A stretch of DNA of 64,000 nucleotides. Origin: Lytechinus pictus. Its lineage: Eukaryota. The stretch covers positions 18,602,001-18,666,000 of the forward strand of contig NC_087251.1 of assembly GCF_037042905.1 (NCBI RefSeq), given 5' to 3'. Shown here in pieces: positions 1 to 64,000 of this stretch; positions within the stretch are counted from its first letter, which is position 1, and every line of letters starts with the position of its first letter. The notes under the pieces were generated by a model. The model saw nothing but the letters and a program-made list of their open reading frames with translations, was not told the DNA's origin and did no database searches. The translations under genes and the position numbers were made by a program.

Positions 1-248
1 ACTGATATAGTAAGACTCTCACTTTCGTTCGTGATCACTCTTCATTATTCTGAGTTTTCTGACAATGGAGGAATTCTTTTCAAGGATAATCAGAAACAGG
101 ATACATAATCATGAAAACATAACAATTAATGACCATGTTCTCTCAGTGTGTTTTCAACACAACTATAAAATAAACTTGCTTGAAATATTCAGACAAACGT
201 TGCGTCAATGATCAATGGAACAGTGACTATATAATCATACAAATCTTT

Positions 249-398
249 TCAATATATAAAATGAAAACAATATATATTCTGTTTAACCTTTGTCAAATCT
301 AGTGGACTTGATCCTAAAATTTGTCAATATATGAAATGAAAACAATATATATTCTGTTTAACCTTTGGCAAATCTAGTGGACTTGATCCTTAAAATTG
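249..398 (+). repeat. Tandem direct duplication, 2 x ~75 bp
   Basis: caatatat(a/g)aaatgaaaacaatatatattctgtttaacctttg(t/g)caaatctagtggacttgatcct occurs twice back to back. Confidence 0.9.
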
Positions 399-574
399 AA
401 TTGAGCGATAATAAGTTTCATTCTCTACCATTGTTCGAGAAATGTTTTCATCCCCAAAACAGAAGACTAGTGGGCCTCAGTGATATAAAAAGAATGCTGA
501 CTAGCATGATCAATGTTATTTTTGCACCCTCCAATCTATTAAGTTGGTAAAAGCTCAAGATAAAAGTCCATTAA

Positions 575-850
575 AGGCCTGGTCCTACTGGCCGATGGAC
601 ACAAAATGTATTCATAACGGATACAGTGGACAAGCGAAATTTTGGGGTGGCTCCATCCGTTTTCATCTGCTCTTGACAAGGGACAAAATGGGCAAACAAT
701 GAAATCACAGTGGACGGATGCTCGATGGATATAGAGCGTATGAAACACGTATACAAAGAGTACACAGCGGATACATAATGTTTTCCAGTGGATGGCAAGA
801 TTCTTTTCCATTTTACATCCTCTCTGTATCCGTAAGTGCAGTGGGACCTT
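575..850. mobile_element. Degenerate MITE
   Basis: Imperfect inverted ends ggtcctactg / cagtgggacc next to TTAA; internal (a/g)cggatac repeats. Confidence 0.45.
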
Positions 851-1032
851 AAAAAAACATCTTGAAATTCATTTTTAGGTTGGGATCTTATCATTATTTT
901 ACGCAATCATCACAAAAATGACAGAATGCAATATTTGAAAGATAACTCAACAAAATTCTGTTGAGATATCTTCCCAATAATGGGGAGTATGAAATCACAT
1001 CAAAGTTGGAAGGGCTAAATCTAGTTGTTTAC

Positions 1033-1068
1033 CTCAATATAAATTGGTACTCTCCTCTGTCAAAATAC
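1033..1068 (-). CDS. HHAT: HHAT-like coding exon 8 (36-nt micro-exon), (R)YFDRGEYQFIL(R)
   Basis: ttttcacag acceptor and gtaaac donor; phase 2-2, in frame with the preceding exon; aligns by eye to RYFDVGLHNFLIR of human HHAT. Confidence 0.88.
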
Positions 1069-1668
1069 CTGTGAAAATTAATAAAATTATTTCAGTAATA
1101 TAAACATTGGAAAATTACTCTTAAAATTATTATGAAATCATCTAAGTAAGCGATTAGATAACAATAAATATACACTGATTTCATATAGTAAATTTGTGAA
1201 TGAATTTTATAATTGATGACATATAGGATCTTGCAACATCCCATATCTGTAAGACTATGACCCGAGTTATGGCATACAATCACACATATCTACTAAGACC
1301 ATCAATGGTATGGTCAGGGATAATTCAGAAACAGTCCAAGTAGGTTAGGAATATTCATATTGGTAGAAAATTAAACTTAAAATAATAAGAAAATGCAAAA
1401 CAATGTATCATGTCCATTTAAGCTATTGTGACATCATGGAATTGCATTCAAGCTTACAATATGCATAATAAATATTGTCTGTTCATTCACAAAGTCTATA
1501 TTCTATCAAAAGAAGCAATTATCCCTAGGGCCATGGCAGAAGTATCAATTTATCTGTTTTCCATCATCTTTTCATGCCATTGAAAATATCAATCAAGAAA
1601 TCACTAACTGAGGTGAGCTTCAAACCCTACACCTACTTTTCCAGATCCACACTATGAATTCAACTAAC

Positions 1669-1819
1669 CTCCATCCATGTGTAGCCATCAGTATAGTCTG
1701 CATGCATGCCGGTAAGCCTGGAGTCAAAACCCCATCAAATATAGCCATAGCCTTAGCAAAACCATAGTATACCATATACTGTAGCTGAAATATGATGGTA
1801 CACCACTCTCCCAAAGCAA
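1669..1819 (-). CDS. HHAT: HHAT-like coding exon 7, (L)ALGEWCTIIFQLQYMVYYG...DGVLTPGLPACMQTILMATHGW(R)
   Basis: tttttag acceptor, gttagt donor, phase 1-2; matches the HHAT motif DGLTPPALPRC...GMWR. Confidence 0.9.
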
Positions 1820-2539
1820 CTAAAAAAGAGTGAATAATACTAATAGTAATTAAGATTTTTCATTAGCAATTTAAAAATGTTGCATTTATTTATTAATTTG
1901 ACAATATTGATTAAATTTCTCTTTCACCATTGTATCACAGAAACTAAGAAATTGATTTTTAAAAATAACCTAATAATAATATCTAAAGACTATCAAAAGT
2001 ACAAATGTCATTGATGAAATAGAGAAAGCAAGAACAGTCGCCATTACTATTGGCTCAGAATTTAATCCAAGTACACAGTGACTGAACATTGTGAGAATTG
2101 AAAGATACAAAAACGAAAGTAATTAAAATCTATTATGCCAGGTAAAAAGAAGATTATTTTCTGATTAAAAGTCCTTACTACAGAGGTAATAAACATTTAA
2201 CAGTGCTACTTAATTTAAATGAAATATAAATGCAGAAAGCACAAAAGTCAGCAAAAATACAATTGAGATATAAAAGGGAGCTTTATTTGATTCTGATTGA
2301 AAAATATCATCAAAGGATATAGACAAAAACAAATGCTCAATTGGAAAGGCATTTGCCACCAATTGAGATAATACCATACCAATAATACTGTTCCCCTGTC
2401 TTCAAGGATGCATTCCACATTTGTCAGTGTCTTCCGGCAAACATCAATAATGTCTATTCTGGCTTACATACTTCAACATAAATGCACCCTATATGAAAAA
2501 AATCATGACGACGTAACTACGATTCAAGTGTATACTTAC

Positions 2540-2711
2540 GCAATGCAAGTACAGGTAACTTCTCAAGATATTGAGGTAGTAACATAAAGCTGGAGAAATA
2601 TATGAAATGATGGATAAACTCCAAGAAGATGGCACAGAGGAGTGGGCGGAGCCACATAAGACACACCCATCTGAATTCTTTCATGCTTGATGGGTGATAG
2701 GGATTCTTGAT
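2540..2711 (-). CDS. HHAT: HHAT-like coding exon 6, IKNPYHPSS...LEFIHHFIYFSS...LPVLAL
   Basis: ctttgtcag acceptor, gtaagt donor, phase 0-1; resembles the ELMAHLMY region of HHAT. Confidence 0.88.
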
Positions 2712-2847
2712 CTGACAAAGAAATACAGAAATTAATTTTTGGTGAGATATCTCATTAAGCAACTAATTTCCATGTACTCAAGTTAACAATGCACCATAAT
2801 CTTTTCTTATCCAGTCCACTGGAAACAGACATCAAACGACCACTATA

Positions 2848-3918
2848 CAGAGCATCCCTAAAAAAAAAAAGGAAACCCATTTTCAGAGATAGATTTTAGT
2901 ATTAAACATGTTTTTACTATATGAATTTGACACTTATGGTAAGAGTGGAATCTCATCTTTAATTTCAGACCAACAGCTTAGCAAATCACTCACGTATGGC
3001 AGATTACTAACAATAAATATTGAGGCCTATCAGAAACTATTTGTGCAGAAACTTAACAAAGAATACAAAAGAAATGCTAATGAGCCAATCGTCAAATAAG
3101 CATGGTTGTCATATCACAAACCAATCTTGTTTAATTTTTCTGCGCGACCTGATTTTGACATTAAAGGGGAATGAAACTTTTAGAATAAGTAGGCTTGTGT
3201 CGAAACAGAAAAATCAAAGAAACAGATCAAAGAAAGTTTGAGAAAAATCAGACAAACAATGAGAAAGTTATGAGCATTTGAATATTGCAATCACTAATGC
3301 TATGGAGATCCTCACATTGGCAATGCGACAAGGATGTGTGATGTCACATGTGAACAACTTTCCCTTTGATGGACTATAAAATACCCCCAAAATGTCTCTT
3401 TTTGCTTTTTCTTATGGTGATACAATCCATGATGTATTCTTTAAAAATCTGTATTACATGCCCTCCTGTAGAAAGAATACATGATCTACTGATAGATGTG
3501 ATAAAAGAGGCAATTTAAGTGAAATATGTACTAATGTAATGGGGAGAGTTGTTCACAAGTGACATCACACATCTTTGTCGCATTGCCAATATGAGGATCT
3601 CCATAGCATTAGTGATCGCAATCTTCAAATGCTCATAACTTTCTCATTATTTGTCTGATTCTTTTCAAACTTTCGTTGATCTGTTTCTTTGATTTTTCTG
3701 TATTCACACAAGCTATCTTGTTCTAAATGTTTCATTCTCCTTTAAAATTTCATTCTCATCTAGCTCATTAAAGCATGAAGTGTTCATCACATATTCGGTA
3801 TCAAAAATGTGGAAGAATAATTGAATTGTCTGATGATGTAAATGAAATATCATATTTAATTTGCCTTTGAAGAAAAAAGATGTGGGAATCCCCATTTTCT
3901 TTTTTCTGGGATGCACTG
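2848..3918. mobile_element. Tc1/mariner-type non-autonomous element (TA TSD), interrupted by a TTAA MITE
   Basis: TA|CAGAGCATCCC...GGGATGCACTG|TA inverted ends with A/T tracts. Confidence 0.75.
3165..3741. mobile_element. Palindromic TTAA MITE, family A (Kolobok/T2-like)
   Basis: TTAA|AGGGGAATGAAAC...GTTTCATTCTCCT|TTAA with ~200-bp inverted arms; homologous to 22278-22860. Confidence 0.9.
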
Positions 3919-4477
3919 TATATTCACTATTGGAATGAAAGAAATCAGCACTGAATGGTTAACATAGATCTATTATACATTTGTGTCACAAAAGCGTCAC
4001 AACAGTATCATACGATAACGACAGCTAGTCACAAAAGGCAGGCCGAATTTAGCAAAACATATGAAAATGTGGCTCTCACATCCATCAGGGAGTACAATGA
4101 AAACAAAGGATGCATCCATTGGATGATCCTTAAATGAGGCAAAGCCTCAGGGAAAATGTGGTGTTAGATTGGTCTAGACTGAAACAAGTTTCTCCTTTTT
4201 TTAAATGTAGTTTGGCCACAACAGGGTTATGCTTTATGTTGGCTATTTCTTTGCATATATTGCTGCATACATGAACAAAATGCAGCATCATAAACTCTAG
4301 AAACGGGCAATTCTATCTTCATTTTTGTTACGATAGTTTATTTCAAATTTTTTGGAAAGTGACTAGTACTAATACATATATATCAGTATATTATATCGGG
4401 TATGCCTGCTTTTCTCTGTGAAGGTCAAATAACCAAAAATGCCACTTGAACACTTAACCTGGGACAATTTCCGTTTG

Positions 4478-5200
4478 GAACTAGAAATTTGACGTGTCCA
4501 AAGGACGCAGATGCCCCCGCTTAACGCGATCAAAAATTCATCAGGGTTCCCACAGAAATTTGAAAACAGAATTCCATGACTTTTCCATGACTTTTCCATG
4601 ACTAAATTGCTGCTTTCCATGACTTGCTTTTTGGCACGGTTTCCAAATCAGACACATTATGATGGCCTCCATAACCTCCCCTCACAGCCATCCATTCCAC
4701 CCACTACCATACTCGTGACATGTACATCTACATGTATTATCATTGGTATGTGGTCTGTTTCTGACCAGGGTACAGTACCATTTTCGTTTCACCAACATCA
4801 AGATTTAAGCCATTCAGCCATGAGGTAAATGAAATTCCATGACTTTTCCATGACTTTCCAGGACCACAAATTTTTCCAGGATTTTCCATGACCGTGGGAA
4901 CCCTGTTCATTCAATATGATTCAACTTAATATTGTGCAGAAATCAATATGCATATATATATAAAATGAACAAATTTAGACCTTTGAACCAACTCGCATAT
5001 CTAATGAGCTGTGACCTTTGACTTGCTGACACCGAATTCGAACTAAGCCTGTATCTTGGTGTTATCTACCTACACACCAAAATTTTTAAAAATCCATTAA
5101 ATATTTTTCGAGTAATTGCGCAGAAACCAAGTGGGGGGACGGACGGACAGGGGCAAGGCTTAATGCCCTCTCCGGACTTCGTCTGCTGGGGCATAACAAA
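4478..5200. mobile_element. HINE/DINE-like non-autonomous element carrying a nested MITE
   Basis: aactag start; subterminal inverted atgcccc / ggggcat; tgacctttgac core; (GGAC)n near the end; short hairpin; class assignment is inference. Confidence 0.55.
4542..4905. mobile_element. MITE with CAGGG ends and 5-bp TSD (hAT5-like)
   Basis: TTCAT|CAGGGTTCCCAC...GTGGGAACCCTG|TTCAT; internal ttccatgac repeats. Confidence 0.88.
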
Positions 5201-5216
5201 AGTGAAAGTCATTTAC

Positions 5217-5468
5217 CTGCAAAAAGAAAGTCTGTGGCGTCATGAAGGGGCCATGGGTGCTAGTAGGAAGATAGAAGACATATAACAGGTAATCCCAGAT
5301 AGTCCAAGAATCCTCTTTATCCTTCTTACTCTCATCCTTACTGCTTTCATCTTGATCTCTCTGCTGCTTCACGTAGCCAACCCCAAAGGCAATAAAACGT
5401 AGACAGCAAAAGGCCATGGCTATGATGAACTTGACACGGTATTCTCGGATTCCAGGAAGTAATGAGAT
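5217..5468 (-). CDS. HHAT: HHAT-like coding exon 5, ISLLPGIREYR...LRFIAFG...YLLYVFYLPTSTHGPFMTPQTFFLQ
   Basis: cattaccag acceptor, gtaaat donor, phase 0-0; MBOAT motif YxFYxP....GP. Confidence 0.92.
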
Positions 5469-5903
5469 CTGGTAATGGAATGTCATGAGAACATGACAAG
5501 AATATTGTATTTATTAAAGCCTTTTCCTCCATTTTCTGCAGTTTACTTATCTGAGAGCAACCAAATACACCATAAGTGTAAAAAGTGGAAGGGAGATTGA
5601 TGTCAGGGCTCTTTCTGATGACAAATTTCCTAAGGGGTTTCTAGCAAACTTTCTGTCAAATTTTGCCCTAAATAAGACACTGTTCTTCTCTTTGTTATCT
5701 AATTTGAACTCTTACTTCATGCATTAAGTATGTCCAAACCTACAGTACATTCTGCTAAAAGTTCCTGGCAAAGTATACATTCCTTTCGAATTCATCAATA
5801 TACAACAAAATTAACAAAAATGTGGAATGACAGAACTTGCTCCTACCTTTACATACAAGAAATCAATTAATTTCATAATTTTTATTGATATTTGAATCAA
5901 TAC

Positions 5904-6101
5904 CTGCCACTGAGAGAAAGATCCAACCACAGTGAATGAAAGCTGAGAGAGGACAGCTATCCATATCAACCATGTACGTCGACCAAGGATTGCAACTAAG
6001 TAGGCTATGATGGCATGGAGTAGCAAGAGACCAAAGACTTGAGGACTGACAATGACTGCAGTACTCATCACAGATGAACAGATCAAGAAACTCTTCCGGA
6101 G
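5904..6101 (-). CDS. HHAT: HHAT-like coding exon 4, LRKSFLICSS...LLLLHAIIAYLVA...FSQWQ
   Basis: tttttgtctag acceptor, gtattg donor, 198 nt, phase 0-0; hydrophobic, resembles VLLHTTISFCVA. Confidence 0.88.
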
Positions 6102-6640
6102 CTAGACAAAAAAAAAGAATAACACAATGATTGTGACTAAAATGTGATAATCTATCTGAAAAAAAATAAGTACAAAGGGATATTCTAAAAACGAAAACGA
6201 TTACTTTTAATAAATAAAATAAGATGGGTCATTATTTGCAAGCAGTAAAAAGTTTATGCCTCCACCATTACTATATAATGTGTATTGCTTACTTATGGAA
6301 CATTCATGATCAAATCAGATTATTATTTGAAGTTGATCAATAAAATATTTATTTTATCATTGCAAATATGAAAATGTGATGCATGGACAAATGACCTAAG
6401 AACACAATGCCAAGGCAGCCACCCATGGCTGGACTAGGCATAAAAATAATCTAGCTACATGTAATCTCTTTACTCTTTAATTTGGAACAAAACTCAACCA
6501 ACTATAACAAAAGGGTCTTGAACAGATATTTCATATAAAATGGCCCCACAATGATTTACATGTAAAACAAGATGATGAATTGTGTAAATCAGAAGCATTT
6601 TTAACTCATTTGATGACTACTTATAGAAAGTCCTTCTTAC

Positions 6641-6757
6641 ATTTGGTAGGTATTTAGAGACAAATAATCCACCTATCAGATGTCCTGCATATAGAGCCAG
6701 AGATATAGGATGAAGGGTAAAGAACTGCCAATGGATCCATTCCCCAGGCATCATATC
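6641..6757 (-). CDS. HHAT: HHAT-like coding exon 3, DMMPGEWIHWQF...YAGHLIGGLFVSKYLPN
   Basis: ccctcatag acceptor, gtaaga donor, 117 nt open; resembles DATDFEWSFW...LLGH. Confidence 0.88.
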
Positions 6758-6809
6758 CTATGAGGGACAAAAATACATAGATGGGACTCATCAAAATAGT
6801 GCATTATAT

Positions 6810-7604
6810 AAGTCATGATAGAGAAGGACATTGGATATTACAGAAAAATAAAACATTTAGCACTTCCTCTAAACATTAACATCAAAATTCCTTTTCAAAA
6901 GTCTGGATACTTAAGCTTTGCTTGGAGCAGGAATACAGAAAGCACTATACAAAACAACAAAAACGAATTCATCAATGGGTACAAACTTAAAATAAAACTA
7001 CACAAAATAAAACACTACTTTCAATATCAAAACAATTGATACTTGAGAGCATCTTCTTAAACACACTTATATTAGGTCACTGCTTAAATTTATCGATTAT
7101 TGTAACCTAATTGAGCACAATTATCCTACTAGACAGAAGAAAGGCCAACAAGTAAATCTTCCAAAACTAAAAACAACTCAAGGCCAATTTTCACTTTCTT
7201 TTCTAGGTAGCAATTTCTGGAATAAAGTACCAGTCGAAATCAAATTGAAGAAATCAAGAAAAAGTTTTAGGAATTCTCTAAAAAGTTATTTGTCTTCATA
7301 AATTCACACCATCAATGTGTAAGTCTACATTAGATAATTAATACAATTAAGGTACTTCAAAAAATGTTGATGATAACCCTTTACAAGGAGTATATTGTAA
7401 ATTAGATTTTTGTTTTGTTTTGTTTTTCCTTCTTAAATGTGCATTTTGTAATATTTGTGGGGCCAGGCTCGATTAGCACTTGTGCTATTTTCTGGTCCCA
7501 TTTACCATTGTATTTTTATACATGTGTAACTGTTTTGCAATCTGTTTTATAACCTGTAAACATGTGAATATTGTTGGTAAATAAATAAATCAAATCAAAT
7601 CAAA
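6810..7604 (+). mobile_element. 5'-truncated CR1/L2-group LINE 3' end
   Basis: Frame reads HNYPTRQ...GQFSLSFLGSNFWNKVPVEIKLKKSRKSFRNSLKSYLSS*, typical of an ORF2 C-terminus, followed by a 3'UTR and an aaataaat(caaat)n tail; left boundary approximate. Confidence 0.8.
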
Positions 7605-7689
7605 ATGTAATGCATTCCAATATTTTTGGGCAAACACAGAAAATTACCTATCAATTTGAATGTTCTTGGGATGTAAAGAGGGATATGTG

Positions 7690-7840
7690 ATGATGACCTG
7701 GCTTTGTACGTAGATTGGCGAACTGTTAGAAGGACAGGTATGAAGGAGCTGCCCATTGAGACATTTAAATATGATGGTTAGAGACTTATGTCCAACTTGA
7801 TTTTTTACTTTCAGCCAGTGTAATTCTCTTATCATGGGGG
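7690..7840 (-). mobile_element. L2-type LINE ORF2 fragment
   Basis: IRELHWLKVKNQVGHKSLTIIFKCLNG resembles the L2 LHWLPV..RI.FK motif. Confidence 0.6.
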
Positions 7841-8892
7841 CTGTGTGTGTGTGTATATGATGACCCTGGCTGTTTTATTCTGTAATTTCTGTGAACGATT
7901 TAGGTTATTACACGTGACGCCATTACACAGAAGATAGAATATCCAGAATATATCATCTTAAACATATGGTAACTATATAGTAACTATCCACAAATGAAGA
8001 TATATCATAATACTCAAGGGGGTATTGCCCCCCCCCAAAAAAAAAAAAATATATATATATATGAAAGAACAGAATTTTGAAAATATAGCCCCAACAGAAA
8101 AAAAAGATTTTCCCTATCCTTATGTTTCCCCTTGATATAACATTTCTTTTTAAATATACACCAGTTGGTGAGAAACCCTCATTCACAAGGAAGGAAGGAC
8201 AAGTTTGACCACTTTTCAGATGATATAACATGAGAAGAATTGAATGAAATATACAACAAAACAATACATTACAACTAATTCCTATTTGCTTTCCTGAAAG
8301 AAAAAAGGAAGGAAATACTAAGAGGACTAGCCTTGGCCTTTTGCAAATACCATAGGTAATTGATTCCGTGTTGCTAATCTGGTTGGCAACACATGACCCA
8401 CAAAAACATAACAAACTTCCTTTAGACTATGAAATGATGTCTGAAACAAAATCTGTTATGTATTTTGATTATTTTTCAATATCGCTAGAGAGAAAGTTCT
8501 TCAAAAGATGGGATGTTATTCTGAATTATCAATTACTGAAAATACATATTCCTTAATTGCTCAAAGTTGTATTTTGTAAGTTGTAACCATTAATAATGCC
8601 AATTTAGAACCATAAATACATGTGAGTTAATGGCATGTACAATTTGATTTATAACAAGGATCAATGTAATAACAATCTGTCTGAGGGCAGTAAGTGTTGA
8701 GAGATAAAAGTTAAACTAAGAAGCCAATTATAGTCATCACTATGGCAAAGATGCCAAGTGCACCCACACACTTAAACTATCGAAAGCAATCGAAATTCAT
8801 GCCTTGGTCTTCGCCAGTTAACAAATACATGTAGATTACACATCCAACTTCTTGACCTCTGTGACCTTTGACCATGTGACCCTAAACCTAAT

Positions 8893-9292
8893 GGCCCGAA
8901 TTCACAAAGGAGGTTTTAAAAACCCACGGTTGAGTCCATGGTTTATGCAGATTTCCTGTATAAATTACGCTTAATTTAGCGCGTATCTGGCGCGTGTATA
9001 AAAAATGTCCAATTCTGATGCACGCTTTTATCACAGTGCGCCAGATTGACGCCTGTTACCATGGTAAGATACGCTACTTTATTCATGAGTCCACTGTGTG
9101 AAGAGTGGACTCATGAATAAAATAATTAACAGGCGTCAATTTAGCGCACTGTGACCAAAGCGCGCATCAGCATTGGACATTTTTTATACACGCGCCCGAT
9201 ACGCGCTAAATTAAGCGTAATTTATACAGGAAATCTGCATAAACCATGGACTCAACCGTGGGTTTTTTAAACCACCTTTGTGAATTCGGGCC
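8893..9292. mobile_element. Near-perfect 400-bp palindromic MITE, 3-bp TSD (PIF/Harbinger-like)
   Basis: AAT|GGCCCGAATTCACAAAGG...CCTTTGTGAATTCGGGCC|AAT; arms pair almost to the centre; inserted in an older tgacctttgac-type repeat. Confidence 0.92.
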
Positions 9293-9629
9293 AATGAGAT
9301 CCTTGTCAAGCCAGTAAGTATACTTGGACCAAACTTAAAGTCTATCCATAGAACAGTTCTGCACATATCTTGAGAACGAAAATGAGATGAACAGACAGAT
9401 AGGCAGATAACCCCAAACATGCCACCAGCAACCAGCTACTGTGACCAGAGATATAAAAAAAAGCATGATCAGAAAACAGTCAAGTAGATGAATTATAATA
9501 ATAAAAGTCAGAGAAAAAAGGTTTGATTGAGAAAGAAAATCTTTGTCTGAAATGTCAAAACCAAAATGTTATAGCTCTCACACTTTTTACATAAGAAGCA
9601 AGCAAAGTGGGAAGACACATAAAACTTAC

Positions 9630-9703
9630 TTGGTACCTCCTTCCCAAGATGTCCCAACCTGGCTGAAGTAGACCACGCCCATTAATTGTCTTTATCTGGA
9701 AAT
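9630..9703 (-). CDS. HHAT: HHAT-like coding exon 2, (D)FQIKTINGRGLLQPGWDILGRRYQ
   Basis: cttcacag acceptor, gtaagt donor, 74 nt, phase 1-0; joins exons 1 and 3 in frame. Confidence 0.88.
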
Positions 9704-10270
9704 CTGTGAAGAACATTATCATTTGTATAAAAAAAGAACACCTAAATGCATAAAAATGATATTGTTAACAATGTATGAAATAATACACATTTCACAACAA
9801 AACATTATAAAATCCAAATTGATTACAAAAAATGATGAGAGGCTGATAACACTAAAAGGGTAATTTATTCAAGTCACTACATGAGGTATCACTACATGAG
9901 GTATAGTGCATTCTTCAAAAAAAAAAATTAGCTTTTTACATCTTTTCATACAAAAATTCTGCAAGAGTCCTTATCAAATATCAAACAAAGAAGGCATACA
10001 TATACTTGTATAATATGCACTTTTCATTACCACTTCTACAAATGACAATACCTTATTCAGGACTGTAACCACAAGAGGTGCAGACGGTGATTTGACCCTG
10101 AAACCTCCAAAACATTTCCAGAAAATTAACATAGATTCAATATGAAAGGTAACTTGGAATGAGCAGAAGCAGGAAAAATAATCTCTGGACTGACAACAAT
10201 TTCTTCCCTGAATTTGAAAATCTTTAATAATAAATAATTCCGCATATACAAAAATTAATAAAACTGTCAC

Positions 10271-10496
10271 CTTGTGAAGCTTTGAAGAGTTTGAATGTGG
10301 CATAACAATAAACAGTTATAACCACAAAGCCATAAAGCAGCAGTTCAAATATAGGTAGTTGAGGGCTTGATCTTTGACATGCTCTTACAGATTCCTTTTC
10401 CTCTTTGATATGCTCTTCTCCTTGTGAGGCTGATGGTACATCTGGCTTTCTTTCCTTCATCTCACTGTTGGCTACTGATGCATTTCTTAGCGCCAT
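10271..10496 (-). CDS. HHAT: HHAT-like coding exon 1 (ATG at 10496; exon acceptor at 10506)
   Basis: MALRN...QLPIFELLLYGFVVITVYCYATFKLFKASQ resembles human MLPRWELALYL...FYEVYKVS; (ct)n-cag acceptor, gtgaca donor. Confidence 0.88.
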
Positions 10497-11969
10497 TATT
10501 TCTTAGCTGAGAGAGAGAAAAGAAAGGAAAAAAATATGTATAGTCTATTTAGATGTACAAAATTAGAATAGGAACCTTGCAATAAGTGTGAGTGGATCAG
10601 GGTCTTGAAATGCAGCCTTCTTCATTAAAAAAATTGTAAGTCAGATTGTTTCTAACATTGACAGGATGGGCACCACGTCGAGTCTGAAACTAATGTTTTC
10701 CATTAAAATTTTCTAATTTTTCCATCTAATTTTTCTGTTCCACATGAACAACAAATATGGCTGTACCAAGTAACTAAACTCATTCAGTTTGAATACTGTA
10801 ACAAAGAAATGTGATATCAGGCTCCACACTAACCCTTTTTTCTAATGGTCCATCCTGTTTATGTCGGACCAGTAGATACACAGTTTTTCCATTTTTTACT
10901 GATCAGAACCTAAAATTTACTGGTCCAAAAAATAAAGAAAAACAAAAAAAATACTTGAGTTTATTATGCTGTCTTGGTATCTACATATTGCCATCCCCCC
11001 CAAAAAACTAACAGTACACACACACACACACAACATAATTCACGAGAGCCATTTCTCAATTTTAGAGAGCCATTTTTTTAGATGCCGGAGCCATTTTTAT
11101 AGTTTACCAAAGAGGAGAAAATATCATTTGTTTCATTTTGATATATATTTCACTGGTCAAGTCGGACCAGTAAATCTGGCTTTTTCTGAAAAGTTACTGG
11201 CCTGACAGCAATTTATACTGGTCTGGGACCATCACCAATGTTGCACGATGCCTTGATGCAACAAGCATAATGGGTGAATAAGTAGATCGGTGAAGTGTCT
11301 ATAAAATTGATACGATTAACTTTTTTCTTACACTTTGATCAAAAGTTCGAAATGACTTTCTGTCCCTGTATAGCATAAAGTCAGGGAGTCATTGTCTTTT
11401 TTCAGTTATAAAATGTATTCAGAACCAGGTCCAGGATTACCATTATTAAAAAAGCTTGCTATTCTCCCGGGGGGGGGGGGGGGGGGGGGCACTTCCATTG
11501 ACGAGCATGACATGCGTGACCAAAGAAACACTTAAAAAGGATCTTAAAAACGTACAACATAATAAGGGTGTAAGAAACGCTTAAACAATGAAAAAAAGGT
11601 ATACAGGTTTATATTTCACTAGGAAAAAAAATGCGTGTGTTTACGGTCCAATTTGCGAGGGTATAAAAAGACTAATAAAGGATGTACTTTTTTTTTTCTC
11701 TGAAAACCGTGTTATCTTCAGCTCCTCCCACTCTGCATCTATTTAATCCAATCAAATGCACTGTTAAAGAACAGATCGCGCAAAATTTTCAGGGAAAAAT
11801 GAGTGCGCGCATGCCTAGACACGAAGCCTGCATTGTGATATCATTTTGTAAGAGCATAAGGTAAATAAAAGTTAGAGCTACATGTAGATAGAGACTTGGG
11901 AAAGGGTCGATTGTTGCAATTAAGAATGGATTATTTCAGACAACATGGGTACAAAATTATAACGGGAGA

Positions 11970-13472
11970 CAGGGGCGGATCCAGCTTTCGCCAATAGGGG
12001 GGGGGCCTAAAAAAAATTTTACCCACATTTTCCCCAATCGGCCGCTCAAAGTTGATTTTCATTTGTTTCTTTGAAGGGGTAGTCCTAACAGTCACTTCTT
12101 AGCTTTATTCTCACAAAACATAGATAACGTCATATAAGCCCTAATTGAACAATACGAGCGCGAGCTAATTTTTTTTTATTTCATGTATTTTGTCCTGTAA
12201 ATTGAACATTCTGAGCAATGATTGTGATCGTGAACAAGATGTGTATGTAACTAAATAATTTATGCGAGCGCAAATCGCGAGCAGAAGTTTTTAATATACG
12301 TTCTAGCCTGATGGAAAACAGACCGTAAGGACTGTTTGCAGTTACCCATGAAAACAATACATATTTCAACAATCAAATAATGCGAGCGCGAAGTGCGAGC
12401 TGAAAATTTATGACATTTTGACCTAAAAATTTGACATTCTATGCACTTTTTGTAATCATATACGGAATAGGTATATAACTAAACATTTCGTGTGAGCGCG
12501 AGCCAAAAATATGAGATTTAGACCTAAAAACGGGACACACTATCCATGTTTCGTAAATCACAAAAAGAATGATTATTATATAAATAATGCGAGCGCGAGA
12601 AGAAAATTTTTGATATTCTAATATGAAACTGGATAATTTAAGCACGTTTTGAATAAAGAGCTGCCTGGTTTTGAGACTTAGACCTAGAATCTTGGCATTC
12701 TAGATACATTTCTTTTATTATGAAAATCAATAAAGCGCAAGCGCGAGCTGAAAAAAATTGATGGCGATCTGAAGAGGGTAAATTTAAGCACTATTTCAAG
12801 CATCGTAGGAAAATTGTGAAGTGGATATGGATCGTCCTTCACAAATGATGTGAGTGCGAAGCCCGAGCCGATTAAAAAAAAAATTATTATTTAGACCAAG
12901 CACACGGGAAATTATAAGAACATTTGTCATCATATGAAAATAACAGTTTTCCTATTCCTCTTCCTAAGCGCGAGATGAAACTTGTCGATATCGATATTCC
13001 ATTCTGAAAAAAGGGACAATTGCATTATTAGGAATTCATGAAACTGTCACCTTATTCATCAATCTAATATTGATGAGAGCACGAAATCTGTTGATATTAA
13101 GGCCTGAAAACCGGAAATTTTAAGCATTTTTAAAATATTGTTTTACGGTTAACTTGTGCACATATGGTAATCCTATGCAGAGCTAATCGGCCGTTGATGG
13201 AGTGCAGGAGACCCATGTGCAGGAGAATGGCTTGATTCGCGCAGTTGAGGTAGCTTGGTTTACCTACATGTGAACTAACAGTATGCGGTGCCACTGTTAG
13301 TAGGCCTGGGATCGGGCCGGCCGTTACAAGGCTGTAAATTAAACATGGGTATAATACCTCCTTCGTACTTCTCTTTCTGTTTTTCAGTGTATCTCTCAAG
13401 TTAAAGGGACATTTTTTTTGGTTGCCAAAAAATAGGGGGGGCCGGCTCGGCCCCCTCTTGGATCCACGCCTG
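11970..13472. mobile_element. 1.5-kb non-autonomous DNA transposon, CAGG ends, 5-bp TSD (hAT5-like)
   Basis: GGAGA|CAGGGGCGGATCCAG...TGGATCCACGCCTG|GGAGA; internal degenerate gcgagcgcgaagcgcgag repeats; a left-end fragment also at 17641. Confidence 0.85.
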
Positions 13473-13889
13473 GGAGACAGAGACCTCGATCGATTGCGGA
13501 GGGGGCAAGGGGAAGATCACCCCATAAAAATATGGGGGGGCATAATATGCCCCCAATAATTTTGAAAACTTGAAAAAATAAATATAAAATGCAAAATTTA
13601 AGAAAGCATGAAAAGCACTTTAGGAAATATTAAACCTGACATAGAAATATTATCAAACATACAAAATTTTTTTCGGTACGCTCCACACGCACAATTATTT
13701 TTTGTGCGTAGAGCAATCAATAAATCATAATTTTTTTTTTCACTTTTGCCCCCCCCCATCCGAAACATATACGGTAGATTGGCTGGCAGGTGAGATATAT
13801 TTTCTCATAACCTAAAGCATTGAGAGTTGAAAATTGTAATCAAAGGAACTATAACCATTGATAAAGGGTATCGGTAAACAAAACCAAAA

Positions 13890-14656
13890 CTTCTGGGGAG
13901 TAAAAGTCATCTACTATACGTAGGCTTACTCCCCCTTCTGGAGAGTAAAAGTCATCTACTATATGTAGGCTTACTCCCCCATGAAGCTTGGGATTGATAT
14001 CCATACCTGCCAGTGTAGGAGAGGAATTCCCACGCCAAAACTAAACCTAAATCACCAATTTTTATGTTTTGTTTGCGCCCAAACTAATGTACATGGGCCA
14101 AACCAATATTTACCCCCAGTTTTTAATAAAATTCCTAAATAAGAAATAAATAGTAGTAAGTAAATTTTTAAAAATTAAGAGCACGAGCGTTCACTTACGA
14201 GTCTGTTTACGTCGCCATTTTGAAATCTTTTGTTATCGATACCTAGATACCACACGCGTGTAGGGCTGCAACTTAGATTTTTAAAATACTTGCATCGGCC
14301 GATAAATATCACGAATCGTAAAATATTTGTTTCGGTCGATAAATATCATAAAAGTTATTTTATGATATTTATAACAAAAGACTTCAAAATGGCGACGTAA
14401 ACAGACTCGGTAAGTGAACGCTCGTGCTCTTAATTTTTTAAAATTTTCTTATTTAGGAATTTTATTAAAAACTGGGGGTAAATATTGTTTTGGCCCATGT
14501 ACGTTAGTTTGGGCGCAAAACAAAACGTAAAATTGGTGATTTAGGTTTAGTTTTGGCGTGGGAATTCCTCTCCTACTCTGGCAGGTATGGATATCAATCC
14601 CAGGCTTCATGGGGGAGTAAGCCTACGTATAGTAGATGACTTTTACTCCCCAGAAG
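13890..14656. repeat. Fold-back inverted repeat with ~290-bp arms and a 45-bp tandem duplication in the left arm
   Basis: 13936-14236 is the reverse complement of 14371-14656; 13890-13935 is repeated at 13936-13980; no TSD found. Confidence 0.93.
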
Positions 14657-15768
14657 CCTCCAGGCTACTTGCGCCTTCATCCCGTACCAGATGATGATGA
14701 TGATGAAAAATGTACTTTAACTTTTTAAGAATTTGTTTCTGTGTTGCTATTTTATAAAACAAATAATGCACTTGCTCTGTCGTGCGTAAAAGTAAATGCA
14801 GAGAAAGCTCGGTTTCTTCAAATGGTGCACACTGGGCACTCACCGCCAGCGGCTCGTGCGCAGTGCGGCACCTATCTAAAGAAACCTCGCGTGCTCTGCA
14901 TTTCCACTAACGCACTCGGCTGCATGCATAATTTGCATACAATTCCATTCTTTTTTACTGCTGTTTGTGCCTTTTTGGGCGCTTTTGATGTTCTTCTCTA
15001 CTTATAGTCTTTTTATATGATATGGCAAAAAATAACCAAAAAATAACTCATGTCTCATGAGCATAATGATTTTAATCAACAAAAATTAAAGATGCATTTG
15101 ACATGCATTATTACAGGAAGTTCTGCCAGACGACTGATATGGCCGTACGCTGTTATTGACGTTTCCGTCTGCTAGAAAAAAAGTGCAGCCACTGTCATCC
15201 CCAACTTAACCTCTTTTTAGACTTAACCGTTTAACGCAGTGTTAATAAATGTTCGTGTTAGTAACTTACTGTTATCTTTGAACAAAATTTTTGCTAACAG
15301 TAGGCCTAACACCATTTTCAGAATACCAAATTTCGTGTTATCTTCAACCCTAGGCCTATAAGTTTAACCATGGCATGCTAACACTACAGTGACACTAGAC
15401 AAAAAGCTTCAGTTTCTGACTCTGTATTTTGGTTGTTCCACTAAACTGAGGAGTCTGAGGCTGAGCTGCGTTGACTCACGTCACTCACCAAGTTACCAGT
15501 AAAATGTCAGAAATTGTTAAATAAATCCCCAGAAACTTTATTTACAGTAACACGATTTTCAGAATTCCAATCGTGTTCCTGTTAGCTAACACGGTCTTTA
15601 GAATACTGCCCCTACTATACTAACCTCGCAATAGTGTGAGTGGGCCTGGAATGGAATCACACTCAAGCTCACACAGTCACAGCACAGCACAGTGAGTCTG
15701 TGACCGAGTGTGAGTGACTATAGTATACCGGTACATACACTAAAAACTGCTGAAAAATGATCCTTTAC

Positions 15769-15965
15769 TTGGATTCTCCTGCCTGGTGCCTGGCACATGA
15801 ATAACGTAAGGAATTGGAGGATGCGAGTAAAGTCCTATGTACAGCCAGGCAACTGAATCAATGTTGTTTTTGTTGAAGTTGTTCGTTGTAGGTCGTTTTC
15901 AAACCCAGTCCAAATAAATAGACCTATTTCTGTGGTTTCAGCATAGCAGTCGACATTTTGAAAAG
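15769..15965 (-). other. Candidate non-coding first exon of the HHAT-like gene
   Basis: gtaaag donor at 15768; caaaatgtcg YY1-like motif near 15960; the ATG exon has its own acceptor, so an upstream exon is needed. Confidence 0.45.
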
Positions 15966-16430
15966 CTCCTCCGTCAATTTTGGGGAAACTTCCAAAGAAT
16001 TTATTAAATTTGCATATTTAATGGTATGAAGTTATAATTATAAATATTTTATCTTAATCAAAATGTATTTGATATTTATTTTATATTATTTTAGGTACTA
16101 ATTTAAAAAAAATGTGCTCTAAAAATAATTTAAATAAAGATTCATACGAACGAGCCGGTTATTTCCCGCATCTCTGCCGCTGAGGCGAGGTACAAGGTCC
16201 GAGGAGCTATCCGGAGGAGATCGAGAGCCAGGCGGGCATTCATCCACGGCCACCAATACATATACGTACGACTGCGCTGCCAATACGCGGTACCGGTATA
16301 GCGGAAGTAGCGGCCGCAAGTCAACGGGGAAAGTTAAACCGAGCCGAGTGAGGTTGAGCCTTGGGGAAAAAGACCGTCTTATAAACTAAGTTAACGTTGA
16401 TATACAAGTCAGGTCATTGGCTAGTTTGTG
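15960..16430. promoter_or_regulatory. Candidate bidirectional promoter plus CpG-rich plus-strand first exon
   Basis: AT-rich spacer 16000-16140 then a CpG-rich island 16145-16360 with ETS-like GCGGAAGT (16301) and a gtaagg donor at 16431. Confidence 0.5.
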
Positions 16431-17005
16431 GTAAGGATTGAAATTATTCAATTGAAACACTGTAGGCCTATACCAATGTAAATCTAACAGACTGAGACAT
16501 GTATTTTCCTATCCTAGATTAAATAATGTTAACTTGACTTGAGTCTGCCTTGTTCATTGTGTGTGTGTGTGTGTCATTTGCGTCATCTGTGCGTGCGATT
16601 TCTTTTTCACGCGAGTGAATACGAGAAATCACGTTTCTGTGCGGAAAAGACCGTCTTCTACCCGGTAAACTATGCCCCTTTTTTAAGTCTGCCTTGTTCA
16701 TTGTGTGTGTAACTGTCATTTGTGTCTAGTTGTCTGACTATATACACTGTGCATGCGATTATAATTTCTTATTCATCATAATTCATGCGATTGCAAGTCA
16801 AGTGAATACGAGAAATCACGTTCTGTGAAATTTTTATCTGAATTGCACATTAACGAAATTAAAGGACCAGCACATCTGTCCTAAGGCTAAGCAATAGTAT
16901 ACTCTTATTCACCTAAGCCTAGGGTTCATTACATGTCACGTCGCCGCGCACAGAAAAATCGAGCCATAGGCATAGTCCATAGAAGTCGTGTGTTGTGGAC
17001 ACCAG

Positions 17006-17162
17006 GGGAGCGTTTCATGAAAGGACTTGTCGGACGTTTTATCCGACAAGTCCCATTGTATCCAACAGTTACCATAGTAACAGTACCTCTCAGCCAATCA
17101 ACATCAGAGAAAGATGTCAGATCTGACAACTTGTCGGATGAAAATGTTGGTGAAACACTCCC
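17006..17162. mobile_element. 157-bp MITE, CAG TSD (Harbinger-like)
   Basis: CAG|GGGAGCGTTTCA...TGAAACACTCCC|CAG. Confidence 0.8.
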
Positions 17163-19150
17163 CAGAAGTGGGATCCCAGCACGCGCTACCCACTAGTTAG
17201 AAATCCACTGCCAATCGCGGTTCATGGTGCGAGGTTAGTTAGTAATACTAACCTCGCAATACGTGTGAGTGACTCTTAGGTCATTATTCATAAATCCTTT
17301 CCTGCTTTGTGGTGGAACCTGTCATGCCTGGCCAGAATAAAGAATCGACGAGTACGAGCTTACCATTAAAAGGGGAAGTTCACCCTGACAAACAGTTACT
17401 TTATTGGTAAAATAGCAGAATAAAGAAAGATATTGCCAAAACTTTAATCTAACACTAACAGTAACAAAGTCAAACTTGAATGAAATTAAAGTTATTTGAA
17501 TTTTATTTCAATTAGAGTCTATTTGATTTGTGACGTCATATGCGAGTAGCTTTCTTAGATCCTAATATCGTGTGTTAAAAAATCAATGAAATGTCATTTT
17601 CTAAGAAAATTGTAAAAATGGCTCTCATTGTACCTTCACTCAGGGGCGGATCCAGGATTTTCCAAAGGGGGGGGGGGGCACATTTTCCCTAGGAAAAATT
17701 TGACAAGTGTCAAAAAGCAAAATTTATTTCTGAAAACGTAAATTTTAAGACTGTATTTATAACACACAGTCAATGAGAGACCACACACAGTTCACTCCCC
17801 CTTTAATGGATTTTCCTCAAACCACCAATATTTTTTCTGATATTTTTACATCAAACTTTTCTTCACGGTGGATATCATAATTACATGTAGACCCTGAAAA
17901 AAATCAAAATCAACAAACAAAACTAGTTTAGATCTAGGTTGAGCGACTCTAGATCATAGATTGTAATAAAAATAATAGGTTAGGATCAGCAATGCCAGTA
18001 TTTGGCCTTCATTTATTATTATTATTATAGACAGCTGAAATCAGTCTGTTTGGAGGAGTTTTAAACATTTTTCACTTTCCTACTTTCTCCTACAATGTAC
18101 GAAACAGAGACTGAAGCTTTTGTTCTTTGCCAATGATCAAGTTAGATGGTGCTATTGCGATTGTGCGTGAAATGTTTCTTGTGCATGTGCTCATCACATG
18201 TTTTTTGCAGATATTTGTAGGCCTACATGTACTTCACTCAGCTAGTTGTTGATAAGGGGTACTGACTGTCCAACCTTTCAGCGCGTGTGGAGCTCTTTGA
18301 CCTGACACTTCCACTAGACAACAAGCGATTTACGGCAAATATGTGTGTCCTATTAAGGCATGGCGTTATTCCTCCTGTCTATAGAAATTCTATGCCTATG
18401 CTTTGCTCTATATTTTTTTGTAGAATTTTTGTATTATCATGAAATTGGAAAGAAGTTCCCATTTCCACCATTTTTCATCACAAACATGCTCCAGTTGTAG
18501 CTCCGATTACACACTTCATTGTTGCTGCTGGTGCTGCTACTTCGAGAGCTTAGATCAGAGAGATTTATTTTTGTCACTTTCTTAATTCCCACATTGATAT
18601 GGAAAAATTTGAGAATTCTCTATATACATGCTGATTCCTTTTGAAAAGTACTCAAAATAAATACAGTCGACTAGCGAGATTTATTTCATCACTGTCTTTT
18701 CTCTATGCATTGGATTGGGAACCAGTGTTGAAAATTCTTCATAGAGTTGTACAAGTTAGCTCCCATTTCAACAAGTAAATAAATACACCTGACGAGTGTG
18801 ACATATTTTGTTACTAATTTATTTTAGTGAACGGTGAGGTTACTGAGCCTATCTGAAAAAAGTAGAGACTCTTATGGCTAGTGCACTGAAGTAAATACAT
18901 GAGGGCCACAAGCAATATCATTCTTGTCACAGCTGAAATCGCTGGCTAAAATAGAAAATCAATATTCTAACTGAAATTTCAAAATATGTTAGAATGATGT
19001 CTTTACTCAGAGATGTCAATTTTCCGTCATTTTATGGAATTCCGTATTTTTCTTTGATCCTAATTTTTGTCCGTCTTTTTTTCATTTTGTGTAAACATTT
19101 TCAGATATTTCCATTTTCCCCCTCTTTTTCCGTCTCTCATCTTTCATTTG

Positions 19151-19654
19151 TATATAAAAAAGCGCTCGCAAAACGCGAGGGCTTAACAGCATTGAATTGA
19201 AGTGGATAGCGCTTGCATTCTGTTTTGTAGCGCACGCGATCTGCGCGCAAGGATTTTGCAGCTGTTTTTTTAGCGGAGATTGCTGTGTATACGTACCCCA
19301 AAGATGCTGGGAAGCCTTGAGCCCGCATCCGCTTGGACCGCTTGTCAGTTGTGCGGCGTGGTTTCTTACTCGCTGTTTGTTTAATTTTCTGCATTTATTT
19401 TTTGATAAAAGGACTTGGATTTATGTGGATATATGTCATGCATCTGGAAGTTGTGAAATGCGAACTATATTTGATACAAAGACTTGAATTTGTGTTGATA
19501 CAAGCCTAACAGTAACAGGATATGGAAAGTAAAGACTGAACACTTGGTGGATTTGGTGAATTTTTAATTTTGAATTTTGAGTTCAACTGTTCAAGATGGA
19601 GATAGACAGGAGTGCCAATATATCCAAAATAGACTTTGGGATAAAAAACAATTG
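19151..19654 (+). promoter_or_regulatory. TATA-box promoter and candidate first exon of the plus-strand gene (short ORF MEIDRSANISKIDFGIKNN, 19596-19654, phase 2)
   Basis: TATATAAAAA at 19151, then a CpG-rich leader, aagATGG start and gtaaat donor at 19655. Confidence 0.5.
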
Positions 19655-21469
19655 GTAAATTTAATGTGTTGTCCACTCTAACATTCTATTCAGTGTTCAC
19701 ATGCATGTCATTTCTTTTATTACAGGGATATATGAATGGAAATGACCTTCAGATGATATTCCATAATTGCAGGTCAACTAGCAGAAAATATGTATTATCT
19801 TTTAATTTTGTGAAAAGGGAGAGGGATATATTTTTTTTATTTAGGCCTAAATCACATCTCTTAGTATTGAAATGTCTGTATCTTATACCATACAAGTGCT
19901 CATTGGGCACCCAACAACGTTAACGCATCAAGCGAACCGCAAATGATTTGCGGGTCGGCGTGCCAAGCTTTGACTTTCCTTTTTTTTTTTCTCTACCCAC
20001 TGGCATCCCTGTTTACTGCATAATTGTTCATTGCACAAATATTAGCTCTAAAAGAAATAGCCCCTTAATAATATATGATTATTCCTACCCTGCAGATGGC
20101 CAATATTGGAGTCTCCCATTTAGAAATGGTTAATACCACAGGAGCTCAGCAGGTAATAGCAAATGCAGGGGAAACGGGTGCTAATTCCAACTTGTTTTTT
20201 TTTTTGTTAAATGAAATCAGCATCCAGTATGTCCAATGCAACATTGATTCAAGATGATGAAGGATGAGAGAGATACATGTATGCTTCCGTGTGAAGTTAT
20301 GAAAAATTAATAACATACTAAACTACATGTATTGTGATGAACATGGTACATGTACTTTTCTACTGTAAAAATATAAATCATGTTGTGGATATCTGATCTA
20401 CAGTATAAGTAAGATCTAACATGATATTTAAGTACCCAGAAGCTATGTTTAATTGCCAATTTGCTCACTCCTTAGATGTAGAAAGGGAGAGAGAAATGGA
20501 GGGAGAGATGTAACCTTTTTTAATTTGGAGTATTTCTTGAACTGGCATTTAAGAAAATCCTAGAATCTTAAATACCACTTAGTCCAGGAAGTAGGAAATT
20601 CCTGGTTGTGACCAGTAAATTCCTGTGCAATAACTTTTTGCAAGTCCCTTTTCCTGTCTTCGTGCACTGTGATTGCTTTACACAGATATTGCTTTCGTTA
20701 CCTTAAATACCTCATTGACATGTTGGCATTCCAGCAAGATCCATATTTTCCTTCATGTATCTCCAAGAATAATCTGATCCGCAGGGCAACAGAGTTCATG
20801 TTCTTTGTACATGGGGCTATTTACATTTGAAATATAGTTATGTAGCCATAAAAGTGATAAAATATCTCAAGCTAGTGTAATGTGAGTTGGAATGAGATTT
20901 TCATCTTAATCATCAACATCTTATTTGTTTTTCCAAAATGACATCAACTCTTCAATGGCTAATCAGGGTCATTCATCAGAGTGTGCGCCAAGTCTTTTCT
21001 TTAGATATGGCGGAAGTGTGTCACCGGGGGCATATTCAGGATTTTGTAGATGAGGGGGGGAACAGAATTTCTGACACTTCGTTGAAAGATGTAATCGTGG
21101 TATTTAGTTATCTGTATGTCATTGAAAAACTGACCTGTGCTACAGTGTAGATTTAAAAATTACAAGGCTCTTAATAATAAAAAGAGTGATTTTCTTCATT
21201 GGCTGGTGCCTGGTCTTGCATATTGTTGTGTATTGCCCAAATGCAATCATATGCACATTATAAATGAAGATAAAGCGCAATTAAACCTGTGTTCAATACG
21301 TACTCCTACTTACGTACGTACGTACCGTACGAGCAAAGCTCTTTTTGTCATTTTCTTAACTAGTTCAAGCAAGCACAATGTAAAATCTTTCTACAATTGT
21401 ACAAATCCCCATAATTTTTTGTTATATTATGTATACACTTGAATTATTTTTGATACTACTATTTCTACT

Positions 21470-21565
21470 AGACGACTGCTACTACTACTACTTCTACTAC
21501 TACTACTACTAGTACTTCTACTACTTGTACTATTACTAGACTACTACTACTACTACTACTATTAT
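21470..21565. repeat. (TAC)n microsatellite, imperfect
   Basis: Direct observation. Confidence 0.9.
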
Positions 21566-22001
21566 GACTGCTCATTATATCCTTCTTGTAGAGTGCTCAG
21601 GGCACATAAAGAAATGGGAAGTGAATAGTTAGGCTTTAAGAACAATTTTTTTATGGTTTGGTGATAATATGAAATATAATCAAGTGTCATTCTTCAAAAT
21701 GTGTTGCGATTTTTTTTCATCTGTTAATTTGTTGAAAAAAAATTCAAAATGTTAATTTGATGATATTTAGTGCCCTCTCTAAGTTTTTTTATTGATAAAA
21801 GTCTTTCAAATACTGAACGCTATCTAAAAGATAAATAAATAAGGTTGCAAATTTTTGGAAAGCTACAAATAGATTATCCTTGAAATTTCCAGCCCGTGCT
21901 TTGAAAAGTGGTTTGTTACATGCACCTTCATGTAAGAGCAAAAATATAGTTATTTTTATTTTGGTTGTGATCCTGACCAAATATAATTTCATGTAAAGTC
22001 A

Positions 22002-23394
22002 TGGCAATTCCATAGGTTGGTGGACATGAGCTCAATGTGTCTTTGTACTGTATAGCCCATCTGAACTGTACATTTCAATTGTGTTTGCCTTACTTATACT
22101 TATTGCTGGTTCTTTAATTGATGTTGAGGGCTTGAGGCAAGAAATGGAATGCATTTGTTTTACATTTTTGATTTACACAGCCCAAGCCAGATCTCGTACA
22201 GTTTAGTGAATACTTTACCAATATACTGATCAATAAGTAAAAGAGAGGAGGAAACTTATTCTTAATGTTACCTTTAAAGGAGAATGAAACTCTTGGAGCA
22301 AGTTAGCTTTTGTGAAAGCAGAAAAATCAAAGAATAAGATCAACAAAACTTTGAGTAAAATAGGACTAGCAATAAAAGAGTTATGAGCATTTGAATGTCG
22401 AGATCACTAATGCTATGGAGATCCTCCCATCGGCAATGCGACCAAGATCTGTGATGTCACACACGTACAACTCTCCCATTTGGACACTGAAAATATACCC
22501 CAAAACATATCTTTTTGCTCATTCTAATCATATGACAAACGATTCATCAATGATATAATGTTGTGAAACCTCTGTACTTGTCATCTCATAAAGAGAACAC
22601 CTCACCTTGTGATAGACTCTATAAAAGTGAGAATATACGTGAAATAAGTACTAAAGTAATGAGGGAGTTGTACGTGTGTGATATCACAGATCTTGGTCGC
22701 ATTGCCGATGGGAGGATCTACATGGCACTAGTGATCTCAATATTCAAATGCTCATAACTTTCTTATTATTCATTCAATCTTCCTCAAACTTTCAACAATA
22801 TGTTTCTTTGATTTTTCTCTTTGATATGGATTCAGCTGGTTTCAAGGGTTTCATTCTCCTTTAAACATAAACTGGTGTCTGAAATCCTACTCATATTATT
22901 ACAGAAACAGAAACATGAATCTTACACACATTATTGAATTTTTAGTGACATTTATGTTGTTGACCATACATGGACAAAATGTAAAGTGTCTAACCGTAAC
23001 GTGAGTAACTACTTTATCTGCACTCCTAGTAAAAACCATGTGTTCTTTATTTTTTGAATTATATACAAAGTTTGTCTCCCTAATATACTTCTTTGAAATG
23101 GATATAATCAACTTTCATAAAAGCCTTGTATGAGGACACTTTTCACTTATGTCGACTTTTCATTTTACATGTATGCATGTCCAAATCATGTTACATGAGT
23201 AACCGACACATTTCAAAGATTTGCCAGGAGCATAATAAAATTTTCCAAGTTTTGTTTTTATACAAAGGATAGTCAGACTGCGTACTTTGTTATGATAAAG
23301 AGATGTTTAGTTCCTATCAATAATAATGGAGTTACAGCTCCAAGTATGAGTCAAGGTGTCTCCAAATGTAATGTGTGTAACTATGGAATAGACC
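22002..23394 (+). mobile_element. Older, internally rearranged copy of the Sola-like element at 42670
   Basis: Left end ggcaattccataggttggtggacatgagct; 22915-23394 aligns with 43815-44291. Confidence 0.8.
22278..22860. mobile_element. Palindromic TTAA MITE, family A (Kolobok/T2-like)
   Basis: TTAA|AGGAGAATGAAAC...GTTTCATTCTCCT|TTAA. Confidence 0.9.
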
Positions 23395-23450
23395 TTAAAA
23401 GATTTATTGACTAAAATTCATTTTATTTCATCCACACAATTTTGATAATA

Positions 23451-25154
23451 TTAGGAGTGGGCTATAAATGGGTGATTTTTGGTTTTACTGTGGGAACAGT
23501 TTTTGTGTGTTCCTTTTACCTTATCTCAACATGAAATAACAATATTTTTTGTCTCGGGTCCGAGAAAAAAGTGTGCCGGGCAAAAATCCAAAATGGCCGC
23601 CAAAACCCCCCAAAATCACAGTTTTGGCCACAACTTGTTTATTTGGTGGTCATTTTCTCTGGTTTTGGTGTCTATTCATATGTTTTGGGGGGCAGACAAT
23701 TTGTTTTTCCTATAATTCGTACTTTTAAACCATTATTTGTAGAGTTAAAAGGTAATTATACCTAAATTTTCCCATTTTTGTAGCCTTTTTTCAGCAAAAA
23801 AGTGGGTTTCATCATCCTGGGGTTCTGGGATATTTTATGGTACGAGGTCAACAATAGCAAGCAGCTTCATGTAGCTATATTGCTTTTATTCCTCCACTTT
23901 GGGTTTTACGGATATTTGTGAAATATATCTTATCAAATAAAAGAAAATGTCATTTATCCATAGGGGCTACACGGTGTACAATGCACTGTATATGACTGCA
24001 TATATCCATGCATTGACCACCATGGCATATGACAAGGCCTGTATATAAACTATAGTGTCATAGAAATGAGCTTCAAAGGTTTAGAATTAGATTGTGAATT
24101 TGATTCCTTGTCAGCTGATGTACATGGTGAAACCAGTAATGTAAATTAAACTTACATGTAAATATCACATACATGTATGTATACGTACATCACATTTTTA
24201 GCCATATCTTCTTCATTTGGAGGCTTTTTTAAAAACCTGGTTCTGGTGTCTAACTGGCCTATGTTTATGGGGTCAGGTAACTACTAGTATCATGGTAACG
24301 CTGATCAACAGCCAATCAGAATAAAGGATTGCATGCAAGTTACCATTAAGTTAAGTTAACATAATGGTAAATTTTTATGCAACGGGGCCCAGAATAGCTA
24401 CAGTGTAAATTACCTCTCTCCGCCCCCTGAATTAGCATATTTGACAAAACATGTCCTCAATTTCTGAGACAAAACATATCTTCAATTTCTGAGGCATCTA
24501 ATTCTAAACCTGGGAGCTCATTTCTATGACAATATAGTTTATACAAGCCTTGTTATCTGTCATGGTGGCCAATGCGTTTATGCAGTGCAGTATGTATGTA
24601 CAGTACATTGTACATATGTATACTGTATAGCCCCAATGGATAATTGACATTTTTTTATTTAATAAGATATATTTCACAAATATCCGTAAAACCCAAAGTG
24701 GAGGAATAAAAGCGATATAGCTATATGAAGCTGCTTGCTATTGTTGACCTCGTACCATCTAATATCCCAGAACCCCAGGATGATAAAACCTACTTTTTGG
24801 CTGATAAAAGGCTACAAAAATGGGAAAATTTAGGTATAATTACCTTTAACTCTATAAATAATGGTTTAAAAGTACTTATTATAGGAAAAACAAATTGCCT
24901 GCCCCCCAAAACATATGAATAGACACCAAAACCAGAGAAAATGACCACCAAATAAAAAAGTTGTGGCCAAAACTGTGATTTTGGGGGGTTTTGGCGGCCA
25001 TTTTGGATTTTGGCCCGGCACACTTTTTTCTCGGACCCGAGACCAAAAATATTGTCATTTCATGTTGAGATACATTACAAGGAATAAAAAAAAACTGTTG
25101 TCATATTGAAATTACAAAAAAAGTATTTTTGACCCATGTATAGCCCACTCCTAA
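23451..25154. mobile_element. Fold-back element with ~650-bp terminal inverted repeats (possibly Academ-like)
   Basis: 23451-24093 is the reverse complement of ~24495-25154; ends TAGGAGTGGGCTATA...TATAGCCCACTCCTA; TSD ambiguous. Confidence 0.85.
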
Positions 25155-26395
25155 TAATATATACTTTTCTGACGTGTACAATCATATTCTTTGATAACAT
25201 CCACAATCCACATATTGAGGCTCAACTTGCAGCCGAACTCAGTACAGTTTACCTGGATGTGTACTCATGCATGCGTATGGTAGTCAAGTATTTACACACT
25301 AGAAAACGAACAGAGAAAATCACAAAAGGGACACACTGCTTTTCAGATTGCTGCATTTATTGTGTTTACCCACAACTATGCCATGCCATAATTTAGATAC
25401 TATACATGTAGATCAAGTTTTGATCTTTAGCAGGGATGAATTGCTTTTGACATGCTAGGTATGGGGTCAGGAGTTAGGAGAAGTGTCAGCTCAGTTTTGT
25501 ATTGTTGTTGTGTATAAAAGTGTATCTATGACTGCAGGCCATTCTTGGTGTCTCTTTTCTCTGATGGAAAGAAAAAATGGCAAAATTCAGGAATGTCAAG
25601 TGTAGTAGTTCTGACATATTTCATAAGGCTCATCTCATATGATCTAGTCCCTCTTCATCTACAAAGCTATTGTCACTGAAATAGCAACTATCATAATTTT
25701 AACATGTCATCTTAATTACCATTTATTTAGTAATTTTGATATGTTCCTTTTTTTCTGGTTTCTTATTTAATTGAGCGTTACCCATTTCAACCAATATCAA
25801 AGAAATGGTCATTGCAAAGAAACAAAACCCTGCAAACACCTTGCCCTAGTTGAAAATATATATCAATTGATGCTGTTGAACTTTTTGCTAAATATTACCT
25901 GTTGAATAATGAATAAGAATTAGATCAGCATTCAATTCCATTTAAAGTTTGCAAGATCTATATTGATTGTAATTTTCATGCGACATACTAGACTAAATGG
26001 TAATGTGGCAATTATGTGACATTACATGTATTTATAACCCGAAGCAAATACAATAAAATAGGTCTAATCAGACCAAAGAGTAATTATAAACCTACATCAG
26101 TGCTTTAATACTGTAGTGTAAAGAAGGAAGTTGGTGTAGTGTAATTCATTTTCATGGAAGTCTATCAGAGACTTTTCCCTTTTTGCTCATGTCCGTGTAT
26201 TATTGTTAGTCTGTGAAATACTTAGTACCTATGATATCCCTTTTTTCATAAAGGGGAGAAATTTGTTTTTTCTGTTCTGTGTGTGTACTATATTCAATGC
26301 TTCTGAGCTAGGCCTTACATGTCATACATGTACACCAGGAGTAATTAGACTGAAGTGAAAATGAACAGGGGCCTACAATTCAAAGGAGAATATTG

Positions 26396-26740
26396 CCGGG
26401 GGGGGGGGGGGCACTTGACTATATTTCTGTGCACACGCACGACCACAGGTTTTAAAAACCCACCCTAAATAAGTTTTATCCATTGGTCAAATCTATACCA
26501 TATTCAAGTAGTTTCACTTGCTTTTTGGACAATTTTGCCCCCTAAACAAGTATAACCCATGAAAATTATATGTTTTACCCCACAACCATACCCTTTTTTT
26601 TCCTGATTTTGTCCTTTTTGACACCCTCAATGCGTCATGCCACGTGATGCGCCATGATCAACAAAAAGTACCCTTTTTTACATAGATTTTTTTTTTGCGT
26701 ATGCACAGCAATGTACATGTAGTTGAGTGGCTCCCCTGGG
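26396..26740. mobile_element. Poly-G-ended non-autonomous element, 8-bp TSD (7/8 match)
   Basis: gaatattg|CCGGGG...GCAC ... GAGTGGCTCCCCTGGG|aaatattg. Confidence 0.7.
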
Positions 26741-27269
26741 AAATATTGTCATGGTATGAATTTGATGACCCTCAAATCACGAAGCATATTCTTTGCCCTT
26801 AGCATGGTTTAGCACAACATATAATCACATTGATATTGAAAATTACAGATGTATGAGACTAGGTGGATCAGATAGCCCGAGATTATAATACCCATTTCAC
26901 ATGAAAATAGGCCTACATGAAAATACAAGCTATTGCAGAGGTACCTTTATTTCATCGGTGGTCATCCAAACCATCATATCACACATACGACGGTGCAAGC
27001 CCATTTCAGAGAAAACCTACTTCAAAGTTTAGTTTACTATAATTTTCACACTTAGTTTCCCAGCCTTACAACATATTCATTGCTAGAAAAATACATGGTT
27101 GGGAAGGCCAAGACAATTGCTTGACATTGGTATCTTTATTTTTACACAAAACAAAGGATCAGAGAAAATATCGCAAAAGAGCTGCATGCTTGTAATTTTG
27201 GCTTGCGTGGTTTAGATTTTCCCTGTACAAAAACACCATATGAGATAAAACAACACTGACCACGATTTC

Positions 27270-27835
27270 AATCAGATTCAGATTCATTCATTTATTATTG
27301 ATCCATGGTAAAATACATAGAAATTTGGCCTCCACTGGCTGTACATACAAATGATATAAAGTATACAAACACAACGACATTTACATTGGGCGAATATATT
27401 GAAAGAAAATATACATAAACAATTCAAACAGATATTGCAATACAACATAGAAGGGAAATGTCAAATAATTTACCCATTAAAGACAAAGAGTGAGAAACGG
27501 CTGAGAGTTAACTAAGAGATAGATGGAAAAGACCATGCAAGCAAGAAGAGAAAGAATAAGTTGGATAGAAACAAAGGTGGACACAGTGGAGAAAGAAAGT
27601 GAGCGAAGAAGATAGAGGGAAATCATAGCAGAGAGACAGAGAGAGATAGAGAGGGAGAGAAACAAAAAAGCTTAAACGGAATGATAATTAGGTATTACAA
27701 ATTGAAGCAAGGATACTCAGCTTTATATTAGGTTAAAAGTAATTACAAAATAAAAAACTTTGACTTTGGAGTGCATAACAAGCTGGGAAGGAAAGAGGCA
27801 AGAATGGGCTGGGGATCGATTGCAAGTGCGTTCGA
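27270..27835 (-). mobile_element. Probable LINE 3' end
   Basis: On the minus strand: pyrimidine-rich UTR-like region, AATAAA, then a short (tctgaa/tgaa)n tail. Confidence 0.4.
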
Positions 27836-28713
27836 ATTGAATTGAATTACTTAAAATAATGATAATAATGATAATGTGCGTGATCAGTCAAAACATCGTA
27901 TCACTTTTTATCGTGCAAAGTCAATGCAGTGCCGATATGACGGTTTGGCTGACCGCGCATTTGCATATTAAGTGCGCGCAGCTGTTTGCTCTGCCACAGT
28001 ACACATTTCCAATGAGATTTGCGCATTTTATCAACAATTTGTGTGGCATTGCCGTGAAAATCCCCTCATATCTCAGAAACTAGAATAAATTGCTGCCTAG
28101 AAATTTAGTTATGAATAGAATAGGACTTGTACCTTCATTTTCTGCAAAAATTGATATTTTGACAAAAATTTACTGATGAGACGGTTCGGATGAACGCCGA
28201 CGGTATGCTCACCTGATTATCTCAAAACACCCTTGTTTTCCATGTAGACATACATGTTGCATGTCTTTTCTTGTCTGAAGTTTTCACTGCATTGCATTTA
28301 TATATACATGTATAATGTTAGCTTGTGGGCAATTGTGTGGATCTTAAAAGATAATAAATCATTCATTTCAATATTGAATGCTCCATTAGTAGATGTTTGC
28401 CCCAAAGAGGAAACATCAATGATGCACAAGTAAACAAACATTGGCAACACTAGCAGATTTAATTTGGGTACCTGTGTGTCGTGTCAACCTCATTGTGATG
28501 TATCCCATGTTCTATATTCATGGTAAGTCAATCTAGGAGCTGATTGAATGTTGGACATGATGGAATGCAACACAGAAATGGACAGAGCCAGACAGTTGGA
28601 GACATTATATGCAGTGGGTGGGTACTAATTAAGTGGCGAGTTTGATTAGAGTTCATATAATACATACATGCATTGTACTGAGCAAAGAGGGTTTTCAACT
28701 TTTCATATTCTAT

Positions 28714-29346
28714 TACCCTTTTTACACACGCTAAAATTTCCTTAACCCCGTACTATAGGTGGGGCTAAATTGCTATTTAGCCCCACCTATAGTACGGGGT
28801 TAAGCTTAGCCCACTTTCTTTTTACACAGCATTTTTGCAAAGTGGGCTATCCCCACCTTTAGTACGGGATTATTTGGCCCTACAAAAAAGCAGGGTTATC
28901 CCAGCAATTGCGGTGCTAAGAGCGATAGTACGGGGTTAAGATCGCTAGTGTAAAACGTAAGTGGGCTAAGCGCTCCCATTCATGCCCCGCAACAGAGCCG
29001 GCCCTGTTGTCCAATCAGAGGTAATAAAGCATAATGAATATTCATGAACAGCGAACACGGCGATGAGAAATTCCGAAAGAAGTACTTGTACTACGAATGA
29101 TCGACAAATGTATTTAAAGCGCGCGCGATTTTGGATATGACCCGAATGACCACAGTGCGCTCGTGAATATTCATGAGCTACCACTAGTCCAGGGTTAGCG
29201 AGTTTCGTGTGTGAAAAGCAAGCATTCCTTATCCGGGGTTAGCAATAACAATTTGGCATGTGTGAAAAGGAAAAAAAATAGTACGGGGTTAAGGATAGTA
29301 CGGGGTTAGCGATAGTCCGGGGTTAAAATCCTGTGTAAAAAGGGTA
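28714..29346. mobile_element. MITE family D with aaccccgtactat repeats (Harbinger-like)
   Basis: TAT|TACCCTTTTTACACA...TGTGTAAAAAGGGTA|TAT; internal ~65-bp hairpin; homologous to 63341-63893. Confidence 0.9.
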
Positions 29347-30285
29347 TATGTTTCGTTTGGTACTCGTACGTGGGAAAGAAGAAATGATGGTATACAATTA
29401 GCGAATAGGTATGAGTGCGATGGTGGAAGATTTTGCATGAGGTGAAAGATGCTCTATTCAATGAGGCGTAGCAGAGTTGAATAGAGTCTCTTTTTTTCAC
29501 AGAATGCGAAATATCACATCATTGCATGAATAAGAATATTCGCTATTTGCGTGGTACAACGCCTCAAAAGTAAGCGAAATTACAAACAATAATAGATTTT
29601 TCCCTATAAAGGAAAATGATAAAGATGATTAAAAGCAAAAAGCAAAATCCCTCAAACGCGAATCTGATCTGCAGCAATGCGCATTTCGCCATTAAGCCCT
29701 ACACATATTGCACTTGTATTATTTACTAAGTGCAGTGAATTGAATGGTAACATGACGTCAGACCGTGCAATGGTACATTATGGACGGTACGTGTGCAGCA
29801 GTACAAATGTTTGACCAACTTAGTAGGGTCCATGGGTTGACATTCAGCCTTCCATTTGCTCGCGTACAGCAAGCTATTGCACTACATGTACATGTAGCCC
29901 TGTTGATTTTTAGATTCATGGGTACATAATTATGCATGTATACATTTGAATGTTTATTACCAGTTGAGATGGTGCCGTGCAGGAGGGGGTGGGGGATGTC
30001 AACCCCAATATTGGGTCTCGGGAAGCGCTAATCAGATTGTGCTGGGGAATAATGAATGGAAATTTTTTAACGTGAGTTTCCAGCCAGGCATCTATTAATA
30101 GAAGGGTTAACAATAATAAATTAAAATGATATTAACTAATTATGAATAAAGTAAATAATGAATAAAGTGAAATAAAAAATGAATAAATAAGTTTACAAAG
30201 TAATAATGAATGAATAAATAATTTAAAAAATAGGATGTCAACCAAGAGCTACTTCTTCATATTGCATGGCTCTCCCCCTTCCATG

Positions 30286-30729
30286 CCCGGGGGGGGGGGG
30301 GGGGGGGGGGGTATCCAAATTATATTTTGAATGGGGTGTGCCTCACGAAACCCTGAAATGGGGGTCTAAGGAACTGACCACAAGGGTAAAATATGGGGTC
30401 TTGGGAACTAAATATATACTGGGCGGTATGAAAACCAGCCAATGAAACGGGATCACGGTACAGTACATGTACGTACGGTGCACGCTTGTGCTGTGCAGTT
30501 GTCAAGCCATGCATGCAGCTCTCGCATGTGGTACTTGCGCTGGACAATTTTGGCAGGGCAAGGGAACTGAGATGTTTCGTAACAGGTCTTGTGAGCGGGG
30601 CGGCCCTGGCGGCTTCTGAATGGAATTTTGTCATTCAAAGTATCTAGAGAACTGAAAATTAGGTCTGAAAAAGGGGGTCAGCAAGCGGCACATCCCCGTA
30701 CCACCATTATATGTGAGTGATCCCCCCGG
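30286..30729. mobile_element. Poly-G-ended non-autonomous element, perfect 8-bp TSD
   Basis: CTTCCATG|CCCGGGG...GAGTGATCCCCCCGG|CTTCCATG; internal (g/a)gaactg repeats. Confidence 0.85.
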
Positions 30730-30916
30730 CTTCCATGATCACCCTCATCAGCAGTGTAAGTCAACGTGAGCACATTTTGTGGAGTGTGTGCCATACATCT
30801 GTACAAATAATATTCTAATACTTTCATAATTGAATGCAACTGCCTGAAATACAATTGTTTTTATAGCTTCTAAAAAATGTTTTGGGGATCTGATTTCATT
30901 CTCAATTATATTCTGT

Positions 30917-31200
30917 GGAGCGTTGCGGCCCGGTGGATTAGTCTTCTGACTTTGAAACAGAGGGTTATGGATTTGAATCCCAGCCATGGCATAAATTCCT
31001 TCAGCAAGAAATTAATCCACATTGTGCTGCACTCAAACCGAGGTGAGATAAATGGGTACCTGGCAGGAATTTATTGCTTGAAATAAAAATGCCATCGTGC
31101 TGTAAAAGGCTGCGGGCTAAAGCAAGGGTAATAATATCCTATTTAGCGCATAGGGACGCATTTGGCAGTGATATACGCTATATGTTGGTATTATTATTAT
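30917..31200 (+). mobile_element. tRNA-derived SINE
   Basis: A/B-box-like head, aaatgggtacc core, (tat)n tail; homologous to 52698-53021. Confidence 0.85.
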
Positions 31201-31791
31201 TCTTCTAATGTACAGTGTGATATGTACATGTAAACAAAGCTTTGAAATATACTTCATCACCAATGATAGCTATAACAGGATACATGCATGTGGTGTGCTG
31301 TAGAAAAAAGTGTACATACATATTAACATCCTTTACCAATCAGGATCTAATTGAAGATAGGCTAGATTAGGTCTCATTAAAAATACATCAAGCTCTTTCA
31401 ACTCAAGATGGATTAGTTCTTAACGCCTGACTGATATGGCAGTCTACATGGTGTCAGAAGCTGTAGAGTTTAGGCTCATGGGTTATCGCACATATATCTG
31501 TCACTGTCAGTCTTATGACATGCTTTTAAGATATCATATTATGTATTGATATTCTGGATTGATTTCTAAAACATGTATTTTTCTGTAGCATCAATGTATA
31601 TACAACTTTGTGATTATATCTTAATTAAACACCAAAAATATTTTGATGAGTTTGATCATTTGATGAAAATATTGGAAGTTCCTGATTGGGCAAAATACAC
31701 AATGGCAGTTTTAAAAAAAAATCATATTCTGCAATTATCAATTTTGACACCTTTTTATAGTAAGTTTAAAGTTGGAATATATGAATATTAA

Positions 31792-32382
31792 AGGTCAAAT
31801 CCACCCAAGAAAAATGTCGATTTAAATAAATAAAGAAAATCAAACGAGCATAACGCTGAAAATTTCATCAAAATCTGATGTAAAATAAGAAAGTAATGAT
31901 ATTTCAAAGTTTCGCTTATTTTTCACAAAACAGTGATATGCATAACTTAGTGACATGCAAATGAGACAGTCGATGATGTCCCTCACTCACTCTTTCTTTT
32001 GTTTTCTACTGTTTGAATTATACAATATTTCATTTTTTATGGATTTGACGATAAAGACCAACTTGACTGAACCATATAGTATTAAGCAATGCTAATTCCA
32101 CATGTTCAGGGAGGAATTGATATTTGTTTCACTTGACAATGAGGAAAAAATAGAATATTTCATGTAATAAAATACAAAAGAAAAAGTGAGTGGATGACGT
32201 CATCAGTCTCCTCATTTGCATACTGTCCAGGATGTGCATATAACTGTTTTGTAAAATTAAACTTTAAAAATGTCATAACTTTCTTATTTTACATCCGATT
32301 TTGATGAAATTTTTCAGTGTTATGCTTGTTGAATTTTTCTTGTTCTATTCAAATCGACTTTTTATTGGGATGGACTTGTCCT
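31792..32382. mobile_element. Palindromic TTAA MITE, family B (Kolobok/T2-like)
   Basis: TTAA|AGGTCAAATCCACCC...GGATGGACTTGTCCT; homologous to the copies at 39832 and 53680. Confidence 0.88.
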
Positions 32383-33084
32383 TAAAGTTCAGTATTGCTT
32401 TTATCCTGATCCAGTGTGACATGTTTGTTAAGAGAATTTGAATGTAAGGCACATGGAGATGCATTCTTGATAGTTTTAAAGTAAAATAACACACACGTGA
32501 TATTGAGTAAAGTTATGATTACCGGTATAATGTATTCAGTCTGTAGCCTGTTAATAAGGATATACAAATTCATTGAATTCTTAATTAAATGCAACATCAT
32601 GTATACAAAATGAAACTAATACTGCCAACTTTTACATGTATGTAATTAACAATCCAATCATTTTATTACTTTGAATTGCAATTAAAATCAGGTGATGTGT
32701 CATGAATCAAAACTTGGAACAAGCTAGAGAAACAATTATTAATATCAAATTATGAGATTGATGGGTTGCCAACATTAGTTTCCATTATTGACAGTTTGGA
32801 TGTCAGAAGAATCTCAGGGATGTTATTGTTGTCATTCATCAATGGATCTTTGATTGAATTGAATAGTACCAGGAAATGATTTTGAAATAGAAATTCTTTA
32901 CTGAAGGAGGTACACTTTTACATTGTATGCAAACTTTTAGAAACTGCTGTTTATATATTTCATAAATTGCAGTAATTGTCTTATTAATTAGTTTTTATTG
33001 TTTTGCTGATGTAAAGTTTTGGCTAGGATAAATTAGTTTTCTGCCTATACATTCTGTATGTTTAATATGTGCTTGTTGTTTCAG

Positions 33085-33185
33085 ATTCAGAGCATGTGTA
33101 GTAGTAGGCAATGAAATCAGGGAAATGCTCACTCTCAAAATGCTTTAACCAGTAGTGCATTCACGCTCTGAAGTACAGAGTTCGG
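33085..33185 (+). other. Candidate non-coding exon of the plus-strand gene
   Basis: ttgttgtttcag acceptor and gtaagg donor; all three frames closed. Confidence 0.35.
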
Positions 33186-33768
33186 GTAAGGAATTCCCAC
33201 TGCGTTGCTGCTCAGTTAACAATTTCTTCTCCATCCCCCTCCACTTCAAAGGTGTGTTTTCATTATTCCTATTGTGTCAAATGAAAAGGAATTGTGATTA
33301 TTATCAATTGTTCATTCATTCATTGCAGGAGTTTTGTGATTGAATATGATTTTGGTCTGCTGATTTCATGACACTGGTAGTACAAACAGTAAGCTGTGTA
33401 TGCTGAAGATGAGCATCATTCTTGGCAAATTCAAATCGCACTGCTGTTCAGTGTCTTTATATCCAGTGATATGAATATTCACATTCTTTTATCTCTCCAT
33501 AGAGGCCTATATACATGCATGGAGCTACTAGCTCCATGATACATGTATACCCTTTTAGAACTTGCATTTTATACTCTGTGACAGTTACTGCAGAAAGTTT
33601 GTTTGTTTATAGTAAACCTTGCTGCAGTTTCCAGAATTAGCTGAATACATACATGTACTGTACATGTAGTTATCTTGACCTGTAGCTCTTATAGATATTT
33701 GTTTTGGTTGAGGTTTGATGTGGCAACACTGCCAATATAATCGGTTATTTCCTCTGATGCTCTCACAG

Positions 33769-33898
33769 ATCTACCTGGCCAGCATACAGTACTTGAGAAG
33801 ATCGAGCGAAGAGGGAAGGAAGTCTGTAGGTAGCTTGGAATTTACACATCCGGAAAATTAGAATAATTATTCACCTGAGCAGACATCACCACCTAAAG
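33769..33898 (+). other. Candidate non-coding exon of the plus-strand gene
   Basis: ctctcacag acceptor and AAAG|gtaatt donor; purine-rich; all frames closed. Confidence 0.4.
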
Positions 33899-34473
33899 GT
33901 AATTTTATTTCTTTGTTCTGTGTTAAGCAGCCTATGATTTCGTAAAGAATGAAATCTCTTGTTTATTCTCAGCTCTTCTTATGTTTTATGTATAACCTAC
34001 ATAAAAAGGGATCTAGTTAATAATGAAAATCTTTACACTGAAACTGAACTAGTTTGGGGAAGGTAGGTGAAACTGCAATGTGATATGTCTATTCGTATTA
34101 GAACTTACTATGCTCTAGCCAAATGTGACTAGAATATAGTTTAAAAATACTGCAACCAAGTGACCGCTTTTTTTAAATTTTTTTTATTAGTTATTTTAAG
34201 AGAGTTAATTCATTACCTGAGATTGAAGCATGTCTCGAAGTTGTAAGTATTGCACACTTGAAATCACACTTCAAGTTCTTTGGTGAATACATTTATATTT
34301 TGTACACATGTGCACTATTACTAGGGAAGAGCAAGGAAAAATTCCTTGGGAAGAGTCAGATGAGTTCCTTCCATTGCACAAAGAGCGATTAGCATAACAT
34401 GGCTGCGTTTTTCTGTGAGATATTTTGTTCTTCAGCTTGAGTAATTTTACACGTTCTTCGTTCGCCACTACCA

Positions 34474-36065
34474 TTTTTGTCTCGCCTGCATAGCAGAGCG
34501 AGACTATAGGCGCCGCTTTTCCGACGGCGGCGGCGTCAACATCAAATCTTAACCTAAGGTTAAGTTTTTGAAATGACATCATAACTTAGAAAGTATATAG
34601 ACCTAGTTCATGAAACTTGGACATAAGGTTAATCAAGTATTACTGAACATCCTGCCCGAGTTTCAGGTCACATGACCAAGGTCAAAGGTCATTTAGGGTC
34701 AATGAACTTAGACCATGTTGGGAAAATTATTTTCAAAATCTTAACCGAAGGTTAAGTTTTTGAAATGACATCATAACTTAAAAAAGTATATGGACCTAGT
34801 TCATGAAACTTAGGCATAAGGTTAATCAAGTATTAGTGAACATCCTGCTCGAGTTTCAGGTCACGTGACCAAGGTCAAAGGTCATTTTGGGTCAATGAAC
34901 TTTGGCCAAGTTGGGGGTATTTGTTGAATTACCATCATAACTTTGAAAATTTATGATTTATGGATCTAGTTTATGAAACTTGGACATTAGGTTAATCAAG
35001 TACCACTGAATATCCTGTGCGAGTTTCAGGTCACATGACCATGGTCAATGGTCATTTAAAGGTAAATGCTAGTTTTGGTAACGATATCAAAATGAGTTCG
35101 TACAGAATCCAATGAAATGACCACCAAAGTGTCTGTTTGTATAAATAAAACGCATGTGCCAAAGGATTCTGGAAGAAATTGTGTAATTGCTGAGAAATCA
35201 GCAAATAAGCACAGGATTCGGGTAGAGCGTCGGGCCCGACGCTCAAAGCAATAATTATACACTGTCCCACGTGCGCTTATCTGTGTTGGGGAAGTTCAGT
35301 CTGAACATTTTTCAGCGTAGATTTCAAGATTTCACAAAGTTCAGTTTATGTAACTGTACCAGATCTAGATCCTCGATGATATACTGACAATTAAGCCTGG
35401 TTTTACAGACTTTCTCATGAAATCAGTGTTTACTGCAACTACTGGAATTTCTCTTTAAGGTCAATGAACTTTGGCCGTGTTGGGGGTATTTGTTAAATTA
35501 CCATCCTAACTCTGAAAGTTTATGGATCTAGTTCATAAAACTTGGACATAAGAGTAATCAAGTATCACTGAACATCCTGTACGAGTTTCAGGTCACATGA
35601 CCATGGTCAAAGGTCATTAAAGGTCAATGACATTTGGCCGTGTTGGGGGTATTTGTTGAATTACCATCCTAACTCTGAAAGTTTATGGATGATAGGATCT
35701 AGTTCATAAAACTTGGGATATAAGAGTAATCAAGCATCACTGAACATCCCCTGTGAGTTTCAGGTCACAAAACCAAGTCAAAGGTCAGTTAAGGTCAATA
35801 AACTTTGGCCATGTTGGGGTAATTGTTGAAGTGCCATCATAACTTTGAAAGTTTATGGATAGAGTGAATGAAATGTGGACATGGGTGTAGTTGACAGTCT
35901 TAAGTCTCCGTTCAAATGTCATTTATGGTCAATGAACGTGGTATTATGTCATTATATGAATGATGTTTTTGTGAATGATTATTTTATAGTAGTTTTCAAA
36001 GTTAGCACTGCTGCTATATTAAATTGCGTAATGCAGGCGAGACTGCCAGAGGCGTTCCACTTGTT
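34474..36065 (+). mobile_element. HINE/Helentron-like non-autonomous element with internal ~165-195-bp tandem array
   Basis: Subterminal inverted 13-mers gtctcgcctgcat (34479) / atgcaggcgagac (36031); T-rich flanks; (ggc)n near the left end; at least 5 units containing agtttcaggtcac. Confidence 0.85.
35060..35454. mobile_element. TTAA MITE, family C, nested in the tandem array
   Basis: TTAA|AGGTAAATGCTAGT...ACTGGAATTTCTCT|TTAA; removing it restores the host unit ggtcatttaaggtcaatgaact. Confidence 0.85.
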
Positions 36066-36381
36066 TATCTTGTTATTCCTCTTGCCTTGCCCATGGTCTG
36101 CAAAATAACACATTGCTGACTTGGTGGAGTGTTGATACACCATAAATTGCATGTTTGCTAAGGAGAAAAGAAGTGTTTTCTGATTGGTTGGATATATAAA
36201 CAGTCCATTAAATTTACAGTCTGGACTTTTTTTTTCAGGTAAAGGTCAGGCAAAGTTAAGTTATGAATGTAGCAGTACTGCATGCTTGAATTTTGATAGA
36301 ACTTTTTAGCTTGCATTTATAGGAGGCATGTGGAAGAAACTAAAAAAAGAATTAAGAATTTAATTTGGTGTAGGCTTATAT

Positions 36382-36597
36382 GGCGCGATACATGTAGCTC
36401 AGTCGGTAGAGCGGGGGATTTGTATTCTGGTGACCCGGGTTCGATTCTCACTTGGTGCGCTAGTGCCCTTTGGTAAGGCATTAATCCTCAGTACCAGGTC
36501 CTTCAGAGAGGACCTTAAGCCATCGGTCCTCTGGTTGCTGGCTTACAAGCATTCATGCTTTCTAAGCAATCAGGTAAAAAATCACCACCACCACCAT
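36382..36597 (+). mobile_element. tRNA-derived SINE (second family)
   Basis: A box tagctcagtcgg, B box ggttcgattc, ggtaaggcattaatcc body, (cac)n tail. Confidence 0.85.
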
Positions 36598-38552
36598 TGT
36601 ACATCGACTGTCTACATGTTGATATAAAAATTATAAAGGCCATATATGATATGAATGTTTTACATATTTGATTTTAAGGAGATAGTTTATTCAGTAATCA
36701 CATAGGCCTCCATAATGTATTTATCTCCTTTGTAAATTATCATTCATTTATACACCGCCAAACTATAATGTAATTGAAAGTTAATTGTTTCTTGAAGGGA
36801 AACTGAGAATTTAGTAGACTGGTTAAATACTGATATGTTGGACTAATTCCCGGGACTAATTATGTTACTGACAAACGGCAGCATATGATGACTTGGCATT
36901 GTCGGCCCAATTGTCTCTGATTCATTACACCCAGAGCTAATTCAGTCTGTCAGAAAGGGTTTTCCGTTCGGCAGTCAAGCGAACTCTTCCGCCGTTTATC
37001 TTGTCACAAGCGTTCAGGCCAGAGATGGCGAAAGGTGCATTCTCCTCATGCCTTTAGTACGCTGTAGCAAGTGCCTTATTAAAAGAGGAGGACTTGATAA
37101 GCATTTGTTGGCAGGCCAATTTATCAGGAAAAATATTTGATGTCCTATTAAAGCCTAGCCACACTATATACCTTTTAATTATTGAACAATCTAAATATAT
37201 CAACAAATATTTGTAAAATCTTGGAATTAGGCGTAATAATCTGAATACAAACATAATGAAGTACATTGTATGAGATGCAGAAATATTCATTTTTATTTTC
37301 AGAATAAAATACATACACATGTAGTTCTAAGAATTTGTTAACAATTGTCTAATGCTGATATATTAATCGCTGTATCATTTCCTTTTATTGCAAGAAAATT
37401 ATTTTTTCTGGTACTGGCCTACAGTAATACCAACTTCCCTTTTCCAAAATGTCCTGTACAGCTGCTCCTGTTCAACTTTTATGTAAATGGGTTATTATTT
37501 TGTTCCTCAAGATATCTACATACTTATGTACAGTCAAATTCTACTAACCTACATGTATGTTTATAACAAAATTTTCTTTAAAAAAAATTGATTTTATAAT
37601 AAATATATCAAACAAACTATTGTAATATGTATGTAACAAAACTTTGTTACACCCCTGGCTCTCTGCTGTTTTAGTACAACGGAATTTGGGCACTTCAGCA
37701 TTTCAGTGAATAAATATTATTCTCTTCATGTAGAAGTCAAGATTTGTCATATTTGAAAAGTGAATTCTTTTAATTAACATCTACTTTTGGTTTCTATTGA
37801 TCACGAGGATTAGACTGATCATTAGTTTGCAAAATAAACTACAGTACCTCCCTTATGTGACAGAACTAATTAATCTTCTTGTTATGTTTTCATAATTGGT
37901 CAATTATTTTTGTTGAGATAACCCCAGTTCTGCGAAATTCATAGAAGAAACTGCCCAAAGTGATTGCAACATTTTAGTACATTCAATGTATGCTGTAAGA
38001 TTTGGGAATCACCAAATTGAAGAAATTGACTCAAGTCTGATGAGAGTTACATGAGTGGGTTATAGCAAAAAATGGCAAGAACATTACAACTACAGGTATT
38101 TGTTGTCGAAAATTGTTGCTTGAACGTGATTAAATCTAAGAATGCTTTAATTCAAATTGCAGTTGACCTTTAGTTTACTAATATTCTTCAAAAATGAAAA
38201 GGACTTGATAGCTTGCATTAAAAAATATTAATTTCCCAGCAAAGGGGTTTCCCCATGATTGACTTTGATACATTGTCAACCTATGAAATGATTATAAAAC
38301 CATTCTATGGCATCTCATATTCCAGTCTTTCATGAAATTTGCTACAGTTTTGTGAAACAGCCCCCCCCCCCCTGGTATACTTGTAGTTTTATTTTAGACT
38401 GTGACTCAGATAAAGAATGACAGGGAGCAACATGTACATGTAGACAAATGTCATGCTTGTCACTTTGGACTACATGTGTGTTTGCTAACATACTGCAGCA
38501 GGTTGTAGACTATGAGAAAGTACCAAGTTACATTTGATGATGAACTCATTCA

Positions 38553-39063
38553 TATGCTTTTCACACTGCATTTTCTTAACCCCATACTATCCTTAACCCC
38601 ATACTATCCTTAACCCCGGACTATCCTTAACCCCATACTATCTTTTTTTCGATTCACACTGTCTTTCTTAACCCGTTCTATTGCTTAGCCGGGGTTAACG
38701 CCTTAACCCGGGCAATCACACAGCTCATAAATATTGATGATTTTACCATACAGAGCGCGATTAACATGCAATTTCGACCTCTGTGATTGGCTAATGCTTA
38801 GCCCCGCTTTTGCTTAGCCCTGTTTCATTTCACACTGCATCTCTTAGCACCGCAATTGTGGTGCTAGCACCACAATAAGCCGGCTAACCCTGCTTTTTTG
38901 CAGGGCCAGATAGTACCGTACTATTTACCGTGCTAGCCCACTTTGCTAAAACGTAGTGTGAAAACGAAGTGGGCTAAGCTTAACCCCGGGAAATTGGTGG
39001 GGCTAAGGCCCCGCCCCCTTAGCCCCACCATTTTAGGAAAAAAAGTGCAGTGTGAAAAGCATA
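38553..39063. mobile_element. MITE related to family D, 3-bp TSD
   Basis: TCA|TATGCTTTTCACACTGCA...TGCAGTGTGAAAAGCATA|TCA; tandem 17-mer ccttaaccccatactat. Confidence 0.85.
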
Positions 39064-39831
39064 TCAGACACATAAGCTGACCCTATTTATCTCCATGGTC
39101 TAATATCATCTTTAGACCTGTGTAGTATTACAACATGTATGAGTCTACGTATCCTTACATCCACTGGTATTGAACGTTGATTTTTTTTTCAGCTTTGATC
39201 AATTTGAAACTACCATTGCATGCAAGGTACATTGTACACATCTTAAAATCTCTAATTCTTTCAAACTAACAAACATGTACAATACATGTACATGTATGTA
39301 TGACCTACATGGCATTCTGATGTGATGGCTGAACTGATCCTGAGTTTGTAAGATTAAAGAAAAATCAGTAGGCCTAATATTTAACTAAACAGCTTTCCTT
39401 TCTGCAGTATGATAATTAAACTGGACAGCTTTCCAAACTACATTGTTAATTATCTCCATGTACTGTACTGTACTTTTTATGTATATGATAATTCCCAGAA
39501 TTTATTACCCACATACTTTTTTCCCAACTAGAACTAAACCTTAGGTGCGACATTATATGTGTGAATGAAAATATTAAAGAGTGAACTAATATTGTTTAGG
39601 GATTAATTTCACCTTTTCCGTGAAGTGTTTATTACTTTGATTCTGAAATTGAATTTGTGTGATACCAGAAAGAAAGGCCTAGTTTTTTAGGGTAAGGCCA
39701 ATTTTACAAGGCACATTTCTATAATGGATAATGGGCATTAGGGCCAATTAAAAGGGCATCCATTCCACAGCCATGGATTTTAAATTGGCTAGTTCAAGCT
39801 CCGGAAATGATAAAGAGGCATTATGATTTAA

Positions 39832-40426
39832 AGGTCAAGTCCACCCCAGAAAAATGTTGATTTGAACACATATAGAAAAATCAAACTAGAATAATGCTGA
39901 AAATTTCATCAAAATCGGATGTTAAATAAGAAAGTTATGACATTTTAAAGTTTTCACAAAACAGTAATATGCACAACCGGGTGACATGCAAATGAGATGG
40001 TCGATGATATCCCTCACTCACTATTTCTTTTGTTTTCTATTGTTTGAATTATGAAATATTTCATTTTTTACAGATTTGACAATAAGGACCAACTTGACTG
40101 AATCATATGATATTTAACAATGCTAAGTCCACATGTTCATGGAGGAATTAATCGTTGTTTTACTGGACAATGAGGAGAAAATTAGAATATTTCATATTTC
40201 ATATATAATGAAATACAAAAGAAATAGTGAGTGGATGATGTCATTAGTCCCCTCATTTGCATAATGACCAGGATGTGCATATGACTGTTTTGTGAAATTA
40301 AGCGAAACTTAAAAATGTCATAACTTTCTTATTTTACATCTGATTTTGATGAAATTTTCAGTGTTATGCTTGTTGGATTTTTCTCTTTTTATTCAAATAA
40401 ATTTTTTGTTGGGGTGGACTTGTCCT
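39832..40426. mobile_element. Palindromic TTAA MITE, family B
   Basis: TTAA|AGGTCAAGTCCACCCC...GGGGTGGACTTGTCCT|TTAT. Confidence 0.9.
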
Positions 40427-41060
40427 TTATTAGTAGTCTTTGGAATAGGATCTAGTTTAATATTCTGTTGAGTCCAGTACAGACTTCAAAACTTGAAACC
40501 ACTTCCTTGTTCAAAGCAGAATTTACTTCACATCTACTGGTTTGCATTGTAACAGGAAGTTAATAATATAAATAGCAGACATCAATGGGAATTTGGAATC
40601 TTCATTCTATTTGGAATCTTTATTCTTCTGTAAATTCACAGTCAGTAATTTGTCAACTGTCAGATGTACAGTAGCCTCTGATAGGTACAGTTGCCTCTCA
40701 CACACAGGTATAAGGCTATGCACTTGCACAGTGAAAACATGGAGGTACATTGTACAGTGTGGTTTCTCCATGGTCAAAACATGTATTTGTACTCAATAAG
40801 GGTCATAACTTCTTTTATTACTAGTAATTATTTTGTAGTTAATTTGCTTGGATTGGTTATAGCTAAAGGAAAATTGGCGTGAAGTTGATTTAAAGTAAAT
40901 AGTTATAAATCCATGCCAATTCTGAGCCATGTTTGCTTTAAAAAAAAAAATCCCTTTAATTTATACATACATGTAATAGGCGAATAGGCATATGTTAAAT
41001 GTTTATGTAAAATCTAATAATATATCTTATCAATATCCTACGTCTTTTTACATTGTACTT

Positions 41061-41262
41061 GGAGCATTGTGGCCCAGTGGATCAGTCTCTAGGCTTTGTA
41101 ACAATAAAGATTGTGGGTTCGAATCTCACCCATTGCATGTTTTCCTGATCAGCCTGAAATTTATCTACACTGTGCTGCACACGACCCAGGTAAGGTGAAA
41201 AGGTACCAGGCAGAATTAACCCCATGAATGCACAGCATTGGAAACGGCAGCTCGAGCACTAA
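41061..41262 (+). mobile_element. tRNA-derived SINE, degenerate
   Basis: tggcccagtgg / ggttcgaatc boxes; body similar to the 30917 copy. Confidence 0.75.
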
Positions 41263-41345
41263 CAATCATGTGCTGGCACAGGTTAAACCGTTAAAGATAT
41301 TTGTTCTAGATGTCACTGTATGAATGTCTAGTAGTAGTAGTAGTA

Positions 41346-44300
41346 CGCACTTCAGTCTCGTAACATTTCTCGTTGACCGCGATCGCTCTCCACGCACAGT
41401 CAATGGGAGCCCATGGACTTTGTACACACTCACGAGCGGTCTGCTTTTGGCACGCATTTTGTGAATGAACTGAGAAAGACGTACTTGTGACGCGTTGTTT
41501 TCAAAGGCTCAGGGCATCGTTCTGATTGGTCAACCTCATAATTATTAAGGAACTGATAAATAAACATGAAAATTAACATACCCCCAAAATAGCCATGTCC
41601 GTCACTGTCTTAGAAGTGCAATGGTTGTTGAGAGAATATCTTCTTCTGGCACCCCCGGAAGGCGTCAATGGAATTCGCTATTTTTTGGTATGTAGCATCA
41701 TCATGATTATTTCTTGCTATTTATGAAGTTTCTCGATTTTTTGTTGAAAAATGGCCATTCCTTGCTCGGCAGAGTAACATGATGTCCCAGTCATTTTTTT
41801 AACGCTTTCTTACTCGGTCCGAGCGAGCAGAGGCAGAACCCCCAGTCGATAATGACGTCATCATCATATTCCGAGTGGATTTGTCCACTGATCAAGAGGG
41901 GTGGAAAATTGGAGGGTCACGATTTTTACGTAATTATCTTTATCTAACACGTTTGAAAATTATTGAAAAATAGTCTTATACGATGTCACAGAATTATAAG
42001 ATCGATAAAGAGTTCAAATGATCATTAAAATCATCTATTGAAAATTAATACCACTGTTGGAATACTTTGTTCCCTATGACGAATGGTATCGTGCCACAGC
42101 GAGATTTCATAATACACCCCTTGAATCATGCTCAATTCTTTTGCGATTAAACAAGATCAACCGTCTTTAATCAATAAAATTGTCATCTTCGACACTTAAC
42201 CAAGTGTATAACTATTTCAATAACACTGATCTGCATATAAACTACAGGAAAATGTAAGTGTGACCCTCTAGATCTACCTAAAAAAAACTTACGAATATTT
42301 CATTTCATAATGTCGTCCGGAACGAACATACCATATTTTTACAACACGAAAATCTACGAGTGGGGCTGTACTAGACATCTTCGGAAGAGTACAGAGTCTT
42401 GTCAATAAAAGTGAGAATTTATCAATTATTTTCTTTTTTGTGGAATTCATCGGCTCCTTAAAGGCTATGATATGAAAAGTTTTTAAGGAAAATTGCATTA
42501 TTAGACTTACATGGCCTAGTTGGGTCAGGGAAAAGGGGGGGGGGGACAAATTCAAACATGAGAATAATCATAACAATGTCGATCAATCATTCAATGAATG
42601 TCTTTGAAAATGAAATAAAGTAATTCCAAGGTTATCAAACTTCCCTTTATATCAACTGAATATTGATATGGGCAATTCCACAGGTTGGTGGACATGAGCT
42701 TAAAAATTTTCTTGAATTTCTTAATACTTTAAGTCCTTCATGCATGATAGTTTCAGGAACAAGAAATAAAAAGTTTATTTTCATATGTATACTTAGGAAA
42801 AAAATGGTCAAAAGTTGTGTCTTCCATTCTGTACCAAAATACAAGAAAATAAGTGAAAAATGAAATATGCCTTATTACCATTTTGTTATTGCAACAACAT
42901 ACCACTTTATATATTTCTGAAGTTTAGAAGAGTCAAATTACCTAAAATACACAACAGCTTTTCAAGTCAACTTGTAGTACTCATTCAAAAATGAATATTG
43001 CAACCTGCTCAGGTGATGTAACGTGAGTAACCGAAAAAACTGACTTTGTTTTCTGAGAGAAAAATTCTTCACAGTTAATTGGTGGGATTTTAAATTCTCT
43101 TCCTTCAAACAATCTTTGACACAGTGATGACTATCAAAATCATTAAAAAGTACAATTTTTTATAAAAATGATGAAGAAAAACTGTAACGTGAGTAACTTT
43201 GTAACGTGAGTAACCATCATGTAATGTAAGTAACCAGTAAAAATTATGCAGTTAGATAACATTTTCTGTGGGATGTCAAGTTTTAAGTCTCATGGTGAGT
43301 TGTGAAGTTATTTTTGATTAATTAAAAGCAAAATGAGGGTACACCTCTTTGATGTGACTCTTTGTTCATCAAAATATCAGTGGTCATACAATCACACAAA
43401 AAATTAAATATTAGTAGAAGTATTCACAATGCGAGAGTGCATAAGTAAGACTTGGTTTCGATTAACCAAACTTTAAAGAGTGTTCGAACAACACATTGAA
43501 TGTCCTTACCTGTAACCCTATCTAGGCTGGGGTATTTTGGGAGTTAATATGGCCCGGGGGGGGGGGGGGGTGGGTGGGGCCTTCCAGGCCCCCCTTGAGA
43601 TCTCGGCCGCACGATCACGCCAAAAATTTGCACGAAGGTTGTCTTGGACATAATCTACAATACTATACAGTAATTTATTTCATGCAAATTGGTATTAAGC
43701 AATTATGCTAATTTATACATAATTAGTAAGCAAAATCATACTTTTCCCTTTTCCTCCCTAATAAAGCTCCAATTGTTCCAATTTTTTGTATAAAATCTCT
43801 TTTTTATGTTCCTAGCATTGAATTTTACACACATTATTGAATTTTTAATGACATTTGTGTTGTTAACCATACATGGACAAAATGTAACGTGAGTAACCTT
43901 AACGTGAGTAACCATATTATCTGCACCCCAAGTAAAAACCATGTGTTCTTTATTTTTTTAATTATGTACAAAGTTTGTCTCCCTAATATACTTCTTTGAA
44001 ATAGATATAATCAACTTTCATAAAAGCCTTGTATGAGGAGACTTTTCACTTATGTCGACTTTTCATTTTATGCATGTCCAAATCATGTAACGTGAGTAAC
44101 CGACACATTCCAAAGATTTGCCAGGAGCATAATAAAATTTCCCAAGTTTTGTTTTTATACAAAAGATAGTCAGACTGTGTACTTTGTTGTGATAAGGAGA
44201 TGTTTAGTTCCTATCAATAATAATGGAGTTACAGCTCCAAGTATGAGTCAAGGTGTCTCCAAATGTAACGTGAGTAACCGTGGAATAGCCCATATTAAAT

Positions 44301-45216
44301 AGGGAAAGAAAGTTGGAAACTACATTGACAGCAACTATATATATGATTTCATATTTCATAAATCAAGTTCCAGGTCATAACCGTAACGCATGTGAATTTT
44401 CCACCCCAAAAAATGGTTAAAAATTCATGTGCTTTCTATTACTGCTAAATGACATAATAAAGTTCAATCTGCATTAAAATTACGGTATATTTGACAAATG
44501 TGATGAAATTATGATTTCATATTTCATAATCAAGTTCAAGGTTATAACGTGAATTTCCCACTAATGCCAATGGTTAAAAAATATATGTGCTTACTAATAA
44601 ATGACATAATAAAGCTCAATCTGCATTAAAATTCCTGTTGAACTGACTCTAGAGGGAAAATGTGAAAAAAATTATGATTTCATATGTCAAGTTCAAGGTA
44701 ATAACACTTCTGATATTCCAGATGGTGGTCAAAGAATATATTTTCATACTTTTGAATAGCATTACACAGCTTATTCAACTAAACATTTCCACTTTAATTG
44801 ACCAGAAAGGCAAAAATATTGAAAAATATGCAAAAATTATGATTTAATATTTCATAAATTGATTATTAATGACCTTAACCATGCAAAAAAATACATCAAG
44901 GCAAAATATAATATCTCTACTAACATCCTGCCAAGTTTCATAGCTGTAATGCAAAAAACATGGGAATAACACAAGTTTGAAAATAATATGTCAGGTTTTT
45001 CATGGTGCCATTCTCACAACAGAGTAAAACAAAAGAATGACCTTTGACCTTTGGTCAAATATTATGTCCAATTGCTGGAACATAATTGGGCATAACTAAT
45101 GACTCATTTGGTCAATTTTCAAAATTCAAAGTGTTCTGAGATCTGGAAGAGTTCCTCTTTCCAGTGGTATCAATTGCAAAGTTATTATGATAAGTTCTAA
45201 AATCATCTGAAATGCC
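41346..45216. mobile_element. ~3.9-kb element with short TIRs and TA TSD, inserted in (TAG)n
   Basis: (TAG)5 TA|CGCACTTCAG...CTGAAATGCC|TA G(TAG)n; ~165-bp subterminal repeats at 44343, 44511, 44674, 44839. Confidence 0.65.
42670..44291 (+). mobile_element. Sola-like non-autonomous element, 4-bp ATAT TSD
   Basis: ATAT|GGGCAATTCCACAG...CCGTGGAATAGCCC|ATAT; taacgtgagtaac motif repeated about 7 times. Confidence 0.85.
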
Positions 45217-45256
45217 TAGTAGTAGTAGTAGTCGTAGAAGTATTACTACAGTGTAT

Positions 45257-45307
<51 letters not shown>

Positions 45308-45390
45308 ATGTAGTCGTACATTTATTATAATAGTTGTAGTAGTAGTAGTAGTAGTACAATTACTATTATTATTATTATCATAATTACTAT
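45217..45390. repeat. (TAG)n / (TAT)n microsatellite
   Basis: Direct observation. Confidence 0.95.
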
Positions 45391-45719
45391 GTGATGTTGT
45401 AATCCCATTTGAAGAAGAAGTGGAGAAGGTGGGCCTCCAGTTTCAAAGATCTTGGGTCAATGTTCAGACCCTGATGGGACATGTGTATTTGCTTGCCTAC
45501 TCACAAGCACAGGCTACATTGCTTCACTCGGACCGCAGTCTACATTCATGAACACCATGTACTCATTCTTGGCACACAGTCTGCCTGCATCCTAACAACA
45601 ACAAAGGCCTCAGGGTTGAGGATATCGGTTTACGCTCTGCTTACATGAATTTCATGTTCATGTGTGCAGCCAGCAATCCAAGGATACATTCAGGTCTGGG
45701 TGGGTCTTCATTAGCCCTA

Positions 45720-46148
45720 GACCCCGTTCTCAATACGCTTTATAAAACTAGTTTACTGGAAACTGGTTCAGGAAACTAGTTAAGAAGATCGCTTTGCTAG
45801 CATTCCCATTTGATCACCCGAAAGTGGTTTTCAAAATCACTTCACATAAAGCAATCTTGTTCCTACGGGAATGCTCTTAGTAGATGACACATTTTGTGCG
45901 AAATTCGAAACCGCATTGTACTGTAGGCATTCTACACAAAGTGTGTAGAAATGTGCGAAGATCGCTTCCTGAAGAGCGGTTTTGTCCTCACTTATGCTAA
46001 AAACCAGTGTAACAAGGCAAAGCGATCTTGAAAACTACATTGCGAGGTGGTTTTATGAACTGGTTTGGAAGATCGCTTCGACCGTTCTCATTACATGTCA
46101 AACTAGTTCCCACTAAACTAGTTTTAGGAAGGTAGTGAGAACGGTGTC
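45720..46148. mobile_element. MITE, 3-bp CTA TSD (Harbinger-like)
   Basis: CTA|GACCCCGTTCTCA...TGAGAACGGTGTC|CTA; subterminal aaactagttt repeats. Confidence 0.85.
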
Positions 46149-48449
46149 CTAGTTTTTATTTCTTGAGATTCTAGCATCATCAGCCCTTGAGATTAATCAT
46201 GAGATGGTAAGAAATCTTATCCCTCTGGCTCTCAGCCTGATTAGATGATTCTTGCTAGAACACAGGTCTGACCGTACATGTAGGCTACATGTACATACTG
46301 TATTGCCTATTGGAGCTTGCTCACTTAGGGGCTCCATATCTCCATTTACAGTTCTTTTATTGTGAATGAATCAGGGCCTACCTGTACATGTACAGGAACA
46401 TGTATGTTAGTGCTGAATCTACCATGTCGTCCTGGAAAAAGTCTTAATAAATAAATTTAACAAGTAATTTATCCTGAGCCAAAGCTTGGGTGTCTTTACC
46501 TGAGCTATTAGCTAAATTATTTACCAAAGCACAGGCTACATACTAAAAATGCCTTTGATGTCTCACGATCAAGACAGGAGTTGTTCGATCTGGTCAAGAT
46601 GATACTCATGGAATAGCATGTAATCCCATTGAAAATGGTTGCAAAGTTGTTCTTATTGGGATAGATGTATGGTTTGCTTAATGAGAAATAGGACATGAGA
46701 TAATTTGGGAACTCTAAGATGTAGAAAGGCCGATGTAGAAGGACTGACTGTAACAGCAGAAGCTTGTTGTATCATGGACATGTCCCAGGATGATGTAAAG
46801 TTGTAAACACAAATGGATGTCAATTGTCAGATTGTACATTTGTACAGCACAACACAATACAGTGAAGTTCTACTGTTCTTGGATGTGGAAAACTGGAAAG
46901 TAATCTATCGGTTGCTCCATCAATAGTTTTTAAATGATTTTGCCTTCAGATTACTAATATGCCACAGACTTTTAATACATGTAGGGAATCTCTTTGATTT
47001 TATTATTGCTAATCTTAAAAGTATGATCAAATTTGCTTTTGTTGTCCCCTAATGCACCAAGATTATAAGTCGACCCTTTATGTATGTAATGTAGCCAATG
47101 CCCAAGTCAAAGCAAGTTTTTTAGGCCAGATTATGGAAAACATGATAACAAAGTCAAAGTCTCCTATAAAGTCGAATGGTCTTCTGTGGTCCCAAAATAT
47201 TTGACTCAGGCGAAGTTACCTCTTGTTCTCATCAGCTATTGAATTTCTTTCGTAGAAGAACATATTTCATTTATAACAAGATGATTGTCTGATATACTTT
47301 TAATTAAAGCACACTCAAATAAGCCTTCATGTATATTTTACTTTTCCCTCTTTTTATGTGCCCATATGAAAGCACATCTTGGTTGATAGTACATAACATA
47401 CAGCGTATAATGATGATTATCAAAACTTGAAAGTTTATTAAAAGCACATGTCAAATATTTTTGTATCTATTTCTAGGACATATAGTCCCAATAAATACAA
47501 GAGTGGAACGTCTGGAAAGTTGTACATGTTGTAGACGGCATCCTGAAAGGAAGTGCTTTTGAAGGAAACTTGTCCTGCAAGCCATGAGCTGGCGCTCGAT
47601 CTGCTCAAGTTATTATCCGGCAGGCTTTCAAATTAGAGACGACTGCAAGGAATGGAGAATGTGATGAGTTAGACAGTTCTTTCATTTCATCATTATGCCT
47701 GTATTGCATTATAGTTTAATATATGCCGCAGAGCTTATGTACGTAGGTGTGTAAAGCTAATGGCAAATCAATACTTTAAGTGCCTTAAAGGTTCTGTACA
47801 GATATATATTGATCAAGCAAGTGAGTTGAAAATATAATTGTCCAACAGAAATATAAGCCTGCTTTATGGCTGTTGTTCCATTTAAGATTCTTGCTGAGAT
47901 AACTTCTTTACAAACTATAATCAGTATTCTGACTTTGTAAAGTCTGGTCATTATTTACAACGTCCTTTTTTATTCAGCAATCCATATTTTCACTTTGTAA
48001 AAAATTGTCTAAATAGTAATCTTTAGAATGTGTATACCAAACTTCCAAAATTTTGGGTGGAAATGTGCTTCATTACCAGTTTCCCCGGATCCAGCTCAAA
48101 TAGGGAGTTCATCTGGTGCCACTTTAACATCAAATTCTAGTAGTTGTCAATTTTAGGGATTAAGTGACTAAAATTATAATACTTCTGAACTTGTTACTTA
48201 CTATATTAAAAAATTTGATGGCAACATGATTAGTTAATTAGTGTACTAGGATTGAGGTCCACAAAAACGGAGGATTTCATTACCTGCAGAGTGAGATCTG
48301 CGACTTATAAATTGTGGCAAACACAAAGCGACTCAGTTGTGATTTGTTTGGGTACTTCAACCCTGGATTTAACACTATACTCTATCCTAAATCTAACCCT
48401 ATATCTTAGACGAAATAAAGCCTGGAGCAAATGTTGTGTCATCCTGAAA

Positions 48450-48808
48450 ATAATAATAATAATGATAATAATCTGCTTTTATATAGCGCTTAATACATCG
48501 GAACGATGTCTCTAAGCGCTTACAGATATATTATTACCCCGGTCATCGGATCCTGGCATGCCCACATACAATGTATGCTACTTCTCCACTCCCTGGGGAG
48601 CATTTCAACAAGAGTTCAAGACTCAATTGCTAGGCATACTACATAGGCTTTCGCATCCTACCGGGTACCCACTTAACAAACACCCGGGTGGAGAGTGGCA
48701 AATTGTGGATTCACGCCTTGCCAAAGGACGCTAGGCCATGGTGGGATTCGAACACACAACCCTCTGATTACAAGGCGAGAGTCGGAACTGCCACACCATG
48801 ACACTTCC
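48450..48808 (-). mobile_element. tRNA-derived SINE
   Basis: Minus-strand B box gttcgaatcc, tgggtacccgg core, (tta)n tail. Confidence 0.85.
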
Positions 48809-49707
48809 ATGTAATGGGCGTCACAGCTCAGCACACAATGCAGATTCCACACACTTTCTACCAGCGTACTTTTTTATGTTGTTTAAGGAACTCAAATCGT
48901 AATGATAAACATGACTTCTTGAGAGACCCCCATTTTGGATTCGTGTTCGTTAAATTCTAGACATTGATGTCCCTCAAACATAGGGTTTAAGTCCTGCTTG
49001 TGCAACCAAAATGAGATCTTCCCAGGAAAACAAATGAAGCCAATACTGCGAATGCAAAGAGTTGAAGAGTTATTTTAGTTCTTTAAGTCTAATGCATTGA
49101 GAAAAACAATTCATTACAACCTGTATTTTGTATCATGTTTTTGCAATTGTCAGAGCTGGCAAATTCAATTTCATAGTTATTAATATTTTGTTATTGAGCC
49201 CATTACCTGATTGAAAACAGCTTTATGTTCATATCATTGTTCTGAACTTGAAACTTTTGCCTGGTGGATCTCGGGTATGCCTGTAGCCCTCTGCCTCATT
49301 TCCGCTTCCCACACTATTTAGCTTGTCTTCCCCTTTTCTGCGAAGAATAAGAAGAAGTGAGGGAATCTGCTAGGAAATTGTCAGCAACAAGGGGGCAAGT
49401 TTGTAAGTAATCACTTCCTCTATGCCCCCCTGCTCTACGAATAAGCATAGGCCCCTCTGTTTTCCTTTGGTAATAATCAGAGCATGCTTGGCACTGTATT
49501 CCACCTGTGAAAATTTCTATCGGACTATTTTTACTGAACGACGTGAAAGGCTTTCATCACGTGCAGGAAAGTGGGTAGAACTGTATGTTTGCTATTTGTA
49601 GTGAACCCGATTTACAGCTGCCAAGTTTATATTTAAAATCACAAAGTTGTGGTTTCAGTTTATAGCATCTGTTTTGGGGGTATTTTGGGGAGCCTTTATC
49701 CTGCAAA

Positions 49708-50276
49708 ATGTCTGGTTGGACTGCAGAAATAACCATTTCACTGCAATTTGGCGGAATGCGAGAGGGAGTGCTACGGTCTGGACCAGCTCTGGAGATGATT
49801 GAAGGAGGAGGAGGAGATGGTGCTAGTAGCATCGGGGAGAGTAGTTCAGGGGTGAGCTGTGGCAGCTCAGACTTTCTAAATAACTCTGCTGCAGGATCAC
49901 ATGAATGTGAAGGACATCACCAATTTCCCTCAAGGTTTGAGGCTGGTGCCCAGACATCAACACCTCCATCATCATCACCGTCATCCAGGATTGGCTTCCC
50001 TTGTGAGCATCATCAAGGAAACCAAAGGCATATGAACCCTCGGGTTGCACAAGTGCCGCTTCCGGCTAACAGGGCTGCATATGACCAGGAATGGTACAAT
50101 AAAAGGCGCGGAATAGCGTTGCTTTCTCAACAAGATTCACCACAAACACAAGAGCAGGAATGGTATAATAAAAGACATGGAATAGCTTTACCTAAGCAAG
50201 ATTTACCACAGACCCAAGACAGCTGGCAACAGATTGCTAAGGAACTGAGAAACAGGGAAGTGAAGGAACCAGTCAG
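49708..50276 (+). CDS. Coding exon of the unidentified plus-strand gene (low-complexity N-terminal region, 189 codons + 2 nt)
   Basis: Longest ORF in the window, GC-richer, protein-like composition; ends at CAG|gtgaat in phase 2; start could be 49708 or a downstream ATG. Confidence 0.75.
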
Positions 50277-52697
50277 GTGAATGTCTTATTTTTTTTTTAT
50301 TTGAGCATCATAATTGTTTTGGATTGGAATAAACATATGAAATCAGCCACAGAAATCAAAAGGGATTAGGCCAATAGATTAATACCCTGTTTGTCTTAAT
50401 CAGTTTGCTGTCTGCATGTGAGTCATGAAATACACCTGTGCATGAAATACTGGTATTCCATAAAAATAAACATGTCTGTTTTTTCTAAAATTAAGTTAAA
50501 ATTTCATTGGCAGTAGACCTTGCACTTTGCAGAGAATGTAAATCCTGGAAGTAAAACTGTTCAGGCTCTCACTTCTGAATCAGTGGGTGTTGAGTAAAAA
50601 CTTGAATTCCACTCCTTGACATTAATTTTCTCTAGTGGCAGTTGATCCATATTATGCTGTATTAGACCCTGGTAGCATTAAAATAAGTAGGCCTGCTTGA
50701 ATTACTGCTGTGGCAATATCCAGATGCCTCTGAAAGCGCATTAAAAGATCTCATAGTGGATGACATTGTGTTATGTTTTATCTTGTACCATTTTTTTAAG
50801 GTACCTCTCTCTGCTAACAAACCCTTATTCTTTATCTGCTTACATGTATATGATGGAACATCTGAGGTGTATCTTTTCAATTAAGTAAAATTCTGTGAAT
50901 TTTAAAAATCATATACATGCATGTATAAAAATTTTCGTCCACAGTGTATGTTTTCTAAATTCTATCTGAAATTTAAAAACAAAATATAATTCCATCATGC
51001 CCTTGATATGTATTTTGTAATATTGTAAATTGGCAAGTACATTGGTGTAAAAGAGTGTTAATGAGAATTACAATTCTGTTTGTTTTATGATTGCAAATCA
51101 TTGAGGTCCGTCCATACGCCAGGTCGTGTTACCACTACATAGGGTAAACTTCCATCTGAAATTGACCAAGACTTGTGGTATGCTTTTGGTTCCTGTTTTT
51201 CACATCAGTTATCGACTGCCCTCTAACTAGATCTGCCTGTTGACTATGGCTTCTGTGGTTATGAATGGAGAACGTTGTTTTGCTTTTCTGTTTTTCCTCT
51301 CTCTTGCTTCCCTGATTGGGCGAAGTATATTTTGGCATGTGTCCGGTTGGTATACACCTCCCCGCCCCCAAAAGATGAAATATGAGGTTCAGCTGGATCA
51401 ATGTATCAATGCAAAGGAAATGATAAGTTTTGTATGGGCCGATATTTTGGCTGTGGTATGCCTTTTGTGTTCCTGAGGGACTTGTCTGTTGTATTTTTGC
51501 ATCAAGAGTTCCTCAATAACTACTGCTTCAAAATTTTGTTTATTTGTGAAGATGCTGTGTGTTTAGATTGAATATCAATCCTCTGGAGCTTGTGTGTTTG
51601 CACCAATTTAGGTTGGTAATAACATAGTTTGATCTGTATATGCAGTCTTTCTGGAAATATCAACTGGATTTGCTGCCAAGACGCACAGATAAAGCCTGTA
51701 ACATTTGAGGTATTTATGAGTGACTTGTACGCTAACCACAGCCAATACATACATAATTAGTTGTCTGTTTAATTCAAATCACGTTTTCGATTGGTATACA
51801 TCGCTTTGCTACTATCAGGAAGGAGTCTCCCTGTGCCCATGGATCTGAGATAAAGAGTGTATTTATTTTTTGTGAATGCAGAATCAGTGATTTGAATGCT
51901 CATTTGAAACACATTTACATGCAGTACTGTAAATACTTCTTTTTTCTTTAAAATCAAAGTTAATTCTTACCATATAATCATTTATTCAGATGTATTTTTA
52001 AGTGTGCATAAGCTGGACTTTGTAAAACAATAAAATCTTTGCTGAAAAGCCTTCCCTACCCCCAAAACACAAAATAAAAACAACAACAACACACAAAACA
52101 GTCACTGGATATCGTCAACAGAGGTTTCAATTCAAGTCCATATAGAAAATTTGTTTTGGGATTTACATAACTGATTATTAAAGACATACATGATTATCAA
52201 AGATCATGATAACATTTGAAAACACATGAATGAAAGACATTTAAAGTGGAGATGGTAATTATACAATAAGATAAGCACACATGGGGTGCATTTATTATTA
52301 TCATTGCCTTGGAAAATACCCTTCTGTACTGTATGAAGAAATAGGCCTACATGTACCACACTTTTAATAATAATTTACTTATTTCTCAGCATTTATACAT
52401 TTTCTAGCAGAATCATGTGGTATATTAATCTCAATACTTGGATGGTCACTCATTTTTATGGATTCTGTTCTAGCTCATATCATGTCCTTTTCTCCCAGAA
52501 TTTTGCTATAATTTAGGATTTGGCTCCTCACTGACATGAATGTGTAAAAGAATTGAAAAATGAAAGGTTCCATGATTTTATTTTTGAAGAAAAAGTGTGC
52601 TTTTAGTGTAACATCATCACCCCTTTCATCTTTTTTTTTTTTTTGCATATGATTATACACAAAAAAGCTGAATTTATATACATGTACATGTATACCA

Positions 52698-53021
52698 TTA
52701 TAATAATAATAATAATAATAATAGTAATATGGTCCATTTATATAGCGCAGCTACTACTATTGCATACACTCAACTGTGCTTTATACTTGGTATCATATTA
52801 TTACCCCGGCTGTAGCTGAGCTGCCAAATAGGCGCTACATGTAAAAGCATTCAAGGAATGAATCCTACTGGGTACCCATTCACCTCAACTGGGTCGAGTG
52901 CAGCACAATGTGGGTAAATTTCTTGCTGAAGGAAAACATGCCATGGCTGGGATTCGAACCCACCTCCCTCTGATTGAAAGACGAGAGTCGTTACCAGTAA
53001 CCACTAGTCCACGACGCCTCC
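52698..53021 (-). mobile_element. tRNA-derived SINE
   Basis: Minus-strand ggttcgaatcccagccatggc, aatgggtacc core, (tta)n tail. Confidence 0.88.
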
Positions 53022-53123
53022 ACACCATTATTATGCTCATTTTCTTTTACCCTTGACAAACCTTTTACTTATTCGTAATAAATAATGTATTCTATGTATT
53101 GAAATGAATTTATCTCAGAGTAG

Positions 53124-53186
53124 ATCGACTGTCCCTTTAAGTTTAGATGAGCGTTCGGCTCAGGATGTATATCCTGCTATGAAAAG
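53124..53186 (+). CDS. Candidate symmetric exon (R)STVPLSLDERSAQDVYPAMK(R)
   Basis: cagagtag acceptor cluster, AAAG|gtgaaa donor; 63 nt open in phase 2-2. Confidence 0.5.
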
Positions 53187-53679
53187 GTGAAATGAAATAT
53201 GGTATTTTCATTTATCTTTTGAGCATCCTGCCGTGTAACCCCTGACTTCTATATACATGCATCCTTGGATTAGTTCAGTACATATTTCCTCATCTTTCTA
53301 TCCAACACCTACATTGGGAAGCAATTATTTGTAAAATTCATAACTTTCATTGTTTATTTGAATTTGTTCAAACTTTTACCCAACTGCTTTATCTGATTGT
53401 TATTTATTCTAAATCAATTTTCTATTTGGGTTAGATTTCCCTTCAATTTTATGATGCATTTGAGGATCAACTTCTCACACTATCAAGAAGATTGTAAATA
53501 AAACAATTATTGTAATTTTAATTATTGTAAAATTGAATTAGTATTGCTATGGAAATGTTTTTTTAATTGTTTATTCAATGGCAATTCAGCCTTCCTGGCT
53601 GCAAAAATTGAATAAAACATAATCTGAAATCTTGTATTGCGCAGTATGTATTCATTTTATTCATTTTAATATCTCTTAA

Positions 53680-54283
53680 AGGACAAGTCCACCCCAACAA
53701 AAAGTTTATTTGAATGAAAAGAGAAAAATCCAACAAGCATAACACTGAAAATTTCTTCAAAATCAGATGTAAAATAAGAAAGTTATGACATTTTAAAGTT
53801 TCGCTTAATTTCACAAAACAGTTATATGCACATCCCGGTCTGTATGCAAATGAGGGAACTGATGACATCACACACTCACTATTTCTTTTGTATTTTATTA
53901 TATGAAATATTCTAATTTACTCATTGTCTTGTGAAACAAAGTTTTATTTCTCCCTGAACATGTTGAATTACCATTGCTAAACATTTTATGGTTCAGTCAA
54001 GTTGGTCCTCATTTCATTCTAGTGAAAAGTCTGCAAAAATTGAAATAATGTATAATTCGAACAATAAAAAACAAAAGAAATAGTGAGTAAGGAACATCAT
54101 TGATTCTCTCGTTTGCATGTGACTAAATTGTGCATATAAACTATTTTGTGAAAAATAAGCAAAACTTTAAAATGTCATAACTTTCGTATTTTACATCCGA
54201 TTTTGATGAAACTTTCAGCATAATGCTTGTCTGATTTTTCTCTATTGATTCAAATCAACATTTTTCTGAGGTGGACTTGACCT
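53680..54283. mobile_element. Palindromic TTAA MITE, family B (opposite orientation)
   Basis: TTAA|AGGACAAGTCCACCCC...GGTGGACTTGACCT|TTAA. Confidence 0.9.
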
Positions 54284-55706
54284 TTAAGTTCCTTTAAATC
54301 CCTTTATTTCATTGCACAGAAACATCTATAAAAGTAAAGACATAATCTTCTGTGTAGTGTCTCATAACCTAAATTAAGATCCACCCACCCGTCCAATTGT
54401 GAAGAGTTATTGAATAAAACCAAAATCAAATTGAAACTCATGCATGGAGTCATATGCTTGAAATCTTGTATCATGATTGTGTTAGTATTAGTGACATTTG
54501 ATCGTATAAAAGCAGATGGACTCCAAATTCTCCAAACATGACTGGCCGTCATCTCGCTAGTGAGTCATGGAGTCCTGCTTAGAGTGTGTCAGGGGTTAGA
54601 GACAACCTACATACAGGAGCAGATGCATTTTCAGTTGAAATACTATGCCCACTTTCAATACTGTGCTATTCATAGTGCACCTACTCTATATCAATATATT
54701 TTATTTCGAGAAAAGCAATGAATGTTACAAATTAGTCAAAATTTTAAAAAAATATTGCAATTATTGTTCTATAATAAATGATTGTGATTTGTAATTATCT
54801 CCACAAGTGTTGGCAAATTTAGAATTCTAACCCTCTGATATCATTCTTTAACATGAGAATTGTTTTGTGGTCTCACAATCAATGCATATGTACAGAATAA
54901 CTCAATAAAAATACATGTAGATCATAGAAACAAAAACTATTTGAAATGAAGGCAGCAATCATGACATGTGTGAATATAAACTTGAATGTGGTGTCCTTAA
55001 AACAACAACAAAAAATATTCAAAATCATGATTGTACCAAGAAAGCTTTTAACTGAAAGTTAATAAAATCTTGTACATGTGCAGTATGTACAGTAGTTTGC
55101 AATTTAATTACCCTTGAAAACTTGTCCTGTTTGAGCCATGAAGCAAAATATGTCATCAGGTCAATAATTCTGTATACTAATCAACACATTAGGTATGCAT
55201 GCCTGAGTGAATGGCACAACCTCATCCTCATCTGTGTACTAATTGCTCATTTGCATAATTTATTAAAGCCAAGTAACAAAAGAGGTCATATGCAGTCATC
55301 CTGGGCTCACCCAAATTTAATCAATGAAATGACGAAACACTGATAAAACTGTAGCATTTAAACAACAAACGATGCTAAACTGTCAACACGTTCCACTTTA
55401 TTAAAGCGGTGGCTTTGCAACTTGTCAAAATGCAGAATGCGATTTAGTGTCAGCAATCTGTCATTGCTCCAGTATGGAATTATTTGATGCTGCACAACTG
55501 GTAACAATCTCGAGATAGAACCCCCCTGACAGAGATCACAGAATACGAAAACAAAATCATTAGTAGTAGGGATCAATCTATGAATGCGTTGGTATAATGG
55601 GACCATAGTTGGGAGGGCATCCTCGTCCGTTGCGATAACTCGAGAATCATTCCTATTAGTGGTGAAACTCTGTGAGATGACCACTCTTTCGTACTAGAAT
55701 GCTAGA

Positions 55707-55858
55707 ATGCCACGGAAGGAGAAACAACCATTGGATGCTTATGAGGATTATGACCATTCCAAGCTTGATTATAGAGGAAAAGGTGATAAGCCTGACCAAG
55801 AGTATGGGTTTTACACAATTAAGCGCAATGGCACGAAATACGGATTACCGAAAGTTAG
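55707..55858 (+). CDS. Candidate alternative first coding exon MPRKEKQPLDAYEDYDHSKLDYRGKGDKPDQEYGFYTIKRNGTKYGLPKV(R)
   Basis: agaATG start, protein-like charged and Tyr-rich sequence, TTAG|gtctgt donor in phase 2. Confidence 0.55.
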
Positions 55859-56386
55859 GTCTGTATCAAAATTGGTTGACTCTAAGAGTTGTGGTCAACT
55901 TTCATATTCCATAGTGTGGATATAGTTAATTGACATGTGCACTTGTGAAATGGTGTCTGGTCAGAATGCTACCTACAAAGGCTCTGTGTGGAACATCGAT
56001 TGAAATAATTGACGGTGTTCATGTCCTTTTAATAAAGCACATTACTTTACTCTGTAAAGCACATTGTTAAAGCCATCTCTTTAACAATTATTGTTTCAGA
56101 TTTTTTTTTTAATATCTTTTTTAAAACAAATTGTTCATTATAAGTTTAATCAACTTATAACAATAGTTTTGAGAGTGACAGGCTTAAACAGCGTTATTGA
56201 ATTTCAAACAGTGTTATTACAGTGTATAGAATTGATGTATCAAGCACTATTATAAAAGGCAGAATATTAGTATCAACTTAAAAAAAAATTACATACACAT
56301 TCATCTGCACAGATGCAGATATAAAACATGTGACTGGCTGTGAAGATCTTCCTATGGCAAACATTTATTATGTTTCACCTTTTTAG

Positions 56387-56416
56387 ATGGATAGAACTTC
56401 CATCTGAAAAGTTCTG
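56387..56416 (+). CDS. Candidate 30-nt micro-exon (R)WIELPSEKF(W)
   Basis: tttcacctttttag acceptor, CTG|gtattg donor; open in phase 2-2. Confidence 0.35.
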
Positions 56417-57855
56417 GTATTGAATATAATGTACAAATAAGAGAGTATATGGCATAGGTTCATTTTTTTATACTTTAAACAAAGTTGATTTATCCCTTTA
56501 AAATATCATTGGTCTTCTATGAATTGTAAAGTTTATTTTAAAGAAATAAAAGTCTGAAGTTTAGGACTCTTTTTCTCAGAATTCTTAGATTTACCCATAT
56601 GAGGATGAAATTTTATTGACCTACCATGTATATGTTAAATGACAAGAAGGAACTAGTAGTGGCACTCATTACATGACTGTAGGAACGCATATTCTATGTA
56701 GACTAATCCAGCAACAGATTCTTCTTTCCTCAGATTTGTCTTTCTTTTATTGATGATCATCCTATCTACGGAATCGTTTTTTTTTTCTTGAGACTTAAAA
56801 TCTAGGTCTAATGTGAGGTGAAAGTTTAGGTCATTGCATACATGTTTTTTGACAGTGTTGCATTTACTTTTAATACAGAAGTAGGATCACTTTATCAATA
56901 TCTAAGTTTTCTAGTAGTATCGGTAAAACTTTTCATTTGTTTCATTATTTAGGACCCTGATAGTGTAAGTCTATGAAAAACCATGCACGAATTTTACGAT
57001 TGGTTGTACATTTCTCCAATGTTAATGTTCATGGTATCACTTTGTATTACAGGGATTAGGTAGTAAACACATTTCTTGTTAAATATCGCTTCGTAGAGAA
57101 ATTAAACTTTGTCAGATTTTCACCTAGGAAATGAGAAATAAACCCAGTGGAAAAAATCAAGTTATTAATACCCCTATTTTGTTGGCTGACCAAAATACTG
57201 ATGATGTTGAAGCATTTTGACCGACCCAAATTTTTGCATGATCAGAGGTGTCTTGGGTCTGCCCAGGGCCCCTTAACAAAATATATAAAGCTTAGTTATT
57301 GATTGTGGGACTGACTGTTAAGATTGCACAATAATCAATGAATTTGATCTTATAAATCAGTCCCACGATTAATCGCTAATATGGGCCCCTGGTCTGTTTT
57401 CTGCTCTGTGTTATCAGCTGTGCACATTTTTAAATCTTGCACACTTCTTTAGTGGCAACCACACTTCAGTAGATATGCAAGGAAAGACTAACAATTTTTT
57501 TTTAGATGATGTTTGGCAAATTTTTATTAGCTTGCCTAAATCTTGGGAGTCCAAAATCTTGGCAGTGTAAAAGATTAGTCTTGGGTAAAATAGATCATGA
57601 TCTATAGACAACCAGGAATCGGTAGATGCTTTCATACCAACCGATAAAAGTGCCTGGTATTTTGCCAGTGTGAAAGCAATGGTCTTGTAATATCTATATA
57701 CAGATGAAAACACCCACAAATCAATTGTTACTATCAATCTAAATGACAATAAACGTTCATAGGGATTTTTTCCAACTGGAAAGTAAAGTACAAGAAATTT
57801 TGATTTGAGGCATGAAGTGGCTCATTACCATAAGAACTCCATTTGTGTTTTGCAG

Positions 57856-57882
57856 GTGTGAATGCCCCCAATACATTATCAA
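57856..57882 (+). CDS. Candidate 27-nt micro-exon (W)CECPQYII(K)
   Basis: tgtgttttgcag acceptor, weak AA|gtattt donor; open in phase 2-2. Confidence 0.3.
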
Positions 57883-58757
57883 GTATTTTTTAGGCCTGAT
57901 TACAAGTTCACAAACTACAAATATTTAGGTGACTGGATGGGTCTTGAACCCTTTTTTGAATTTGCAAGACATTACTTAATTTCATTCTAGTGGAAAGTCT
58001 GCAAATACTTGCAAATTATGTTGTTTGTCTCTACATGACTTATTAAATTCACATAGAAGGAAGTGGACATTTTATAGAAACCATAATTTGTCTTGGATGG
58101 TTTAAAAGATAATACATGAGATTTCCTGTACTTTGTATACATGATATTTCTGTTTTTGTTGATTTTCAAATTAATTTTGGTTAATTTTGGTTGTAGTTAT
58201 GATATTTGAGGAATTTTCAGATTAATACCTGATCATAATATTCAGAGTATAGTTCCTCATTAGCAGCAAGTTGAGGAATAGTGTGTCATGGACATGATCT
58301 TTAGGTACACATGTGCATGTAATTCTTGTGCATCAAACTTAAAATATCACATGTCTTCATAAGAAATTGTTGTGAGTCTTTGAAGGAGTTGTTTGTCACA
58401 ATAGCTATAAATTTTAAATAATTTAGTTTAATTGTAATTGATACAAAATGAATTATGAGTGGAGTGTATGGCATTTGCTCCCTCATTTGCATACAGCTCA
58501 AGATGTACATGTTACTGTTTTATGAAAATAAGGAAAACTTTAAAGAAATAAAACATTGGGTCCTTACAAAATTTTCAGGGATTATGCTTGTTTTGTTGTG
58601 CTAGTTTGATTTGATTCTAATCAAATCAACTTTTTTGTTGGGGGGTGAATTTGGCATTTTATTGAGTAACTGTTGGACTATTCTAATGATATGTTTAGAA
58701 TGACCTTTGAAATCTTGTACTGATCATTGATCTTTTGATCATTTTTCTTTTATATAG

Positions 58758-58838
58758 ATCAAGGCCAAAGCCTGTGGATCAAGGCCAAGGGACATCATAT
58801 CAGTCGCATGTTGATCCAGAAGCTAATTACTCATACAA
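58758..58838 (+). CDS. 81-nt exon SRPKPVDQGQGTSYQSHVDPEANYSY of the plus-strand gene
   Basis: tttcttttatatag acceptor, perfect gtaagt donor; open in phase 2-2 and compatible with the 50276 and 55858 donors. Confidence 0.7.
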
Positions 58839-60960
58839 GTAAGTCATATTATACACAAAGTTAACCTTCTTCTCGTGAACTGTTCTTTATCCACAGGTAA
58901 CACAGAAATGAACTGAAGGAATTTTGGCAGGTACTGTATGTCAATGAAATATTCAAGCATATAAAGAGCTATAGTTGATCTTCACTTGGTGCCTAATATT
59001 TCTCTGGTTACGTGATGATTAGGTGACAACTACAGTACCATGTGCCTATGAACAAGTTTCAAGATCTTTGAAAACAGTTGGGTAAGGAATCAACCAGGAG
59101 TGCAAAAGCCTCAAGGGTTAAAGATCTGCCTGAGTTTGATAAATTTCAAGATTCTAGCCAGATCAGCCCTCGTCTGGATTGATTTTGAAATTTGATTTAA
59201 AAAACCGTGTCTCCATCAGTTCAGGTAAATAAATTTACTTGAATATGGAATATTAATTGTGGATGCAGAGCATGTGTACTAAGATCTCAGCAGTATGGTT
59301 TTATGAATAGACTTTCAAAAGCCAAAATCCTAATGCATCTTCACTTGCAAACTAGGTGGATGATTCCCAAAATTGTGGGTTAGTTGACTCAGGATTGTAA
59401 ACTTGAGTGATGAAACCCATCAATTAGTCCACTAATTGTATCATGATAATTGATAATTTAAAGGTTGTTCTGATCAGGATAATTGGCTGGATCAGAAAAC
59501 TTATCAGCATAATTTGAAAACTTAGCATGAGGAACTTTCACTGGGTAATGCTCTTAATACTGTTTGCCATTTGCCCTCTACAGTCTACACTACAGTCAGT
59601 GAACACATGAGTGAGAATGTGAGCAGTGTACGGAAGTACGGCCTCCATACGCTATTAAAACATGGTAACCACTGCGCAGCTGCAAAGTATGTTAAATCAG
59701 GCTGTAATTGCGCCACATACGATTTATTTAACCGTTTGAGTGACCTGCAATGACATATTCCTTTAATGATACTGCTGTCGTTCCCATCCCATGTTTTCAG
59801 AAAAGTGTGGCAACCTGGGCAGAACTGTAAAGCCAGTTGCATGACTGACACCCATTCAAACTTAAAATCTGCTTCAATGAATAGCTTCTTCGCACATAAA
59901 GAAGACAAGGAAGTGAAGTCTATTTTTTTGTTGAAAAGTTGTAAGTAAAGAAATATTTTTACAGGATACAGAGATTAGGGGAATTCTGAAACCACCCCCT
60001 TTAAATTTCATAGACATTAGTGTAGTTTATAATGTGTTGACCTAAATTGCACCTTTGATGCATATATTCTGATCATATAGGATTTATAGCAATTCTCATT
60101 CTGTTGCAAATTTTTGACAAGTGATTCTTTGTTTTGATCTGTTGAATATTTGTTTAGCACTAATAAACAGACCTTGGAAATCTGGACCATCCAATGAACA
60201 TGAGTTACTGGGAGAATATTTACTCTTTTTTAATGCAAGATCAAAGTCCACTCTATATGTCTGTTAATTACTTTGCTAAGTTGGTTGCAGTTCCTCATTT
60301 CCTTTTCAATTCTAGTTCTTGATGCGCTTGAGTAAAACAGGTAGTCTCCTTCCCAGTGGTGGAATCTAATTCTACAATCGGTGTTGTGTCTTGGAAGCTT
60401 AAAGTTTCAGTTGGTTAGAGACATGTGTTCAAGTATAGATTTGGCCGTGGAGCTCGATTTTCAACTTTTGGATTATTGATCTTGGAAATTTTGTTCATGA
60501 ATTACCAGAACTGCATTCTGTTTTTGAAGAGACGTATGCTGAAAGTTGTGTGTATTGGCAGAAGCCCTCAGAAGCGGCAAGGAGTTGGATTGAAGTGTTT
60601 TGATGACAGTGAGCAGAGGCTGTGAAAAGTTTGGAATTGGTAAAAAGGAGACAGAATCCGCAACGGGGTAAATATGTACAGCCTGCAAATCTGTTTATTT
60701 CAATAGGTAGAAACAAATGGAGAGTCCTATTTATACCTTTTGCAAAATGTTGAAGAGATGGAGAATAAATGCTCTGATTTGCATTGTCTGTTATTTTGAC
60801 TTGTCAGTTAATGTGCATTTAGAGATGGAGCAAAGAAGATAGTACAAATGCTGTTGTATATTTTTCTCTCATGCTAGGGACCTAAATTGTAGAGCACTAG
60901 TGCTGTGCGATATTATGGAAATTATGCGGTATTGAAAAAATATTGAATATTCCATAATAG

Positions 60961-61490
60961 TTTTGTCTTGCTTGCATAGCAGAGCTCGACTGTACAGTCG
61001 CTGCTTTTCCAACAGTGACAGCGGCAGCGTTGTAAACATTGAAATCTTAATAAGATTAAGTTGTAATGTCATCATAACTTTATAGAAAGTATATGGATCT
61101 AGTTCATGAGACTTTGACATCCTGTCTGAGTTTCAGGTCACATGACAAATGTCAAAAGTCATTTATGGTTAATGAACTTAGACCATGTTGGGGGAATCAA
61201 CATCAAAATCTTAACTAAGGTTAAGTCTTTGAAATGTCATCAAAACTTTGAAAGTATCTAGTGAGCATGAAACTTAGATGTAAGAGTAATCAAGTATCAC
61301 TAAACATCCTGGATGAGTTTCAGGTCACATGATTAAGGTCAAAGGTCATTAAGGGTCGATGAACTTAGACCATGTTGGGGATATTTTTTAAATTGCTATC
61401 CTAACTTTGAAAGTTTATGGATCTTGTTCATGAAAATTGGACATAAGGGTTATCAAGTATCACCGATTGTACACAAGTTTTTGGTCTTGA
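60961..61490 (+). mobile_element. Truncated copy of the 34474 HINE-like tandem element
   Basis: ttttgtcttgcttgcatagcagagc start and 2-3 agtttcaggtcacatga units. Confidence 0.8.
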
Positions 61491-63340
61491 CCATTTGATG
61501 TTTTTATTGGTTCAATTGGTTCATATGTAACATGAAGCTGGTCCTCGGATACATTTTAATGAACTACATGTATCAATAATTTTGTAAATCTCACATTAAG
61601 TAATGGAGCTAGAGAAGGCAATCTAAATTGTATTTCCAACACCTAACTTTAAATCTAGTGCAGGATATTTAAAAATGACAAAATCATTGCTCATCAGACC
61701 GGGGGTTGAAGAGCGCATAAACTCAGCAGAGACTGGGAAAATCTATGCGTCTTATTTGGTACTATTCTGTCATCTTCGACCTTGGATTGAGTGAAGATGG
61801 TATCCAGATGTGGGATGCATTTAAGCCAATTATATCGTTGCTGCCCCCATTGCCCCAATCCAGCAGGGTATTCCAGCTATGTTGTAATTAAATGCAATGA
61901 CTGGTTAATGTCCCTATCCCTCACATTCCTTCCCTCCTCTCCCGCCCATCAGCATTTAGGAAGTGTTTAAATGCAATCCGTGAGGAACATTCATGATCTG
62001 ATTATATTAAAATATGAGGAACTCACTATGTATAGGGTTTGGCTTGTACATTTCTTTATGGTAGAAATAGAAATCACATCATTGACGATGGATGTTGCTA
62101 TGTTGAAGTCATTGATAGTGTCTGTATAGGCCTGCATTACCACTTCATGAAATGAATTCTACCAGCACTTATACAGCAGGGTAGGGATCATGTATGTCTA
62201 TAAAATAAAAAAAAATAAAAAAAATGTCATTTGATTTGATATATTCTTTTTATTTTTCAGGATACAATACATGGTTTGGTTATTTCAGGTGTGATAATAA
62301 ATTCAGAATAAAAAATTAATCACAATAGGCTTCATTTATGCATTTGTTTTCTCAAAGGTTAGCGAAACTCAGCCTCATCAAACAGATTTTCTTTCACACA
62401 AATCATGCTATGAATGTCATAATTTGTATTTGAAAAAAATATCTGAAATTTATCAGGTTACAAAGTTTCACACAGTTGAACATTTTGAGGCCAACATTCC
62501 CCCCCCCCCCCCATTTTTGGACCACTGTGTCATGTCCTTTGGCAGTAGTGCATGAAGTAATTAGTATTAAAGACCGGAGCTGGAAAGTATACCCTGATTA
62601 TGCCACTGTGTATTTGCAGATTGTAATGAGGCTTTGGTGGTCTAAACCTTGAACTCCTTTTGGTATTGCTCCTATGCCAGCCCACATGTTTGCAGGAGAT
62701 TATTGATGTTGTTTAAAAAGGAGCTATTTGCTAATTTTAGACTTTTTAAAGATTTGTTTTGATGTTTCTCATTACTGCTGACATTTAGTAGTTGTACATG
62801 TGTCAATGCAGTACATTTTCTTGTCTGTTCATCATTTTAACACTTCGATAACCAGCACAGCATCTTATAAAAATGAGATAATATACAGAATCGTCTTCTG
62901 TGTTCATTTTTATAAACTTTTCTTGCACCTGTAGGCTCTAGATGATATCTGTACATAAAGGGGGGGGCAGGGAGATCTATGTAATCCTTCATCTTTCGTT
63001 AATTTGCAAATTGATCTTGACATGGAAAAACATGTTGAAAAAGGGAATTTTTACATAGAAACATCTTAATACTCCTGTCAATACTGGAATTGTGTTGTAC
63101 AGGGAATCAAACCATTAGAACTGTAGAATATTGATTTGCATTTTTGATCTTGAACCAGAAAGATGAATACATTTAATACATGTTGACCTACATGACAATA
63201 GTACATACATGTACTAGACATCGTTCAGAGAACGTTGCCTTTATGACATAGTTACCAGAAACAGTATAACTATATTTTTGAAGGAACACTAAAAAATAAA
63301 CAAGGTGAAGTATTCATGGTTCATGGATTGAAATATCATA

Positions 63341-63893
63341 TACCCTTTTTACACAGGATTTTCTTAACCCCGGACTATCGCTAACCCCGTACTATCCTTA
63401 ACCCCGTACTATTTTTTTTCCTTTTCACACATGCCAAATTGTAATCGCTAACCCCGGATAAGAAATGCTTGCTTTTTACACACGAAACTCGCTAACCCCG
63501 GACTAGTGGTTTTTGTCGATCATTCGTAGTACAAGTACTTCACTCGTACCTTTTTACACACGCTAAAATGTCCTTAACCCCGTACTATAGGTGGGGCTAA
63601 ATTGCCATTTAGCCCCACCTATAGTACGGGGTTAAGCTTAGCCCACTTTCGTTTTACACTAGCGATCTTAACCCCGTACTATCGCTCTTAGCACCGCAAT
63701 TGCTGGGATAACCCTGCTTTTTTGCAGGGCCAAACAATCCCGTACTAAAGGTGGGGTTAGCCCACTTTGCAAAAATGCTGTGTAAAAAGAAAGTGGGCTA
63801 AGCTTAACCCCGTACTATAGGTGGGGCTAAATGGCAATTTAGCCCCACCTATAGTACGGGGTTAAGGAAATTTTAGCGTGTGTAAAAAGGGTA
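63341..63893. mobile_element. MITE family D, rearranged copy with a third internal terminus
   Basis: TACCCTTTTTACACA...TGTGTAAAAAGGGTA; extra end tacctttttacacacgc at ~63548. Confidence 0.9.
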
Positions 63894-64000
63894 TTATTCA
63901 GTTTAGGTTGATTGAGGAAAAATATCTTGAAAATTCATCTGAACTATTGTGGTATGGACTATGTAAACATTTTTTTGGTACGATGTAGGCATATTTTATT

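What the first reader, a model, noticed from the sequence alone, without database searches (positions are those of the whole stretch)
4729..63213. Large excess of TACATGTA that looks like mass Tc1/mariner excision footprints
Seen: about 40 copies by eye (e.g. 4729, 6456, 8826, 11879, 17882, 20274, 24153, 33650, 46275, 54912, 61565), some iterated as TACATGTACATGTA (29883, 39283, 52679). Roughly 2-3 are expected at ~66% AT (my rough estimate). Internal control: one Sola-like copy reads cattt-TA-tgcatgtcc (44069) and the other cattt-TACATGTA-tgcatgtcc (23166), a clean CATGTA gain at a TA. The same 8-mer sits at the A box of a SINE head (36389) and in a SINE body (52836). Known: Tc1-family elements (TA TSD, CA...TG ends) can leave TA-CA-TG-TA on excision, and such an element is at 2848. 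Inference: heritable insertion and excision at about one site per 1.5 kb, a strong mutational process that spreads a palindromic motif. I cannot tell whether this is already described for this taxon.
Basis: partly seen in the sequence, partly recalled or inferred. Interest (0 to 1): 0.75.

Follow-up and report, generated by a model that had tools for sequence, protein, structure and literature searches.

The report
Transposon excision scars in urchin introns
An eight-letter palindrome is about ten times too common in this stretch of sea-urchin DNA and behaves like a six-letter scar left where a cut-and-paste jumping gene came and went, which would give a countable record of past excisions, although no site was caught with the jumping gene still in place.

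Summary
Real. TACATGTA occurs 44 times (41 loci) in 64 kb. About 2-5 are expected once the motif is kept out of its own background. The host is Lytechinus pictus. Only TA-CATG-TA is enriched among 16 XY-CATG-XY words, and CpG decay is excluded. At 23166 the six letters are a gain: 75-100% of repeat-family depth lacks them in 4 of 4 runs. At 36389, removing them restores a 72-nt tRNA-like SINE head. Site 52836 is inconclusive, and 24153 differs from other contigs by substitutions. Related TA-bounded words are also in excess, and the units stack. Best reading (0.72): accumulated Tc1/mariner scars in which both 2-nt overhangs were kept, plausibly by Pol-mu-type end joining (inferred). No allele holding a full element was found. 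My rough rate is one scar per 150-200 substitutions, so 'strong mutational process' overstates it. This scan reported the same pattern before in this genome and in others. I did not find it in print for echinoderms in eight searches.

The parts
4729..63213 (.). Field of 44 TACATGTA words in 41 loci: 5 in 1-16000, 29 in 16001-48000, 7 in 48001-64000
   Evidence: uneven, chi-square P 0.027, sites not independent
23166..23173 (.). Scar in a repeat copy (22916-23397): a 6-letter gain at TA relative to most of the family
   Evidence: table 4: 6 letters left out in 75%, 89%, 97% and 100% of depth in X1, X2, X6 and X10
44069..44070 (.). Empty TA at the matching place in the second copy (43819-44294)
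36389..36396 (+). Scar at T8-A9 of a tRNA-like SINE head (about 36382-36459)
   Evidence: with relaxed thresholds ARAGORN calls a 72-nt cloverleaf that includes the 5' stem once 6 letters are removed, and a shifted 68-nt one otherwise; default ARAGORN finds 0 tRNA genes
52836..52843 (-). Word in a SINE body; gain not established
   Evidence: anchor spacing is 71 here, 72 in the copy at 30916 and 65 in L001; the tails are too diverged
24153..24160 (.). Counter-example: other contigs differ here by two substitutions, not by a listed gap
   Evidence: table 3 (24154 A>G, 24158 G>A)
2848..3918 (.). Non-autonomous Tc1/mariner-like element, TA|CAG...CTG|TA, inverted ends of about 24 nt, with a TTAA-flanked palindromic element nested at about 3161-3745
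   Evidence: no Pfam hit in its three scanned frames
33646..33668 (.). Stacked run of TA-separated CA, CATG, CTG, CATG units; one of 19 such runs (others at 30459, 39283, 46286)
   Evidence: 19 runs (12 mixed) against 0-1 for 13 control unit sets and 6 for the one control that shares CA/TG
15301..52349 (.). Eight TAGGCCTA words (15301, 15351, 16463, 18218, 19842, 26908, 39369, 52342); two share a TA with a TACATGTA
   Evidence: 8 against about 0.5; P 2e-7; no source element identified
24591..24620 (.). TA/TG/CA-built 4- and 8-letter gains in one arm of the palindromic element at 23445-25160
   Evidence: table 4 (24590 left out 4; 24609 left out 8, in a minority of family depth); arm alignment; slippage not excluded
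49708..50277 (+). Coding exon of Lytechinus pictus LOC135154727 (WH1/EVH1-domain protein); next exon 58756-58836; no TACATGTA in either exon

Best explanation
The words are inherited excision scars of TA-targeting Tc1/mariner elements with CA...TG ends. (1) An element inserts at TA and duplicates it (established). (2) Transposase cuts it out, leaving non-complementary 2-nt 3' overhangs, CA on each donor end (established for Tc1; assumed here). (3) Germline end joining keeps both overhangs and fills across them, so TA becomes TA-CA-TG-TA. The 6-letter product is shown; the enzyme is inferred. A Pol-mu-like X-family polymerase fits: sea urchins have three X-family polymerases, while nematodes and flies have none and the worm's usual scar is +4. 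(4) Scar alleles are near neutral in introns, drift up and decay slowly, giving about one per 1.5 kb (inferred). (5) A scar gives each of its TAs an A-Y half-site of the Tc1 target consensus, which favours re-use and stacking (inferred). I put transposon origin at about 0.72 and the PolX step at about 0.45 given that origin.
For: Excess of 44 against 2-5. TA is the only enriched frame: the other 15 XY-CATG-XY words occur 0-6 times. Gains are shown at 23166 and 36389. At 21 of 41 loci there is no CATG within 30 nt to copy, and only 1 of 41 has CATG adjacent. The Sleeping-Beauty-type words TACAGTA/TACTGTA occur 27 times against about 13.5 (P 8e-4). 14 of 82 flanks abut another scar-like unit against 2 expected (the unit list was partly chosen after seeing the data). 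A-Y at -3,-2 occurs in 25 of 82 flanks against 13, or 16 of 68 against 9.8 without scar-adjacent flanks; Tc1's consensus is AYATATRT (PMC9635669). Only 1 of 41 loci lies in self-aligning repeats against 7.8 expected, as expected if scars build up with age. Literature: taCATGta is a recorded, rare Tc1 footprint (PMC3520976); Tc1 leaves 2-nt non-complementary 3' overhangs (PMC4490562); Pol mu fills templated across such ends and works less well beyond 2 nt (PMC2396419 abstract); PolX counts by taxon come from PMC12828229.
Against: No allele with a full element at a scar site was seen. One search listed only 12 of 521 indel rows and 15 of 2104 joints, mostly from repeats. 25% of family depth in X1 does not show the gap at 23166, so a sub-family may carry it. 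Site 24153 differs by substitutions, and 52836 is inconclusive. The depletion in repeats vanishes (5 of 41 against 8.5, P 0.12) when an element centre, two SINEs and the Tc1-like element are counted as repeats. The flank match to Tc1 is partial: A at -1 is not enriched, T is depleted, and there is no excess flank symmetry. CATG lies within 30 nt at 20 of 41 loci against 28% of background TAs, which also suits local templating. Known germline Tc1 repair in the worm is heterogeneous (PMC4490562), and in rice 8 of 94 excisions were clean (PMC4423477), so such uniformity is not the norm. No transposase frame was found in 150 translated frames and proteins.
Confidence: 0.72

Rival explanations
1. 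Transposon-independent insertion: slippage or templated break repair (Pol theta type) copies a nearby CATG or expands TA/CA/TG-rich runs into the palindrome.
For: CATG is near at 20 of 41 loci against 28% of background. (TACATG)n runs occur in 3 phage contigs with no dispersed excess. Several stacked runs are pure TATG or TACA repeats. Templated inserts are typical of Pol-theta repair (PMC4490562).
Against: 21 of 41 loci have no CATG within 30 nt, and 40 of 41 have none adjacent. The insert is constant whatever the flank and is confined to TA. The SINE head at 36389 has no local template.
Confidence: 0.14
2. Selection for a transcription-factor site (Irx- or MYB-like) built up by substitutions.
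For: The same 8-mer is an Irx preference and the top Phytophthora promoter motif (PMC3520976), and it is bound by PsMyb37 (PMC11134190 abstract). Site 24153 differs from other contigs by substitutions. Six sites are kept in a diverged relative.
Against: The word arises as a 6-letter insertion in a repeat copy and breaks a SINE head. It is dispersed through introns. A site model does not explain the co-enriched TACAGTA/TACTGTA and TAGGCCTA words, nor the sharp drop to one-mismatch neighbours.
Confidence: 0.06
3. A by-product of composition: CpG decay of TACGCGTA, or the motif carried inside an old repeat consensus.
For: CpG is at 0.50 of expectation and CA/TG at 1.26. A self-trained order-6 model expects 34 of the 44.
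Against: The equally likely decay products are absent: TACACATA 1, TATGTGTA 0, TATGCATA 3 against 44. Flanks are unrelated between sites, and only 1 of 41 loci lies in a self-aligning repeat. About 3-5 of the 44 may be chance words.
Confidence: 0.04

Closest known systems
Tc1 excision footprints in Caenorhabditis elegans (PMC12632400, PMC13148408, PMC3520976 citing Eide and Anderson 1988; passages read)
   Same: TA duplication enclosing the element's terminal CA and/or TG; taCATGta is on record as a Tc1 footprint.
   Different: In the worm the +4 forms TACATA/TATGTA make up 78% of somatic scars, the +6 form is called rare, and germline repair is heterogeneous. Here +6 dominates (excess about 40), the +4 words show no significant excess (85 against about 75, P 0.13), and the scars are inherited and dense.
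Sleeping Beauty canonical footprint TACAGTA/TACTGTA (PMC6943129; passages read)
   Same: End-joining product that keeps terminal transposon letters between two TAs; these words are about twice expectation here.
   Different: That scar is +5 from 3-nt overhangs; the main word here is +6 and palindromic.
Natural Stowaway footprints in Triticeae introns (PMC1925063) and rice genome comparisons (PMC4423477); passages read
   Same: Inherited Tc1/mariner-class footprints in natural alleles, including re-insertion beside an old footprint.
   Different: Those footprints vary in form and were read at single loci or in 94 events, with the element seen in other alleles. Here one uniform word is visible as a k-mer excess, and the filled allele was not seen.
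TACATGTA motif of Phytophthora promoters (PMC3520976 passages; PMC11134190 abstract)
   Same: The same 8-mer, very abundant in non-coding DNA.
   Different: It is read there as a transcription-factor site; the footprint idea was dismissed on abundance and conservation. No insertion test appeared in the passages I read.

Membership tests
Tc1/mariner excision footprint (broad) | Duplicated TA on both sides of the inner letters | tested here: met
   Only TA is enriched among 16 XY-CATG-XY words; the empty site is a single TA
Tc1/mariner excision footprint (broad) | Inner letters equal the terminal letters of a TA-flanked element of the host | tested here: met
   The element at 2848-3918 begins CA and ends TG between TAs; that this family made the scars is not shown
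Tc1/mariner excision footprint (broad) | The word is a gain relative to an empty TA | tested here: met
   Met at 2 of 4 comparable sites (23166, 36389); 52836 inconclusive; 24153 differs by substitutions
Tc1/mariner excision footprint (broad) | An orthologous allele still holds the element | tested here: inconclusive
   None seen, whose indel, joint and loose-end tables were cut to repeat-dominated rows; no genome held
Tc1/mariner excision footprint (broad) | Flanks follow the family's target preference (Tc1: AYA-TA-TRT) | tested here: inconclusive
   A-Y at -3,-2 enriched (P 0.001; 0.04 without scar-adjacent flanks); A at -1 not enriched; no excess symmetry
Tc1/mariner excision footprint (broad) | A transposase able to mobilise CA...TG elements is encoded in the genome | not testable with these tools
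   No genome held; none in 150 frames and proteins from the window; earlier scan notes report a young Tc1 family, unchecked
Canonical C. elegans Tc1 somatic scar (+4) | TACATA/TATGTA is the main product | tested here: not met
   85 against about 75 expected, P 0.13; the +6 excess is about 40
Canonical Sleeping Beauty scar (+5) | TACAGTA/TACTGTA is the main product | tested here: not met
   27 against 13.5: an excess, but smaller than the +6 excess
CpG-decay product | All four double-deamination products of TACGCGTA are similarly enriched | tested here: not met
   44 versus 1, 0 and 3
Transcription-factor binding site (Irx/MYB-like) | Protein occupancy or purifying selection | not testable with these tools
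   No chromatin data or multi-species alignment available

The most novel reading that the evidence does not exclude
In lineages that keep a Pol-mu-like polymerase, germline end joining turns Tc1/mariner excisions into one uniform palindrome, TA-XY-X'Y'-TA. The word count then becomes a direct, family-specific ledger of past excisions: CATG for CA-ended elements and GGCC for an unidentified GG-ended one. Each scar seeds further insertion, and the process supplies Irx/MYB-type sites de novo. The abundant Phytophthora promoter motif may have the same origin.
Probability: 0.3. Interest if true: 0.75.

Novelty: new variant of a known kind. Interest (0 to 1): 0.52.

Why it matters
Excision rates of DNA transposons in wild germ lines are hard to measure because scars are varied or invisible. 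A uniform 6-letter scar could be counted from one assembly, polarised in population data and dated by its decay. That would make insertion-excision turnover and the choice of germline repair pathway directly testable in an animal that already has Tc1/mariner transgenesis (PMC11361634, title and passages). It is also a warning for motif discovery in sea urchins: TACATGTA and TAGGCCTA may be enriched for mutational rather than regulatory reasons. The insertion is in frame, so it could add two codons to proteins.

Tried and rejected
Whole genome: none held, so no genome-wide count. Read laying (window 22900-34400, 4 of the 18 runs listed): a likeness of 80 let repeat copies swamp the tables, so orthologous indels were mostly not listed. 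X10 matches the window without a difference over five pieces and may be the source, so it is not independent for unique sites. Collection scans for more repeat copies found 0 in viral contigs, 0 in prokaryote genomes and 1 in metagenomes (L001, 2162 bases, 0 TACATGTA, tail too diverged). Self-alignment of the window gave 9 six-letter gaps (redundant pairs included), of which 1 is TACATG. Rfam found nothing relevant. Pfam found no transposase. TACCGGTA (3 against 0.3) would fit the TA|CCC...GGG|TA elements in the window, but it is not significant after allowing for 15 words, so I do not claim it. Doubling as proof of repeated visits was rejected. CpG decay was rejected. The chaetognath polymorphism paper (PMC2997562, passages) had nothing on this motif; in the urchin Tet-On preprint the words occur only inside printed sequences. 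Look-ups of earlier notes by sequence, by relatives and for a polymerase-mu reading returned nothing. No supplements were read; footprint sequences in the supplements of PMC4490562 and PMC6943129 could bear on how common +6 is.
Full report
Observation. The window has 44 exact TACATGTA, in 41 loci and 33 clusters; apart from A/T runs it is the commonest 8-mer on both strands. Composition expects 2.25. A Markov model trained on the raw window absorbs the motif (10.4, 21.6 and 34 expected at orders 4, 5 and 6). With the motif collapsed to TA the expectation is 1.9-4.8 at orders 1-6, P about 3e-27. The coordinates, the three doubled sites and the 23166/44069 pair are as described.

Setting. A frame at 49711-50277 is 100% identical to Lytechinus pictus LOC135154727. 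That protein has a WH1/EVH1 domain, with exons at 49708-50277 and 58756-58836. The rest of the window is non-coding DNA rich in MITE- and SINE-like repeats. Of the 41 loci, 29 lie in 16001-48000.

Is it an insertion? At 23166 the second in-window copy lacks six letters. Contigs of four public runs lack them in 75%, 89%, 97% and 100% of family depth, so the long form is the derived one. The remaining 25% in X1 is unexplained and could be a sub-family that carries it. At 36389, removing six letters restores a 72-nt cloverleaf with its 5' stem under relaxed ARAGORN settings. At 52836 the comparison is inconclusive (spacings 71, 72 and 65). At 24153 other contigs differ by two substitutions; about 3-5 chance words are expected among the 44. 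So 2 of 4 comparable sites are gains.

Specificity. Among 16 XY-CATG-XY words only TA is enriched (44; others 0-6). The sibling products of CpG decay number 1, 0 and 3. At 21 of 41 loci no CATG lies within 30 nt, and at 40 of 41 none is adjacent, so simple duplication cannot be general. CATG is, however, near more often than background (20 of 41 against 28%). TACAGTA/TACTGTA (27 against 13.5) and TAGGCCTA (8 against 0.6) are also in excess; TACATA/TATGTA are not significantly so (85 against 75). Nineteen runs of two or more TA-separated CA, TG, CAG, CTG or CATG units occur, 12 of them mixed. Thirteen control unit sets give 0-1 runs, and the one control that shares CA/TG gives 6. Pure runs may be slippage, as phage contigs L002-L004 show.

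Flanks and age. Reconstructed empty sites favour A-Y at -3,-2 (25 of 82 against 13; 16 of 68 against 9.8 after dropping 14 scar-adjacent flanks). They do not favour A at -1, and they show no excess symmetry, a partial match to Tc1's AYATATRT (PMC9635669, passages). Only 1 of 41 loci is in self-aligning repeats (7.8 expected, P 0.002), but 5 of 41 (8.5 expected, P 0.12) when an element centre, two SINEs and the Tc1-like element are added. From the lengths and gap counts table 8, 6 of the 16 sites in the laid stretch cannot be empty in organism A, whose pieces differ by 5-9%. These are 25403 (record 3, no gaps), 33540, 33650 and 33661 (record 7, 3 letters deleted in all), and 29883 and 29889 (record 20, 4 deleted). 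The other 10 could not be judged. One-mismatch neighbours total 75 against 43-59 expected, which fits long accumulation with decay. At steady state an excess of 40 per 64 kb, with a lifetime of about one tenth of the per-site substitution time, implies roughly one scar per 150-200 substitutions (my arithmetic, rough). The scars hold 264 bases, 0.4% of the window.

Mechanism. Established: Tc1 inserts at TA and leaves non-complementary 2-nt 3' overhangs on excision (PMC4490562, passages). End joining leaves the first or last 2-4 transposon letters between two TAs (PMC6943129, passages). taCATGta is a recorded but rare Tc1 footprint (PMC3520976, passages), and the worm's usual somatic scar is +4 (PMC12632400 and PMC13148408, passages). 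Shown here: an element with TA|CAG...CTG|TA ends at 2848-3918, without a transposase frame. Inferred: keeping both overhangs needs templated synthesis across unpaired ends. Pol mu does this, and less well beyond two nucleotides (PMC2396419 and PMC3526283, abstracts). Sea urchins encode three X-family polymerases, and Caenorhabditis and Drosophila none (PMC12828229, passages). That would explain +6 here against +4 in worms, and it predicts TAGGCCTA from a GG-ended element, which I did not find. Trimming of 3-nt overhangs could give the same word. A scar also gives each of its TAs an A-Y half-site, a route to stacking; re-insertion beside a footprint is known for Stowaway (PMC1925063, passages).

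Against. No site was seen with the element in place, which is the missing decisive link, and one search showed only 12 of 521 indel rows. Uniform germline scars are not what worm or rice data show. Slippage or templated repair may account for part of the stacked runs. A transcription-factor reading exists for the same word in Phytophthora (passages and abstract), but it does not explain insertions into a repeat and a SINE head.

Novelty. It works like a Tc1/mariner footprint and meets three defining features. The filled-allele and target-site tests are inconclusive, and it is neither the canonical +4 nor the canonical +5 form. Eight searches of the open-access library (listings only, and only the top 25-40 of the four large result sets) showed no report of this excess in echinoderms. 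Subscription journals are not covered. This scan's earlier notes describe the same pattern in three other stretches of this genome and similar ones in other genomes, so it is not special to this window; those notes are unchecked and are not counted as support. Verdict: real, probably excision scars, a new variant of a known kind; interest 0.52.

Noticed in passing
window 31668-32462: Contigs of X1, X2 and X6 join across this stretch, which holds the very high-copy TTAA-flanked palindromic element 31788-32386. The insertion is absent in organism A, with about 100 flanking bases on each side also unmatched (table 8).
   Followed up: no
window 28716-29344 and 63343-63891; related 38555-39061: TA-flanked elements with CCC...GGG ends (TGC...GCA in the third), 17-bp sub-terminal repeats and internal 64-nt hairpins; class not determined.
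   Followed up: partly
window 23445-25160: A 1.7-kb element with about 650-bp inverted arms (88% alike) whose right arm has gained 4- and 8-letter TA/TG/CA runs.
   Followed up: partly
window 15301-19849: Five of the eight TAGGCCTA words cluster here, around a GC-rich stretch near 16100-16400 that looks like a promoter region; the promoter reading is by eye.
   Followed up: no
window (4 places): TACAGTGTA occurs 4 times against about 0.5 expected per strand; it could be a 3+2 scar, but it was picked after the fact.
   Followed up: no
window 49708-50277: The RefSeq model P0001 puts 216 residues from this exon and the next ahead of a partial EVH1 domain; the exon encodes a duplicated WYNKR-GIAL motif.
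   Followed up: no
L004 4955-5020; L002 and L003 5001-5020: Intergenic (TACATG)n runs in three unrelated viral contigs, with no dispersed copies nearby.
   Followed up: partly
L001 1755-1920: A SINE related to the window's family in a metagenome contig that has no TACATGTA in 2162 bases.
   Followed up: partly
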